NCBI GenBank assembly: GCA_013265495.1
Contig: MU057560.1
Span: forward strand, 3,596,909-3,660,908
From: Vicugna vicugna
Taxonomy: Eukaryota
Direction: 5' to 3'
DNA length: 64,000 bases
Under the pieces are notes generated by a model, which was given only the letters and a program-made list of their open reading frames with translations, was not told where the DNA came from and searched no databases. A program made the position numbers and the translations under genes. Positions within the stretch are counted from its first letter, which is position 1. Each line of letters starts with the position of its first letter. Below are positions 1 to 64,000 of this stretch, one piece after another.

Positions 1-17
1 GTTGGGCCCTTGGGACG
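1..17 (+). CDS. SH3YL1: SH3YL1 coding exon, 3' end only (truncated by window start): VGPLG(R)
   Basis: GTT GGG CCC TTG GGA CG then donor gtgagt at 18; phase 2 joins the 853 exon to give VGPLGRNLEGNV, matching the recalled SH3YL1 SYLF-domain sequence. Confidence 0.88.
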
Positions 18-852
18 GTGAGTGCATGAAATGCTCTCTGCACAGTGTTGGGCAGTAAAGGCTGTATTTTTTTGCATTAAGAGAAAGCGTGAATTAAAAT
101 GAAGCAAATTTATAATTTAGTTTGTTTGAGGTAGCTTCCAAATAAGAAATTTACAAAACACAGCCAGTGTGATCAAATGAGAAGATTTGAAACTAGCACA
201 TGCAAAACAGAAACTAAATATTTCAGAAATGCAAGCTGTTGTATCTATTGGAATTGAACATAAAATTTACCTTCGAGCTTTGAAGGAGCTGAGTCAATTT
301 TAAACAACTGAGAAAGGGCAGCATTCATCAGGAGAGAAAGCTATTTCTCAAACTAAATTGTGAAAAATTGGAATGGAAGTGTTTTACTCAAGTGATGTTT
401 ACGATACTTACAGTGCATCTTCCTTCTCTGTTAATGAAGAACTAGTCTTGGGTTAATTGAGCAATTAAATATTTTAAACTGAGACTATTTACAGAAGTTA
501 CACAGTGAAATCATCTAAAAATGTTCCTAAGTTGCATGCAAACACTAGTTGTAGAGAGTAACACAGCCCATGATTCTTGAGACGCGTCTCCCTGTTTGGG
601 GAGGGAAGACAAGGCTGGAAAACACCAGCTGCGCACGTGTTCTCTGCAGCGCCACACACCCCTGCACATCTTACGTACCATGTCCTTGCCAGGACTGCTT
701 TGAACATGCCTAGCTTAGACCAGCAGGAAGCAAAATACATGGAAGCACTGGAGTAAGCACAGAGCAAGGTCTTTCTTTCGGGTCAGAAGCGCGGTCTGGG
801 CAGCCAGCTTTCAGTGCAAGTGCTCTGTGATGCATGGCCTTCTGTTTTGCAG

Positions 853-981
853 GAATTTAGAAGGAAATGTCTCGCTAAGAAGCTCAGCTGCTGTCTTTAC
901 TTACTGCAAATCTCGAGGCCTCTTTGCTGGCATATCTTTAGAAGGTAGCTGCTTGATTGAGAGGAAAGAAACTAATCGAAA
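853..981 (+). CDS. SH3YL1: SH3YL1 coding exon (129 nt): NLEGNVSLRSSAAVFTYCKSRGLFAGISLEGSCLIERKETNR(K)
   Basis: Acceptor ttttgcag|G, donor AA|gtaagt; contains the Ysc84/SYLF motif YCKSRGLFAGxSLEG. Confidence 0.97.
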
Positions 982-1087
982 GTAAGTGCGAGGCAGAGAA
1001 TGCTCATCGATTGGAAGAGTGTGTGGTGAGCAGATGGTACTTGGTGGACTCGTATCATTCTGAAGGGTGCGTGCAGGACCCTGCCTA

Positions 1088-2420
1088 GGCAGACCTCCTT
1101 ATGCTGGCTTCACAGACACGGCCTTGTCTATAGGCAGAAGGACTGGGGCCACCCTGTGCACAGCACATCTGTCGGCAACAGTTTTCCAACCACTTTTGCT
1201 CACTTTGGGTCTCTGTGTCACATTGTGGTAATTCTTGCACTACTTCAACTTTTTCACTATTACATACGCTGTGATGATCTGTGATCAGTGGCCATTGACG
1301 TTACTATTATGGTTGTTTTGGGCTACAGGAACTTCGCCCACAAAAGATGGAGAACTTAAATGCTGTGAATCCTGGCTGCTCGCCTGACCAGCTGTCCTCC
1401 ACCCCCACCCCCCGTGCCCCACTCTCATTCCCTCTCCGGGGGCCTCCCTGTCCCCTGAGACACAACATTGAAATTAATGACCCTATAATGGCCTCTAAGC
1501 CTTCAAGTGAAAGGAAGAGTGTGTCTCTCACTTTAAATCAAAAGCTAGAAAAAACTGAGCTCGGTGAGGACGACACACCGAAAAGCTGAGGCGAGCTGAA
1601 AGCTGGGCCTCTTGCATCAGACTGAGAGCCACGCTGCAAAAGCAAAGGGAACGTTCCTGAAGGAGGTTACATGCGCTGCTCCAGTGAGCGCACAGGTGAT
1701 AAGAAAGAGAAACAGCCTTACTGCTGATGTGGAGAAAGTTTGAGTGGTCTGAATCAAGATCAAATCAACTGTAACGTGCTCTTTAAAAAGCCTGATCCAG
1801 ACCCAGACCCTCACGCTCTTCGATTCTGTGAAGGCTGAGAGGTGAGGAAGCTACAGAAAGAAAATTTGCAGTGTGGATGAAAAATACTGCAAGCTATATC
1901 AGTAAACAAAGAATGCTGAAGCCGTCAAGTCATCAGCTGCTGCCGCCACCCCCCAGGGAAGACAAGCCTGCAGCCCAGCCTGTGCAGCCACTCACAGTGG
2001 TGCCCTCTGAGGGGACTCAGAATAAGAAGGGACAGGATACTGGCCCTAGATGGCTAGGTGCTTGTCAAAGGGATGACTTCAATGAGCCCAAATGTTTGCT
2101 CCCTCCCATACACAGAAAAGCACTAAATTCTTTAACTTGAGATGCCTGATTTTCTTTAGTTAACAAGTAATCTTTTATTGTTCCAACTACCTGGTCTTTG
2201 TTGTAAAGCTTCTCTATATCCTAGCCCCTCCTCTGCCTCTTCAGAGCAGCCCCTCAGAGCCATCTGAGAGGCTGTCATCCCGGGCTGAGTCCTCAGAATT
2301 GTCCACCGAATAAAACTTAACTCTCAGCTTTTAGGTTGTGCGTTTATTTCAGCCGACAGCAGGTAGCAGAGTTTGGTTCCTGAGGTTTAAGGAAAGAAGC
2401 CATCTGCGTGACGTAGAAGA
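1088..2420 (+). mobile_element. Tigger1-like DNA transposon, 5' part, split by a solo LTR
   Basis: Starts (t)aggcagacctc; decayed transposase N-terminus MASKPSSERKSVSLTLNQKLE; sequence resumes after 2362 (ggttcctgaggtttaaggaaagaagccatct). Confidence 0.85.
1872..2358 (+). mobile_element. ERV1-class solo LTR (487 bp)
   Basis: TG...CA termini, 4-bp TSD GCAG (1868-1871 and 2359-2362), AATAAA at about 2309, cleanly interrupts Tigger1. Confidence 0.85.
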
Positions 2421-3169
2421 GCAGTGTTCCTCGTTGAGGGAGGGTTCCTACTATTACGCTTGGCCTCTGTCTTTCCTTGGTAAGACAGAAACAAATTTTG
2501 TTAAAAAAATTTTCTTGAAAATGTCCTAGCTGGCGAAGAGGAACTTCCACTGTAAACTGGCATCTGGCTAATTTTTCCCAAAACGGCTCTTCTACATTTC
2601 CACTGAAATATGTCTGATTGCCCAGAAAAAGCTTAAAAGCTGACTGACAGGACAACTTTGAAACCTGGCAGGAAGCCCACTAGCCACGACCCTGAGAGCG
2701 CCAGACCGCTGGTGCTGGACAGGCGTCTGCTGCCTGCAACAGACAGAGCCGCGTCCAGAGCGCCCAAGCCCGTTCACCTGGAGTCTGGAGTCCAGGGCAC
2801 GCCGATGACGTTCAGTGCAAACCTCAGCCACCAGCAGATGTGGGGATGGGAGAGTAGAGTTTGCAGAACTCTGCGTCTTGCAAAGGCAGGAGAAATGCTC
2901 TCGCTTCTGGTTTTACTAATTCGAGACATTCAGTTTAGGAATGCTTTTAGAGATTCGCGGTTCTAGGCCTTCGGGAGACTTTCCCACAACGTTCACCTGA
3001 ACCCTGGGTGATCCAAGACAGACGCACCTCTTAGCCCCCTGCAGGTCTTCCGGACATGCAAGGCAGCTCCTTAGATAGTCCCGATACAAGTAAGCATTGT
3101 AAGGAAATTGCAAAGCCATATATGTTGACACCATTTTTATACGAAATTTAAAAAGTGAAAACATATAAA

Positions 3170-3295
3170 AGTGTATGTGCTTGTGGGCATATGTTCACCT
3201 GTGTTTCTATACATACTTATACATGTTTATTATATATGTTTATGTATGTGTTATATGTATGTGTTTATGTGTAAGGGCATGCATATATGATGTGC
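3170..3295. repeat. (TATG)n-like low-complexity tract
   Basis: Degenerate tatg/tgtg alternation. Confidence 0.6.
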
Positions 3296-3538
3296 TTTTG
3301 TATTACTGGAGGATGGATGTGCCTGTCAGACCATTTATGGTGGCTGCCTCTAGAGTTGCACGTGGAGGGTGAATTTAGGGGCTTAACATGGGTTATGGCT
3401 TGTAGTTAGGGTTCGAAAAGTAGCATATACAAAGTTCTATGCATGAGTAAATCGCACACAGATGTGTGTCCTAAGTTTAACGCTAGAAAAGATTGATGTC
3501 TGTAAAAGAAATGTTCTTAATACGATGTTTCTTATTAG

Positions 3539-3707
3539 ATTCTACTGTCAAGATATTAGAGCTAATGACATTTTATTTGGAGATATACCACGGCCTGCTC
3601 AAGCAGAAGATCTTTATGGAATTCTTGATTCCTTTACTGAGAAGTATGAGACTGAAGGACAACGGGCCAACGCCAGGAAAGCAGCCCGGGAGCAGAGGAG
3701 GGCTTCT
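3539..3707 (+). CDS. SH3YL1: SH3YL1 coding exon (169 nt): FYCQDIRANDILFGDIPRPAQAEDLYGILDSFTEKYETEGQRANARKAAREQRRAS
   Basis: Acceptor cttattag|A, donor TCT|gtaagg; phase 2 in, phase 0 out; overlaps ORF 3462..3737. Confidence 0.97.
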
Positions 3708-4307
3708 GTAAGGCTCAGTTCTGTTTCTTCTCAGTAGTCACAGAAAAGCAATCCCATTATGTGGATGGAGCATTTTGTCCTTGACACCAGGTTCCTAATA
3801 ACCCACTAACTTCCCTTGCAGTTTCATTTACATAAAGTTCTTGTGAAAGTATCAAACAGCCTTGACAGTCAGCTCTACAAGTTTCAAGGAGGAACATGGT
3901 TTTCCGTGATTGCATTTCTGCACGGTTAGCGCTTTGTAACGTTAGTTAGTAACGCTACCAATAGCTGCTGACATCTGGGGCTTGCAGAGCTCACCTGGTT
4001 CACACCCCTGCCGGAGGGGCTGGGTCCGCAGCACAGAATGAAAACGACAGAGCTGAAGTCACTGCTGCCTTTCCCCACTGATGCCCCACCTCCCTGGGGG
4101 TCAGAGGTGCCGGGATGAGGAAGCTCCAGCACAGACAGGCACCCCTGCCGCAGTTCAACCGAACGCGGCCCAGGAGCTCATGACCTTTGTGAGAAAGTGT
4201 GGAGGATAGAATTCGCCACGTACGCTCATTAGGACAAAGAGCCTTATATGCTCCTGAGTAAAAACGGGGTTTTAAAGTCATGCACTTTTTGTTGTTGTTC
4301 TTCTCAG

Positions 4308-4386
4308 GCTAAAGAACTGCCTCCAAAACCATTGCCAAGACCACAGCAGCTGTCTGCGCCAGTCCAGCCAAACTCTGCCTCACAAA
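4308..4386 (+). CDS. SH3YL1: SH3YL1 coding exon (79 nt): AKELPPKPLPRPQQLSAPVQPNSASQ(S)
   Basis: Acceptor ttcttctcag|G, donor AAA|gtaaat; proline-rich linker; phase 0 in, phase 1 out. Confidence 0.93.
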
Positions 4387-5096
4387 GTAAATACTTCTGT
4401 TGAAATTCAAATTAATAATCAATCAATCATGAAATATTATCTAAAATCAAGCTACATTTATTAATAACTGTAAAGTGATAGCTTTAGAGTCAAATGAAAG
4501 AACAAATGAGTGTTAACGAGAGAAAAATGAATGTTCAGCCTCTTCTAAACACACGAAGCAAATTCTCATTCCTGTACTTTGTAAAAACCTCCATTCTCAT
4601 TCAGAACATGCTTCTTCCAATTGACAGATTTACTTCTGAAGTTTTTTTTTCATTTGTTTGTCATTTCTTCCAAACACAGCTATCCTCCAGATCTGAAACA
4701 TAAACAAAGTAAGCCTATTTTCCTTGTATATCCTTAGAGTTATATTTCTGAATATTAATTTTACCATACGTTCTTGGGAGCTCAGGGTTTCATGAGGGAG
4801 TTTTAAAATGGGCTAAATTTAGAAACGCCAGGGTTTTGGCCTTTACCCCTCTCTCCATTACCCAGTTTTATGACAGTCACTCTTAGAATTCTGCTTTTCA
4901 TGCAGAGCGGTTACCAGTAAGTAGCAACACATCAAAGTGGGTGCCGCTTCACGTGAGGACTGACGTTTGCACAATGGCACTGGCTATGGCCGCCGACAGC
5001 ACGGCGCAGAGTCTCACTTACAGCCCACCTAAAGAACCTCCCTCCTAGAAGAGATGCCACCTGAGGTAAACCAACTGCAGGCTCTGGAAGGAGGGA

Positions 5097-6495
5097 CAGT
5101 GGACCCTTAAACACTCTGTGGCTAAGGGCAGCAACCCCCCACGCAGTCGAAGTTCCGCAGATAACTTTTGACCCCCTTAAAACTGTACTGACAGCCCACT
5201 GCTAGCCAGAAGCCTTACCGATAACCTGAACCGTCAATCAGCGCATATTTTGTATGTTACATGAGTTACATACTGTCTTCTTACTAGAAAGCTAGAAAAA
5301 AGAAAATATTGTTAAGAAAACCATAAGCAAGAAAAAAATGCACTTACGGTGCTGTGCTGTATGTGTCATTACCGAACGTTGACGGCATCTATCTACACGG
5401 TGCGTCATCTACACCAGTGTTGTCTTAGAGGATACAAAGCACTGTAAATGTTACAGGTACTAACACCAGACTCCAAAAGTGAACATACAATGTGAAAAAG
5501 AAATTCATATGTGCAGGTATAGTGATTGATAAGAAAGCAGCAATATTGATCGCCTCATGGTGCCTAGCCCAGCCTGTACCCTGATGAATGAGTTGTAAAA
5601 TTTTTAAGGGGCATACTTTTACAGTCATATTCATAACACAGTGTTGGAAACACTGTTACATTAAAAAAAAACACTTACCTCTGATGATAGACTGTTACAG
5701 AGTCTCTGATTATCAGAGAGGGAGAATAGGGGGCATACTGTACAGCAATGCAGTTCTTTGGAAGCAAAGTTATAAAACAGAGAGAAAATGAACACATAAC
5801 TTTATATTAGCTATGACTCCCCTTGTGTCTGTGTGAGGATGGGCTCTCCACTTCAACACGAGTCTCACACGTGATGCTCTAGGTGAGGGTGATGGTGACA
5901 CAGAGCCGTCTCATACAGTTATCAGATTTTTCACAGGATGACACACGTGCACAACAGGTAAGTTTATTAACTGCACAACATGGTAATTATTTACTGTTCA
6001 TTAAGTGGAAGTGGATCCTAATGAAGGTCTTCACCGTCTCATCTTCACGTTTAGTAGGCTGAGGAGGAGGAGGTGGAGGGGGATCCTGCTGACTTGGGGG
6101 TGAGAGGTGGCGAGGTGGGGAGGTGGGAGGGGGCAGGAGAGACAGGTACACTCAGTGTAACTTTACGGAAACACATCATAATTTCTGTCTGCCGTTGTGC
6201 TTTTTTATTTCTCTAAGACTGTTTCTGTGCAGTGCCAACACTTTTCCACCGTTTGCTTGAGTTTCTGTGCCGTATCGCACAAGGGTCCATGTTGTAAAGA
6301 AGCAGTTGGAAATACTCAGCCCTCTGCCAGGTTGTCTGGTGTTGGTTCTGTTTCCTGGCACCACTTCTTCTGCGCCTTCCTCGCCATCTGGCGCGGATTC
6401 AGGAGTGCCGTCTCCATCAAATCATCCTCTGTTGATTCCTCTGGTGTGGGGTCTCTTAGCTCTTGAAAGTCTCCGACATCCATATCTTGAAACCC

Positions 6496-6529
<34 letters not shown>

Positions 6530-7430
6530 GTCTCTGCTGCCACATCCACAGTCTTTCATGCTTTCCTTGACTGGCTCTGTAGTAAATCCTGTGAAGTCGT
6601 GCACAGCATCTAGAATGGTTTTCTCCAGCAGGAATTAATTGCTTCAGGCTTGGTGGCTTTCATGACTTTTTCTAGAAGAGTATGGCGTCTTCGATAGTGT
6701 AATCCTTCCAGACTGTAATGATGCTCTCTCTTTGGGGTTCTCTTCCACAGTGTTGACAGTCCTTTCCATAGATCACCATGTGTAATGAGCCTAAAAGGTC
6801 CCTTTGACCCCTGATCTGGAGGCTGAATGAGAGACTGTGTTTGGGGCCACATACACCGCTTGAACTCATGAACTCATGGGGTTCTGGGTGGCTGGGGGCA
6901 TTGTCTAATTTGAAAAGGCAGTCCCTTATTACAGGCAAGATATTTCCTGACTTTAGAGACAAAGTGTCAATGCAACCAGTCCAGAGAATGTGTTGTCCAG
7001 GCCTGCTTGTTACAGAATGAAAAGACTGGCAGCTGGTGTTTATCTTTCCCTCCTGGGTTCGGGGTTAAAGCCTGACAGTCAAGAGCAGCCCTGACCATGA
7101 GCCTGACTGCATTGCACAGAAGAGTAGTAAGTCTGTCCCTCCCTGCCTTAACGCCTGGTGCTTTACTCTCATCTTTACTAACAAATGTCATTTTTTATTT
7201 TTCCCACCCAGAATAGGGTACATTCATCTGCATTAAAACCTTGTTCAGACACATATCCTTCCTCCTCAGTGATTTTCTTAGTGGCGTCTGGGAACCCATC
7301 TGCTGCCTCTTGGATGGCAGAAGCTGCTTCTCATGTCATCTTGACATTTTACAAGCCAAACCTCTTTCTAAAGTTATCCAGCTGTCCTTTGCTGGCGTGA
7401 AATTCTCCAGCTTTAGATCCCTCACCTTCC
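5097..7430 (-). mobile_element. Tigger2-like DNA transposon with decayed DDE transposase
   Basis: Terminal cagtggacccttaaaca; minus-strand remnants KAPGVKAGRDRLT, LDNAPSHPEP, SLIQPPDQG typical of pogo/Tigger transposases, with frameshifts and stops. Confidence 0.85.
6498..6526. repeat. (CA)14 microsatellite
   Basis: Perfect dinucleotide run. Confidence 0.95.
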
Positions 7431-7439
7431 GTTTGCTTT

Positions 7440-8425
7440 AAGTTGTAATACAGTGGCTCCTTTATGATACATTAATTGGCCGTAAGTGTGTGGGTTCATT
7501 TCTGGGCTTTCTATCCCGTTCCATTGATCTGTGTGTCTGTTTTTGTGCAAGTCCCATACTGTTTTGATGACTGTAGCTTTGTAGTATAGTTTGAAGTCAG
7601 AGACTGTGATTCCTCCAGACTCTGTTCTTTCTCAAGGCTGTTTTGGCTAGTTGAAGTCTTTTGTGTTTCCATACACATTTTAACATTTATTGTTCCAGTT
7701 CTGTGAAAAATGGCATTGGTTATTTGATAGACATTCCACTGAATCTGTAGATTGCCTTGGGTAGTATGGCCATTTTAACAGTATGGATTCTTCTGATCCA
7801 AGAACACGACATATCTTTCCATCTGTCTGTGTTGTCTTCAATTTCATCAGTGTCACACTTTTCAGAGTAGAGGTCCTTTTCCTCCTTGGGTGGGTTGATT
7901 CCTAGGTATTTTTTTCTTTTTGATGCAATGGTAAATTGACTCTTTTCTTAGTTACTCTTTCTGATATTTCATTGTTAGTGTATAGAAATGCAACAGATTT
8001 CTGTATATTAATTTTTGTGTCCTACAATTTTACCGGATTCATTGATGAGCTCTGATAGTTTTCTGGTGGCGCTTTAGGGTCTTCTGTGTATAGTATCATG
8101 TCATCTGCAAACAGTGACAGTTTTACTTCTTCCTTTACAATTTGGATTCCTTTCATTTTTCTTCTCTGATTGCTGTGGCTAGGACTTGCAAAACTATGTC
8201 GAAGAAAAGTGGTGAGAGCGGTCATTCTTGTCTCGTTCCTGACCTGGGAGGAAGCGCTTCCAGCTCTTCACGGCTGAGCGTGATGTTGTCTGTGGTTTGT
8301 CATATACCGCCTTTGCTATGTGAGGCATGTTCTCTCCACGCCCACTTTCTGGAGAGTTTTTATCATAAGTGGATGTTGAACTTTATCAAAAGCTTTTTCT
8401 GCATCTGTTGAGATAATCATATGGG
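7440..8425 (-). mobile_element. L1 ORF2 fragment (reverse transcriptase region)
   Basis: Minus-strand [27 protein letters not shown]. Confidence 0.92.
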
Positions 8426-9589
8426 TTTTTTAAATTCTTACTTTTATTGAAGTTTTGTATTTCCAGTCATGGTTAAGGTCTTCCCACCTCCTCAGGAGAT
8501 TGCACTCATGGTGTCCTACATTGTCTTGCAGTACTTTATTCTCACAATTACTGTACGCTTACTGTTTTTACCTTAAGACCACTTTACCAATATACCCCTC
8601 CACCCCCAATATGCAATTCTAGTTAAAATAATATTATGTACTTCTATGAATTCTATGATTTATGGATATTAATTACAATAATAAATGCATACACTAATAA
8701 ATTTGGCATTTGTATGATAATCTTCCCACTTTATGCTTTCCGTTGGTTGGTATTTTATGTCTTTCCTGACATTTTATAGGTTCTGTGCTTCTCTTATTAA
8801 ATGTATAAGTACTTTACAATTTTGGTTTTCTGTGGTGAGTGGAATGTACTGTCCCACTTGCATTGTAGATTGCTTATTTTAATAGCTGAGAAAGCCTCAA
8901 TTTGCATTTATTTTGTCTTACGTATTGTCACCTACCTGAAATCTCTTATTTCTAGTCAGGTTTTTAAAATAGACTCTCTTGGGATGCTTTTATGCCCTCT
9001 TTCCCACCTTGCCATTGCTTAATTCTGTATTTTTATACAAATAAACTTCTTAGGCCAGTTGCCTTCACGTTGGAGCACAACCCTCCTCAGGGGCCACCCA
9101 GAGACTGTGCAGGGCACGTGGGCACAGATAATTCGGGAGATGCAATTTCCAGATCTCCAGTTCCCACAAGTGTTCATCCTTAACGCTGACCCATGACATG
9201 AGGCTGTCCTCTGTCTGCTGGCCTTTCATGGGAGCTTTATTCACACTTGAACAAAAGCACTGGCAAATCATCTTAACCATTTGCACTGAGTTGTCCACAC
9301 AATGTGAGGATAATGATCCAGTTTGAAATGTGGATGTTGATCTTGGTGCAGTCAGTAAGGCTGATGAGCAGTAATTAGTTTGGTAGATTAGGTGATTTCT
9401 ATTTTTTTGCTTTTAGCAAAGTTGAAGGGGGGACCTAATGACATTGTTATCTGAATTTACAGTGAGTAGTAATTAATATTATCATTATATATTAATTATT
9501 TTAAAAATCACATAGCAATTTATCACCAAAATAAAAAGTTATAATAGTAAGTTTATTACTTTATAAGTAATATTTTATTATTGTTGCTT

Positions 9590-10357
9590 TTAGGTGATCA
9601 CTGTATGATTTTTTACCTCTGTTTTGGAAGGGATGTAGAAGAACTCTGTCACATTGCTATAAAATATCTCTTTCTTGCCCTCTCTAGTTTTTATAAAAAA
9701 CAGCTTTCTTAGCACCTATATCTTTAAAAAGGACCACTGAAATACAATTTGATGTTGAACTATGTCATTCCAGAAACAAGAAATAGTCATCTTGTATGTC
9801 AATTGTTAAAAGTCTTGCTCATACATTGAGATGCATTTCAAATAAAATTTTACTTTCATGTTTAGTAAATTAACAAATTCGTAATATATTTCACATTTTG
9901 ATCAATATATACCAACATGAAACTCAATCTAAGAAATTATTTAATAGAGGATTGTGTTACTTAAAATTTTAAAATAAATTTATGTACAAATTTTTGTTGT
10001 AGAAACTTATATAAAAATATATTAATACATTAGTAAAAAATATTTGTGACAAATGGAATGAATATATGATTTGAAGGTTAAAAATGAACAGCATGTAATC
10101 TCTGACTATTAAGAAATATCTCACTGATTTTCTTTAATGAATGATGGTGAGTTCAAATCACTATCACATTGAGATCCTTTTATTCAAAAAAGGGGAGATA
10201 TGATTAAGTAACTGATAGTGAAATATGCTGAACATTATTACACCCTTAAGCTCATATTCAACAATTTTAGGTATCAATTAAGTATACACAAGTGAACACT
10301 TGCTGTTTAAAAATTACCTTAGGTGTTAAGCAAGCAAGAATGCTTGAAAATCACTGG
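9590..10357 (+). mobile_element. Old hAT-Charlie-like DNA transposon, 3' portion
   Basis: gagatgcatttcaaataaaatttt and terminal gcttgaaaatcactg resemble recalled Charlie7-type ends; heavily diverged. Confidence 0.5.
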
Positions 10358-10714
10358 CTCGGGGATTGCAGGGTTTTTATGTGGGTATTTTACAATCACT
10401 TCTGGAAAAAGATGTGCATGTTTTTCATAGACGTGTAACTGCAAGGCCCTGAGCTGCCGTTTATATGCATCTGGTCACACAGACACCAGATATTCACCCC
10501 CTGCATTGTGCTTGGTCTATTTCCTGTGTTTGTTCAGATACTCCTCTTGATTTAAAGATGACAAATTAATGATATTTCTATCATTACAGTGACAGTAATT
10601 TAAAATACTTGCTCAGCCAGGGCAAGATTTGCCATTCTGGAGTATCTTGTATACCATACACTAATAAGGGTTCTGAACGCTCCCCCCTTATACTTGTCTG
10701 TTTCCTTTTTGCAG

Positions 10715-10771
10715 GTAGCAGAAGTGAAAATAAGCTCTACCCTGAACTTCCCAGCTGTCGTGAGAGAGCTG
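10715..10771 (+). CDS. SH3YL1: SH3YL1 coding exon (57 nt, symmetric phase 1-1): SRSENKLYPELPSCRERA(G)
   Basis: Acceptor ttcctttttgcag|G, donor CTG|gtaagt; resembles recalled human NRNEYKLYPGLSSYHERVG; frame-preserving, so skippable. Confidence 0.9.
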
Positions 10772-11275
10772 GTAAGTAAAAAACCTCTGTTCTGAAATGA
10801 TTCACAACCATCTCCTAATCACAAACTTCCTACTTAATCTGGCAGGACGTGACAGTATCTGGGAACCCCGCCTGGGTTTGTGGGCGACCCACCGCACCGT
10901 GAGAAGCGCTTCAGTTAACACGTGCGACGCACAGTTAGACACTGAGCTTGAGGGGTCGCCAGGCTGAGCTTGCTGGGAGGTGCCCTCTCTCCCGAGGGAA
11001 CAGGGACGTTGGCCACAGTGTGCAGAGGCTGTGAACCCCCTGCAAAGGCCTGGGGACTAGAGTTCCTTTCCTCAGACTTCTCTGAAGTCTGCACCTGCAG
11101 CCCAGGTGCCTCAAACATATTAGAAATATCTCTTTAAAAGCAAAGAGGGAAAATGTTTAGTAATAAGAAACAAAACCCTGGTGGGCTCTGGAGGCAGAGG
11201 CTCAGACTTACACCCCGTACTTCCATTCACCAAAGACAATGTTCCCTCCCGTGGCTGGGCGGTTGGTTGGGTTTT

Positions 11276-12089
11276 GTTTTGTTTTGTTTTGTTTTTTAAC
11301 ATTTTTTATTGATTTATAATCATTTTACAATGTTGTGTCAAATTCCAGTGTTCAGCACAATTTTTCAGTCATTCATGGACATATACACACTCATTGTCAC
11401 ATTTTTTTCTCTGTGATTTATCATAACATTTTGTGTATATTTCCCTGTGCTATAAATAGTGTAATCTTGTCTATCTATTCTACAATTTTGAGATCCAAGT
11501 CTATCCCTTCCCACCCTCCACCCCCCTGGTAACCACAAGTCTGTATTCTCTGTCTGTGTGTCTATTTCTGTCCTGTATTTATGCTTTGTTTTTGTTTGTT
11601 TGTTTGTTTTTGTTTTTTAGATTNNNNNNNNNNNNNNNNNNNNNNNNNNNNNNNNNNTCTTTCTGGCTTACTTCACTTAGAATGACATTCTCCAGGAGCA
11701 TCCATGTTGCTGCAAATGGCATTATGTTGTCGGTTTTTATGGCTGAGTTAGTATTCCATTGTATAAATATACCACATCTTCTTTATCCAGTCACCTGTTG
11801 ATGGACATTTAGGCTGTTTCCATGTTTTGGCTATTGTAAATAGTGCTTCTATGAACATTGGAGTGCAGGTGTCATCCTGAAGTAGATTTCCTTCTGGATA
11901 CAAGCCCAGGAGTGGGATTCCTGGGTCATATGGTAAGTCTATTCCTAGTCTTTTGAGGAGTCTCCACACTGTTTTCCACAGTGACTGCACCAAACTGCAT
12001 TCCCACCAGCAGTGTAGGAGGGTTCCCCTTTCTCTACAGCCTCTCCAGCATTTGTCATTTGTGGATTTTTGAATGATGGCCATTCTGAC
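11276..12089 (-). mobile_element. Young 5'-truncated camelid-type L1 with 16-bp TSD
   Basis: TSD cggttggttgggtttt at 11260-11275 and 12090-12105; ORF2 C-terminus open for 111 aa ([19 protein letters not shown]...); tail decayed to (GTTTT)n; 34-N gap at 11624-11657. Confidence 0.95.
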
Positions 12090-15000
12090 CGGTTGGTTGG
12101 GTTTTATTTCTGTATTTGAAGGGGTAGGGCAAGTTGTACAAACAGTAAGTGCTAGGTTAATGTTAATATTAAGTTATTTTAGTCCTTTCTCAAAATATGA
12201 AGGACTTTGAAGAAGAAAATAAAAGAGAAAATTGAAAGTCTATTTAAAAAATAAATCTTACTTTCCATTACTGTGTTTAAAAAAAAAAAAAAGCAGCTGC
12301 GAAAGGAGTTAAAACTCTTACCAGGAATGTCCTCACACCCTGGTCCATCACCCTTGTGGAGAGAAGTCAGGAGCCACGGGCCTGAGGCCCAAGAGGAAAA
12401 GCCCCCTGCGCAGGACACCAGCCCCCACAGGCCAGCTCTCCAGCCTGCCCCGGGCCTATAGATGGGCTGCGTGACCATCATTCTCCAGACGTGCACACTT
12501 TTACTTTGCACCTTCGGAGGCTCCAAGCATGTCCTCAGGTCTCCCGGAAGGACGCGGCGAGAGCCGGCAGCCCTGCTCACTGGGCTTGGTAACTGAGCCT
12601 GTGTGACAGAAGTGACAATAAGCTCTATCCTGAACTCCCCGCTGTCATGGAAGGTTCCTGGGCCAGCGTCCATCCTGGCCTCGCTCCCACCCTGTGACCA
12701 TCCGTGGGAACACGGCAGCTCTGTGTTGGCTGTTGTCCTGGCTGCATGGGGCTGAGCGGCACCTGTGGAGTAAGTCTGCCTGGGGCCAGTAGTGCCCCCT
12801 CCCTGGCTGTGACAACCACAAATGCCCCAGACTTTGCCTTCTGAGAACCCCCTGGTCTGGTGGCCTCACTCGGCGGCCTGTCCAGCTCGCTCAGCATGAC
12901 ACTCGCAGTCCTACAGAGGACGTGGCCCCACGTGACCCAGGCAGAAAGTGCACGCCAGGATCAAGTCACCTACCCAGCCCGTCAGTGCAGTAAATGTGAA
13001 ACAACCCCAAGGCTGTGTTCTCTTACTTCTGGTCAGTTCTTGAAAGGGACCTTCCAAAGGCTGAGACCCTTCTTCTGAGTCGTGTCTGAGGCCAGATGTA
13101 TTAGCTACACATGGGTCACACTATGCAGGCTCCACCGAGAAGTAAAGCAGCAGAGTCCCGTGGACCCAGCCTTGCTCGTCACGAGCCTTAGAGCAGCTGC
13201 CAATCACTGGAGCTGATGTGATCTGCTTCCTGTTACGTGTAGCCCTGATTTGGGAGAGAAAAATAACCTCTGTTTGAATTAAACTTGAGTATTATGACAA
13301 AAAAGGCCAATTGCTTTAAAGATCCTTCCGATTTTTTTTTAAGTGCAAAAATACAAAACTTGAAGGCATGTGTTACTCAGGAGAGCAGGCACCTGTGCAA
13401 GTGGGCTGCTCAGTGGCCCAGTGGGCTTGGCTTCTGTGGCCTCCAGGGTGGCCTCCCTTCCTGGAAAAACATGCCTCCTTGGCTCATCGGGTTTTAATGA
13501 ATCATTTTGTGAACATTAAACATCTCCTATGGAAATTGTTCCTAATACTCACAGCGAAGAGGAACTTTGGGAAATTCCCAGCTCACTGAAGAGAAAGCTA
13601 GCAGCAGGGCGTGGCACCGAGCAGCCCGTGAGCCGTCTCGTCCTGGGAGCACCTGCCTTCGCTCAGGCCAGGCTCCCTGCTTTGTTTCCAGGTGGATGAA
13701 CTTTCCCAACACACTAAACTCCTGACTCCCAGACTCGTCCCCCGGGAGGTGGAGGGTTTGCCTGACGAGGCAGCTGGGTGAGGCGTCTGGCACACCCACG
13801 CCTGCCTGTCTTAGCCACGTCCCTCCCCAGCTCTGCCAGCATGAGCCCCCACATCTGCCTCGGCTTGGCTCCAGCCTGGACAGGAAGAGGGGCCTCCTCC
13901 ATCCCAGCAGCGCTGCCCCTCCTCACACCGTCCATCCCTTTACTGCTTTACCCTTGTCTCAGCTGGAGACCACAGAGCAAATTAGAGGGCAGGGAGTGAA
14001 CCAAGTCTGTGATCCCCTCTGCCTTTTCTCTTCTTTAGTTCATAATGTCTTTTTTTCCCTAATTATTCATCATAAGACATATTTCTATGACCACTAGGAA
14101 CCAATCCCGTTGTCAGTGATTAACAAGGATCATCAGCATCAGCTATTATCATTTGCAAAGTCTGGATAATGCAGGCTTGTGGGAAAAGATACTGATTGTC
14201 CTTGAAATTTTGCCCTGCAGAAGCAAAATGCTCTGCTGAATCTCAGCTCAGTCTTTTGAACACAATTTAAGACGTGTGTGGTTGCTGAGGACCCTGGGTG
14301 TAATCTCAATAGTGGTTAAGAGCGCTGGAGACAGACTTCCCAGAGTCAGCTCCCACCGCTGGGACCAACCACTCAAGGCTGGCAAGTCTAGGTTCGCATT
14401 CTGCGGGGGGGATGCGTGGGCACGTCCAGCGCCCACCTCAGCGCCCGGCTCAGCAGACAGGAGGGACTTACTGTGCACACGGCAAGGAACACCTGTTACC
14501 CTGCCATCAGCATCCCTACACATCTTCAGTTCTGCAGTTAGTGCTCCGAACAGGATACGTGTGCGGCGGCTGAGACGGCTGTGGCTTCCAGAACATTCCC
14601 CGATGCTCACAAGCATCTTTTACTTGCTGCTTTCTGTCGTCTGTCATTTCTGGGAGACAAGAGGGTGAAGGAGTTACTTGAGGGCTTCCGTTATTTAAGT
14701 TCGGTTACTCTAGATTGAGCTTTACATAGGGAGGTCATGACTATCATTACTGATAAGAAAATAATGTTCAGAATGATTTTTTCTTCAACATTAACTTACA
14801 TTCTGATCTGGTGACAAAGTGGCGTGAGGACTGGTCTCAGCGTCGTGTGACAGCTGCTTTCCCTGGCCGTCGGGGTGTTAGTAGTCATTCAGCTGGTTTT
14901 GATCGCATCCAGACTCTATCAAACTTTATTCTTTTAGTGACATACTTTTAACCTGACTTCTTAAAACTTATAGGTTAAAAATAAATATAGTATAAACTAT

Positions 15001-16116
15001 TAAAATATGAAGAGCTTCACTTTACAGGAAAACTATGCCAGTAATATTGCTACTGTGGATAGTTATTATTGAAGTTATGTCTCTTAGGAGAACTCAACTG
15101 TAAGACACGCTTTACAGAAAGAGCTGTAGCAGCATCTCGTGTGAGGTACAAATTCAGTGCTTCAGTCACTGTAGTTAAAAGTGGTGACTGCTTTTCTTTC
15201 TTACTGACAGGCCAAATTCAGTTTGTTTTTTATTACAGTAGTGGTATAGTCTCAAATGAGTCACTGGCTTTAGAATTTGGTTATTTATATTTTCTGTGTA
15301 TTTGCTCTTAGATGCATTTAACAAGCATCTAATGGCCTAAGGTACGCACAAAATTGTACGGAACATGGAAATGCTGGATTCCATGTAGCTGAGCGCACAG
15401 GTGTGTTTCTGTAGAATTCTTGTGATGCTGCACAGTTTATAGTGTTGGATGTCTTTTACTCATGTTGCCCACGCAGTTTTGAAGGTTTTTCTTCTCAGTA
15501 CAACATGCAAAATTCTAGACACAGTGTAGAAGCTCTTGCTAAACATGTGTAGACGTGCTTGTTGATGTGCAAGTTTGAATTTCACCTCTGTCTTGCGAGA
15601 AGAGATCAAGTAAGCACCGCAAGGAAAACGGCCACAGAAGCCTGGGGGAAGTGTGTCCGCTGCGGCAGTGGCACGAGCACCTGGGCCGGAGTCCTCAGAA
15701 CCAGTGACTGCAGAGCACGGTGTTTAAATCGAGTCTTTGATGATCCAGTCAGGAGCATAAGCATCACCTTTTATCAAATAAGTGTAACTCACGGGAACTA
15801 TCGTGAGTATGCTGTTAAAATGGGAAAAACTGTGTGATATTGTCTTACAGACTATTCAAAATTTAAACAATTATAACCACAAATATTTGCTAAACACATG
15901 GTTGAAGCACATAATTTTATGCAGTTTGACTTGTGTGGATTTAGGGAATGTTATTCCCAAACATGGCTCTTCGCAATGTGCTGATGTCACACAGCCCACG
16001 TGCTTCCAAGGCGTCCGCACACCAAGCCCTGAGGTGTTAAATGATATCTTGCTGACGCATACTTCCAGTTTTCTCATAAAAATGTGAATAATTTAAATAA
16101 GTTTTTCTTGTTTTAG

Positions 16117-16307
16117 GCAATTCAGACCAACCCATAGAAGTGACAGCACTGTATTCTTTTGAAGGACAGCAGCCAGGAGACTTGAATTTTCAAGCTGGAG
16201 ACAGAATCACAGTTCTATCAAAAACAGACTCACATTTTGATTGGTGGGAAGGAAAGCTCCGAGGTCAAACGGGCATTTTTCCAGCCAACTATGTTACCAT
16301 GAATTAA
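16117..16307 (+). CDS. SH3YL1: SH3YL1 last coding exon, SH3 domain: NSDQPIEVTALYSFEGQQPGDLNFQAGDRITVLSKTDSHFDWWEGKLRGQTGIFPANYVTMN*
   Basis: Acceptor cttgttttag|G; SH3 hallmarks ALYSF, DL-F, WW-G, GIFPANYV; stop TAA at 16305-16307. Confidence 0.98.
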
Positions 16308-16866
16308 AGTTTATATTATTTCCTTCTTTCAGAATTATAAGAAAATTATTTCTACACTCACAGGATTTACTATCCAGTTAAACAATGTTTTTAATACAAG
16401 TCCAAATACTCTTCTGTTTATTCCATAAACTTTTATCCTGTATGTAAAAGATTTTTTTCTGTATATAAATGGTTACCTTACGTACCTTTAAATACTTTCC
16501 ACTAATTTTATTACACACACTATTTAATAGTTAATGTCTTCCAATGTATGTGGTCACATTTCTTTTGTGTTCATTTTCAAACATCCATAAACGTTTGATT
16601 TGACCTTGTACGTGATGACTTTAATTTGGGAAGCTTAAGAATGGGGCATGAATTCTAACTGGGTATTAAGTAATACTTAGAGTTGTAGGTACTAACTAGA
16701 ATATTAATTCTTAAAATTATTTCTATACCTTCAAAAGTTGCATATTTATGTTTTATGCACATATATGTAACATGCTATTACACAGAAATTCAACCACTAT
16801 TCATTAAAAAAGATGACATCTATTAACTTTCCTTCTTTGTGAGGTTATGTTCATTTGTAGCAGTAG

Positions 16867-16907
16867 AATAAACTTATGTTGACATGGTTCTGTTGTCCTG
16901 AAATAAA
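16867..16907 (+). terminator. SH3YL1: SH3YL1 polyadenylation signals (AATAAA at 16867-16872 and 16902-16907)
   Basis: Two AATAAA about 560-600 nt after the stop in an AT-rich UTR, followed by a U/GU-rich tract (ctgtttttatcttgtttttc). Confidence 0.7.
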
Positions 16908-17027
16908 TGTTTTAAATGCTCAGTTACTGTTTTTATCTTGTTTTTCTTACTTGCTTTTTGTAAAGTAACCAGAGGTCTGTGGTTGGTCTGCAGGTTAAAA
17001 CTCACCTCCATGATTGTATTCCAAGTT

Positions 17028-20000
17028 CTTTTTTTCAGCTTTATTAACATAAGATTGACAAATAGAATTGTAAATTTTTTAAAAGGTCTGTGATTTGAAA
17101 TACACAGACATTGTAAAAGGATTCTTACTGAGTTAATGAACACGTCCAACATCTCACGTATTTTTTTATTTGATGAGAACCCTTAAGTTCTACTCTCTTA
17201 CCAAATTTCAATTATAGAATGCAGTATTATAACTGTAGTCACCACGCTGTACATTAGCATCCCCAGAACATGCTCCTCTTATAAACTGGAAGTTTGTACC
17301 TTTGATCAACATCTCTTAATTTCCCCCACCTCCCAGCCCCTGGTAAACACCAATCCGCTCCCTGTTTCAATGAGTTTGGCTTTTTAAAATCCCATTTGAG
17401 ATCATACAGTATTTGTCCTTCTCTGCTTTATTTCATTTAATATAATCCCCTCAATTTCATCCATGTTGTTACAAATTTCAGAGTTTCCTTCCTTTGCCCA
17501 GAGAATGAATATATCTATGTCTATCTATAGATCTATCTATAGATAGGTATCTCATATTTTCCTTATCCATTCATCTGTTGATGGACATTTAGGGTTTTCT
17601 AGATATAATAACATGCCGTCTGTAAACAGAGATAATCTTGCTTCCTCCTTTCCAATTTGAATGCCTTTTATTTCTTTTTTTTGCCTAATTGCTCTGGCCA
17701 TGGCTTCCAGCACAATGCTGAAAAGAAGTGGTAAGAGTGGACATCCTGATTGCTCCTGGTCCTGGAGGGAAAGCTTCCTGATTTTCACTGTAGAGTGTGA
17801 TGTTAGCTGTGGGCGGGTCAAACATGAGCATGTTGTTTAATCTCCACATATTTGTGAACTTTCCAGTTTCCTTCTTATAACTGATTTCTAGTTTTATACC
17901 ATTGTGGCCAGAAAAAGATGCTTGATATAATTTCAGTCTTCTTAAATTCATTCAGACCTGTTTTGTGCCTAACGTAGGCTCTGTCCTGGAGAATGTTCCA
18001 CATGCACTTGCCGAGAATGTGCATTCTGCTGCTATTGGATGGAAGGTTCTGTAAATGTCTGTTATGTCCATCTGGTCTGACATGCTATTTAAGGCCAGTG
18101 TTTCCTTATTGATTTCCTATTTGGATGATCTATCCATTGATGAAAGGGGGGGTATCAAAGTCCCCCCCATAATTTTGTATTGCTGTCTATTTCTCCTTTT
18201 AGGCCTGTTAATATTTGCTTTATATATTTAGCTGCTCCGATATTGGGCTCATAAATGTTTACAAACATTTTAGCCTCTTGTTGAATTGACCCCTTTATTA
18301 TTATATACTGACCTTCTCTGTCTCTTATTACAGTATTTCGATTAAAGTCTGTTTTTTTCTGATATAGCTACCTCTGCTTTCTTTTGGTTTTCATTTGCAT
18401 GCAATATCTTTTTCCATCCCTTCACTTTCAGTCTGCATATGTCTTTAAAGCTGGTGAGTCTTTTGTAGGCTTGTTGAGTCTTATCTTTTTGTAAATCCAT
18501 TTAGCTACTCTATGTCTTCTGATAAGAGACTTTAGTCCATTTACCCTTGAAGTAATAATTGATAGGTCAGGACTTACTATTGCCATTTTGTTGGTTATTT
18601 CTTGGCTGTTTTGTAATTCCTCTCTTCCTATCTTCCTCTCTTGATCTCTGTCTTAGTGATTTGATAATTTTATGTAGTGCTAGTCTTAGATTCTTTTCTC
18701 TTCTTTTGTATGCCTACTGTATGTTTTTGCTTTGTGTTTACCATGAAGCTTACAGAAAACATAACAGTCTCTTTTAAGCTGATAACAACTTTGCACACAT
18801 ATTAAACGTCTACATTTTTACCCTCCCACCACATTCTATGTCTTTAATGTCACAATTTATCTATCTTTACCTGTATATCCATCAACAAATTACTGTAATT
18901 ATAGTTACTTCAACGCTTTGTTATTTAACCTTCATACTAGATTTATAAGTGATTTAACCACCACCACCATTACAATAGGAGAGTATTCTGAATGTAACTC
19001 TATTTTTAATTTTACCAGTGAGTTTTATGCTTTCATATGTTTTCCTGTTACTAATTTTCATTATTTCACTTCCTCCTGAAGAACTCCCTTTAGCATCTCT
19101 TGTGAGGCAAAGTCAGTGGTGATGAACTTCTTCAGCTTTTGTTTATCTGGAAAACTCTTTCTCTCTCCTTCAATTCTGAAGGACAGCTTTGCGAGGTAAA
19201 GGATTCTTGGTTGACAGTTTTTTCTTTCAGGACTTTGAATGTATTATCCTGCGAGCTCTCTTCTGGCCCACAAGGTTTCTGCTGAAAAACCCACTGGCAG
19301 TCTTATGAGACTTCCCTGGTCATAATAAGTTGCTTTTCTCTTGCTGCTTTTAAGATAGTCTTCTTGTCTCCAGCTCTCAGCTGTGTGGTTACAATGTCTC
19401 AGTGTGGGGTTCTTCAGGTGCAGCTTACTTGGGGTTCTGGGCTTCCTGGGTCAGGACGTCTGTTTCTTTCCTCAATTTACGGGAAGTTTTCAGCCGTTAC
19501 TTCTCTGAATAGGCTTTCTGCCTCTTTCCCTCTCTCGTCTCCTCTGGGACCTCTGTAATGTACCCATCCAGCTGCTTGGTGGTCCCAAAAGTCCCCTAAG
19601 TGTCTTTACTCTTCATTCTTTTTCCTTTTTGTTCTCTACTTGAATAAATTCTACTGCCATATTTTCAAATTTGTTGATCATTTCTTTTTCTCAGTCTAGT
19701 CTGCTGTTGAACCTCTGTATTTGAATGTTTCAGTTAAGTTATTTTTATTCTATTTTTCAGCTCTATGATTGCTGTTTTGTACTTTGTTCATGGATTGCTT
19801 TCCTGAACCAGTGAGCATCTTTATGCGGGTTATTTTGAACTCTCTATCAGGTAAATCGTTTCTTTCTATTTTATTAAGGTAAGTTTCTGAAGATTTATCT
19901 TGTTCTTTTGTTTAGAATATATTCCCCTGCTTCTTCATTTTCCTTGACTTTCTGTGTTTGTATCTGCACATTAGATAAAACAGCCACGTCTCCCAGTCTG

Positions 20001-21085
20001 GATGGAATGTTCTCATGTAGGAGTTGAATCCTGGCTATCAGCCCAGCCTGAGCTCCTGAGCTCTCAAACCTCTGTGATTGTCCAAACTGCTATCTTTGTT
20101 TTTAGTGGCTCCCAGTAGTTGAGGGTGTACAAAGACCCGTCAGTGTTCCAGAGAAACTCTCAGTCAGCTCCTAGGTGTGGGCTGATTGGAAGCTGGACCC
20201 TCAGGCAGGACTGAGAAAGTATGTAATTTAGCCCTTTCTGTGGAGAAGCTGGGAGATGAGTGTTTTCACTTGCTCAGTCCATGCTGAGCTGCAGGGTATA
20301 GCTGGGGGTATTCCGGTGTCCATTTAAAAACTGCATCTTGGTTTCAGTCCAGTGGGATTCATGAGTGTCAGTCCTGCAGGCCACCAAACTGGGTGATTGG
20401 GGGCCCATCCCTCGAATGGCAGCTATAAAACCTGGGGCACTAGATGTGTGGACAAGCTCCTTCCAGGGAGGTGCCTGGTTTTACTGTTGGGGTGAACCAG
20501 AGCCAGAAGGCAGAGCTCTAGGGAGGGTCACAGCCAGCAGCTAATTAGATGCTGGGCTAATTAGATGCTGGGCCCCAGGCAGCAGCTTGCAAAGTACACA
20601 ACCAAACCCCTTCCAGGGAAGTGAAGCGGGAAGATGGCCTTTCTACCTGCTCTCTCCGAGCTGGGCCCCTGGGGAGCAGCCTCCCCCTGGTTCCTCATTT
20701 GCTACATTCCGGTGGGACTTGTGGACACAGGCCCTGTTAGCTTTCAGAGCTCAGTGACCTGGAAGCTCATCCCTTGGGTGGAAGCCTTAAAGTTGGGGTG
20801 CTAGTCGTTCAATTTAAACCCTTCACTCTGCAGGGAGAAGCTGGGAGTTGGGGTTCCCTCAGCTGCAGGGCAGTGTGCTGGGGGTGGGGTTACGGTGCGG
20901 ATACGCCTTTCCTAGCTTTTCTGATGTGGGTATTTTCTGTCACCTGATGTGTAGGAATCACTCAGCCAGGCTCTAGATTTCTCTCAGAGGAAACTGTTCC
21001 ATGAATGGCTGTGTACTCAGTGCCTCTGTGGAAGGGAAATTCAGGAGCCTCTGGGTTACCATCCTGGTCCTTCTAACTTCTTTCT
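17028..21085 (-). mobile_element. Old L1 (L1M-type) running from 3' UTR to 5' region, with two large internal ORF2 deletions
   Basis: 3' UTR 17030-17595, RT piece 17600-17815 ([25 protein letters not shown]), endonuclease region from 17825 (FSGHNGIKLEI), ORF1 at about 19080-20000, repeated 5' units 20150-21050. Confidence 0.85.
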
Positions 21086-21400
21086 TGAACTCCAGACCCG
21101 TATCTCCAACTGTGCATTTGACAGCTCTATCTGGACCTGTAATAGCATCTCAAACCTTGCTCGTCCAAAGTAAACCCTTGCTTTCCCGCCCCTAAAGCCT
21201 GCCCCTCCCTCAGTGCCCCTCTGGAAATCCCACTCATCCATTGCCTTAGACCACAGGATTGCTTAGGAGCCATCCTTGATTCCTCCTCTCATCTCAAGCA
21301 CTAAATCAAATGCACCAACTTAGTGCTGGCTCCAAAATACTTAGCATACCCAACCATTTCCCACTGTCTCTGTCACCACCACCCTTTAATTAAGGCAAAC
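21085..21400 (+). mobile_element. L2 fragment
   Basis: ctccagacccgtatctccaactg...catctcaaa...gtccaaa...catccttgattcctcctctc resembles L2 3' region. Confidence 0.6.
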
Positions 21401-24400
21401 TCCCAGCCCCAGACTTCCCTCAGATACAGCGTGGATTCCTGCTTCCACACTGCAGCCAAGTGAGCCTCACATGCCAGCTTTTCATCCTGCTTTGCGTCTG
21501 ACAGTCTTACGTTATGTGCAAATGTGTGATGACCTTTTCATAACATAATTCTTAAGACATGGAAAAAGGAGAATATTATCATTACCCAGCAAGAAAGTAA
21601 ACAAACTCTTCCCAACCTTCCTCCCTTTCTGACTCAAAGGTAATCAGCCTGAATTGGCTATTTATTAGTTCCATATATTTCTTTATATTTTCATTATATA
21701 TGTATGTGTCCCAAAGCACTATGTCGTATTGTCTTGGATAGTTATAAGCTTAGAAAATTTACACTTTGAAACTTACAAAAGTGATACAGTGAATGCATTC
21801 ATTTGCCATGGAATTATCATGTGTTCTGATGTATATATTCAAGGAAGGAAAAGATATGGTGGGGAATTTCAGCAGCAAGTTGGGAGAGAACTAAATGAAA
21901 AAAATTGGAATTAAAAAGTAAAATAAACCAAGAACACAATAAACAAATTTAACAGTAATTTAGACACAGCAAAAGGAGAATCATTGAACTGAGGTTAGGT
22001 CTAAAGCCCAGAGAGTTAAAAGGACTAAAATACAGGAAAATCCATTTGCTCATTTTCCTGCTCTGATCAGATTTCAGGCCCCAAAGGTGAGTCGTAAATG
22101 CAGCAGGACCAGCAATGCTGCTCGCTTCTTTTTCCTTTTCTTTCTTTTTTTTTTTTTTGCATGTTTCCTTGGCTGTTCTTTATATTTATTTTCCAGTGTG
22201 AAGTTGAAGAATCAATTTAACCATCTCTGGGGGAAAAAAAAGACTTAGTATTTTTTAGTGGGATTGTGTTAAATTCATATATTAACATAAGGAAAACTGT
22301 CATCCTTATGAAGCTCAGTCGTCCAAAGCAAGGATAAAGGATGTCTTTCCATGTGTTCAAGTCTAATGTTGTCTCTAGGAGTGTTTTAAAGTCCCCTCAC
22401 GTGTAATTTGCATGTTTCCTGTTACGCTTACCATTTTTGTGGATATTTTAGTTTGGCATCTACCTACCTTCAGTATCTCATCCACACCCCTCGCTGCAGG
22501 GGCTTTTACATGCCTCCCCCTTCACCAAGGGTCCTGGAGGAGGAAGCCAAGTCTTCTTCAACTTTGCATTTTCAGTGCCCAGCAAGCAAAAGGCTCTGTT
22601 ACTGAATGAATCTCCATTTCTCAATTGAAGAAAAAATAGGGAGAAGGCACAGGAAAATTAAAGTTTGTCAAGGGCCACGGACTCTAAAAGAACTAGAACT
22701 TAAAACACACCTTTTGAGTCTAGAGAAATTGTCTCTATTTAATGGAATTGAACTGAACCCTCCAACCATTATTCATAGACCACAAGATATTTGTTTTATA
22801 TTTAAGGCCTCACTAGTAGTCAGCTTTTGTATAAAAGACAGATATTTTTTCCTAGTCCAAAATGCACATGAGCATTTCTTCAATATCATCTACAATTTGA
22901 AGATTTTTATCGAGGTTTAATTAGAATTAAAAATACTTTTTTAAAAAGTGCAGAGATCCAAACACCTTTTGAGTTTTGTCTTTTGCCGTCTAGAGCATTT
23001 CCCATACGCTGTCTCTTCAATTTTAGTTTTCTCATTTTCCTGCTATTTAATTACCACATTAATGTATGGTCACTTCGGATGGTCTGGGCTCTGACTCAGC
23101 ACTGTGCTGTTAGTCAGAGCTGCATGTACAAAAGGTGGTAATCAATCTTAACAACTACCCCCAAATGTTTCCAATATCACCAGGCCACTTCTTTTTGCAT
23201 ATTTGTTCTAATTTTGTTTAAATGTGGCTTTATCTTACTGTTTCTAGGAAAGTTGAAAAGAGGCCACAGAATTTCCTGAAAACGTCTCCAGCAGAGTAAC
23301 TAACTTGACCAGTCTGACCTAAGAGACATGGCAGGAAGACTCCCACCACACGGCCGCTGTCAGCTGCTGGAGCACCTGGGCCCAGAGCTCTGGACAGAGA
23401 GGATTCTCCACACTGGAGGTCATGCCACTCTGCCTCAAAGCAGTGCGCATTTTAAATCTGACTGTCACAGAGAACTTAAGAGATGGTCCCTCTTCCCAAA
23501 ATTCTGAAATAAAATACTGGCGTTGGTCAGATGCCTCAGTGCTTGGCATGGTATCGTGGGTGGACAGTGGACTTCGGGGGTCAGTCCCCCCACACTATAT
23601 TCAGCCGGTTACCCATCATGACAGCTTGGAAATTCACTCCTGAAGACACCTGCTCAGCTGGGCTCCAAGGAGGCTGCACCAGCACAGAGCCAGTCGTGCG
23701 TGTTCAGTGAGCGCTTGCTTATTCTTCCTGGAACAGCACTGGCCGTTTTTGGGCATCTTCCATGTTGCAGTGCACACCATCTTCCATGCAAAGGTAATGC
23801 ACAGACTTTTTTTTTAAGCTAAACTAAAAACTGAGTGAGTAATCCTTATGTTGAATAACGAAAAGCCTTGGACTTACCATCAGAAGGTAGTTCTTGCATA
23901 AAAGCAACTCATTATTCCTGCACCTCCCCTGCAATCAGACTGGCTCTTAAAGTAATGATAAAAATGGAGTGAACAGGGCAATGTCTTCTGCTATGGATAT
24001 AACAACTCATTCTCTGGCTTAAAAGTAAAAATAAATTTTACAGAACTGCCAAGAAAACCAAGCCCATTCATTAACATAAAATGAAATTGTAACAAAGGTA
24101 CCACATAATGCAAAATGTTAAAAATAGAGAAAACTGGGGAGGGTAGCTTGGGATTTGGAAACTTTCTGTACTAGTAGCTAATTATTTTTCTGTAAACCTA
24201 AAACCACTCAAAAAAATAAAGTCTTAATTTAAAAATAATATGAAATTAATCCATTTGCTCTTATAACTTAATCCACATAAATAAATTTTAACAGTTGAGG
24301 GAAAACATAATTTCCCTTTTTATATGGAAGTATTAGGCCTTATTTTCAAGTTTCAAACATCACTATATTTACACTGTGTAACTTAAACTTTTCAGGAAAA

Positions 24401-25089
24401 TTAGCAGTTTCAGGCTAAGAATATTCTGGAAGAAACTAGGCAAGAACTTCTGAAGAGCGCATGAACAAAAGCATGGATTTGACAAGAATGGTGACGTCCA
24501 CATGACCTTGGGTCAATAATGGAAATTCTGAGCCTCAGTGAATTTTCACCGTACTCACTTAATATGGTTTTGGGAGGACTAAATGAGCTAAGAACATGAA
24601 AGCTCTGGAAACCTCCAAGGGGAGCAGACGCGGGGGGTGGGGGCACCTGCTCCCTCCTCCAGGGCCTCCTCCACCCACCCTGGGAGTGGTCTCTCCCCAG
24701 CCCATCGCTCCCGGGGTCCAACCCTCCTGAGTTTTGCCAAATGTAATGTTGGATCCAAAGTAGGCAAACATGTTTGGACACCTTGAAAAGCTATTTCCCA
24801 CAAGCACAGGGAAGATGGAAAAGTACTTGAATATCTGTTTTGTAATTTCACACACACTCCAAGAATTTTCAACTGGAAGTTCCTTCTGAAATGAGCTAGT
24901 GGCCAGCTGATTACCCAGTGGGGTGAGGGAGAGACTCCCAGCAGACACAGAGCGGTGGTTTTGGTCATTCCCGTGAAGATGGACTCATTAGGTGGGCGGG
25001 AGCCAGTTCCCCCTAGTGATACTGTCAAGTTCGTCCAGTACAAGATTCTTCCACAACAGGAGAGTGAGCCCAGTTGTTAGGACTGCAGG

Positions 25090-25230
25090 ATCTGGGCCCA
25101 GCCTCCACAGCTGGGATCCCAGTTCACTCTACTTTCTCTGTCTCAGTCGCCTCGTCATTGATGGTGACTGAAGTACTTAGAACAGTGCCCAGCATATAAA
25201 GAGCACAATGAATATTAGCAATTATTGATC
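25090..25230. mobile_element. MIR fragment
   Basis: ctctgtctcagtcgcctcgtc...cttagaacagtgcccagcatataaagagcacaatgaatattagc. Confidence 0.6.
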
Positions 25231-26004
25231 TATTTCTTTGCAATCAGAGGAGTCCCTGGCTGACAGTCTGGCTTAACCAGTTTTTCAAGTGACCACCTGT
25301 TCTCACACTTTAGACAAGATGCGTCAGGAAGGGGAGAAACAGTTCTCCCTTGCTCCATGATGCGATGCCACGTGTATACAGCTGGTGGGTCTGGCTCCTT
25401 ATCTGCAGGTGGGGATGTTTCCCCTGGGTGTGGAACCATGACACCTCCTTGGATCTCAGTTCTGCGAGGGGGGGTCCTTCCCTCCATCTGCCAGGTGAAC
25501 CCCTGGAGGAAGAGTCTTCAGTACAGAAAACTTCATACTTGGCCCTACTAGGGGAGCCCCTCTCCCTCCTGCTTTACATGACCAGGGTTGGTTACAGCAG
25601 CAAAGTAGGGAGGTGGCTAACAGGGCAGGTGGGTTTTTCTTTGCTCTTTGGGGGTCAAGTGGAAGCAAATTCTAAGGAGTGCTCCTTTTATTAGTTGACA
25701 AACTTTTTTGAGTATCTATTTTGTTTGGTATCTTCTGGAGTCCTGGCAATACTGAGGCTGTCCTAATGGAAGGAAGCACAATTCCTAAGAAAGGAAAATA
25801 AACAACTGCAATAATTTCATGGGGTCATAAATGCTATTGAGAAAATAAAGCTGAGTTCTGGGGTCAGGAGGAGGGCTGTTCAGCCAGTATGTCAGGAGAT
25901 CTCTGGGGTGAAATACTGATGCAGGAAGTAAGAAGTGAGTAGAAAGCCAACTGACAAGGGCCAGGTGAGAGTGAGGACCGGTCAAATCCGTCCCGCCTGC
26001 CCTT

Positions 26005-26410
26005 GGTAATGAAGGTCATTTTAGGATTTGTGTGTTCTCCGGGTGGAGTCTAAACAGCACGCTGTTTTCCAGGAACTTGGAGTCCGCTGCCTCCAGTCAG
26101 AGCTGAGCTGGTTGAGACTAAGCAGGACCCCCGGCCCTCCAGCTGGCATGTAGGGGTGCCGCTAGTGACCTCCTGGGGGCAGAGGGCTGAAGCTCCACCC
26201 TCAGGTCATGCTAAGCACCTCCATTTTTGAGCATGCAGAGGCCAGTGTCTTGATTACAGATGACAGAACAAGCCCAGCACCTTTTCCCGACTACCCGTGG
26301 GCACCTCGCCTCGGGCAGGCAGATCTGAGACTCGTTCTCCCAGCTTCTCGCATGGCTGCCTTGAGAATAAACCCACTCTTTGCTGTGAACCTCGGAGTCT
26401 CAGTGTCTGG
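26005..26410 (+). mobile_element. Diverged ERV1-class LTR
   Basis: gcagatctgagactcgttctcccagcttctcgcatggctgccttgagaataaaccc R/U5-like signature; ends not resolved. Confidence 0.55.
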
Positions 26411-27619
26411 AGGCCAGCTGGGGGTCAGTCCAGAAGGACTTTCTGCCCAAGGCTCTGTGGGCCCTTGGAGGTCCTAAGAGCCTTTGGACCAGTCCCAGCA
26501 GCTGCCTGCCCCTTCGTTCCAGGCACCACACTTCCCCTGGGAGATGCCACCAACCTTTGGCATTTAGTTTTGTTTTGCAGCAAAAAAGACAATTTTGGGG
26601 CTTTGCTTTTGGGGTTTGGAAGCTGTATCAAACTTGCATAACCCCATTACAGAAATACACCTGTACCTAGATTGCTTGGCAATCCTGGCCAGATTGTGGG
26701 TTGGAGGCCTGCCTGGCGGGATTCTGGCAGACAGTATAAAAGGTTACAGCTGCTGAGTTTCTCTGCACCTGGGCTAGAGGCCCAGCTGGGTCCACCAGTA
26801 CCTCCCTCCGGGCCCGATGACTGTGATGGTGGGAAATCGACTTCCGGACTCTGGTCCACGGGGGGCACTCACTCCATTTTAAACAACCAGCTCTCGAAAC
26901 TTACCTCTGAGACTGTGTTAGTAGTTAGGGTGCCCAGAAGACCCTGAAAAAGCCAAGAAGACCAGGCACGTACAGTCCTTGGACAACGACAACACAGTAA
27001 CATTTATCCATGAAAATGAAGGGGGGAAATGTTAAACATTATTGAATTTTAAAAATCAGAATACAAAATGGTATGTCAATATGATTCCATTTTTTTAATT
27101 TAAAAATGTATATATGACAAAAAACAGGTTTGATAAACATCAAACTATTAACAGTGGGTAGATCTGAGTAATTCGGATGGTATGAATCAACTGTATTTAT
27201 TCATAACAGAAGTTATTTGGAAAATAGAAACCTGACCAGCCACCCTTGAACCAACCAGGTGCCAGGCCTCTGTCCATGACCCTATGGAGGAGGGAAGGGC
27301 GCGGGGCCCTGGGCCAGCATTACCTCCTGGTGGGTGTGGTGAGCATGGTTCCCAAGATGCATGTCTGTGGACGTGGCCTGAGGGACCTCGAGCAGTGGTC
27401 GTGGGGTCATCAGACAACCAAGACAGTTGAGACGAAGACCATCCCGGGCAGATGGAACAGGAGCAAAGCCTCACCCAGGACACGGCAGAGGCCGTGAGCT
27501 CAGAGCAGGCAAGGGGTGGGGAGCAGTGTGGGGCGAGGGTGGCGGGGGCTTCCGTAGAGAGTCTGCAGTCATTAAGTCCCTAATGAGTAACCCCGTGTGC
27601 TCGTGGATTCTGTGGTCTC

Positions 27620-30050
27620 TCCCTCCGGTCCTTCCTGAGCCTCATCTCCAGGCCACCACTCACCTGGTTTCTGTCACTACGGACTGCCCCTGCACTTCCT
27701 AGAACTGTATATATGTGGAACCATTACTGTGAACTCTTTTTGGTCTGGTTTACTATAGTCAGCATTTTTCTGAGGTTTATCAGTGTTGTTGCATTGTCAA
27801 TAGTTTATTCTATGCTATTGCTGAGAGGCGAGTTGCAGTCTGTTGTGTGCTGTACCCCCGTTTTTATCCTTTCACCACAGACATTTCCCCCTAGTTCTTG
27901 GCTAAAATAAAACGCAAGTTTCTTAAACATTCTTGTCCAAGTCTCTGCAATGGACATACCCTTTATTTCTCTTGAGTAAACACACAGGAATGGAAGGTGC
28001 ACGGCTTAGTGATTAAAAACTGTCAACAGTTCTCCCAAGTGGCTGTACCTGTTTGCATTCCCAGCAGCAGCCACGAGGGGTCCGGTCCCTCTGCACTTGG
28101 CTTGTTGGTCACTGAAGGGTCTGAAGTGTGACGTCATTCACTTCCAGTTTTATTGGTTCCGTTTCCATTTTCGCTTCCCTGACGACCGAAGACGCTGGCA
28201 TCTTATCCTGTGCTTATCTGACGTCTCCACGTCTTTAATAAACTGCCCAGTTCGATTTCTTCTATTTTTATATTGGCTCTGTTTCTTATTATTGAGTTTT
28301 GTTACTTTATATATTTTGGATAAAATCAGATATAAGATTTGCAAATATTTTCTCTCAGTCTATGGCTTATATTTTTCTCTTAACAGTGTATTTCAAAGAG
28401 CAAATGTTTAATTTTGATGAAGTTCACTTTATTAATTTTTCATTTTGTGGATTACACTTTTAGTGTTTAATCTAAGAAGTATTTGCCTAAACCTAGGTTA
28501 CAAAGATTTTTCTCCTATGTTTTCTTGCAGCATTTTATAGTTTTAGCTTTAACATTTTAGGTCTATGACCCATTTGGAGATCATTTTTCTGCATGGTGAG
28601 AGAGAGATCTCAAAAAAAGTTTTTTAGTGTTGATTCTTTTTCTTGTACTAGGAATACATTAGGCTCCCTGAACCCAAGAGCTGCCTTTTCAACAATTCTG
28701 AAAAAAATTCTAAGCAAACTTTCTTAAAATACTGTCGTGATCTCAACCTCTTTTTTCCTTTGAAGGTCTCATTAAGCATACATTAAACCTTCTCACTCTG
28801 ACATACTTCTTACACCCTTCTGTGTTTTCTGTCTTTGTCTAGTTAGACTGTATTTTGAACCACTTATTTAGATATATACTCTAGTGTCCTGACTCATCTT
28901 CAGGTGTGTCTAATCTGCTGCTTAATACACCTGTCAAGTTCTAAGTTTCAGGTGTTGCATTCTTCACTGATAGAGATTCCGCCAGTTTCATTTTCAGATA
29001 CGCTTCTTCCTTTGTCTCTGGTTTTTGCTTGTATTGTCAAGTTCCTTTATTTCTCTTATAGTTGTTTTATATTTTATATCTGACAATGTCAGTACTAGAC
29101 ATCATTGTAAGTCTAAGTCTTTGCTTTGTACTCAGTTCTTTGCTATTTCTCACTCATAATGCCTTGCTCCTTTGCTCTGTGGGTTTTTTTTTTTAATAGA
29201 AAAGCAATTAATTTCATGGCAACTATTCTTACGTCTCAACTTAAAGTTGCAGGTATCCAGAGGAAAATTGTTTCTGCTAGTATCCTGGGGCTCTGGGAGC
29301 CCAGAACTGCTTTACACTGAAGTACCTAATTGAGACGTTTGGACCACACAGGTAGTAAATGTGGGTCTTAATCCTGTACACACAATCTGCATCACTGTTG
29401 ACACAGGACTGTTTCCTTTTCCCCTCTGGGTGCAGAGTTCTCCTCCTGCTGGCGCTTGCCTCGAGCACACAATATTTCAGAGTCTCAAGTTACTTAGGGG
29501 ATCTGTTCTTGGTCTTCCACCCACCACAGGGGGTGGCTGTTTCTCCTGTTTCGTATCCAGTTCTGCCTTCAAACTGGGTCCAGTCTGGGTCTAGTCTGGC
29601 TGAGGCATTATCTACCCACCAGGATTCCTGCTTGCACTGTTTTTGCCCTCTGCTTTCCTTATTTTTATGCCAGCTCATCACTGCTTGTAGAAATCCCCCT
29701 ATTTTTCCTTTATCCCAGTTGACTTACTGTTGGAAGTGGACTGAGATGGTAAAGCTGCTGGTGCACTCAGTGCCGGTCCCTCCAGAGTCTGCTCATCACC
29801 ATCCAGCAGGGGACCTGGTGGCCCCTCCACACCTGCCCCCATACAGCAGCGTCCAGTCTCTCTGCTTGACATCCCTCACAGTTCACGTGGAGTCTGCAGA
29901 TTATACCTGCTCCCTTGTTTTGCTGATAATTGTTTTCATTCAGTTTAAAAAAATTCATTGCCCTTGTGGCTTTTTAGTGACTTCCAGGAGGGGAGTGCGG
30001 GATACTGACTTATTCAGCTGCATTCAATCTGGAAGTCAGGATTGACATGT
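27620..30050 (-). mobile_element. Old L1 fragments (3' ORF2, then ORF1/5'-like segments)
   Basis: ttgcattcccagcagcag, tttaattttgatgaagttc, ggtctatgacccatttggag are antisense L1 landmarks; right half much more diverged. Confidence 0.6.
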
Positions 30051-31129
30051 CCAAATTTTAACATGTCACTATTTTCATGTGAACTGGATAAATACATAAA
30101 TTTCACATCAAACACATTGTTTCATAAATCACATTAGGATAAGGCCAAAGGTAGACTTTTTAAAAATCTACATTAGATTTATACAAACCATAGGCATGTG
30201 CATTTAAGAATACAGATAAATATTTTTAGTTTAAAAATATTTAAATAATCATATGCTTATGTTCTAAATTTTGGTTAGCATGAATAAAGTAAAACTTAAA
30301 AAGCGTATTTTCTAAGCTTCATTTCCATGCACACCCTAAGATCTGGATGTGGACAGTTTTCATCATAGGAAGGTGTTTGACAGTAGTCAAAATCGACTCA
30401 CTTTTGGTTACACAGAGATACCCTTGCCACTAGAATTACGCTGAAGATTTAATACAATGGTGAAAGTTGTCAGTAATATTAAGATCAGGATACTACATTC
30501 TTCATTTTAGAGAAAGTCATATAAAACATTTCAAATTTGGGCTTCACAAATATTTTCTCAAACCGGACTTCTCAAAAGTAGTGGGTGGAAAACAGACCAC
30601 TTACGCTCTCCTTCTGAACATGAAACAGCTTAACACAGCAAAAGATTAGTCCATTGTTCTAGAAGACTCCTGGGAACAAAATTATTTTTAAAAAATAGTT
30701 ACTTTCTTAATTTTGATTGTAAGTTAATGAGAAATTAATAAGAAGTTGTGGTAAAATAATTGTGATTTTTTAAACACATGAGTTAGCATTTGCAGAATGG
30801 CTTAACACTGAGACCAAAGCATTTAATTTTCTTAAATAAAAAGTTACTTTTATCTTAGAGTAAATGACACCTAAAAAATCTGTTTTGTTTGTTACTAACT
30901 CTTCATAAATCTCCATTTTTTCCCCTCATTTGGGAAATATATTTAAGTTTTCATTCTATAAAATCCAATAGCTATATTAAGATGTTTAATTTTATTTTTT
31001 TTAAAGTGATATTTTTTGTACTCAGGCTTACATGTAAAAATTTGCTGATTTTCTAAGTCAAGTGATACCAATTTTTCACTTAAAATGTCCATACAAGATT
31101 TCCATTTGAAAAATGCTAAGTAGTGTGTT

Positions 31130-31226
31130 GGGGGGTGGATATAGCTCTGTGGTAGAGTGCATGCTTAGCATGCAAGAGGTCCTGGGTTCAGTCCCCAGAA
31201 CCGCCATTGAAAAAAAGAAAATAAAA
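31130..31226 (+). mobile_element. tRNA-derived camelid SINE (Vic-1 type)
   Basis: tatagctctgtggtagagtgcatgcttagcatgcaagaggtcctgggttcagtcccc with A box, B box and A-rich tail. Confidence 0.88.
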
Positions 31227-32344
31227 GGGTTAAGTAACCAAAGATAGTTTTCTAAGGAGGTAAAAAATAATGTGACATTATACATAAATGACAGGTGTTT
31301 GAGGAACAGTGCCTTAGGAGATACAGGCACCTGCTATAAGAAATGTGGCGACTGTCTGTGACTCATGTGATTCTGAAAACTAGGGTTACATGAGGCAGAT
31401 GCTGTTAGCACAGCACAATTGTTCAGAGAGGTTTTGTACAAACGAATTACATAGCTTGATGTGAATGTCAGGGTCAGTGTTTGATTTCTAAACTACAAAA
31501 TAAACAATGCTATGCACAGTAAATAAAATGCATCATTGATTTAATTTCACTTAAATTAAATTAGGGAGACAAACACAATCTAAGAAATGCAATGCTGCAG
31601 ACTCATGTTAATGTTACGGAAAATTAGAATAATCACCCTTCCTGACCCTATTTCTACTCAAAATTTTCAGTAGCATGTTGGATTTCACTTTAAATGACTT
31701 GGTTATCACAGTCTTAGCAAATTTGGCAGGGATTACAAATATGTAAAATGATAGTTGAGTATCTAAATGTGTTTACAAACTAGAGTAAAAGATCAAATCT
31801 AATATCATATAATTCAAGTACAATAAATAGCATTTTACTCCCCTGTCCAACAGCCCATTCCCCAGATTCAATAAACATAAGTGGCAAAGGAATAGCTTTC
31901 AAAAGTGAGCATGGCTATTCAAGAATTTCCATGTTCTTAATTCACAGTCAATGCTCAATGAAATGTTTATCTTACACAAAGGAAAGGAAGGATGGAAATC
32001 CATCTTCTCAAAATCTGCTTTTCTCTTCTTGGAACCTGAGAGAAGCAGGCCAGCCTGACACCCCCTCCCCTGGAATTTTATCCACAGTGTTCATGGGAAT
32101 GCAAAGGTGCAATTGTTGAACGACTACTGGAGCATCGAGGCCATGCTGATGTAACAACCCTCACAGTCAAAGTGTATGTGGATGGCCTGGCACGTCTGGG
32201 GTGCAGCCAGGAAAAGATGGGTGTGTCTGACTTGGAATCATCTGGAGGTGACAAGCTTTGTGCCTGTCTGGAATCCAGTCCCTGTCACACAGTATTTTTG
32301 GGAATGTCTCTATACAAGAGCCCAAGTGAGTACTTAAGGTGCCG

Positions 32345-33810
32345 TGAGATTAATGTTCACCTCCAAAAAGAAGTTTTCCACTAAATCTACCAGCAGTCTT
32401 TGAAGATCCACCACGTGTAAATAAAGCATCATTTTGAGCAGTATCAAAGAACACAGAAGTGACAAAAAAGGAGAGGAAAAACCACACAGTGACCCTGACT
32501 ATGTTGCAGGTGAGCGACACCCCCACACTGAAGGAGCAGGAGAGAGACACCTCACCTGAACGAACTTGACGGTGTTTTGACTGAAAAAAACTAAGCTAAA
32601 ATTGTACACAAGTACTGTCCTCTAGTTGGTGAATTTGTTGTTTGGTGATGTGGGATAGCAACTCTAGAACAGCTTTATGGATGCACTAGGATTGGACAAG
32701 CCAGGAGGTACGTTGTGGATAATGTTTCTCATCCTCAGAAAAAGAAGTTTCAAGTACATCAAGGAGTAAGACAGGAGTAAACCCTGGTTTTGGATAGAAT
32801 CAGAGGCATCAGTATGAGCACATGGCTTCTAATATCTACACAGATAAGTGGAGAGAGACGTGTGTGTGCCTGGGTCATGCACCGCTCTGTCCGGGGAGAG
32901 GTCCCAGAGGCAATGACACCCTGTTTGTTCTGCACTCACCACATCCTGGTTTCAAAATTCCATTAAAATACCATCTAAATATCAGTAAAAGGAGCCAGGG
33001 TTCCTTGGAGAATTTGCTGGTTCCAGGGCTGGGGTGCAGGGAAAAAACACAAGATGAGCCTGGGAGATCTTGTTGGGCCAGAATGTAAGGAAGTGCTCAG
33101 AAAGGGCGTGGAAACATGGAAAGGGAAGAGGAGCTCACCTGCATGGGTGCCCAACCACCCAAGCCTGAATAATCTGGGCAACAAAATAAATAATGAAAAT
33201 ATTCTATTATGACCCCAAAAATAAACACCCATGAGCCCATACTGATATAAATCATTGAATAAATGCATAAATGAGGGAGAAGGGCAGCAACTCCTCACAG
33301 AAGAATTCCAACCAATAATGTAAAAGGAATCAAGGAAGTATAAAGTCACCATTAGACACAACAGTTATCATTCTTTCAGGCGAGATACACTCATGGCTGC
33401 AAAATTAGGGGCAAAGGATTCATACATAGCTTCAAAGTATCTCCCCAAGATATTTAGTGAATAAAAGGGAAACAAAGTAACCCTGCAATGGAGAAACCCA
33501 GAAGGCAGTGCTTCAGTCAAGGGATCAGGGTTACACCACCAATAAGATGTTGGGGAACAGTCGGCCCAGTACCTGAGCAGAGCTCTCCAAGACCTTCCTT
33601 TCTCATGAAAGACATGGAGACGCAGAGAAGCACTAGACAGATTCCTGGACCAACCAAGGGCATCCATGCAAAAACATGAAACCAAAATTAATTCTGCGGT
33701 CAATCGTTTTGATAATTAATAAGATACTAACATTAGAAAATGGTGGAAAATCTATGCAGTGTTTTTGCAAATTTTCTGTAAGTCCAAAATTATTTTAAAG
33801 TAAGAAATAC
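32345..33810 (+). mobile_element. L1MC-type 3' end
   Basis: aaaaggagccagggttccttggaga, catgagcccatactgatataaat and terminal tttttgcaaattttctgtaagtccaaaatt match recalled L1MC3/4 3' UTR. Confidence 0.7.
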
Positions 33811-35029
33811 ACAATTGTAATTGAATTTTTTGCATAAAGAGTTTTTTTTTTTTTAAGGTTTCTATGTTTTTAAGCATTGCATGAATATGCCTTTAAGGCC
33901 AGAGTCTCTCTACTTGGCATTCTTAAGGGTTAGGGCTCAATTGCTGTGCTTGGCTGGGCTGCTGTTGTGTTTGGCTTTTCTGTATGTTTTTATATGCACT
34001 TTTCCATTATTTCATAACTGCATTTTTATTATCATAGCCGTGCAAACAAAGCTGTCTGTCTTCAGACCCAGTTCTTGTGGGACGACATCAGCAAAGGCCA
34101 AGGGGTGGAAACCAAGGAGGGAGACTTTGCCTGAACCAAGGGTGCTTCTCACTGAGCTCAGCAGGTCACCTGGAGGCTCCCTGCGGTCCTAGGGCCACTG
34201 TGCCCACACACGACATGAGACTTCCGGGGAAGCTGCCCAGACTTCGACATCAGTCTGGAACAGAAAGAAAGAGGCCCTGAGTGATTTCTCTTCTTTTTCT
34301 CTGTCTGGATGAAGCTGCACTGTGACCACACTGCCCCTTGACCAGATGGCTCTGCTGTTCGTGTTTCCAGACTTCCTGGTTTCCACATACGAGAAGCTGG
34401 CATTTCTCTCTGGTTAAGGCTGATGTTCAGATAAATCCTGTGGGGCCAGTTTAGTACCTGACAGACTGACCCCTCCATCAAATACCCCAAAATCCTTACT
34501 GGTCACAGTACAAGCTGATACAACTGTGCCATCCTAAGAAGACAGTGATTAAAGAATTTAGTTAAAAACAATAAAACAAATTGTTTAAATCTTACACAAT
34601 TATATTCAAAAAGGAAAGCAATGTTTTTTCTTCATCCTGTTAAAATGTCCGTATTTTAATGTGAACAAAATACAAACATTGCATGTGTATTTTAGGCCTC
34701 ATGGTTTCCCAGATCCTGCCAAACCCGTTCCCTCAACTAACCTCATGCTGAATGGGTGGCGTCACCATGCAAGCGTCAGTGGTCCTGCCCACCTGCCACG
34801 GCAAGTGTGTGACAGAGCCAGAGCCCCGGGTCAGTGGGTGTGCTGGTTCCAAACCCATGCAGAGGCTCCAACCAGCCCTGAGACTGGGAAAAACAGGCTC
34901 TCCCACCCGGGCTGGTCTGCCGTACCTTCTCAGGGTCCTGCGTTTGAAGTAATTTATGCGTAGTCACGTCAATATCAAGTCAACATGACATGCTGGAACC
35001 AGACCGCTGGGCCCAGGGCTAAACCTGAC

Positions 35030-35210
35030 CAGACTCAGCTGCCTGGGTTTGACTCTGGCTCTGCTGCCTACAGGCTCTGTGATTTATGCAAGAGGCTTTC
35101 CATCTGTGAAACAGGTATGAAAGAAGTTCATGCATGTAAGTAATCTCATCCAGTGCCGAGCACTTAGGAAATGCTCAGTGAACATTACTGAAGTGTTATC
35201 ACTATTACTG
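35030..35210. mobile_element. MIR
   Basis: ctgcctgggtttgactctggctctgc...tttccatctgtgaaacagg...aaatgctcagtgaacatt. Confidence 0.7.
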
Positions 35211-35744
35211 CTGTCATGTGAAGTTTGCACGTGAACTGGGGCTCAGCATTGATCAGTATGTGTAAACGCAACTGGTGGTCAGAGTTCAGCTGCTGTGCTT
35301 TACTTGGCATTTGCTGCTTTCTGCGTGACCATCGGTAGACTGTCTGCATCAAGGAACGTGACAGTGGGGCATCAGGCCCTGGGCATCAGGCAGGGTTGTT
35401 CATCAGGACTTCCTGCACCCAGGGGCTTGGTGGGTACTTGCTGGTCTGACTGTAGTTTCTGTGGCACGTTTATTCAGGACTGAACCTACCTGTAACACAC
35501 GCTGTATTTTCTGTGCCTGTTTGCATCTCTGTGTCTCCCACCAGATAGCAGTGCCTTCCTGGAGGACAGAGGCTGTGTCATTATGCACTCAGCTACTGAC
35601 CTGCAGGAAATGCCAGTTAATAAATGGAAGTTGGGTAAGTCTTGTGATTTCCAGGTGAACAATTTATACCTACGTACATATTAAGACCATGCTCTATAAG
35701 AATTTATTATGAGTCTGTTATGTTAGATGCCCCTTCAATCATCT

Positions 35745-35840
35745 ATATGTTCAATCAACATGTGTTTATTGAGTATCTACTGTGTGCCAGACACCATTCA
35801 AGGCAGAATAAAGAAGACAAATATCCCTGCCCTTGTGTAG
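35745..35840 (-). mobile_element. L2 3' end
   Basis: tttattgagtatctactgtgtgccagacacc...atccctgcccttgtg. Confidence 0.65.
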
Positions 35841-37129
35841 TGGTGTGAGAAATATTACTGTTCTGGTGCAAAACAGAAGGTGCTAGCACTCTTGTCATTC
35901 ATTGGGGTCTAGAAAAACAGCACAAGAGTGCATTAGAAACAGTGTTTGGTACACCCACTCTCTCTGATGCCATACTGTGAAATAAAACTGAAAGCCAACT
36001 AGGTTCCATGAAATCGCTCCAGACCACTTCTTCCCCTAGACATCCTGAAGCCAGGTGTTTCCCACAGGCCAAACCCAAGCCTAGTGGGGAACAGTCTCTT
36101 CCTGCCTGTGAGGTCCCGATGGGCAGTTTGTGCCTCCCTCACCTTCTCTTCTCAGATCTCTCTCAGCCATGTGTCAGGCTGGCAAACGTCCCCCTGAGCC
36201 AAAGCAAGTCTGGTAGCTTGCACCCTTGCAAAGATGTGGAAAACAAATTAAGGCAGAAAAGGACATGAACACATGTGGGTGTACGTTTGAAGAGCTCAAA
36301 AGTGATCCACAGACTCGCAAAGCTAATTTTTACTCAGTGGGTTGGATTTTTTCCCCCATAATTATGCTAAAATGGTCACGGTGCTTTTTTCCCACACAGT
36401 AAGCACAGAGGAGGGACACCGTCTTCTGTGGACCTTGTGAGGGTTGTTTGCAAAGCACCCATCCCTCCAAAAGGCAGCCTTGATCTGGATTTATTTTTGT
36501 AATTACATGCACGTTATCTAAAAGAAACACAGCACATGGGAAAGGATAAAGTTTAAAATTAAACTGTGGGAATGTGGGCACCAGCCAGAGAAAAGAGAGC
36601 CAAGGGAGAGTGAGCGTGTGCTGAGACGCCCACCCCAGCGAGACGGCCCTCGCCACGGAGACCAGGCTCCAGGAGGCAGAGACGGGACAAATCCACTTCA
36701 CTCTGAAATAGTTAATGAATTTCAAAGTATGTGAAGCATAGAGGAAAGTCAGCTGTTGTTGGCCACGCAGGTAATAACGTGTAACTCCTCAAGGCCTGCA
36801 GTTTAGGGGCGTGTTTCTTTCATCACGGTGCAACAACATTTTATTCACAGCCATGTGAACATTATATTTACTGGTATTAAGAAGATCTGAAATGTGACTC
36901 AGCCGTTACAATTATGATTACGGCAAGTAAATAACAAGACAGAAAGTGCCTATAGCATGTTGTTGAGAAAAAATTTAGGATAGACCATTTTACACGCATT
37001 AGGACCAAGCTTTGTAAAATTGGTGTATGTCTGGAGACTGGAAGGGAAAACAAAGGTGAACACATTTTGCGCATTAGAGTGCTGTGGTTGTGCATTTAGA
37101 TTTATCTTTGTCCAGCATTTTATATCACG

Positions 37130-37691
37130 GTTTTTAATTTTTTTTAATTTTTTTATTTTTAATTTTTCTTCAGAGGTTTTTTTGACTTCGTTTTTGTTTC
37201 AGTTGAACTATAGTCAGTTTATAATGTTTTGTTAATTTCTGGTGTACAACATGTTTCAAGCATACATGTACATACATATATTCCTTTTCATATTCTTTTT
37301 CATTACAGGTTAATACAAGATATTAAATATAGTTCCCTGTGCTGTACAGAAGAAACTTGTTATTTATCCATTTTATACATACTAGTTAGTATCTGCAAAT
37401 CTCAAACTTCCAATTTATCCCTCCCCACCCCTTCACCCCTGGTGACCGTATGTTTGTTTTCTACATCTGTAAGTCTATTTCTGTTTTGTAAATAAGTTCA
37501 TTTATGCCTTTTTTTCCTTTTCAGTTCCACATTTAAGTGATATCATATGACATTTTCCTTTCTCTGTCTGACTTACTTCACTTAGAATGATGATTTCCAG
37601 GTCTATCCATGTTGCTCCAAATGACATTATTTTATTCTTTTTTATGTCTGAGCAGTGCTCCATTGTGTATATACAACACATCTCCTTTATC
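37130..37691 (-). mobile_element. L1 3' end, intermediate age
   Basis: T-rich tail, then atagttccctgtgctgtacag and gacttacttcacttagaatgatg...ccatgttgctccaaatg. Confidence 0.88.
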
Positions 37692-38144
37692 AGTTATGTT
37701 TTACTTTCTTAATAACAGCTAAAAAAGAAAAAGAATTCAAGTAGAAATTATTTTTTTCCAAAGGGTAAAGATAAACACAGCCAGGATATTAGTTTATTCT
37801 TGCTTTGTTCTGGCTTACCCTTGCCAAGCTAGATGGAATTTCTCTCCTGGCACCTCCGAGGAGATTACAGTTATAATGTCAGTTCTGGGAAGAGACTGTC
37901 CCATGAGGTTACATGTCAACCCCTTAGAAGCAAGTTCAGTGCATTTCAATGTGGACTGTTCAATGTGTTACTTATGTTCTAAAAGTTACCTGGGCAGTGA
38001 TCCACACAGTACACACATTTAGAGAGCATATTTCCTGTTTTAAGTCATCAGAAGTGAATTGTTTCTCACTCAACAGGACCAACAGTGGATGTGCAGGGAC
38101 TGTGTCTGGCTCCATGGCTGGGTGGCCATGGAAGGGGCAAACCT

Positions 38145-38297
38145 TGCCCAGGCCTCTCCACCACCCCTGCCCAGGCCTCTCCACCACCAGCTGCCCAGGC
38201 CTCTCCACCACCCGCTGCCCAGGCCTCTCCACCACCCCTGCCCAGGCCTCTCCACCACCCCCTGCCCAGGCCTCTCCACCACCCGCTGCCGAGGCCT
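38145..38297. repeat. GC-rich minisatellite, 23-24 nt unit TGCCCAGGCCTCTCCACCACC(CC/AGC/CGC/CCC), 6 copies plus a partial
   Basis: Units start at 38145, 38168, 38192, 38216, 38239, 38263, 38287. Confidence 0.97.
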
Positions 38298-41200
38298 GCC
38301 TTGGTGCTGCTGCAGCAGTTAAATGGGTACACTTGTTCCAGGTTTTTAATTTGCAACAGTATTTGAATGTTCTTAAATATAGGACTTTAAAAATGCTATA
38401 AAATATTTAGTTGAAAAAGACAGTTCATAATACATGCACACAGACACAAATCCCGTATTCTAGAAACAAGATGACTAAAATCCTTAAGTTCTGTCTCCCA
38501 GGCAGTTACAACTGTTTCACCAAGGCTCCCACATTCTGCTGAATGGAAGCTCTCTTTTCAGTCTAGTTCTCCCCACAAGAGGAAGCACTCTGTTGAGTTA
38601 GCACTGCTGTGACTGGTGACCAGAGACCTGAGACAGGAACTCGGTGACAGGTAGCATAGGGAACTCCATGAAAGTCAAGCTCTGGACCAAGGAGGAAATC
38701 CGTCATGGACAAAAATTGTTTCTAGCTGCTGATGATGCTGAATTTTGCACAGCCCTGGGCTCCCGGCAAAGAGAAAAGCCAGGCACACCCTTCACGCTGT
38801 AAGGACTGATGGCAGAGGAGCCCCTCTCCGCACACCGAGGTGAGGCAACCAGAGGCCCTTGTTCTCCAGCAACAAGGCTAGAGGCAGACCCTCCACGTTC
38901 CCATTCTTTGGCCCATAAATGATTAACTGCACTGACTTGTCTCCACGGATGCGTGGAACAAAATCGTGTTGGCTTGCTAGCTGATCTCTGACTAAGATTC
39001 TCTCCTCCCCACGGGCCCTGAACTTGGGCCTCCCCAGAGCACCAGGATGATGGGTGTCACCTCCATTGCTTCTCTGAGGAGCAGCTGGCCTCGGGGTAAC
39101 ATCCTCTGACCTGCTCACCTTTTGATCCCTTTGCATGCCTCCTCAGAAAGGAACATCCTGTTCTGCCTAAGCCGGCGAGCTGGTGATGCTTGAAGTTCTC
39201 GGGATCAGAACTGTCCCCTCCCCCTGCCCCTCCTCTTCTCAAAATTCTTAAGTCAGGGTTTGTGTTCTGTTCAACACCACACTGGCTGAGAATGATACGA
39301 AGTTCTTAACCACAATGAACAGAAGCAGAGAGGCCTCACTCTCTGAGACACAGGGACCTGGGGACTAGGAAGTCAGGAAAAATGAAGACAAACCAAACAT
39401 TAAAACACAGCTGAGGAGGAAAGCTTTGGAAGTCCAATTCACAAAAGCAAGCAGGTCTTGACTGGCTGAAGGAAAATGTTAAACCTTGGGGGCACGAAGT
39501 ATGGGATTTTCAGGGCTCACTGGCCGGAGGTAGACGTGGCCTTTGTAAATTCAGGCTCTTTGCAAGGGGACAACTGGAGTGCTTGAGAAGACAATCAACC
39601 TTACAGACATACTTACTGCACTTTGAACTCTGGTGGAGGGGTAAACAGGGGGGAAAAGGGGGGAAAAATCACTCCAGAGTGTTCCTGAGCACAGGGCTTC
39701 AGTCTGGGGTTTCAATCCACATGCCTCTGTGGCCCCCAGAACCTAATTCTAACATGTAAAGACAGCACCAGATGGAGCAAACATGCATCCTCTTTGAACG
39801 GAGGGCTTCCAAAATGGCCTGGGCTTTAGGGACACATGGGCCCAGGTCCAAAGTTTCAGGCCTTTACAAGACTTTCGGTGACAGAGTGACAGTCTGATGT
39901 GCTCAGCGGCTGGCGAGCAGTGGACTAAAAGCAGCCACGGAGGAGCTATTGTGGAAACCCCAGCATCCTGATGGGTAGAATGCGGAGGTGAGAACAGGGA
40001 GGAAGGGGTCCACTTGTCACTTGGGGGACTTGCAGAGACACTCTCCTGTGGCTACATAAAGTCTCAGGGCCTGTTAGACGTCCAAGGGGAAGCCTCAAGG
40101 GGAGCCCTGAGTCTGCAAGTCTAAAGCCCGAGGAAGGCTAAGGGCTGGAGCACACCCTGACCCAGAGAAGCATCTGGAGGAGGAGGGAGGCCCGGTCCCA
40201 GGGAGGGCTCTGTGTGGGTCAGAGCAGCAGGACTGCAGATATGAGTGGCCAACAAATTTGGGAAAGGCCAGGAAGATTTAATAATATAAAACCAAGGGAG
40301 ACAAATGAGACGTGCCAGTCAGGAGGATGCGCCTACGGGGATGCCAAGGAAGGTGAAGATGGGGGAGAGCTCCTTGGACATTGGTGCAGAAGCCACTGAC
40401 AGCCTTGACAACAGTCCTTCCAGGGGTAGGCACAGCCGAGAGCCCCTTGCAGTGAGTTGAGGGCAGGATCGGGGAGACACAGGGGAGAGGCAGGTAAGGT
40501 CGGCTGTGAAGAGCAGAGAAAAGGGCAGAAGCGGTGGGCATGTGGACACAGCAGGAACACCTGGACGACTGAGCTTTGGGAAGGTGGCCTTTGATGTGCT
40601 TGGACTGGTCCAGTTACTTTCTCAGGAGGAGAGAGGAACTTCGTGTCCAAAGCGGGCAGGCCCGTGGGCTCGGGGCTTGAAGGCCAGGGCGGTCCCACCA
40701 GACTTCTATTTTCTCAGAAAAGAATGAGAACAGTCTCTGAGTGAGAAAAGAAAAGGCATAAAGCAGCCATTATGGGGATTCGGAGTCAGTTTTAGGGAAA
40801 CGCAGTGCGTTTCTGGGTGGTCCTCAGGGCCGGCCAAGGTTGAAGGGTCAGTCTCCAGGCTTGTGTCTCTAGTCGTTTTGGGCTTTGCGGGGCAGACCCA
40901 GCCTGGTGGCCAAAGCACCACCACAAAGGCAGGTCAGCCACACTCCGCAGGGCCGAGCACAGGGAAGGATGCCAGTCTGGCCACGGGACGAGCCAGATGC
41001 CGGCCGTGAGGCCCTGGTGCACAGTTTACTTCCAGAGCTGTCGCCTCCCCTAGTCAAATCGGTGCTGATTTCTTGGTTACATATTACTTGCAAAATTCCC
41101 CTGCAGGGCCAACTCCCACTTAGAAGGAGCTCAGAGGCCAGTTTAAGAGCAGACAGTGAGAAAAGACCAAAATTGGAGTGGGAAGAGACACTTTGAGAGG

Positions 41201-41599
41201 AGAGATGCCAGGCTTCACTGTGGTGCTGAGAATGAACCGTCTGTGTATTTCCCGGAGAGGGCTGGGAAGGCGGCAAGGACACACGGAGAGGAGGTGCTCT
41301 GAGTGACAGAGGAGCACTGACTGGCATCAACCCCGTGCTCCTCCTTCTCAGGTACGGGGATGGCCCCAGTCACAGGACTGCAAGCCTTCCAACGTGTGCT
41401 GGTTGGCAAAAAACACTACAACTATCTCAAATATTAGTTATGTAAACATATGGACATATGGGAAGGGACCTCAATAAAATAATCCAGAAGGAGAGTGAAA
41501 TCAGTAAAAGTTACTCTTTGGAGTGTGGGTAGTAACATAATCTAAACACCCAGCAATAGCACTGAGTGGCCATTCTTAAAACATTGTACAAGTAAACGA

Positions 41600-41715
41600 A
41601 TAATGATATAGTATATTATTAATGACATGTTAATTATATAATGTAATATGCATTATATAATATATTAATATTATATAATATTACAATAATATATTAATAC
41701 AATAATAATCCAAAT
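41600..41715. repeat. AT-rich low-complexity tract
   Basis: Degenerate (ATAAT/TATTA)n. Confidence 0.7.
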
Positions 41716-42964
41716 AAAATGCTAAGTATGAAGCAACGCATTATAATACTTACTATAAAATAGATGTGAAATAAATCCCACACCAGGATAATTTTTCTAA
41801 CATTAAAATAAAGTACACGTGATGTATACATACGGACAAGAGCTGCGAAGTTGTGTGGGAAAGTGCAAACAAGGAATTCGTCAGGGGAGGGAGAATGTCA
41901 GTGGAAACAGGATTCTGAGTTTTCCATTTTTCACATCACCATCTCTGCATTAGACAATCTCTGAGTCCCACACGCCCTGCCTGATTATCACCGGTGCCTG
42001 TCATGAGCAGTGAGTTGTGGTGGGGACAAGGGCTCCCAGGACGCTAACACAGGCGTGCAGGTGTCAGTGATCACAGGTAGGTCCCTGTGAAGCCACCAGG
42101 CACATGGTGGGTCCTGGTCCCTGCAGAGGGTTGCTCCTGCTGTCCCAGGTCTGGTAACACATGCCTGGCCTGATTCTGGTTTCTGAAACCCTCGGAAGAG
42201 TCTGTCCTGTGGGCTCCGTCTCTCCGTCTGCTGCCTCCCCTGTGTGTCCAGAGCGTGAAAACATCCACAGGGTCTCAGTTCAGAATTAACTTCTACTTAT
42301 TTTGTTGTCTATTAAACACACATTGAGCAAATAAGAAAAAACACGCTTTAAGGCAATTTCTAAAAATCAACCTCCTCCTCAGACTCATGGTGAGTGATTA
42401 GTTATGGGAGAATGTCGATAGAGGCCCCAGAAGGGCCAAGACTATGTGAAATTGGAAGATTATAAAAACTCTAAAATAACCCCCTCTTTCTTTGCCTCCC
42501 ACAAAGCTAGAAAACTTTAGGAGTCAGATGTTTTCAGAAGGGAAACAACGTCCCAGGGAGGACTGCTTGCAATTCTGAGTAGTAGATCTTTGCCTCTGTG
42601 ACCTATTTATAGCTGCCCTGAGCTGAACAGCAGGAAGGCCTTCGCCTCTGGGCATTAGCAGGCAAAGTTAGGAACTGAAATTCTTCACAGACCCCTGCTG
42701 ACCCAGCCATGAGGCAGGGGACTGGTGTGGTTGGACCACAGACGAGGTGTGAGATGCAGACGTCTGGTCTGTAATACGGTCCAGTGAGTAAAGTTTTACA
42801 GCTAATTTTCCAGGAGTGAGAGGTAGACACCTCCGAGCTTTACCAAGAAACAAAGCAAAACCCACGTGAGGGCTGGCGGGGCAGGGGAAGCCCTGGGGGC
42901 CCAGGAGCTGAGGGCGCGCTCTCTCCACAAAGGCCACTGGGGGTCACAGAAAAGTCCAGAAATC

Positions 42965-43270
42965 ATCCAGTGTGGAAGGAACTCCCACGCCCTGCTGGTG
43001 AGGATGCAAATGCAGCCACATTAAAACAGTTCAGCAGCTTCATACAAAGTTAAACACACGCTGGCTCGATGGCCCAACAGTCCACCCCCACGTTCCCACC
43101 CAGGAAAAAGGAAAACTTAGGACCTGCAAAATCCGTGTGCGAATGTTTACATCAGCTTTACTTACAATCCCCCCAAACTGGAAACAGCCCAGAGTTTCTC
43201 ACTGATGAACAAACTGTGATACACTTTCAACAGAATATGTTGTTTAGCAGTAAAAACAATGAACGATTCA
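42965..43270 (+). mobile_element. Old L1 ORF2 3' fragment
   Basis: ctgctggtgaggatgcaaat...aaagttaaacac...caaactggaaacagccca. Confidence 0.7.
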
Positions 43271-44074
43271 TTCGCATAACAGGAAAAGACACAGGGAGGA
43301 CAGTCCAGTATCCTCTGAACAGACAGACACAAACAATGGCAGACGTGGGGGGATGTTAACACCAGGGCACCTCCCTGGTCTGAGCAGACGATCGCCAGCC
43401 ACTTGGTTAAAATGGAGAAATTGTTACGGGTATTCAAGGAGCTGAGGCCCTTGGTGTGGTGATGTGGGAAAAGCACAGGTTTACGGTTCAGAAAGGCTTG
43501 AACCCGCTGGTGACAAGTGGTGATGTGGCCTCAGGCAAGTCTGTCACCTGCTCTGACCAAGGTTTCCTCAGGGCTGTGAGGAAGCACGTGCCACAGGCAG
43601 GCACACCCTGGGCATCCAGTGTGTCTTCCTCCCCTCAGCCCCGACCCTGAGAAAATAGCGCCATGTTTCCTTAATTTTTCTTCTGTCTCAATTACAGCCA
43701 CACTTTCTCTTCAGCTTAGTTCTCTGACATTAGCACGAGTCATGAATCCAGTCACTCACCACATGTCCACCGGCTGGTGGGGATCTTGCCGAAGGGGCTG
43801 CTGTCCTGCACCAGGTCCTGTCAGTTCCAGCAGGCTGACGGCATGGGCTGGGGGTTTGCAGGGAGCTTGGAGGAATGGTGCAAACAGAGAAGAGAGAAGC
43901 TGGCTGCCATCTGGCAGTGCAGGTGATGACGGAAAATCCACAGATGTGGGTTGTGGGACAGACATCAGAGGCACCTCAGTTGAGCTGGTAGTTCTTTGAC
44001 TTGGTGTCACAAAGCTGCCACTAGTTGGGGTAACTGTGTCCTGTGACTGGGGAAGCATGCACATGTTATAAATG

Positions 44075-44905
44075 TTTTACATTTTATTTCTAATTGTGGT
44101 TACAATCACATTACAATGTTTATCAGCGTAATCATTTCTAAATGTACAGTTCAGCAGTGTTAGGTGTATCTACGTTATTGGGTGACACACCTTCAGAACC
44201 CCTGTGTCACTGAAACTCTGTGCCCATTACACACTAGTTCACCTCCCTCCCCAGCCCTCAGCAAACACTATTCTGCTTTCTATTTCTCTTTCTATTCTCA
44301 GATGAGTGGAATCTCACAGCATTTGTCTTATGCTGAGTGAGCTCAGCCAGTCACAAAAGACCCTCCAAGTCCATTGATGTTGCAGCCTGTGGCAGAATTT
44401 CCTTCTTTTTCAAGGCTAAATAATATTCCATTGACCATATTTCCTTTACTCATCCATCTTAGAAGGGAAATTCAGATTGCTTTCACCTCCTGACACTGTG
44501 GGAAATGCTGCACAGTGGACGTGGGAATGCAAATGTGTCTTTGAGATCCCGCTTTTAATTCTTATGGGTATAACCCCAGAAGTGGGACTGCTGGAAATAT
44601 CTAATACTTTGAGGACTCTCCATACTCATTTCCATAGTGGCTGCACTAATTTACATTCCCACCAACAGTGCCCAATGTCCCAGTTTCCCCACACCCTCAC
44701 CAACACTTGTTATTTTCTGTTCTTTTGATTTAGCCATCCAGGTGGGCGTGAGGTGATATCTCATGTGGTTTTGACTTGCATTGCTCTGATTAGTGATGCT
44801 GAGCATATTTTCCTGTGCTTTTTGGCCATTTTTGTGTCTTCTTTGTAGACATGTCTGTTCAAGTCCTTCACCATTTTTAGCAAGATTATTTGTTTTGTTG
44901 TTGCT
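44075..44905 (-). mobile_element. L1 (L1MB-like) 3' end
   Basis: tgtacagttcagcagtgttag, ccatagtggctgcactaatttacattcccaccaacagtg, gatgctgagcatattttc. Confidence 0.85.
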
Positions 44906-45077
44906 GCTGCTGAAGTGCCTACGCTGTTAAATCACACAATTACCTGAAGTTAATGAAGAAAAGTGGTGATTTTTTTGCCTTAAGTGATATGTAGCATAGA
45001 TTCCATCATCTGATATTAGGGTGTATTTACACATGTGAAAAAAAAGAAAAATATATCATTTTGATGATTCATTCAGT

Positions 45078-45226
45078 TGAGGGTTTCTCAGCCTCAGCAT
45101 TAGGGCTGTTCAGGGCATGTGTGTCTCTAACACCACCCTCCCCCACAACAGTGACAAATGTGTCTCCAGATGTTTGCACGTGTTGGTGGGAGCAGGGACC
45201 AGAACACTCTGGGTGAGAATCACCAA
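45078..45226. mobile_element. MER20-like hAT element
   Basis: ggtttctcagcctcagca...gtgacaaatgtgtctccaga...ggtgagaatcacc with imperfect terminal inverted repeats. Confidence 0.55.
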
Positions 45227-47314
45227 CTTAATTGTTTGAGCATCCAGGAGTCATTGTGATACCGAAGTCCCGTTGGAATTATTATTCAGGGTATCAGCCA
45301 CTCTGCTAAAGGCCTTGGTTTTTTTAAGTTTCCTTTCTCACCCAAGCAATGTTTACACTGGATTGAGGATGATTTTGTTTGCCTTGTAAGCACATGGGTG
45401 ACGGTCAAAAGAAAGCTATCCACAGATTCTCCCTTTGAAGAGTCTCCATTGGTTAAACTTCAGGGATGCAAATGACTCCAAGGGAAAACAGTGATATTTT
45501 AGAGGAATTTGTACTTTATTTTTTACTTAAAAAAATCTTATCAGCAAATGGTTTGAGGCCAACATGGAGATACAATTTGTTCGCAAAACAACTAGCTTGG
45601 TATTATTGCAATTATATTTGACATGTGTACTGTACTCTAAGAATATAAAAATAAAATGTCCCTCTCAAGACCATTTATAAATAGTCTTAAAAAAATAAAC
45701 TCTCTATGTAATTGCTCTTGAATTTTGGCATGCACACATATTCTTTAAAAATTACAACAAAAACTCCCCTTTTAATTTTTCCCTGGTGTCTGTTTACAAA
45801 ATTAAGTCTACTGTTTACCAAAAATTTTTAACACAGCTGATATCTTCTTAACTGTCTTAATCATTAAAGGAAATATCATATAAACCATTATCACTTCTCC
45901 TACAAGATAATAGTGCTTTATACACATATTATTATATATTTTAGCATATATATATACATGACTATAATACTTTTACAGAACAATTTTGAAATATGTGATA
46001 GTATTAAGAAAAAGGAATGTTTCTTCCAAGTCTTCATATGAATTAAAAAATGACTGAGATTACACTGTGCATTGCTATTTTGATACATTGCTTTTTAAAT
46101 TTTAGCATTTCCCCCAGTTTAAAAAATTCCCTGAACATAATTTTATTACATAATATTCCATTTTTTCTCCACCTGCTAAATAATTTCTTGTTCATATAAA
46201 TATGGATTATTTCCAACTTTTCATTGTCATATACATTTTTATGTGTAAAGTTTTCTTGTAGCACTCATTCACCCAAAGAAGTTTCTAAAATACTAAGTCA
46301 AATGTGGTATTTTACAACTTTTGATGTATATTAACAAACTGTTTCCTTAACATGTTGTACAAATTTGTTCAATATCAATAGAAATATGTATTCCCAATAT
46401 GATGTTTCCAAAAAATCACAGAGGCATGCTGCTTATAGAATTATGTAGGTATACATATAAAGATAAGCATATTTTTGTTTATAAAAGTGTCTCGGTTAAG
46501 CAAAGAAGTGGTTGAAATAGTTAACATCTTTTTAGGTTTTCCATATAAAAACTAATAACTCTATTTAAAAATAAGACTGTTCAAAGCTTTTTTCCTGTAC
46601 AATTTTTCTTTATTTAGGGAAGTCTGATTTCTTAATAGCCATTGTTACTCTGGACTAGGTAATGGTATAGGATTTTCTAAACCCTGTATCTTTAATATGT
46701 TGACCATAGGATTCCATATGCAGATAACACACTCATAACTAATAAAATATAAAAACTCACTTGTTTTTGTTTTTAAACATAATTTATTTTTATTCTTAAA
46801 ATCCTTAGTATTTAGGTATAATTGACACATAATGTATTAGTCTCAGGCATACACTGTAATGATGGAACACTTGTACACTTTGTGAACTGACCACCACAGG
46901 AGGTATAATTACCATTCATCATGCATAGTTACAAATGTTTTTTTCTTGTGATGAGGACTTTGACTTTGTATTTTTGTTTATTCTCACAATTTTGTTAATC
47001 TCTGCTTTTATAATTTTTAACTATTCTCTTCTTAAACTGATCCTTTATTTTGACCTTATGGGTAACTTTTTATTTTGATATAAGCTGAGATAACTGTGAG
47101 AATGTTACAAAGAGCTCCTGTTGACCCTTTTCCTGCAGCTGTGTACATTTTGCCGCACTTGCTGTCATTTCTCATATCTCTGTATGTTTCATATGTGTTC
47201 ATTATGTTGTGTGCTCTGAACCGTCTGAGAGTAAGGTGGAGACAGTGGGCCACTTTGTCCCTAGATACTTGGGTGGATGTTTCTTTCTAAAAGAATTTGT
47301 GGTGGAGGAATATG

Positions 47315-47790
47315 CTTGTCTGGTGCAATGTAACAAAGTACCCCAAGACTTACTGGACTAAGTCTGGGTGTGACACAGCCCAGTGCTTCTGCACTCAGAC
47401 CATCAGGCAAGGCTGTGCTCTCATCTGAGGCCTGGCTGGGCAGCCTCTGCTCTGCACTCGCTCTTGGGCATCACCAGGGGTCAGTTCCCCTCAGGCTGTT
47501 GGACTGGGGGCCTCCACAGGGCTACGCACAGTGTGACAGTAGGTCTCCAGCAGAGCAGCACAAGTGAGAGCAAGGGAGTAGGGCCAGAGGAGCCCAGAGT
47601 CTTTCTGAAGCAGCAGCTAGTCACTTCCTCCATGGCCCACTTAACAGCAGTGGGTCACGAGGGCAGACCACCCTGCCCTGAGGAGTTTGCACAAAGGCCT
47701 GAGTGCCAGGAGACAGGATCCCTGGGTCCCACTGTGAGGGATGATGGCCCCAAGGGAGAGTTCATCAACCCTACTGCCCATCTCTAGAGA
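47315..47790. mobile_element. MaLR (MLT1-like) LTR, diverged
   Basis: gtaacaaagtaccccaagacttactgg...ctcatctgaggc...ggatccctggg. Confidence 0.55.
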
Positions 47791-48169
47791 GCGCCAGTGA
47801 AAGTTACATAACTGTTCTGGGGCTGAATGCCACAACACATCCTCCCAAGTCAGTTTTATTCTGTGTGCTTTATGCTGCAAAAAGCAACAAAAACTGAAGC
47901 AAATAATACTTTCAAATTTTTATACTAGATACATATTTCTACTGGTGAATTATTTAGCCGGAATATTAATTTCCCTTAGAATAGTTCACAGTCAGGTTTC
48001 TAGAGGAATTGGAATATGAATCATAACTGTAACTGTTTCTATTCCACAGTGAAAAGCAGTGAGTATTCGGAAATAATGGAATAATTCGCACATTTCTTTG
48101 CAAGAGACAGCATCCTGCTTGTTTTCCTGTAAATCTGCAAAGTAGATTTTAAACAAGTGAATTACATAG

Positions 48170-48800
48170 GCTTCCTCGCTGCCCCCTCACCCTACCCCAC
48201 CCTCAGGAGGTCGCTCTGTAGTTCACGTGGTCCACGCGCTTGAAGACCAGCGTGTCGCTGTGCGAGGAGGAGGGACGCGCCGCGCCCGGAATCGGGGAGC
48301 TTTGGGCCGGCACGTCTCCCATTGGGCGTGGGCACTGCGGGCGCCCGGGACTCAGCCCCCTGACACACTGCACCCCTGAGACGGTGATGGGTGCCCGGTG
48401 TGCCCACAGACCCCTTCCCTTATCCCCCGACTGTGAGAGCCTCTGCAGAAATCCTGAGCTTGCAACTTGCTCCTGGGCCGGAGAGGAGAGGAGGCAGGCT
48501 TCCAGACAGCCGCACTGGGGTGAACTGCGCACAGGTGGGCCGCTTTCCTGGGGAAGCACGGGAACGGAGGGTGACGAGACGCCCCGATTGGTGGGGCTCT
48601 GAGCCCCGCGTTCCTGCAGCCGCGTGGCTCCTCCCGCCCTCCGGGCTCGCGCTCCCGCTGGGCGGGCGGTGCCTTCTGCCTCTGCCGCCTCGCCTGCGCC
48701 TGCGCGGCGCCTGGGGGAGTGAGTCGGGGCCCTGACTCCTCTTCCCGGTTCAAACGTGGCTCCAGGCCCTCAGCAGGCCGCACGTGTCGTCCACACATCG
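48170..48800. promoter_or_regulatory. CpG island with promoter motifs
   Basis: Dense CpG against a depleted background; ATTGG (inverted CCAAT) at 48321 and 48587, GC box GGGCGGGCGG 48660-48669, NRF1-like TGCGCCTGCGCG 48695-48706, CACGTG at 48224 and 48781, donor-like GTGAGT 48719-48724. Confidence 0.75.
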
Positions 48801-50714
48801 GCCCTATGACATAGATACTGTTAATTCTTCTTCAACTGAAAGAACACTGAAGCGCAAAAATGTCCAAGCTCTGGAACCCAGAGCTTTTCCACTTTCCACT
48901 CGAGTCCAGTTTCTTCCGGATGGACACACTCTGTTCCCAGACGCAGCGAGCTCAGGGCCTGGAGCGAACACGGTTCTCCACAGCTTTCTTCTCTGAACCA
49001 GAGCCCTCTAGCAAGAGAGCCTTTCTGCAACTTTCATTGCAACAGAGATATCTGAGGCCTTTGCCAGAGCACGGCTCCAAAGTTAAAGGTGGTCTTTTTC
49101 CTGTAAAATGGGGCATTGAGGAATTTATGACTCAGAAATGAGAATGTCATCTGGCAGAGCCGAGACATTTGAGCTCTTAGTGCAAGAAGGCTTTGTTTTA
49201 CCAAAAGCTGATGAAACTTGGCTGGATCATGGCTTACAGGACTGCAACACCCCAAAGAGGGACCCTAGCATGTTAGAGAATTTTATTTACATGACACTAA
49301 CCCTCACGCATGTCCTTCAATTCCAAATAAAATTTCCATAAGCAATTTGTATAAGAAGCTTGCTTTAAAAAAAGAAATTAATTGTATGACAATTTTATTA
49401 CACGTATTACAAACTAGACTGGTGAACATTTTACTCAACATTTCAGTATATAAAACTTACATAACAAAATCTAGCAAAATTGTATGAAGTGTAAACACAT
49501 TTCTGAATGAAGGCTGGTGCCACACAGACGTGCGTGCAGGAAGCAGCACTGACCCCAGGACATCTGGTCAGTGTGCCTGTGACCTTCGCTCGGACCCATC
49601 CTCCCAGGATCTGGAACCCCGGGCCATGGCACCTCCTTTTCCCTGAAGGAGGAACTAGGTAGCCTCAGGATTTAGGTCACTTGCTGATGTTCTCAAGGTT
49701 GAGAAGAAGAAGAGCAAAGAACTCATCCTGTTCTTTATATTCAAGTTGGGAATGTCAAGTGCATTTGAAATCACCGACTTTGATAACCCACCTCGTCCCA
49801 GGTCACAAGGGCTCTCTGCTAAACTGAATGTTTTTTCTTGGAATCACAGAATTCCAACTTGTTTTATTTTTACATTTTTCCAAAACAGATCATTTGAGAG
49901 ATCCAAGAGGCCTGTATTCACATGTAATGAGAAGTCTGGGGAGAGCCGGCAGGGGCACAGCTCTGTGACACCCATGGTGTGACATGGGAGAAGCAACACA
50001 CCAGACCACTCCCGGTGGTGACTTCCCCCAGTCCTAGGAGGTGCTGCGTCAGCCATGGTGATGCAGAATTGGCATTTTTGGTCCCCAGCCTTCGGCGTGG
50101 GGAATGGCGTGAGGCCGGTGTTTACTGGAGGTACCGCATGTGAGGCTCTGGTCTTCCTCGTGGGGTGAGTCTTTCCTGTGAGTGGAGGTTTGCAGGGCAC
50201 AGGGGCACTTGTGTAACCAGCAGTAGTGCTGCATAAATGGGTGGGATGCTGATGTCTCAATGGAACACCAGAACTGTGGTCAGATCTGTCATCTCGCTGC
50301 TCCTCTGTGGCTGCAGCAAAATGCTCACCATGTGAAGCTGTGACTCAGTTGTGTTTTCTGGTTTTCAGAAACGTCCTTAATACCCATGAATATGTGTAAA
50401 TGATTGGGACTAAGATGTACTGGAAGTTCCTCTCCAGGCACCGTCTCCTCCCAGCCCCTGTGCACGTTTTCATTCTCTCCCACACAGCTGGTCCCTTCTT
50501 CTAGACGCTTGTGAGAAAATGAAAAGGAAATCAATTCTAATGACTCACAGAGGCATCTCTTCATTCTGAAGGGAGCTGAGTTGAATACAGCAGGCTCGTG
50601 GCCAGTGCGTGAGTGGGTTCAGTCCTAGGCAAGATGAAAATTTGCTTGCAGACAACCATCCCCTGCCAATGGTCCCCCCAGCCACCTAGGTAACTTGTCT
50701 GTGCTTCACTTGGA

Positions 50715-50946
50715 CATGTGCACACGTGTGCATGAACACCTGATATGTAGTATGTACTCATGTGGGAACAATGTACATATGACCATAATCCATGTGCACA
50801 GTGCACTTGTGTGTGCATGTGTATGCATGGCATGCATGTCTGTGTGTGCATGTGTCCACACTTGTACACATGCCCATGTGTGCATGCGTGTGTACATGTT
50901 TCCATGTATGTGTCCATGTGCATGTCTCTGCATGTGTGTGCATGCA
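50715..50946. repeat. (TG/CA/TGCA)n alternating purine-pyrimidine tract
   Basis: About 230 bp of catgtg/tgcatg/tgtgtg. Confidence 0.85.
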
Positions 50947-52731
50947 TAGAGGGCACACTTGCTAATTTAGTCTCCAGACATCTGACAAGAGTCAGTCTTT
51001 CTTATATTTTTATGTGGGAATAAATTCATTTTAATTTCTTAAGATGGATATTTGTACAGTTATCTGGGTCTTCCCTTTGAATGAGGGTTTAATTGCTTCG
51101 CATCTGGAATATGTCAGGTTTATCCTTTTTGGAATCAGCATCCTGAAGCGTCGTCCCCTGGGTCCATTCAGGAGTCTGCTGTCAACATGATGCTCTCTGG
51201 TTACACAAGTTCATGCGAGTTCTGACTCTGTGGACACATGTTCTTGAGGTTAAGGCTTCCTGCTTTTACCTCTATTTACATATCATCCTTTACTCAGGTC
51301 TTTCCCCACTGCCTCTGACTCACGTCCACCCCAGGGTCTCTTCTTCGCCAGTTCTTTTGAGTCATGAACACAGAAGACATGGAGTCAGTCAGCCTGACTT
51401 CTGGTTCTGTCTCTACTAATTCCTTGCCCAGAAGGCAGCTTCACTTATTTGGTCTTGGATTTCTCAGCAGTTAAAATATTTAGTTGTATTAATTACAATT
51501 ACAGGGTTGTTTAAAGAACAAACAAGACATTCCTTTTTCTGGAGAAAAACCCCTCCTCTCCTCTCAGAAGGGGGACACATGGTTGCTGGTGCCCCTCACT
51601 GGTAGCAGGGAGCATGGTGTGGAGCTAGACGAGGTGGGTCTGAGAGTCCACCGTCCCAAGTACAGGTTTTAATTAAGCCTCTGTGTTCGGATGTCTGTGT
51701 CAGTGCCCCTCAGTGTCCAGAGCTCCATACACGTGCCCCCAGGAGGTTCTACGACTGTGGTCTCCTTTGCTCTGTGAGTTACCACGTCATGTTTCACCTT
51801 CTGATCACTGCCCCAGTCTGCGATGGATTAGCTGTAGTAACAACACTTTCTCAGGAGGAAAGGATAGCATGAGGGAGAACTTGGTCTATCATCCTTAATG
51901 GGGAAGGCTTTTTCCTCTAACTAATAGCAAACCTTGAGAAAAGTTTTTAACAATATACAGTAATGCAAACTTTGGGACAATTTGAACATCTTATAAGGCA
52001 CCAACTTACTGTGTTTCCTGAAAGTGGTGGTGAGGGAATAGCTAAGTATTTAGCTTTTGCTTTGTTTTAAATATATTATGCCAGGTTTGTGTGGTATTAT
52101 TTACGCTCAAAAAGTGCAGATCAAATTTTGATATAATGTTTTCTTGGAAGAAATGACTTAACTACTCTTTAATGCAGCACTTAGGGTATCATTAAATCTT
52201 TATTTGAGACAAATAAAAGACTGATTTTTTTCTCTATGTACATTTTTCTACATATAAAGATATTGCACTTTGAAAAAAGCATGCAATTTGGAAATTCTAA
52301 TGTCTTTATTGGTTTTCTTGAAATTTTTGTATAAAAGAAAATGACCTGACTTGTATTATATTATTTCCATTGAACTTTCAGCTCGGGGCTGAGAAGGAAG
52401 GGGAATTTTTTAGAGGAAAACAAGGACAGAGTGTGACTATCACTGTGACCCTTTTGCAGAGATGGAAACTGGGGCGGGTGGGTTGAAATCAGCACCTGAC
52501 CTTGTATTTTGTCTTTGAGCATCCTTTCTCTTACCCCACATGGCACCCCTCTGTGTGAACCTCTCTGCCAAGGCTGACTGACCATGAGTGTCAGCCCGAG
52601 GTCAGCACACACCTTGTCCCTTACCCTTTGTTGCTGTATGTGTGCAGGTAGACTTGGCAAAAGTCTGCATGGCCACCATCCAGGCTCAGAATTTAGTCCC
52701 CTGCATCTGGGGCTCTGTACCCACAGTCCTG

Positions 52732-52750
52732 TAGAGCCCCCTGGTGGCCA
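52732..52750 (-). promoter_or_regulatory. Candidate CTCF binding site
   Basis: Minus strand reads TGGCCACCAGGGGGCTCTA, 18/19 to the recalled CTCF consensus TGGCCACCAGGGGGCGCTA. Confidence 0.7.
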
Positions 52751-53436
52751 AGGTCCATGTTGAGGGGCTCCCCTCCAGGTCCAGCCCCTTGTCAGAATCC
52801 CCCACCTCCCGGGAAATAGGCTCCCGGACAGAGCAAATTGTCTGATTCAGTCAGTGACACTTGAGAGGCTGGATACCTTTGATTTCATGAGACCCAGTAG
52901 TTTTCAAAACGTGTAGTGGGAACTCCAAGGAGATCCATAACCTGCACATTTTGTATTTAAAGTCCATCTAAATAGTCCAAGCATTGTATGTCCTCCATTC
53001 TTGGCACGCTTTTCCATGCTTTAATATTTCTGAAGTCAAAATGCATCTTCCAGTCGATGTGCTGCACTTACTTCAGTGAGGTTTCTGGTCACTGAAAAGG
53101 TATGGGTTCACTGGTGGTGAATGTTCATTGGAAGGGTCTCAGACTCAGGAACACCCAGGTTATAGTCATTAACTATCCCACAGTGTTGAGATGCATGAGG
53201 ATCGTATTTCTCTCTTTTTATAAGTCAGATTGTTTCCAGCAGATGCCCCCATCCACCAGGATGTGGAAAATTGCAGCTCTCAGAGATTCACCGTCTTTTT
53301 CTGCACCAGCGCTCCAGACTCAGTGACACCCGAGAACACCTGGGGGGATCTCATTCCTCCTCCCTCCCCAGTAGACACTGCGGTGAGAGTCCTCCCAGCA
53401 AATTCTTTATTTCTCCCTTAACCACCCGCCCCCAGC

Positions 53437-53438
<2 letters not shown>

Positions 53439-53470
<32 letters not shown>
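53439..53470. repeat. (GT)16 microsatellite
   Basis: Perfect dinucleotide run. Confidence 0.95.
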
Positions 53471-53473
<3 letters not shown>

Positions 53474-53907
53474 AAAGGGCCCTAATCTACAGAATGTCTT
53501 GGCATTCAAGAAATGAGATGGAGAATGGAAAAGTAAATGCTTTATTCTTTCCTGGTATATGCAAAACACAAGAAAAAAGTTGTGAATTAGCAATATTTCT
53601 AATATTCAGTCAATGGCATTGGACATTTAAAATTGTAATAAAAAAGTATGAACTCATGCCCATGAGAGTTATAATATTTAGCATCAATAAAATAATTGAA
53701 TATTGCCAATTAAATTAATCTGTTCCTGTAGACCATGGACTATAGTCCCTGCCATCTATATGCACAGGTTTGCCACTGAACAGGAGTTGTAGACAATTTT
53801 TATTTTGTTATTTTATTAATAATAATATATTAATTAATTAATATTAATTAATTAATATTAATAATAATATAATAATAAAATAATTTTATTTTATTATTAG
53901 TGGTTTC

Positions 53908-54330
53908 CCCTAGAAACCACTAATCATTGTACTGTCTCCATAGTTTTGTCTTTTCCAGAATGTCATATGCTTGGAATCACACAGGACATAGCCTTTTCAG
54001 GTTAGCTCTTTTCACTGAGTAATATGCATTTTAGGTTACTTCGTATCTTTTCATGACTTGATAGCTTATTATATCCCTGAATAATATTCTGTTGTATGGA
54101 TGTTTATCCATTATACCTTGTTTGTCCTACTGAAGGATATCTTGGTTTCTTCCAGTTTTTGGAAATTACAAATAAAGCTTTTTTAAACCTTTGCGTGCAG
54201 GTTTTTGTGTGGACATGACTTTTCAACTCAATAGGTTAAACGTGAGCACAATGGCGAGCTGTGTGATGAGACTAATGCAGCTTTTTAAGGAAGTGCCAAA
54301 CTCTTCTAAAGTGGCAGTGCCACTTTTATT
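53908..54330 (-). mobile_element. Old L1 3' fragment
   Basis: ccactaatc...ctccatagttttgtcttttccagaatgtcatat...tgcaggtttttgtgtggacat. Confidence 0.75.
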
Positions 54331-54530
54331 CTCCTCTTTTGGAAGAATTGTTTATGGTGGTTAAAGTATTCTTTTTTATGTCAAATAAAAAGTTCAAAAT
54401 TATAATCTGCATTTGGCCAAATCTTTCTATTTTAAATACTTGGAGTTAAAAACATGAATAAGCAAAGTATATGCTCATCACACTTCTCCACTGCAGATTA
54501 GCAAAACTTAATTTTTAAAAATTAGTGAAG

Positions 54531-54670
54531 GGAGGGGCGAGTATAGCTCAGTGGTAGAGTGTGTGCTCAGCATGCACGAGGCCCTGGGTTCAATCCCCAG
54601 TACCTCCATTAAAAAAAAGAGAGAACGTATTAAAATACAGCACAAAAAAGAAAAAAAAAACGATGGGGGA
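54531..54670 (+). mobile_element. tRNA-derived camelid SINE (Vic-1 type) with 14-bp TSD
   Basis: gtatagctcagtggtagagtgtgtgctcagcatgcacgaggccctgggttcaatcccc; TSD aaaaattagtgaag at 54517-54530 and 54671-54684; TT/AAAA target. Confidence 0.93.
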
Positions 54671-54689
54671 AAAAATTAGTGAAGAAACA

Positions 54690-55551
54690 CCATATACCAA
54701 TGTTATCTCAAATGACTCAAAAACCTAAATGTAAAATCTAAGACTATAAAATCCTGTGAAGAAAATAGGACAGAATCTTAATGACCCTGGATTTGGCAAT
54801 GATTTCTTAGACACCAAAGGCACAGGCAACCAAAGGAAAGCAGATAAACTGGACTTCACGAAAATTTTTAAATTTTGTACATCAAGAGACAATATCAACA
54901 GAGTAAAAAGGCAGCCCCCATGATGGCAAAGATGCTTGCAAGTCACACATCTAATAAAGGACTAATATCTTGACATATATAAAGAACTCCTCCCAGAAAG
55001 AGGAAGAAAAATACCATATGAGATCGCTCATATGTGGAATCTAAAAAACAAAAACAAAAACAAACAAGCAAACAAAAACAAAGCATAAATACAGGACAGA
55101 AATAGACTCACAGACAGAGAATACAGACTTGTGGTTACCAGGGGGGTGGAGGGTGGGAAGGGATAGACTGGGATTTTAAAATTGTAGAATAGATAAACAA
55201 GATTACACTGTATAGCACAGGGAAATATACACAAAATGTTATGATAACTCACAGAGAAAAAATTGTGACAATGAGTGTGTATATGTCCATGAATGACTGA
55301 AAAATTGTGCTGAACACTGGAATTTGACACAACATTGTAAAATGATTATAAATCACTAAAAAATGTTAAAAAAAACCCGAACTCCTAAAATGGACAGAGG
55401 ACTTAAATAGATATTTAAATGCCCAACATCACTAATCACTGGGGAAATGCAAATCAAAATCACAATGAAATATTACATGCCTTAGGATGGCTACTATTAA
55501 AAAAAAAAACCAGAAAACAAGTGTTGGCAAGGATGTGGAGAAACTGGAACA
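54690..55551 (+). mobile_element. Old L1 ORF2 3' region hosting a younger L1
   Basis: gacctggatttggcaatgatttcttaga-like segment and gggaaatgcaaatcaaaatcacaatga; continuous across the 54992-55378 insert. Confidence 0.8.
54992..55378 (+). mobile_element. Young camelid-type L1 3' end, same family as 11276-12089
   Basis: Near-identical reverse complement of about 11295-11665; TSD gaactcct at 54984-54991 and 55379-55386. Confidence 0.93.
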
Positions 55552-56030
55552 CTTTCCCCTGGTAACCATAAAATTGTTTACTATGCCTGTGAGTCTGTTT
55601 CTGTTTTGTAGATGAGTTCATTAGTGTCTTCTTTTTAAATTTTTTTAGATTCCACATATAAGAAATCTCATATGGTATTTTTCTTTCTCTTTCTGGCTTA
55701 CTTCACTTAGAATGACAATCTCCAGATTCATCCATGTTGCTGCAAATGGCATGATTTTATTCTTTTTATGGCTGAGTAGTATTCCATTGTATAAATATAC
55801 CACAGCTTCTTTATCCAATCATCTGTTGATGGACATTTAGGTTGTTTCCACATATTGGCTATTGTAAATAGTGCTACTATGAACACTGGAGTGCAAGAGT
55901 CTTTTTGAATTAAGGTTCTTCTCCCAGGAGTGGGATTGCTGGGTCATAAGATAAGTCTATTTTTTGTCTTTTGAGGAATCTCCATTCTGTTCTCCACCAT
56001 GGCTGCACCACTCTGAGTTCCTGTCAGCAG
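55552..56030 (-). mobile_element. L1 3' region fragment, related but more diverged subfamily
   Basis: cccctggtaaccata...ggcttacttcacttagaatgac...cccaggagtgggattgctgggtcata. Confidence 0.88.
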
Positions 56031-57049
56031 TGTGTGTGTGTGGGGGGTTGAAGCTGATATTCTTGAAAATAGTATTTCTGTGCCTACTTGTTTCTTCTCA
56101 GACTTCAGCTTCAGGATTCTGCCCTAGTGGAGCTGCTGTACTTTTCTAATAGTCAAAATGCATTTCTTCCACGTTGTATTAAATGTGATTTGATGCAGCC
56201 TTTTATTTTAATTATCTCTCTGGAAAGGAGGCCAGTGGGTACTCACTGTTCTCACATGGAGACACCAGGCCATACTCTAACATGGTGAGCCCTAAGCCTC
56301 GCTACCAACTTAGCAAATGCCTGAAAGCAGATACAAGTAGAAACTAGAATTGTTTACTGACTCACATGAGGAAAGGGCAGCTCAAGTTCTGGTATATTCT
56401 TAATTCTGATTTTGGTTGTCTTATTGATAGCTCAAAAGTGAAAAATATTTGCTGACCAAATTTTATTACCTTTCTATTCAATAAAATGGTAAAGAATATG
56501 TTTAATACTTCATTTCACTTACTCAACAAATATAATTCTAATCCAGCCCAAGTTGATGCTGATCTTAATTCTAACCTACTTTCTTTCCTTGAAAACAGGA
56601 CAGTTTTTGGTTGGCACAATGTACCACATTTTGTAGTATTAAAAGTTATATTTTTCTTGGTGTCTATTAGAAAGTTAAAGTTTAAAAGCTGTCTGAAAAA
56701 TAAAAAATTGATTTATGCTATAATTCGCTATGCCCTGGAGAATATCAGTTGTTCTAACATCAAAACTGAAAAAGTGAGCCAGGCAGTCTGGCAGTAGCTG
56801 GGAACTCACAGGAGTGGGCTGGCCCAGGGTACCTGCTGGCTCCTGAAGCTGGTCCAGCCACCTCTGGACTCAGCAGTGAAGGAAAGGAGCCCCAGAGGGC
56901 TTCTTAAAAAGAAAACATACTCACTTTGGATATAATGCTCAACAATGAGTTCAAGTTGGAAAAAAATACCTTCTCCCTGATTTTAATTCATTTTGCATAT
57001 TCTACCAAGACGCTGGGGCAAATGGTGTCACAGGGAAAGGGGCATCAGC

Positions 57050-57260
57050 TCTGCCACCTGGGAGACTTGGGCTTGGAGCCCCACCCTGCCTCGTGGCGCT
57101 CTGTAACCTCAGGTAAGTGACACTCTGAGTTTGTTTCCTACCTACAAATCCACAAATACAATGTCTAGTAAATTATTGTTGTGAGACTGAATGAGAAAAG
57201 TATGTAAACCAGCTTGCACACAGTAAGTGCTCAATAAATGGTAAGTTAATTACCATCAAT
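57050..57260. mobile_element. MIR
   Basis: tgtaacctcaggtaagtgac...gttgtgagactgaatgag...cacacagtaagtgctcaataaatggta. Confidence 0.75.
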
Positions 57261-59714
57261 ATTAACACATTTTAACATTTTTATTTGGTGTACTGTACCT
57301 TAAATTTATCTTATAATTGTTTCCTCTTTGTTTTCCAAGTTTATCAGGATGAAAATACGACAAATTTAAGAGGAAAATGTAGTTCTTGAATATTATCAGC
57401 CCAATCAAAGTAATTTGTATCAGATAATATCTAATCTTTCACTCAGGGGAGTCAGTGTTATGTTAAACCTGTTAGACCTGACTCATAAAGGCTTATAAGC
57501 AAGTGAGGAGGTTTAAATCACTGACTAGGTCACAGGGCCCCAAGATTAGGTAGCAAGACACAAACAGCAAACGCAGAATTGAGGGGCCTTTGATGGGCCT
57601 TTGACTCCCAACTTTGGTTCCCAGTCAGGACCAAATGAATTACATGCATCGTGCAGGGAAACACCAGCCCACAATTTAGCCAAGATTCCCAAACTGGAAA
57701 AGAAATCCTCAAGACAAAGAAACATACAAATGTGTATCCCATATTATACCACCCCATGGAACAAACATTCCAAATTTGGTTCACAAGCTCACAGAATTAA
57801 CATATGGGTATGAGTATAGGGAGAGACTTTTGTCAAAAAGGAGATGAAACTAGACATGCTGTTTTACATATGGCTTATTTTATTCATCCTATATTATGGA
57901 TTTTTTTTTAAAGAAAAACGAAGTTTAGTAAAATGTTAGGATCAACTGAATTTTATTTTTGTTCCTGGGACATTTTACAGTGCAGTGTCTCTTTCAACCA
58001 GGTCTAAAGGATAAGCTATTTTCAGTCCTGGGACTTCAAAAAATACTGTTCACCTAACACAAATACAAAGTTGGAAAGCTTTTTTAGTCAGAGTCCAGAT
58101 GTTTTGTCTATATAAATATAAACAGTTAACAGTTTGGAAACATCCCCATATCTGAGGGGTTTTTTGTGTGTATGTGTTTAGGTCTTATTGGATCCTTTGG
58201 GTTAATGTAGAAATGATAAATGATTAATATCAGTGAAGTACCTTTAAAATTTTGGTCCTGCCTTATTAGGTGGTACTGATTTTTGTATCACCTTTGGCTT
58301 GCTTTCAGGAAACCAGAAAACATTATCAATTTTGCTAATTTCTTAGCAGTTCTAAACTAAGCCTTCAGTCAAGGTGAAATAAGGATGGAGAGTCTCTCAG
58401 TATTTGGAGAAGCTGACAACCTGTAAATCATTGCTTTAGAGTACACACCAATTACATGTGTGTATAACCAGCTTTTCAAACAAACACAGCCTCTTCCATT
58501 TTCCCTAATTTTAAGAATTTCTGTCAATGTAACATACTGGCACAGTCAGCATTGGCTTTTGTCAGCTCATAAGTAACCTTTACCTTGAAAAGTTTATACT
58601 ATTCCTCTGTGGACACTCTCTTACAAAAAGAAAACAAAACTTCTTAAAATGTTATATTCCCAATCAGATCCCCAAACAAAAAGCTGACAGAGGTTTTCCT
58701 AAGAAATCACAGCCAGGTGGTTCAAGTCACTAACTTAGTAAGACTGTAAAAATGTCAGCATTATGCAAATACTTTGCAAAGGAAGTTAAACAATATATAG
58801 TTTATGGTTATGTCACTCATTTCCCACTTGTTACACTGCTGCATTAGCACAAGGATCAGAGGAAAACAGTAACAGAAAAGTCTTCTGCAGAAACAAAATG
58901 CTAGATTAAGAGAACTGAACATAGCATTTTTTTTAGTTGGTTTCCTTTTCCTTTGGGGCTCACTAATGTTTACTTGAACTACTGATCAGCCATGATGTGC
59001 AGCACAAGCTGCCCAGCGTTTCCAACCACAAAGAAATCATATTAACAATTAGGGGGAGTTTTGCATTAAAATTTCCTAAAAAGTGTCAGTAAAATTTACA
59101 TGGCAAGTATGTGACTGATAGTTTAGTTATGAGAACACTTAACTCTCAGTACTAAATGAGACATGGTAATAAGATTTGTATAGTTAAGTGCCCAGATATC
59201 TGGTTTTTACTTAATGTAGGAACCATTACCCAGGTAAAAGACCGATGGAGACAGCTGTGATAAAGCTAGGGACCTGGCTGCAGCAGACTGACTATGATAC
59301 AGAAGCCAGGCCAAGAGACGCGCAGGCAAGATCTCACTTTGTCTTCCCGACCACCCTGTAAGCCGGTGCTGTTATTATCCTTAGCTTTCATTTACGGAAA
59401 CTGAGATAAGGAAACATTCAGTGGCCTGGCTCCAGGACAGCACCTTTAACCACGCCGTTCTCGACACCTATTTTCAGAGCAAGAGAGAGTCAGTCCTGCT
59501 TTTTAATTCTTTCTCGCCCTCCTTAATATTTGTGCCCCTAATGCCATGGCGTGAGCGGTATTTCAGGGAAAGAATTAAAACTGTGTTATTGGAACCTGAT
59601 GAGTCAGAGCTGGCAGTTTGGTGCCGAGCAACAAAGTTCTCCACCTTAAGTGAGGCGCTGTGAGTGTACATACTTACCAAGCAGAAACCAGATCCCGGGG
59701 AAGAAGCCCGTGAG

Positions 59715-62036
59715 GTCAATGAGATGAAATCAAAGAAATTGAAAACAGTAGAACAATAGAGAAAATCAATGAAATCAAAAGCTAGTTCTTTGAAAAGATC
59801 AATAAAACTGATAAAATTCTAACCGGGTTAATCAAGAAAAAGAGAAGACAGGAATTACTAACGTCAAAAATGAAAGGAGGGCTGTCACTACTGACCATGG
59901 GGACATTACACGAATAAAGAAGGAATATTAGGAATAACTAACTCTATGCCCGTGAACTTGATGATGTAAATTTAATGGACCAAGTCTTTGGAAGACACAA
60001 TCTACCAAAACTCACTCAAGGAGACATAGATCATCTGAATAGGCCTGTATCTGTTAAAGAGATTGAATCCGTGATAATAATCTTCTAAAACAGAAAGCAT
60101 CAAACCTAGGTGGTTCCACCGGTTAAGTGCTCCAGACATTTAAGGAAGGAATTCTACCAATTCTCCACGCTCTTTTCTGGAAAACTGAAAGAGAAGGGTC
60201 ATTTCCTAATTCATTTATGAGGCCAGTGTTACCTTAATACCAAAAGCAGATAAAGGCATTACAAGAAAGGAAAACTACAAACAAATATCTCCTATGAAGA
60301 CGGATGAAAAATTATCAGTAAAATACCAACAAATCAAATCCAACAACTTAGTAAAATAATTTTATACCACATCCAAGTGGGATTTACCCCAGGTAAGCAA
60401 GGCCACTTCCCCAAAGTCACAAAATCAATGAATTACATTTCTATTGGTCAGCTTGTGCTGCTCTAACAAAACATCACAGACCGGCAGCTTGAACCACAGG
60501 TAGTTTTCCTCGCAGTTCTGGAGGTGGGAAGCCCAAGGGCAGGATGCCAGCAGGGCTGGTGTCTGGTGAGGGCCCATCCCTCAAGCTGCAGATGGCCACC
60601 TTCTTGCTCACTGGCTTTTCCATGAGTGCAGAGAGAGAGGGTGAGCACTCTGCGTGGTGTCTCTTCTTACAGGAACACACATCCCGTTAGACTAGGGCTC
60701 CATCCTTTTGACCTCATTTAACCTTAATTACCTTCTAAAGGCCCAGTTTCCAAATATTCCCACATTGAGGGGTTAGGGCTTCAGCAGGAGTATTTGCGGG
60801 AAGATGCAAACATTCCATCTATAGCAATACCAAACAGGCTAAAGGAGAAAAATTACATAATTATGTCAATAACTGAAGAAAAGATTTGGTGAAATCTAAT
60901 AAAAACTCTCAGCAAACTAGAAGCGGAGGGAGGACTTCCTCAGCTTGATAAAGACCACCTACAAAAAGCCTACAACTAACATCACTCTTAATGGTAAGGA
61001 TCTGTTGCTTTTCTCGCCAGGAGCAGGATCAAGACAAGGATGGTCCCTCTCACAGCTCCTGCTCAGCATTGTACTGGAAGGCCTAGCTAATCCAATGAGA
61101 CAAGAGAAGGAAACAAAAGGTATACAGTTTGGGAGGGAAGAAATAAGATTGTCTGTGTCTGTGGATGACGTGATTATCTATGTACAACTTTCCAAAGAAT
61201 AGACAGAAAAATACTCCTGTGTCCAATAAGGGATTACAGCACGGTTGCGGGATACAAAGTTGGTATAAACAAAGACACTTGCTTTCCTATATACCAGCAG
61301 TGAGCAAAAGGAATTTGAAATTAAAACCCAACACCATTTACACTAAGAGCAAAACAAGATGAAGTAGTTGGAATAAATCCAGCAAAGCATGTATGAGATT
61401 TATAGGAGGTAAACTAAAAACTGCTGATCAGAGAGATCAAAGATCCAAACAAGTGAAGAGGTGTTCCATGTTAATGGACAGGAAGCCTAAATAGTGTTGA
61501 GATGCTAGTTCTTTCCAACTTGATCTACAGATTTAATGCATTCTCAATTGGAGTCCCAGCAAATTACTTTGGGGTTACCAACAAAGCCGGAGGACTGACA
61601 CAATCTGACTTCAAGGCTTACCGTAAAACTACAATAATCAAGACAGTGTGGTACTGGTGAAAACATAGACTAATAGACCAATGGAACAGAATAGAGTTGA
61701 GAAATAACTCATACAAATATGATCAACTGATCCTTGACAAAAGAACAAAGCAGTTTAATGGAGAAAGGATTGCATTTTCAACAAATGGTGCTAGAGCAAC
61801 TGGATGTATAAATGCAAAAATAAATAAGTAAATGTAGACACTGACCTTGTACCCTCAATAAAAATTAACTCAAAGTGGATCATAAACATAAAATGCAAGA
61901 CTATAAAACTTACAGAAGATAGAATAGGAGAAAATCTAGGGGACCTGGGGATTTGGTGATGAGTTTTTAGATACAACCCCAAAGCACAGTCTATGGGGAA
62001 AAAATGATGAGGTAGACTTTGTTAAAATTTGAAACT
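59715..62036 (+). mobile_element. Old L1 ORF2 (about 1.9 kb) interrupted by an MLT1 LTR
   Basis: aatcaatgaaatcaaaagctagttctttgaaaagatc; remnants RQEKETKGIQFGREEIRLSVSVDDVIIY. Confidence 0.9.
60440..60826 (-). mobile_element. MaLR MLT1A/B-like solo LTR
   Basis: gcagttctggaggtgggaagcccaag...gacctcatttaaccttaattacct...cattccatctatagca. Confidence 0.85.
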
Positions 62037-63404
62037 ATAAAAACACCTTAATAATTAAAAACATATTTGCCTTTTGCTTTGAGTTTTTCCAGTTCCCATG
62101 AGCCCGTTATTTTAGCATCACACTCTAATCAAATCTGCCCTAAACAGAAATAATGCCGTATGTCATTAAACATTTGGTTGATGCAGGAAGAACCTTTTGC
62201 AAATGTGAATTAAAGGGTGAAACATAGAGGAGTTTGGTGGAGAGGAGGAAGAAGTTTGGGGGATGTCAAGGGCCACAGTGGCAGTTGTGAGGCCAGTTCT
62301 GCCTCAGTCCAACGTGAAGAATCTCCACTACTCTCCTAATTACTCAGGTTCACACCCGTTGAACTCATTTGATTTGTTATTCACAATGGACTGTCAATTA
62401 CTCAAGAACATTCTCTGGAATATATTAAACTCTGGATGCTAGACACATCCCAGAAATACACAGACAAGTTGTTGCTATCACTAGTGAAATGTCAAAAGAC
62501 CTTGGGATTCAGCTGAAGGAAACATACATGTTTGCACAACTGGGGAAGCTGTGTAGGGCGCAGGATGGAGCAGAGCCTTTGGCAGCTGGAAAATCTGGGC
62601 CACATACTCTGTGGTCCTTGTTGTGACAGCCACATAGTGAAAAGAAAAGGCCACATACTTAGTACACATACTACTCCTACATAACTTAGTAAGGGAGGCC
62701 ATCTCAAAAATAAACTGATTTTAATACCTTGTCAGCCAGAAGTACACAATTTTAAGAAAAATAAGCAAGCTAAAGGATTGGAAAGTGACAGAAATTGCTT
62801 TTTTATTTAGTGTGCTTAGGGACTCTCTGAGCATGTAATATCTAAGAGAAGAAAGCAAGTCTAGAAAAAGTCAGAGGAGGGGGCAGTGAAGAATGAGGAA
62901 CAGGAACAAAAATCTTGTACCTGGAATAAGCCTGGTGTCTGAAATCCAAGTGTTCTGAACACGGCAAGTTTGTGGAAAGGTAGCAGGAAAGGAAGACAAA
63001 GAGTTTGCCATGGTTAGATGCTGTCTATGTGCACAGTTTGATTAAACTGGAGCCAGTCTTCTCGGAAACCCCTTCTCCTCTGAATTGGCTTTGGCCACAG
63101 GAGGTGTCTTGCATGAGTCGAATGAGGAGTGCAAAGCAGCAGCCGGTGTTTGCCCAGAGTGAGTGAGAGGACACATCATACTGGGGGAGGCGCTGTTCCA
63201 TAGGTGTGGTTAGAGGGAAAATGATGAGAGGGAGTGAAGATAGAGGACGCTGTCTATGGAGGTAGCACTAAGATGATGGAAGACCTGCATACAGCAGGTG
63301 TTGGAGCTGAGACACGTCCTGGAACAAGGCCTGCCCCCACCCACTGCATGCATTTCTCTGTCTGAAAGGTGTGTGACCCGCAGGTCATGTGACACCACAG
63401 CCAG

Positions 63405-63422
63405 CTAACCCTAACCCTAACC
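63405..63422 (-). repeat. Short interstitial telomeric repeat (CTAACC)3
   Basis: ctaaccctaaccctaacc. Confidence 0.6.
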
Positions 63423-64000
63423 AGCCATATCAGTACAAAGGAAAATCATGTCTTGGAAACGGTGCAGCTGAGCACTTCTGGGAACACTAAAGACCACCTT
63501 TACTAAGTAAAGTTAAAAGAAAATAGAAACTTAGAAAACTTATCTGTTAACTAGATAACCTCAGTGTCAGAGAGAAAGCTTTGTGAAGTACACCACCTGA
63601 CAGGAGCTGTGATCTCGGAGCAAGGACCACCACAGCTCACCATGGCCAGCAGAGCAGTAAGTACCTGCTGATTGAGCCAATGAAAAGCTGGAAGGCAGGA
63701 GAACCTATGGACAGTTCACATGGGTCAGCTTTCCAGGGCACTGACAGAGCGAAGGTGGCTGGGACTGGGTCTGGAGAGCAAGCAGACCTCCAGCACGTTC
63801 AATCACTGCGCTTCTGTGATGGTCACAGTGACCACAAATGATTCTAAGGTAAATACAAATTTGCTTTTTTATTGTATATCACTGCTATGGAGTGTCTGTC
63901 TCGTAGGTATTCCAGCAAGAATTCAGGGCCTGTAAGTTGTATGATTGGTTCTTTCTTGAATGTACACATGAGTAATTTGCCTGACGTTCCTCAGGGCTCA

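Follow-up and report, generated by a model that had tools for sequence, protein, structure and literature searches.

The SH3YL1 locus

The window (the whole analyzed stretch, 64,000 nucleotides of DNA from the camelid Vicugna vicugna) carries on its plus strand a gene that we take to be SH3YL1, the name also given in the initial annotation, with the coding sequence ending at position 16,307 (Table 1). Beyond this gene, the initial annotation described a chain of 18 minus-strand exon-like segments that would be convergent on SH3YL1, and the arrangement is indeed of this kind, with minus-strand segments facing a plus-strand gene. The last coding exon of SH3YL1 leads to 61 metagenome loci, one of which, the bird-like contig L064, presumably of bird origin, contains this exon and serves here as the single outgroup; the other 60 loci show no match to the window except at SH3YL1 exons. 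The gap between SH3YL1 and the element described below contains an insertion that is presumably LINE-1-like; after subtraction of this insertion and a smaller piece, the gap amounts to about 2.3 kb, compared with 0.8 kb in L064.

Table 1. Features of the window (positions in window coordinates; scores are acceptor/donor, in bits)
Feature	Position	Strand	Remarks
SH3YL1 last coding exon (SH3 domain)	16117..16307	+	Anchor for finding L064
Insertion, presumed LINE-1-like	17050..21000	-	Between SH3YL1 and shared element; read by eye
Weaker continuation of shared element	22737..22834	-	Global alignment P=0.07; ends in ATTAAA
Core of shared element, candidate 5' part of decayed terminal exon	22835..22921	-	L064 2410-2323
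Candidate exon, 140 nt, strong donor	23878..24017	-	4.5/10.0; L064 P=0.34
Candidate exon, 29 nt	24559..24587	-	Nominal match to L064 5341-5296
Candidate exon, 39 nt	26905..26943	-	Strongest site pair of the list, 10.5/11.8
Two candidate exons, 30402-30440 and 30605-30628	30402..30628	-	Splice edges
Four candidate exons, 34500-34533, 36634-36702, 36950-37037 and 37990-38034	34500..38034	-	76-codon join, chance level
CpG island, possible promoter	48201..48800		69% GC, CpG o/e 0.76, 55 CpG
Candidate exons	52010-52041, 53474-53551, 56523-56587, 56925-56976	-	Upstream of CpG island; splice edges
Candidate exons	57644-57693, 58292-58420, 58584-58619	-	Upstream of CpG island; splice edges

Splice edges and reading frames of the candidate exons

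The minus-strand edges proposed for the segments are present in the DNA: AG precedes all 17 upstream segments, GT (16) or GC (1) follows them, and every quoted donor agrees with the sequence. The proposed last exon is likewise preceded by AG, but its first base is 22,889 rather than 22,887. Under an approximate splice-site matrix, acceptors score at least 4 bits in 11 of the 17 segments and below 2 bits in three, and two donors fall below 0 bits.

The claim that the chain stands above chance fared poorly. In the non-repeat DNA of 22-59.7 kb, scanned with the same approximate matrix, AG/GT pairs are as dense on the plus strand as on the minus strand at five thresholds (plus/minus 113/110, 61/54, 47/47, 27/26 and 19/19), as are donors of at least 6 bits (90/83), acceptors of at least 6 bits (161/141) and GTRAGT sites (22/22), the only count leaning toward the minus strand being that of GTAAG (14/25). 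A passable acceptor lies 24-140 nt upstream of 56 of the 68 GTRAG sites on the plus strand and 48 of the 57 on the minus strand, so that such pairs are easily found on either strand. This strand comparison is a weak test because few of the 17 picks pass the five thresholds (9, 6, 4, 2 and 2, respectively) and because donors are equally frequent on the two strands (43/43) even over the SH3YL1 region in the same scan.

The reading frames are no more distinctive. The join of the four segments between 34500 and 38034 (236 nt) does contain the reported 76 stop-free codons, but an open stretch of this length is expected by chance (P 0.35-0.59). The full join lacks a continuous open frame, as originally observed, with 13-25 stops per frame, and its longest open run, 84 codons, is matched by shuffled segments (P=0.35) and by random local pieces of either strand (P=0.59). 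A codon-periodicity model detects no signal (P 0.56, 0.28) and is uninformative, given that it misses five SH3YL1 exons as well (P 0.27, 0.07). The evidence for the 17 upstream segments consists of their edges, and the list, which looks no different from chance, appears unreliable and is probably made up mostly of ordinary AG/GT pairs picked by eye.

Protein family searches

The initial annotation could assign no protein family to the chain, and none was found here in Pfam, PDB or protein-collection searches. Six regional frames match no Pfam family; the 51 segment frames yield only sub-threshold matches (in 2 of 51, E about 0.1), and one of six further frames has a match at E 0.2. Frames of L064 give Pfam matches in 3 of 12 cases, at E 0.08-4.4, and in 0 of 7 in another set. 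The best PDB matches of the segments have E of only 0.45-0.8, and L064 has none; an Atlas search gives no usable match. Searches of large protein collections (word-based and length-limited) find nothing at E<=10 for the 140-nt segment in two frames or for segments 36950 and 36634 in one genomic frame; these searches covered 3 of the 18 segments, each in some of its frames, and the collection does contain camelid proteins, which serves as a control. As for a second copy or parent gene, no paralogue or retrocopy was detected: among the matches listed none overlaps the 14 of 18 segments covered (in one search, 40 of 423 candidates were scored).

Several leads were followed and rejected. The sole match of a full HMMER search with a second frame, a 6156-aa repeat protein, owes its score to the sum of 10 weak stretches. 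The lead to a trypsin-family protease (PF00089) is kallikrein-10 in PDB at E=0.8; with profiles built from 22 protease loci of the camelid's own genome, the segment scores 2.8 bits (E=22), and the vicinity contains neither a His nor a Ser exon. For the TBC/RabGAP family (PF00566), none of the 95 matches listed is on this contig, and a profile from 30 loci of the same genome has no segment among its top 30 matches. A motif near L064 5030-4950, noticed by eye and taken by us to be apolipoprotein-like, finds no support in Pfam or PDB.

An element probably shared with the bird-like contig

The best match of the window to the 1.6-5.7 kb part of L064, apart from SH3YL1, is at 22,921-22,835, with 61 of 90 columns identical and a HOXD70 score of 2252, and the element has the same order and orientation relative to SH3YL1 in both. 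This score is reached by 2/300 and 1/300 local shuffles and by none of 52 real camelid DNA controls (Gumbel P 0.004); P is about 0.003-0.007 under two scorings; +1/-1 scoring agrees (0/52 controls). Under +5/-4 scoring, P is 0.08 and 3/52 controls score equally high, and under +2/-3 scoring the significance disappears; a genome-wide DNA search with L064 gives no match. On these moderate statistics, the block is probably homologous to its counterpart in L064.

The boundaries of the block are suggestive of an exon. The match starts exactly where a predicted minus-strand acceptor of L064 (7.6 bits) would open an exon, and at the far end of the element, ATTAAA at 22,743-22,738 (minus strand) lies opposite ATTAAA in L064. 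The minus strand of L064 contains here a 55-codon stop-free frame (2398-2234) that ends on the ATTAAA signal and gives the best of 18 translated pairings (score 30 against 27 for the next); this frame has no relative in Pfam, PDB, Atlas or the camelid's own genome. From the predicted acceptor, a stop is encountered within 12 codons in all three phases, so the L064 copy is not plainly intact. The same spot had been proposed as the last exon from sequence alone, with no outside data, the acceptor chosen at that time being 32 nt inside the shared block. At the aligned start, the camelid lacks AG, and the block contains indels and stops relative to L064, changes that are meaningful as disabling ones only if the block is an exon.

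Taken together, these observations are best compatible with the possibility, to which we assign a probability of about 40%, that an old convergent gene once ended here and that the block is the decayed remainder of its last exon. According to this tentative scenario, an old amniote gene would have been transcribed toward SH3YL1, the two ending tail-to-tail, and the remnant still recognizable in the camelid would be the last exon, from 22,921 to about 22,737 on the minus strand. Having no splice acceptor and carrying frameshifts and stops compared with the bird-like copy, it would yield no protein and would be a relic in decay, with no role beyond, perhaps, that of a cis element or of the terminal part of a non-coding transcript. 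Genuine old exons may be present among the upstream segments in a few cases, most plausibly close to the block. The proposed old convergent gene gains outside support at its last exon but none for the 17 upstream segments.

A rather unlikely alternative sees in the block a conserved non-coding element, either with enhancer-like properties or involved in 3'-end formation of SH3YL1; in that case, the convergent gene would never have existed and the chain would be fortuitous. The absence of codon-position bias in the alignment (9/28, 7/29 and 8/28 over 85 sites) and of a protein family fits this possibility, as does the failure to find a second exon in the 3.3 kb of L064 beyond the element. A convincing alignment to this DNA is lacking for each of the other 17 segments: for the 140-nt segment, no homolog is found in L064 or in the protein searches, the 39-nt segment has no match, the match of the 29-nt segment has P=0.01 before correction for 18 tests and misaligned splice edges, and a 38-nt minus-strand exon candidate of L064 is equaled by a plus-strand pair (21.9 vs 21.9). 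Similarity of such a kind can stem from enhancer constraint, according to PMC5577775. L064 also has a plus-strand AATAAA, at 2233, where it overlaps the distal end of the element. However, in L064 the core is 90-180 nt past the last AATAAA found nearby on the plus strand and hence probably lies outside the SH3YL1 message, and the predicted acceptor (in L064) and the ATTAAA (in both species) that bound the block are on the minus strand.

The CpG island and possible transcription

The CpG island is located mid-chain, dividing the segments, and the candidate exon 48201-48257 at its edge has a strong acceptor/donor pair. It is conceivable, if again rather doubtful, that a present-day spliced lncRNA starts in the island (48.2-48.8 kb) and extends on the minus strand as far as the ATTAAA at 22,743, taking in some of the segments on its way, which would be compatible with the other readings, including the decayed last exon. 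PMC11735026 names the human lncRNAs AC079779.1-4 and LINC01865 for this general locus, without coordinates. Against such a transcript, several splice sites score too low to be used actively and the old terminal acceptor is lost. The plus-strand skew of 22-59.7 kb, with repeats masked by hand, is +0.026 +/- 0.012, opposite in sign to that for long minus-strand germline transcription, a point against the old convergent gene. An Rfam search of 28.7-64 kb finds nothing but one tRNA-like SINE. Thirteen runs recorded or guessed to be RNA (one of them recorded) contain between 6 and 14% of the words from the 29.9-37.1 kb interval; a spliced chain would be invisible to this search because its segments account for 110 of 7171 words (1.5%), under the 5% floor.

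Possible chance similarity or a possibly mostly correct chain

Somewhat less likely still, AT-rich DNA could have aligned fortuitously, with every segment a chance AG/GT pair. The equal site density on the two strands, the chance-level open frame, the dependence of the alignment on scoring and the empty searches are all in line with this explanation, but the collinear position, the 0/52 controls under two scorings and the overlap with the earlier independent pick of the last exon argue against it, and the strand test is too blunt to detect the picks. It is improbable that a single lost coding gene with many exons and about 370 codons (a unitary pseudogene) accounts for most of the 18 segments: the last exon has support, all 17 segments have canonical edges, the length is divisible by three in 9 of 17 (P=0.075) and decay would explain the weak acceptors (mean 4.8 bits compared with 8.7 in SH3YL1), but the nearest segments have no match in L064, many unpicked pairs on both strands outscore the picks, the CpG island divides the chain and no family is found. 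The fullest version is equally improbable, namely, that an uncatalogued amniote coding gene outside all Pfam families, with some 18 small exons, lay tail-to-tail with SH3YL1, was disabled in mammals (and perhaps separately in birds) and is still readable exon by exon in the camelid, its CpG-island promoter now driving an lncRNA through the 3' half.

Relation to known systems

Conserved non-coding elements of amniotes resemble the block in its length of about 90 nt, its 68% identity to the bird-like sequence and its lack of codon bias, but the camelid/L064 block differs in its limits, a predicted acceptor at one end and a signal of the polyadenylation type at the other, both on the same strand. 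With unitary pseudogenes in the usual sense, the case shares an apparently single-copy and apparently disabled sequence in a syntenic place; here, however, an outgroup match exists for 1 of 18 segments, and the outgroup copy is at most a candidate coding sequence. Another parallel is with lncRNAs from genes that lost their coding potential, such as XIST, JPX and FTX (Hezroni et al. 2017, PMC5577775). These are likewise syntenic beside a conserved anchor gene, and a short patch of similarity to non-mammals, all that is found here, is described there as a rare, sometimes enhancer-driven case; the camelid case differs in being known from DNA and in that the L064 frame is not plainly intact. SH3YL1, FAM110C, ACP1, TMEM18 and related names are absent from four supplementary files of PMC5577775, and term searches of the supplements of PMC10195156 (1 file) and PMC10951430 (12 files) are empty, although the loci might appear under other identifiers. 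The titles and abstract beginnings searched mention no lost gene at this locus.

Should the convergent gene have been real, the catalogue of genes lost toward mammals would gain an unlisted entry, and a protein outside the known families could be named; if the block is a conserved element, it becomes an ordinary candidate regulator of SH3YL1. The locus is of the 2p25.3 type, which is reported to be tied in people to obesity and retinal ageing traits.

A candidate element shared with L064

The last exon of SH3YL1 (the plus-strand gene with its stop at 16,307, which we take to be SH3YL1, as in the initial annotation) was used to scan metagenome contigs and yielded 61 loci. One of these, L064, carries this exon with 74% amino-acid and 82% nucleotide identity, followed by 4.3 kb of sequence downstream. 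We presume L064 to be bird-like because both of its ends, which are related inverted copies, resemble avian CR1 repeats. When 44 sliding windows of L064 were compared with the whole window, the top score outside SH3YL1 was 2252, at 22.5-23.2 kb and in the same orientation; the top opposite-orientation score was 1977. The score of the resulting alignment is equalled in 2/300 and 1/300 local shuffles and in none of 52 pieces of real camelid DNA. Under +1/-1 scoring the outcome is the same, under +5/-4 P is 0.08, and under +2/-3 nothing remains; a genome-wide DNA search did not recover the alignment. It may be taken as moderate evidence, drawn from one contig, for a shared element.

The reading that we favor, with a probability of roughly 40%, is that an old gene facing SH3YL1 ended at this element and that most of the upstream segments listed in the initial annotation are wrong. 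Such a gene would have been oriented against SH3YL1; in the camelid, its last exon would have lost the acceptor and the reading frame, a LINE-1-like piece of ~4 kb would have pushed the element away from SH3YL1, and the protein would no longer be made. In L064, the first aligned base directly follows a predicted minus-strand acceptor (7.6 bits), and at the corresponding camelid position a pyrimidine-rich run is kept with no AG. Weaker similarity (P=0.07) extends to a minus-strand ATTAAA in both sequences; in L064, this signal coincides in part with a plus-strand AATAAA, which sets it tail to tail with SH3YL1. The same signal also ends a 55-codon open minus-strand frame that, of 18 translated pairings, gives the best one, if only narrowly. 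The last exon proposed near 22,887 overlaps the shared block, but its suggested acceptor lies 32 nt inside the block and scores only 1.5 bits.

Several features count against coding. The codon positions do not differ in their mismatches; read from the predicted L064 acceptor, each of the three phases soon meets a stop (in one, a single stop at codon 4 precedes the long frame); and no known relative of the L064 frame was found. These observations are compatible with a conserved non-coding element, which, given the acceptor and the shared ATTAAA, we regard as rather unlikely.

The element would resemble the lost-gene relics described in PMC5577775, of which it is at most a candidate. Searched by gene name, the supplements of PMC5577775, PMC10195156 and PMC10951430 gave no entry for the locus, and literature searches listed no report on it; a table in PMC7457272 places a chicken ncRNA 19,668 bp from SH3YL1.

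The chain of segments

The edges claimed for the 17 segments are present (AG before all 17, GT after 16, GC after one), and the join of four segments between 38034 and 34500 is indeed open for 76 codons. The chain nevertheless does not rise above chance: donor, acceptor and pair densities are alike on both strands, and 56/68 and 48/57 GTRAG sites on the plus and minus strands, respectively, have a passable acceptor in range (~5 in 6 on either). The full join is open for at most 84 codons in a row, a length that 35% of the shuffled versions and 59% of joins of random local pieces attain. The strand-density test is weak, with few picks passing its thresholds and SH3YL1 itself lacking a strand excess, so that it removes an argument for the chain and does not disprove it. 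The strand skew is opposite in sign to that of long minus-strand germline transcription, and a codon model was uninformative. That both element and chain arose by chance is unlikely.

The segments gave nothing significant in Pfam, PDB, Atlas or large protein collections, the last queried with 3 of 18 segments in two frames each. Two leads, a spacing in 36950-37037 reminiscent of kallikreins (E=0.8) and a visual resemblance to TBC, did not survive comparison with profiles derived from genes of this genome. No second copy or retrocopy is among the matches listed for 14 of the 18 segments. Thirteen RNA-like sequencing runs contain small shares of the sequence words of 29.9-37.1 kb, the segments alone being below the detection limit of that search.

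The initial interpretation of a lost gene is partly supported, at one segment, the proposed last exon. None of the other 17 aligns convincingly with L064 (24559-24587 has P=0.01 nominally, but its edges disagree), and that the same gene existed with the upstream list mostly right is improbable, despite the intact edges.

The CpG island (see table) could drive a present-day, putative non-coding transcript across the 3' half, a doubtful proposal that is not exclusive of the other readings. Given its position, the segments on its far side, seven in number, may belong to a different unit from the 3' half.

Features of the window, of L064 and of the adjacent DNA
Feature	Position	Strand	Observation
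LTR-like element, two copies	1870-2360; L004:7190-7680		SH3YL1 intron; subtelomeric-like DNA (by eye)
Near copy of SH3YL1 exon 10,715-10,751	12590-12660		Downstream, same intron (by eye); possible duplicated exon
Candidate shared element	22,921-22,835	minus	L064 2410-2323; identical columns 61/90
tRNA-derived SINE-like pieces	31130-31230; 54537-54608		The second above Rfam tRNA threshold
Minisatellite	38145-38297		GC-rich; 24-nt unit, 6.5 copies
CpG island	48201-48800		69% GC, o/e 0.76; GC boxes; absent from initial annotation
Motif in CpG island	48,695		Presumably NRF1-like
Donor-like site in CpG island	48,718	plus	
Donor-like site	near 59,677 (59661-59720)	minus	Strong; beyond the range first annotated; upstream side enters LINE-1-like insertion from ~59,720 (by eye)
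Stop-free frame	L064:4119-4439	minus	107 codons, opening at a strong acceptor; no relative found in Pfam or in the camelid genome
Exon candidate	L064:5357-5394	minus	38 nt, very strong (12.8/9.1 bits), open in one phase; equally strong pair on plus strand; no camelid match

Setting of the locus

The window (C391:3,596,909-3,660,908, in a genome of 2.03 Gb) lies 35 kb from the contig end. One FAM110B protein encoded in this genome is identical to a protein assigned to Vicugna pacos, which marks the genome as that of a camelid. A fourth FAM110 match, 21 kb from the end of another contig (C5231), is taken by elimination to be FAM110C, so that the usual neighbor of SH3YL1 is not joined to it in this assembly. 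The DNA past the window (L004-L007) switches abruptly to a CpG-poor composition (0-10 CpG in most kilobases). Degenerate TTAGGG-type arrays occur near +3.5 kb and again where the contig ends, and the pattern suggests a chromosome end or an old breakpoint between SH3YL1 and FAM110C.
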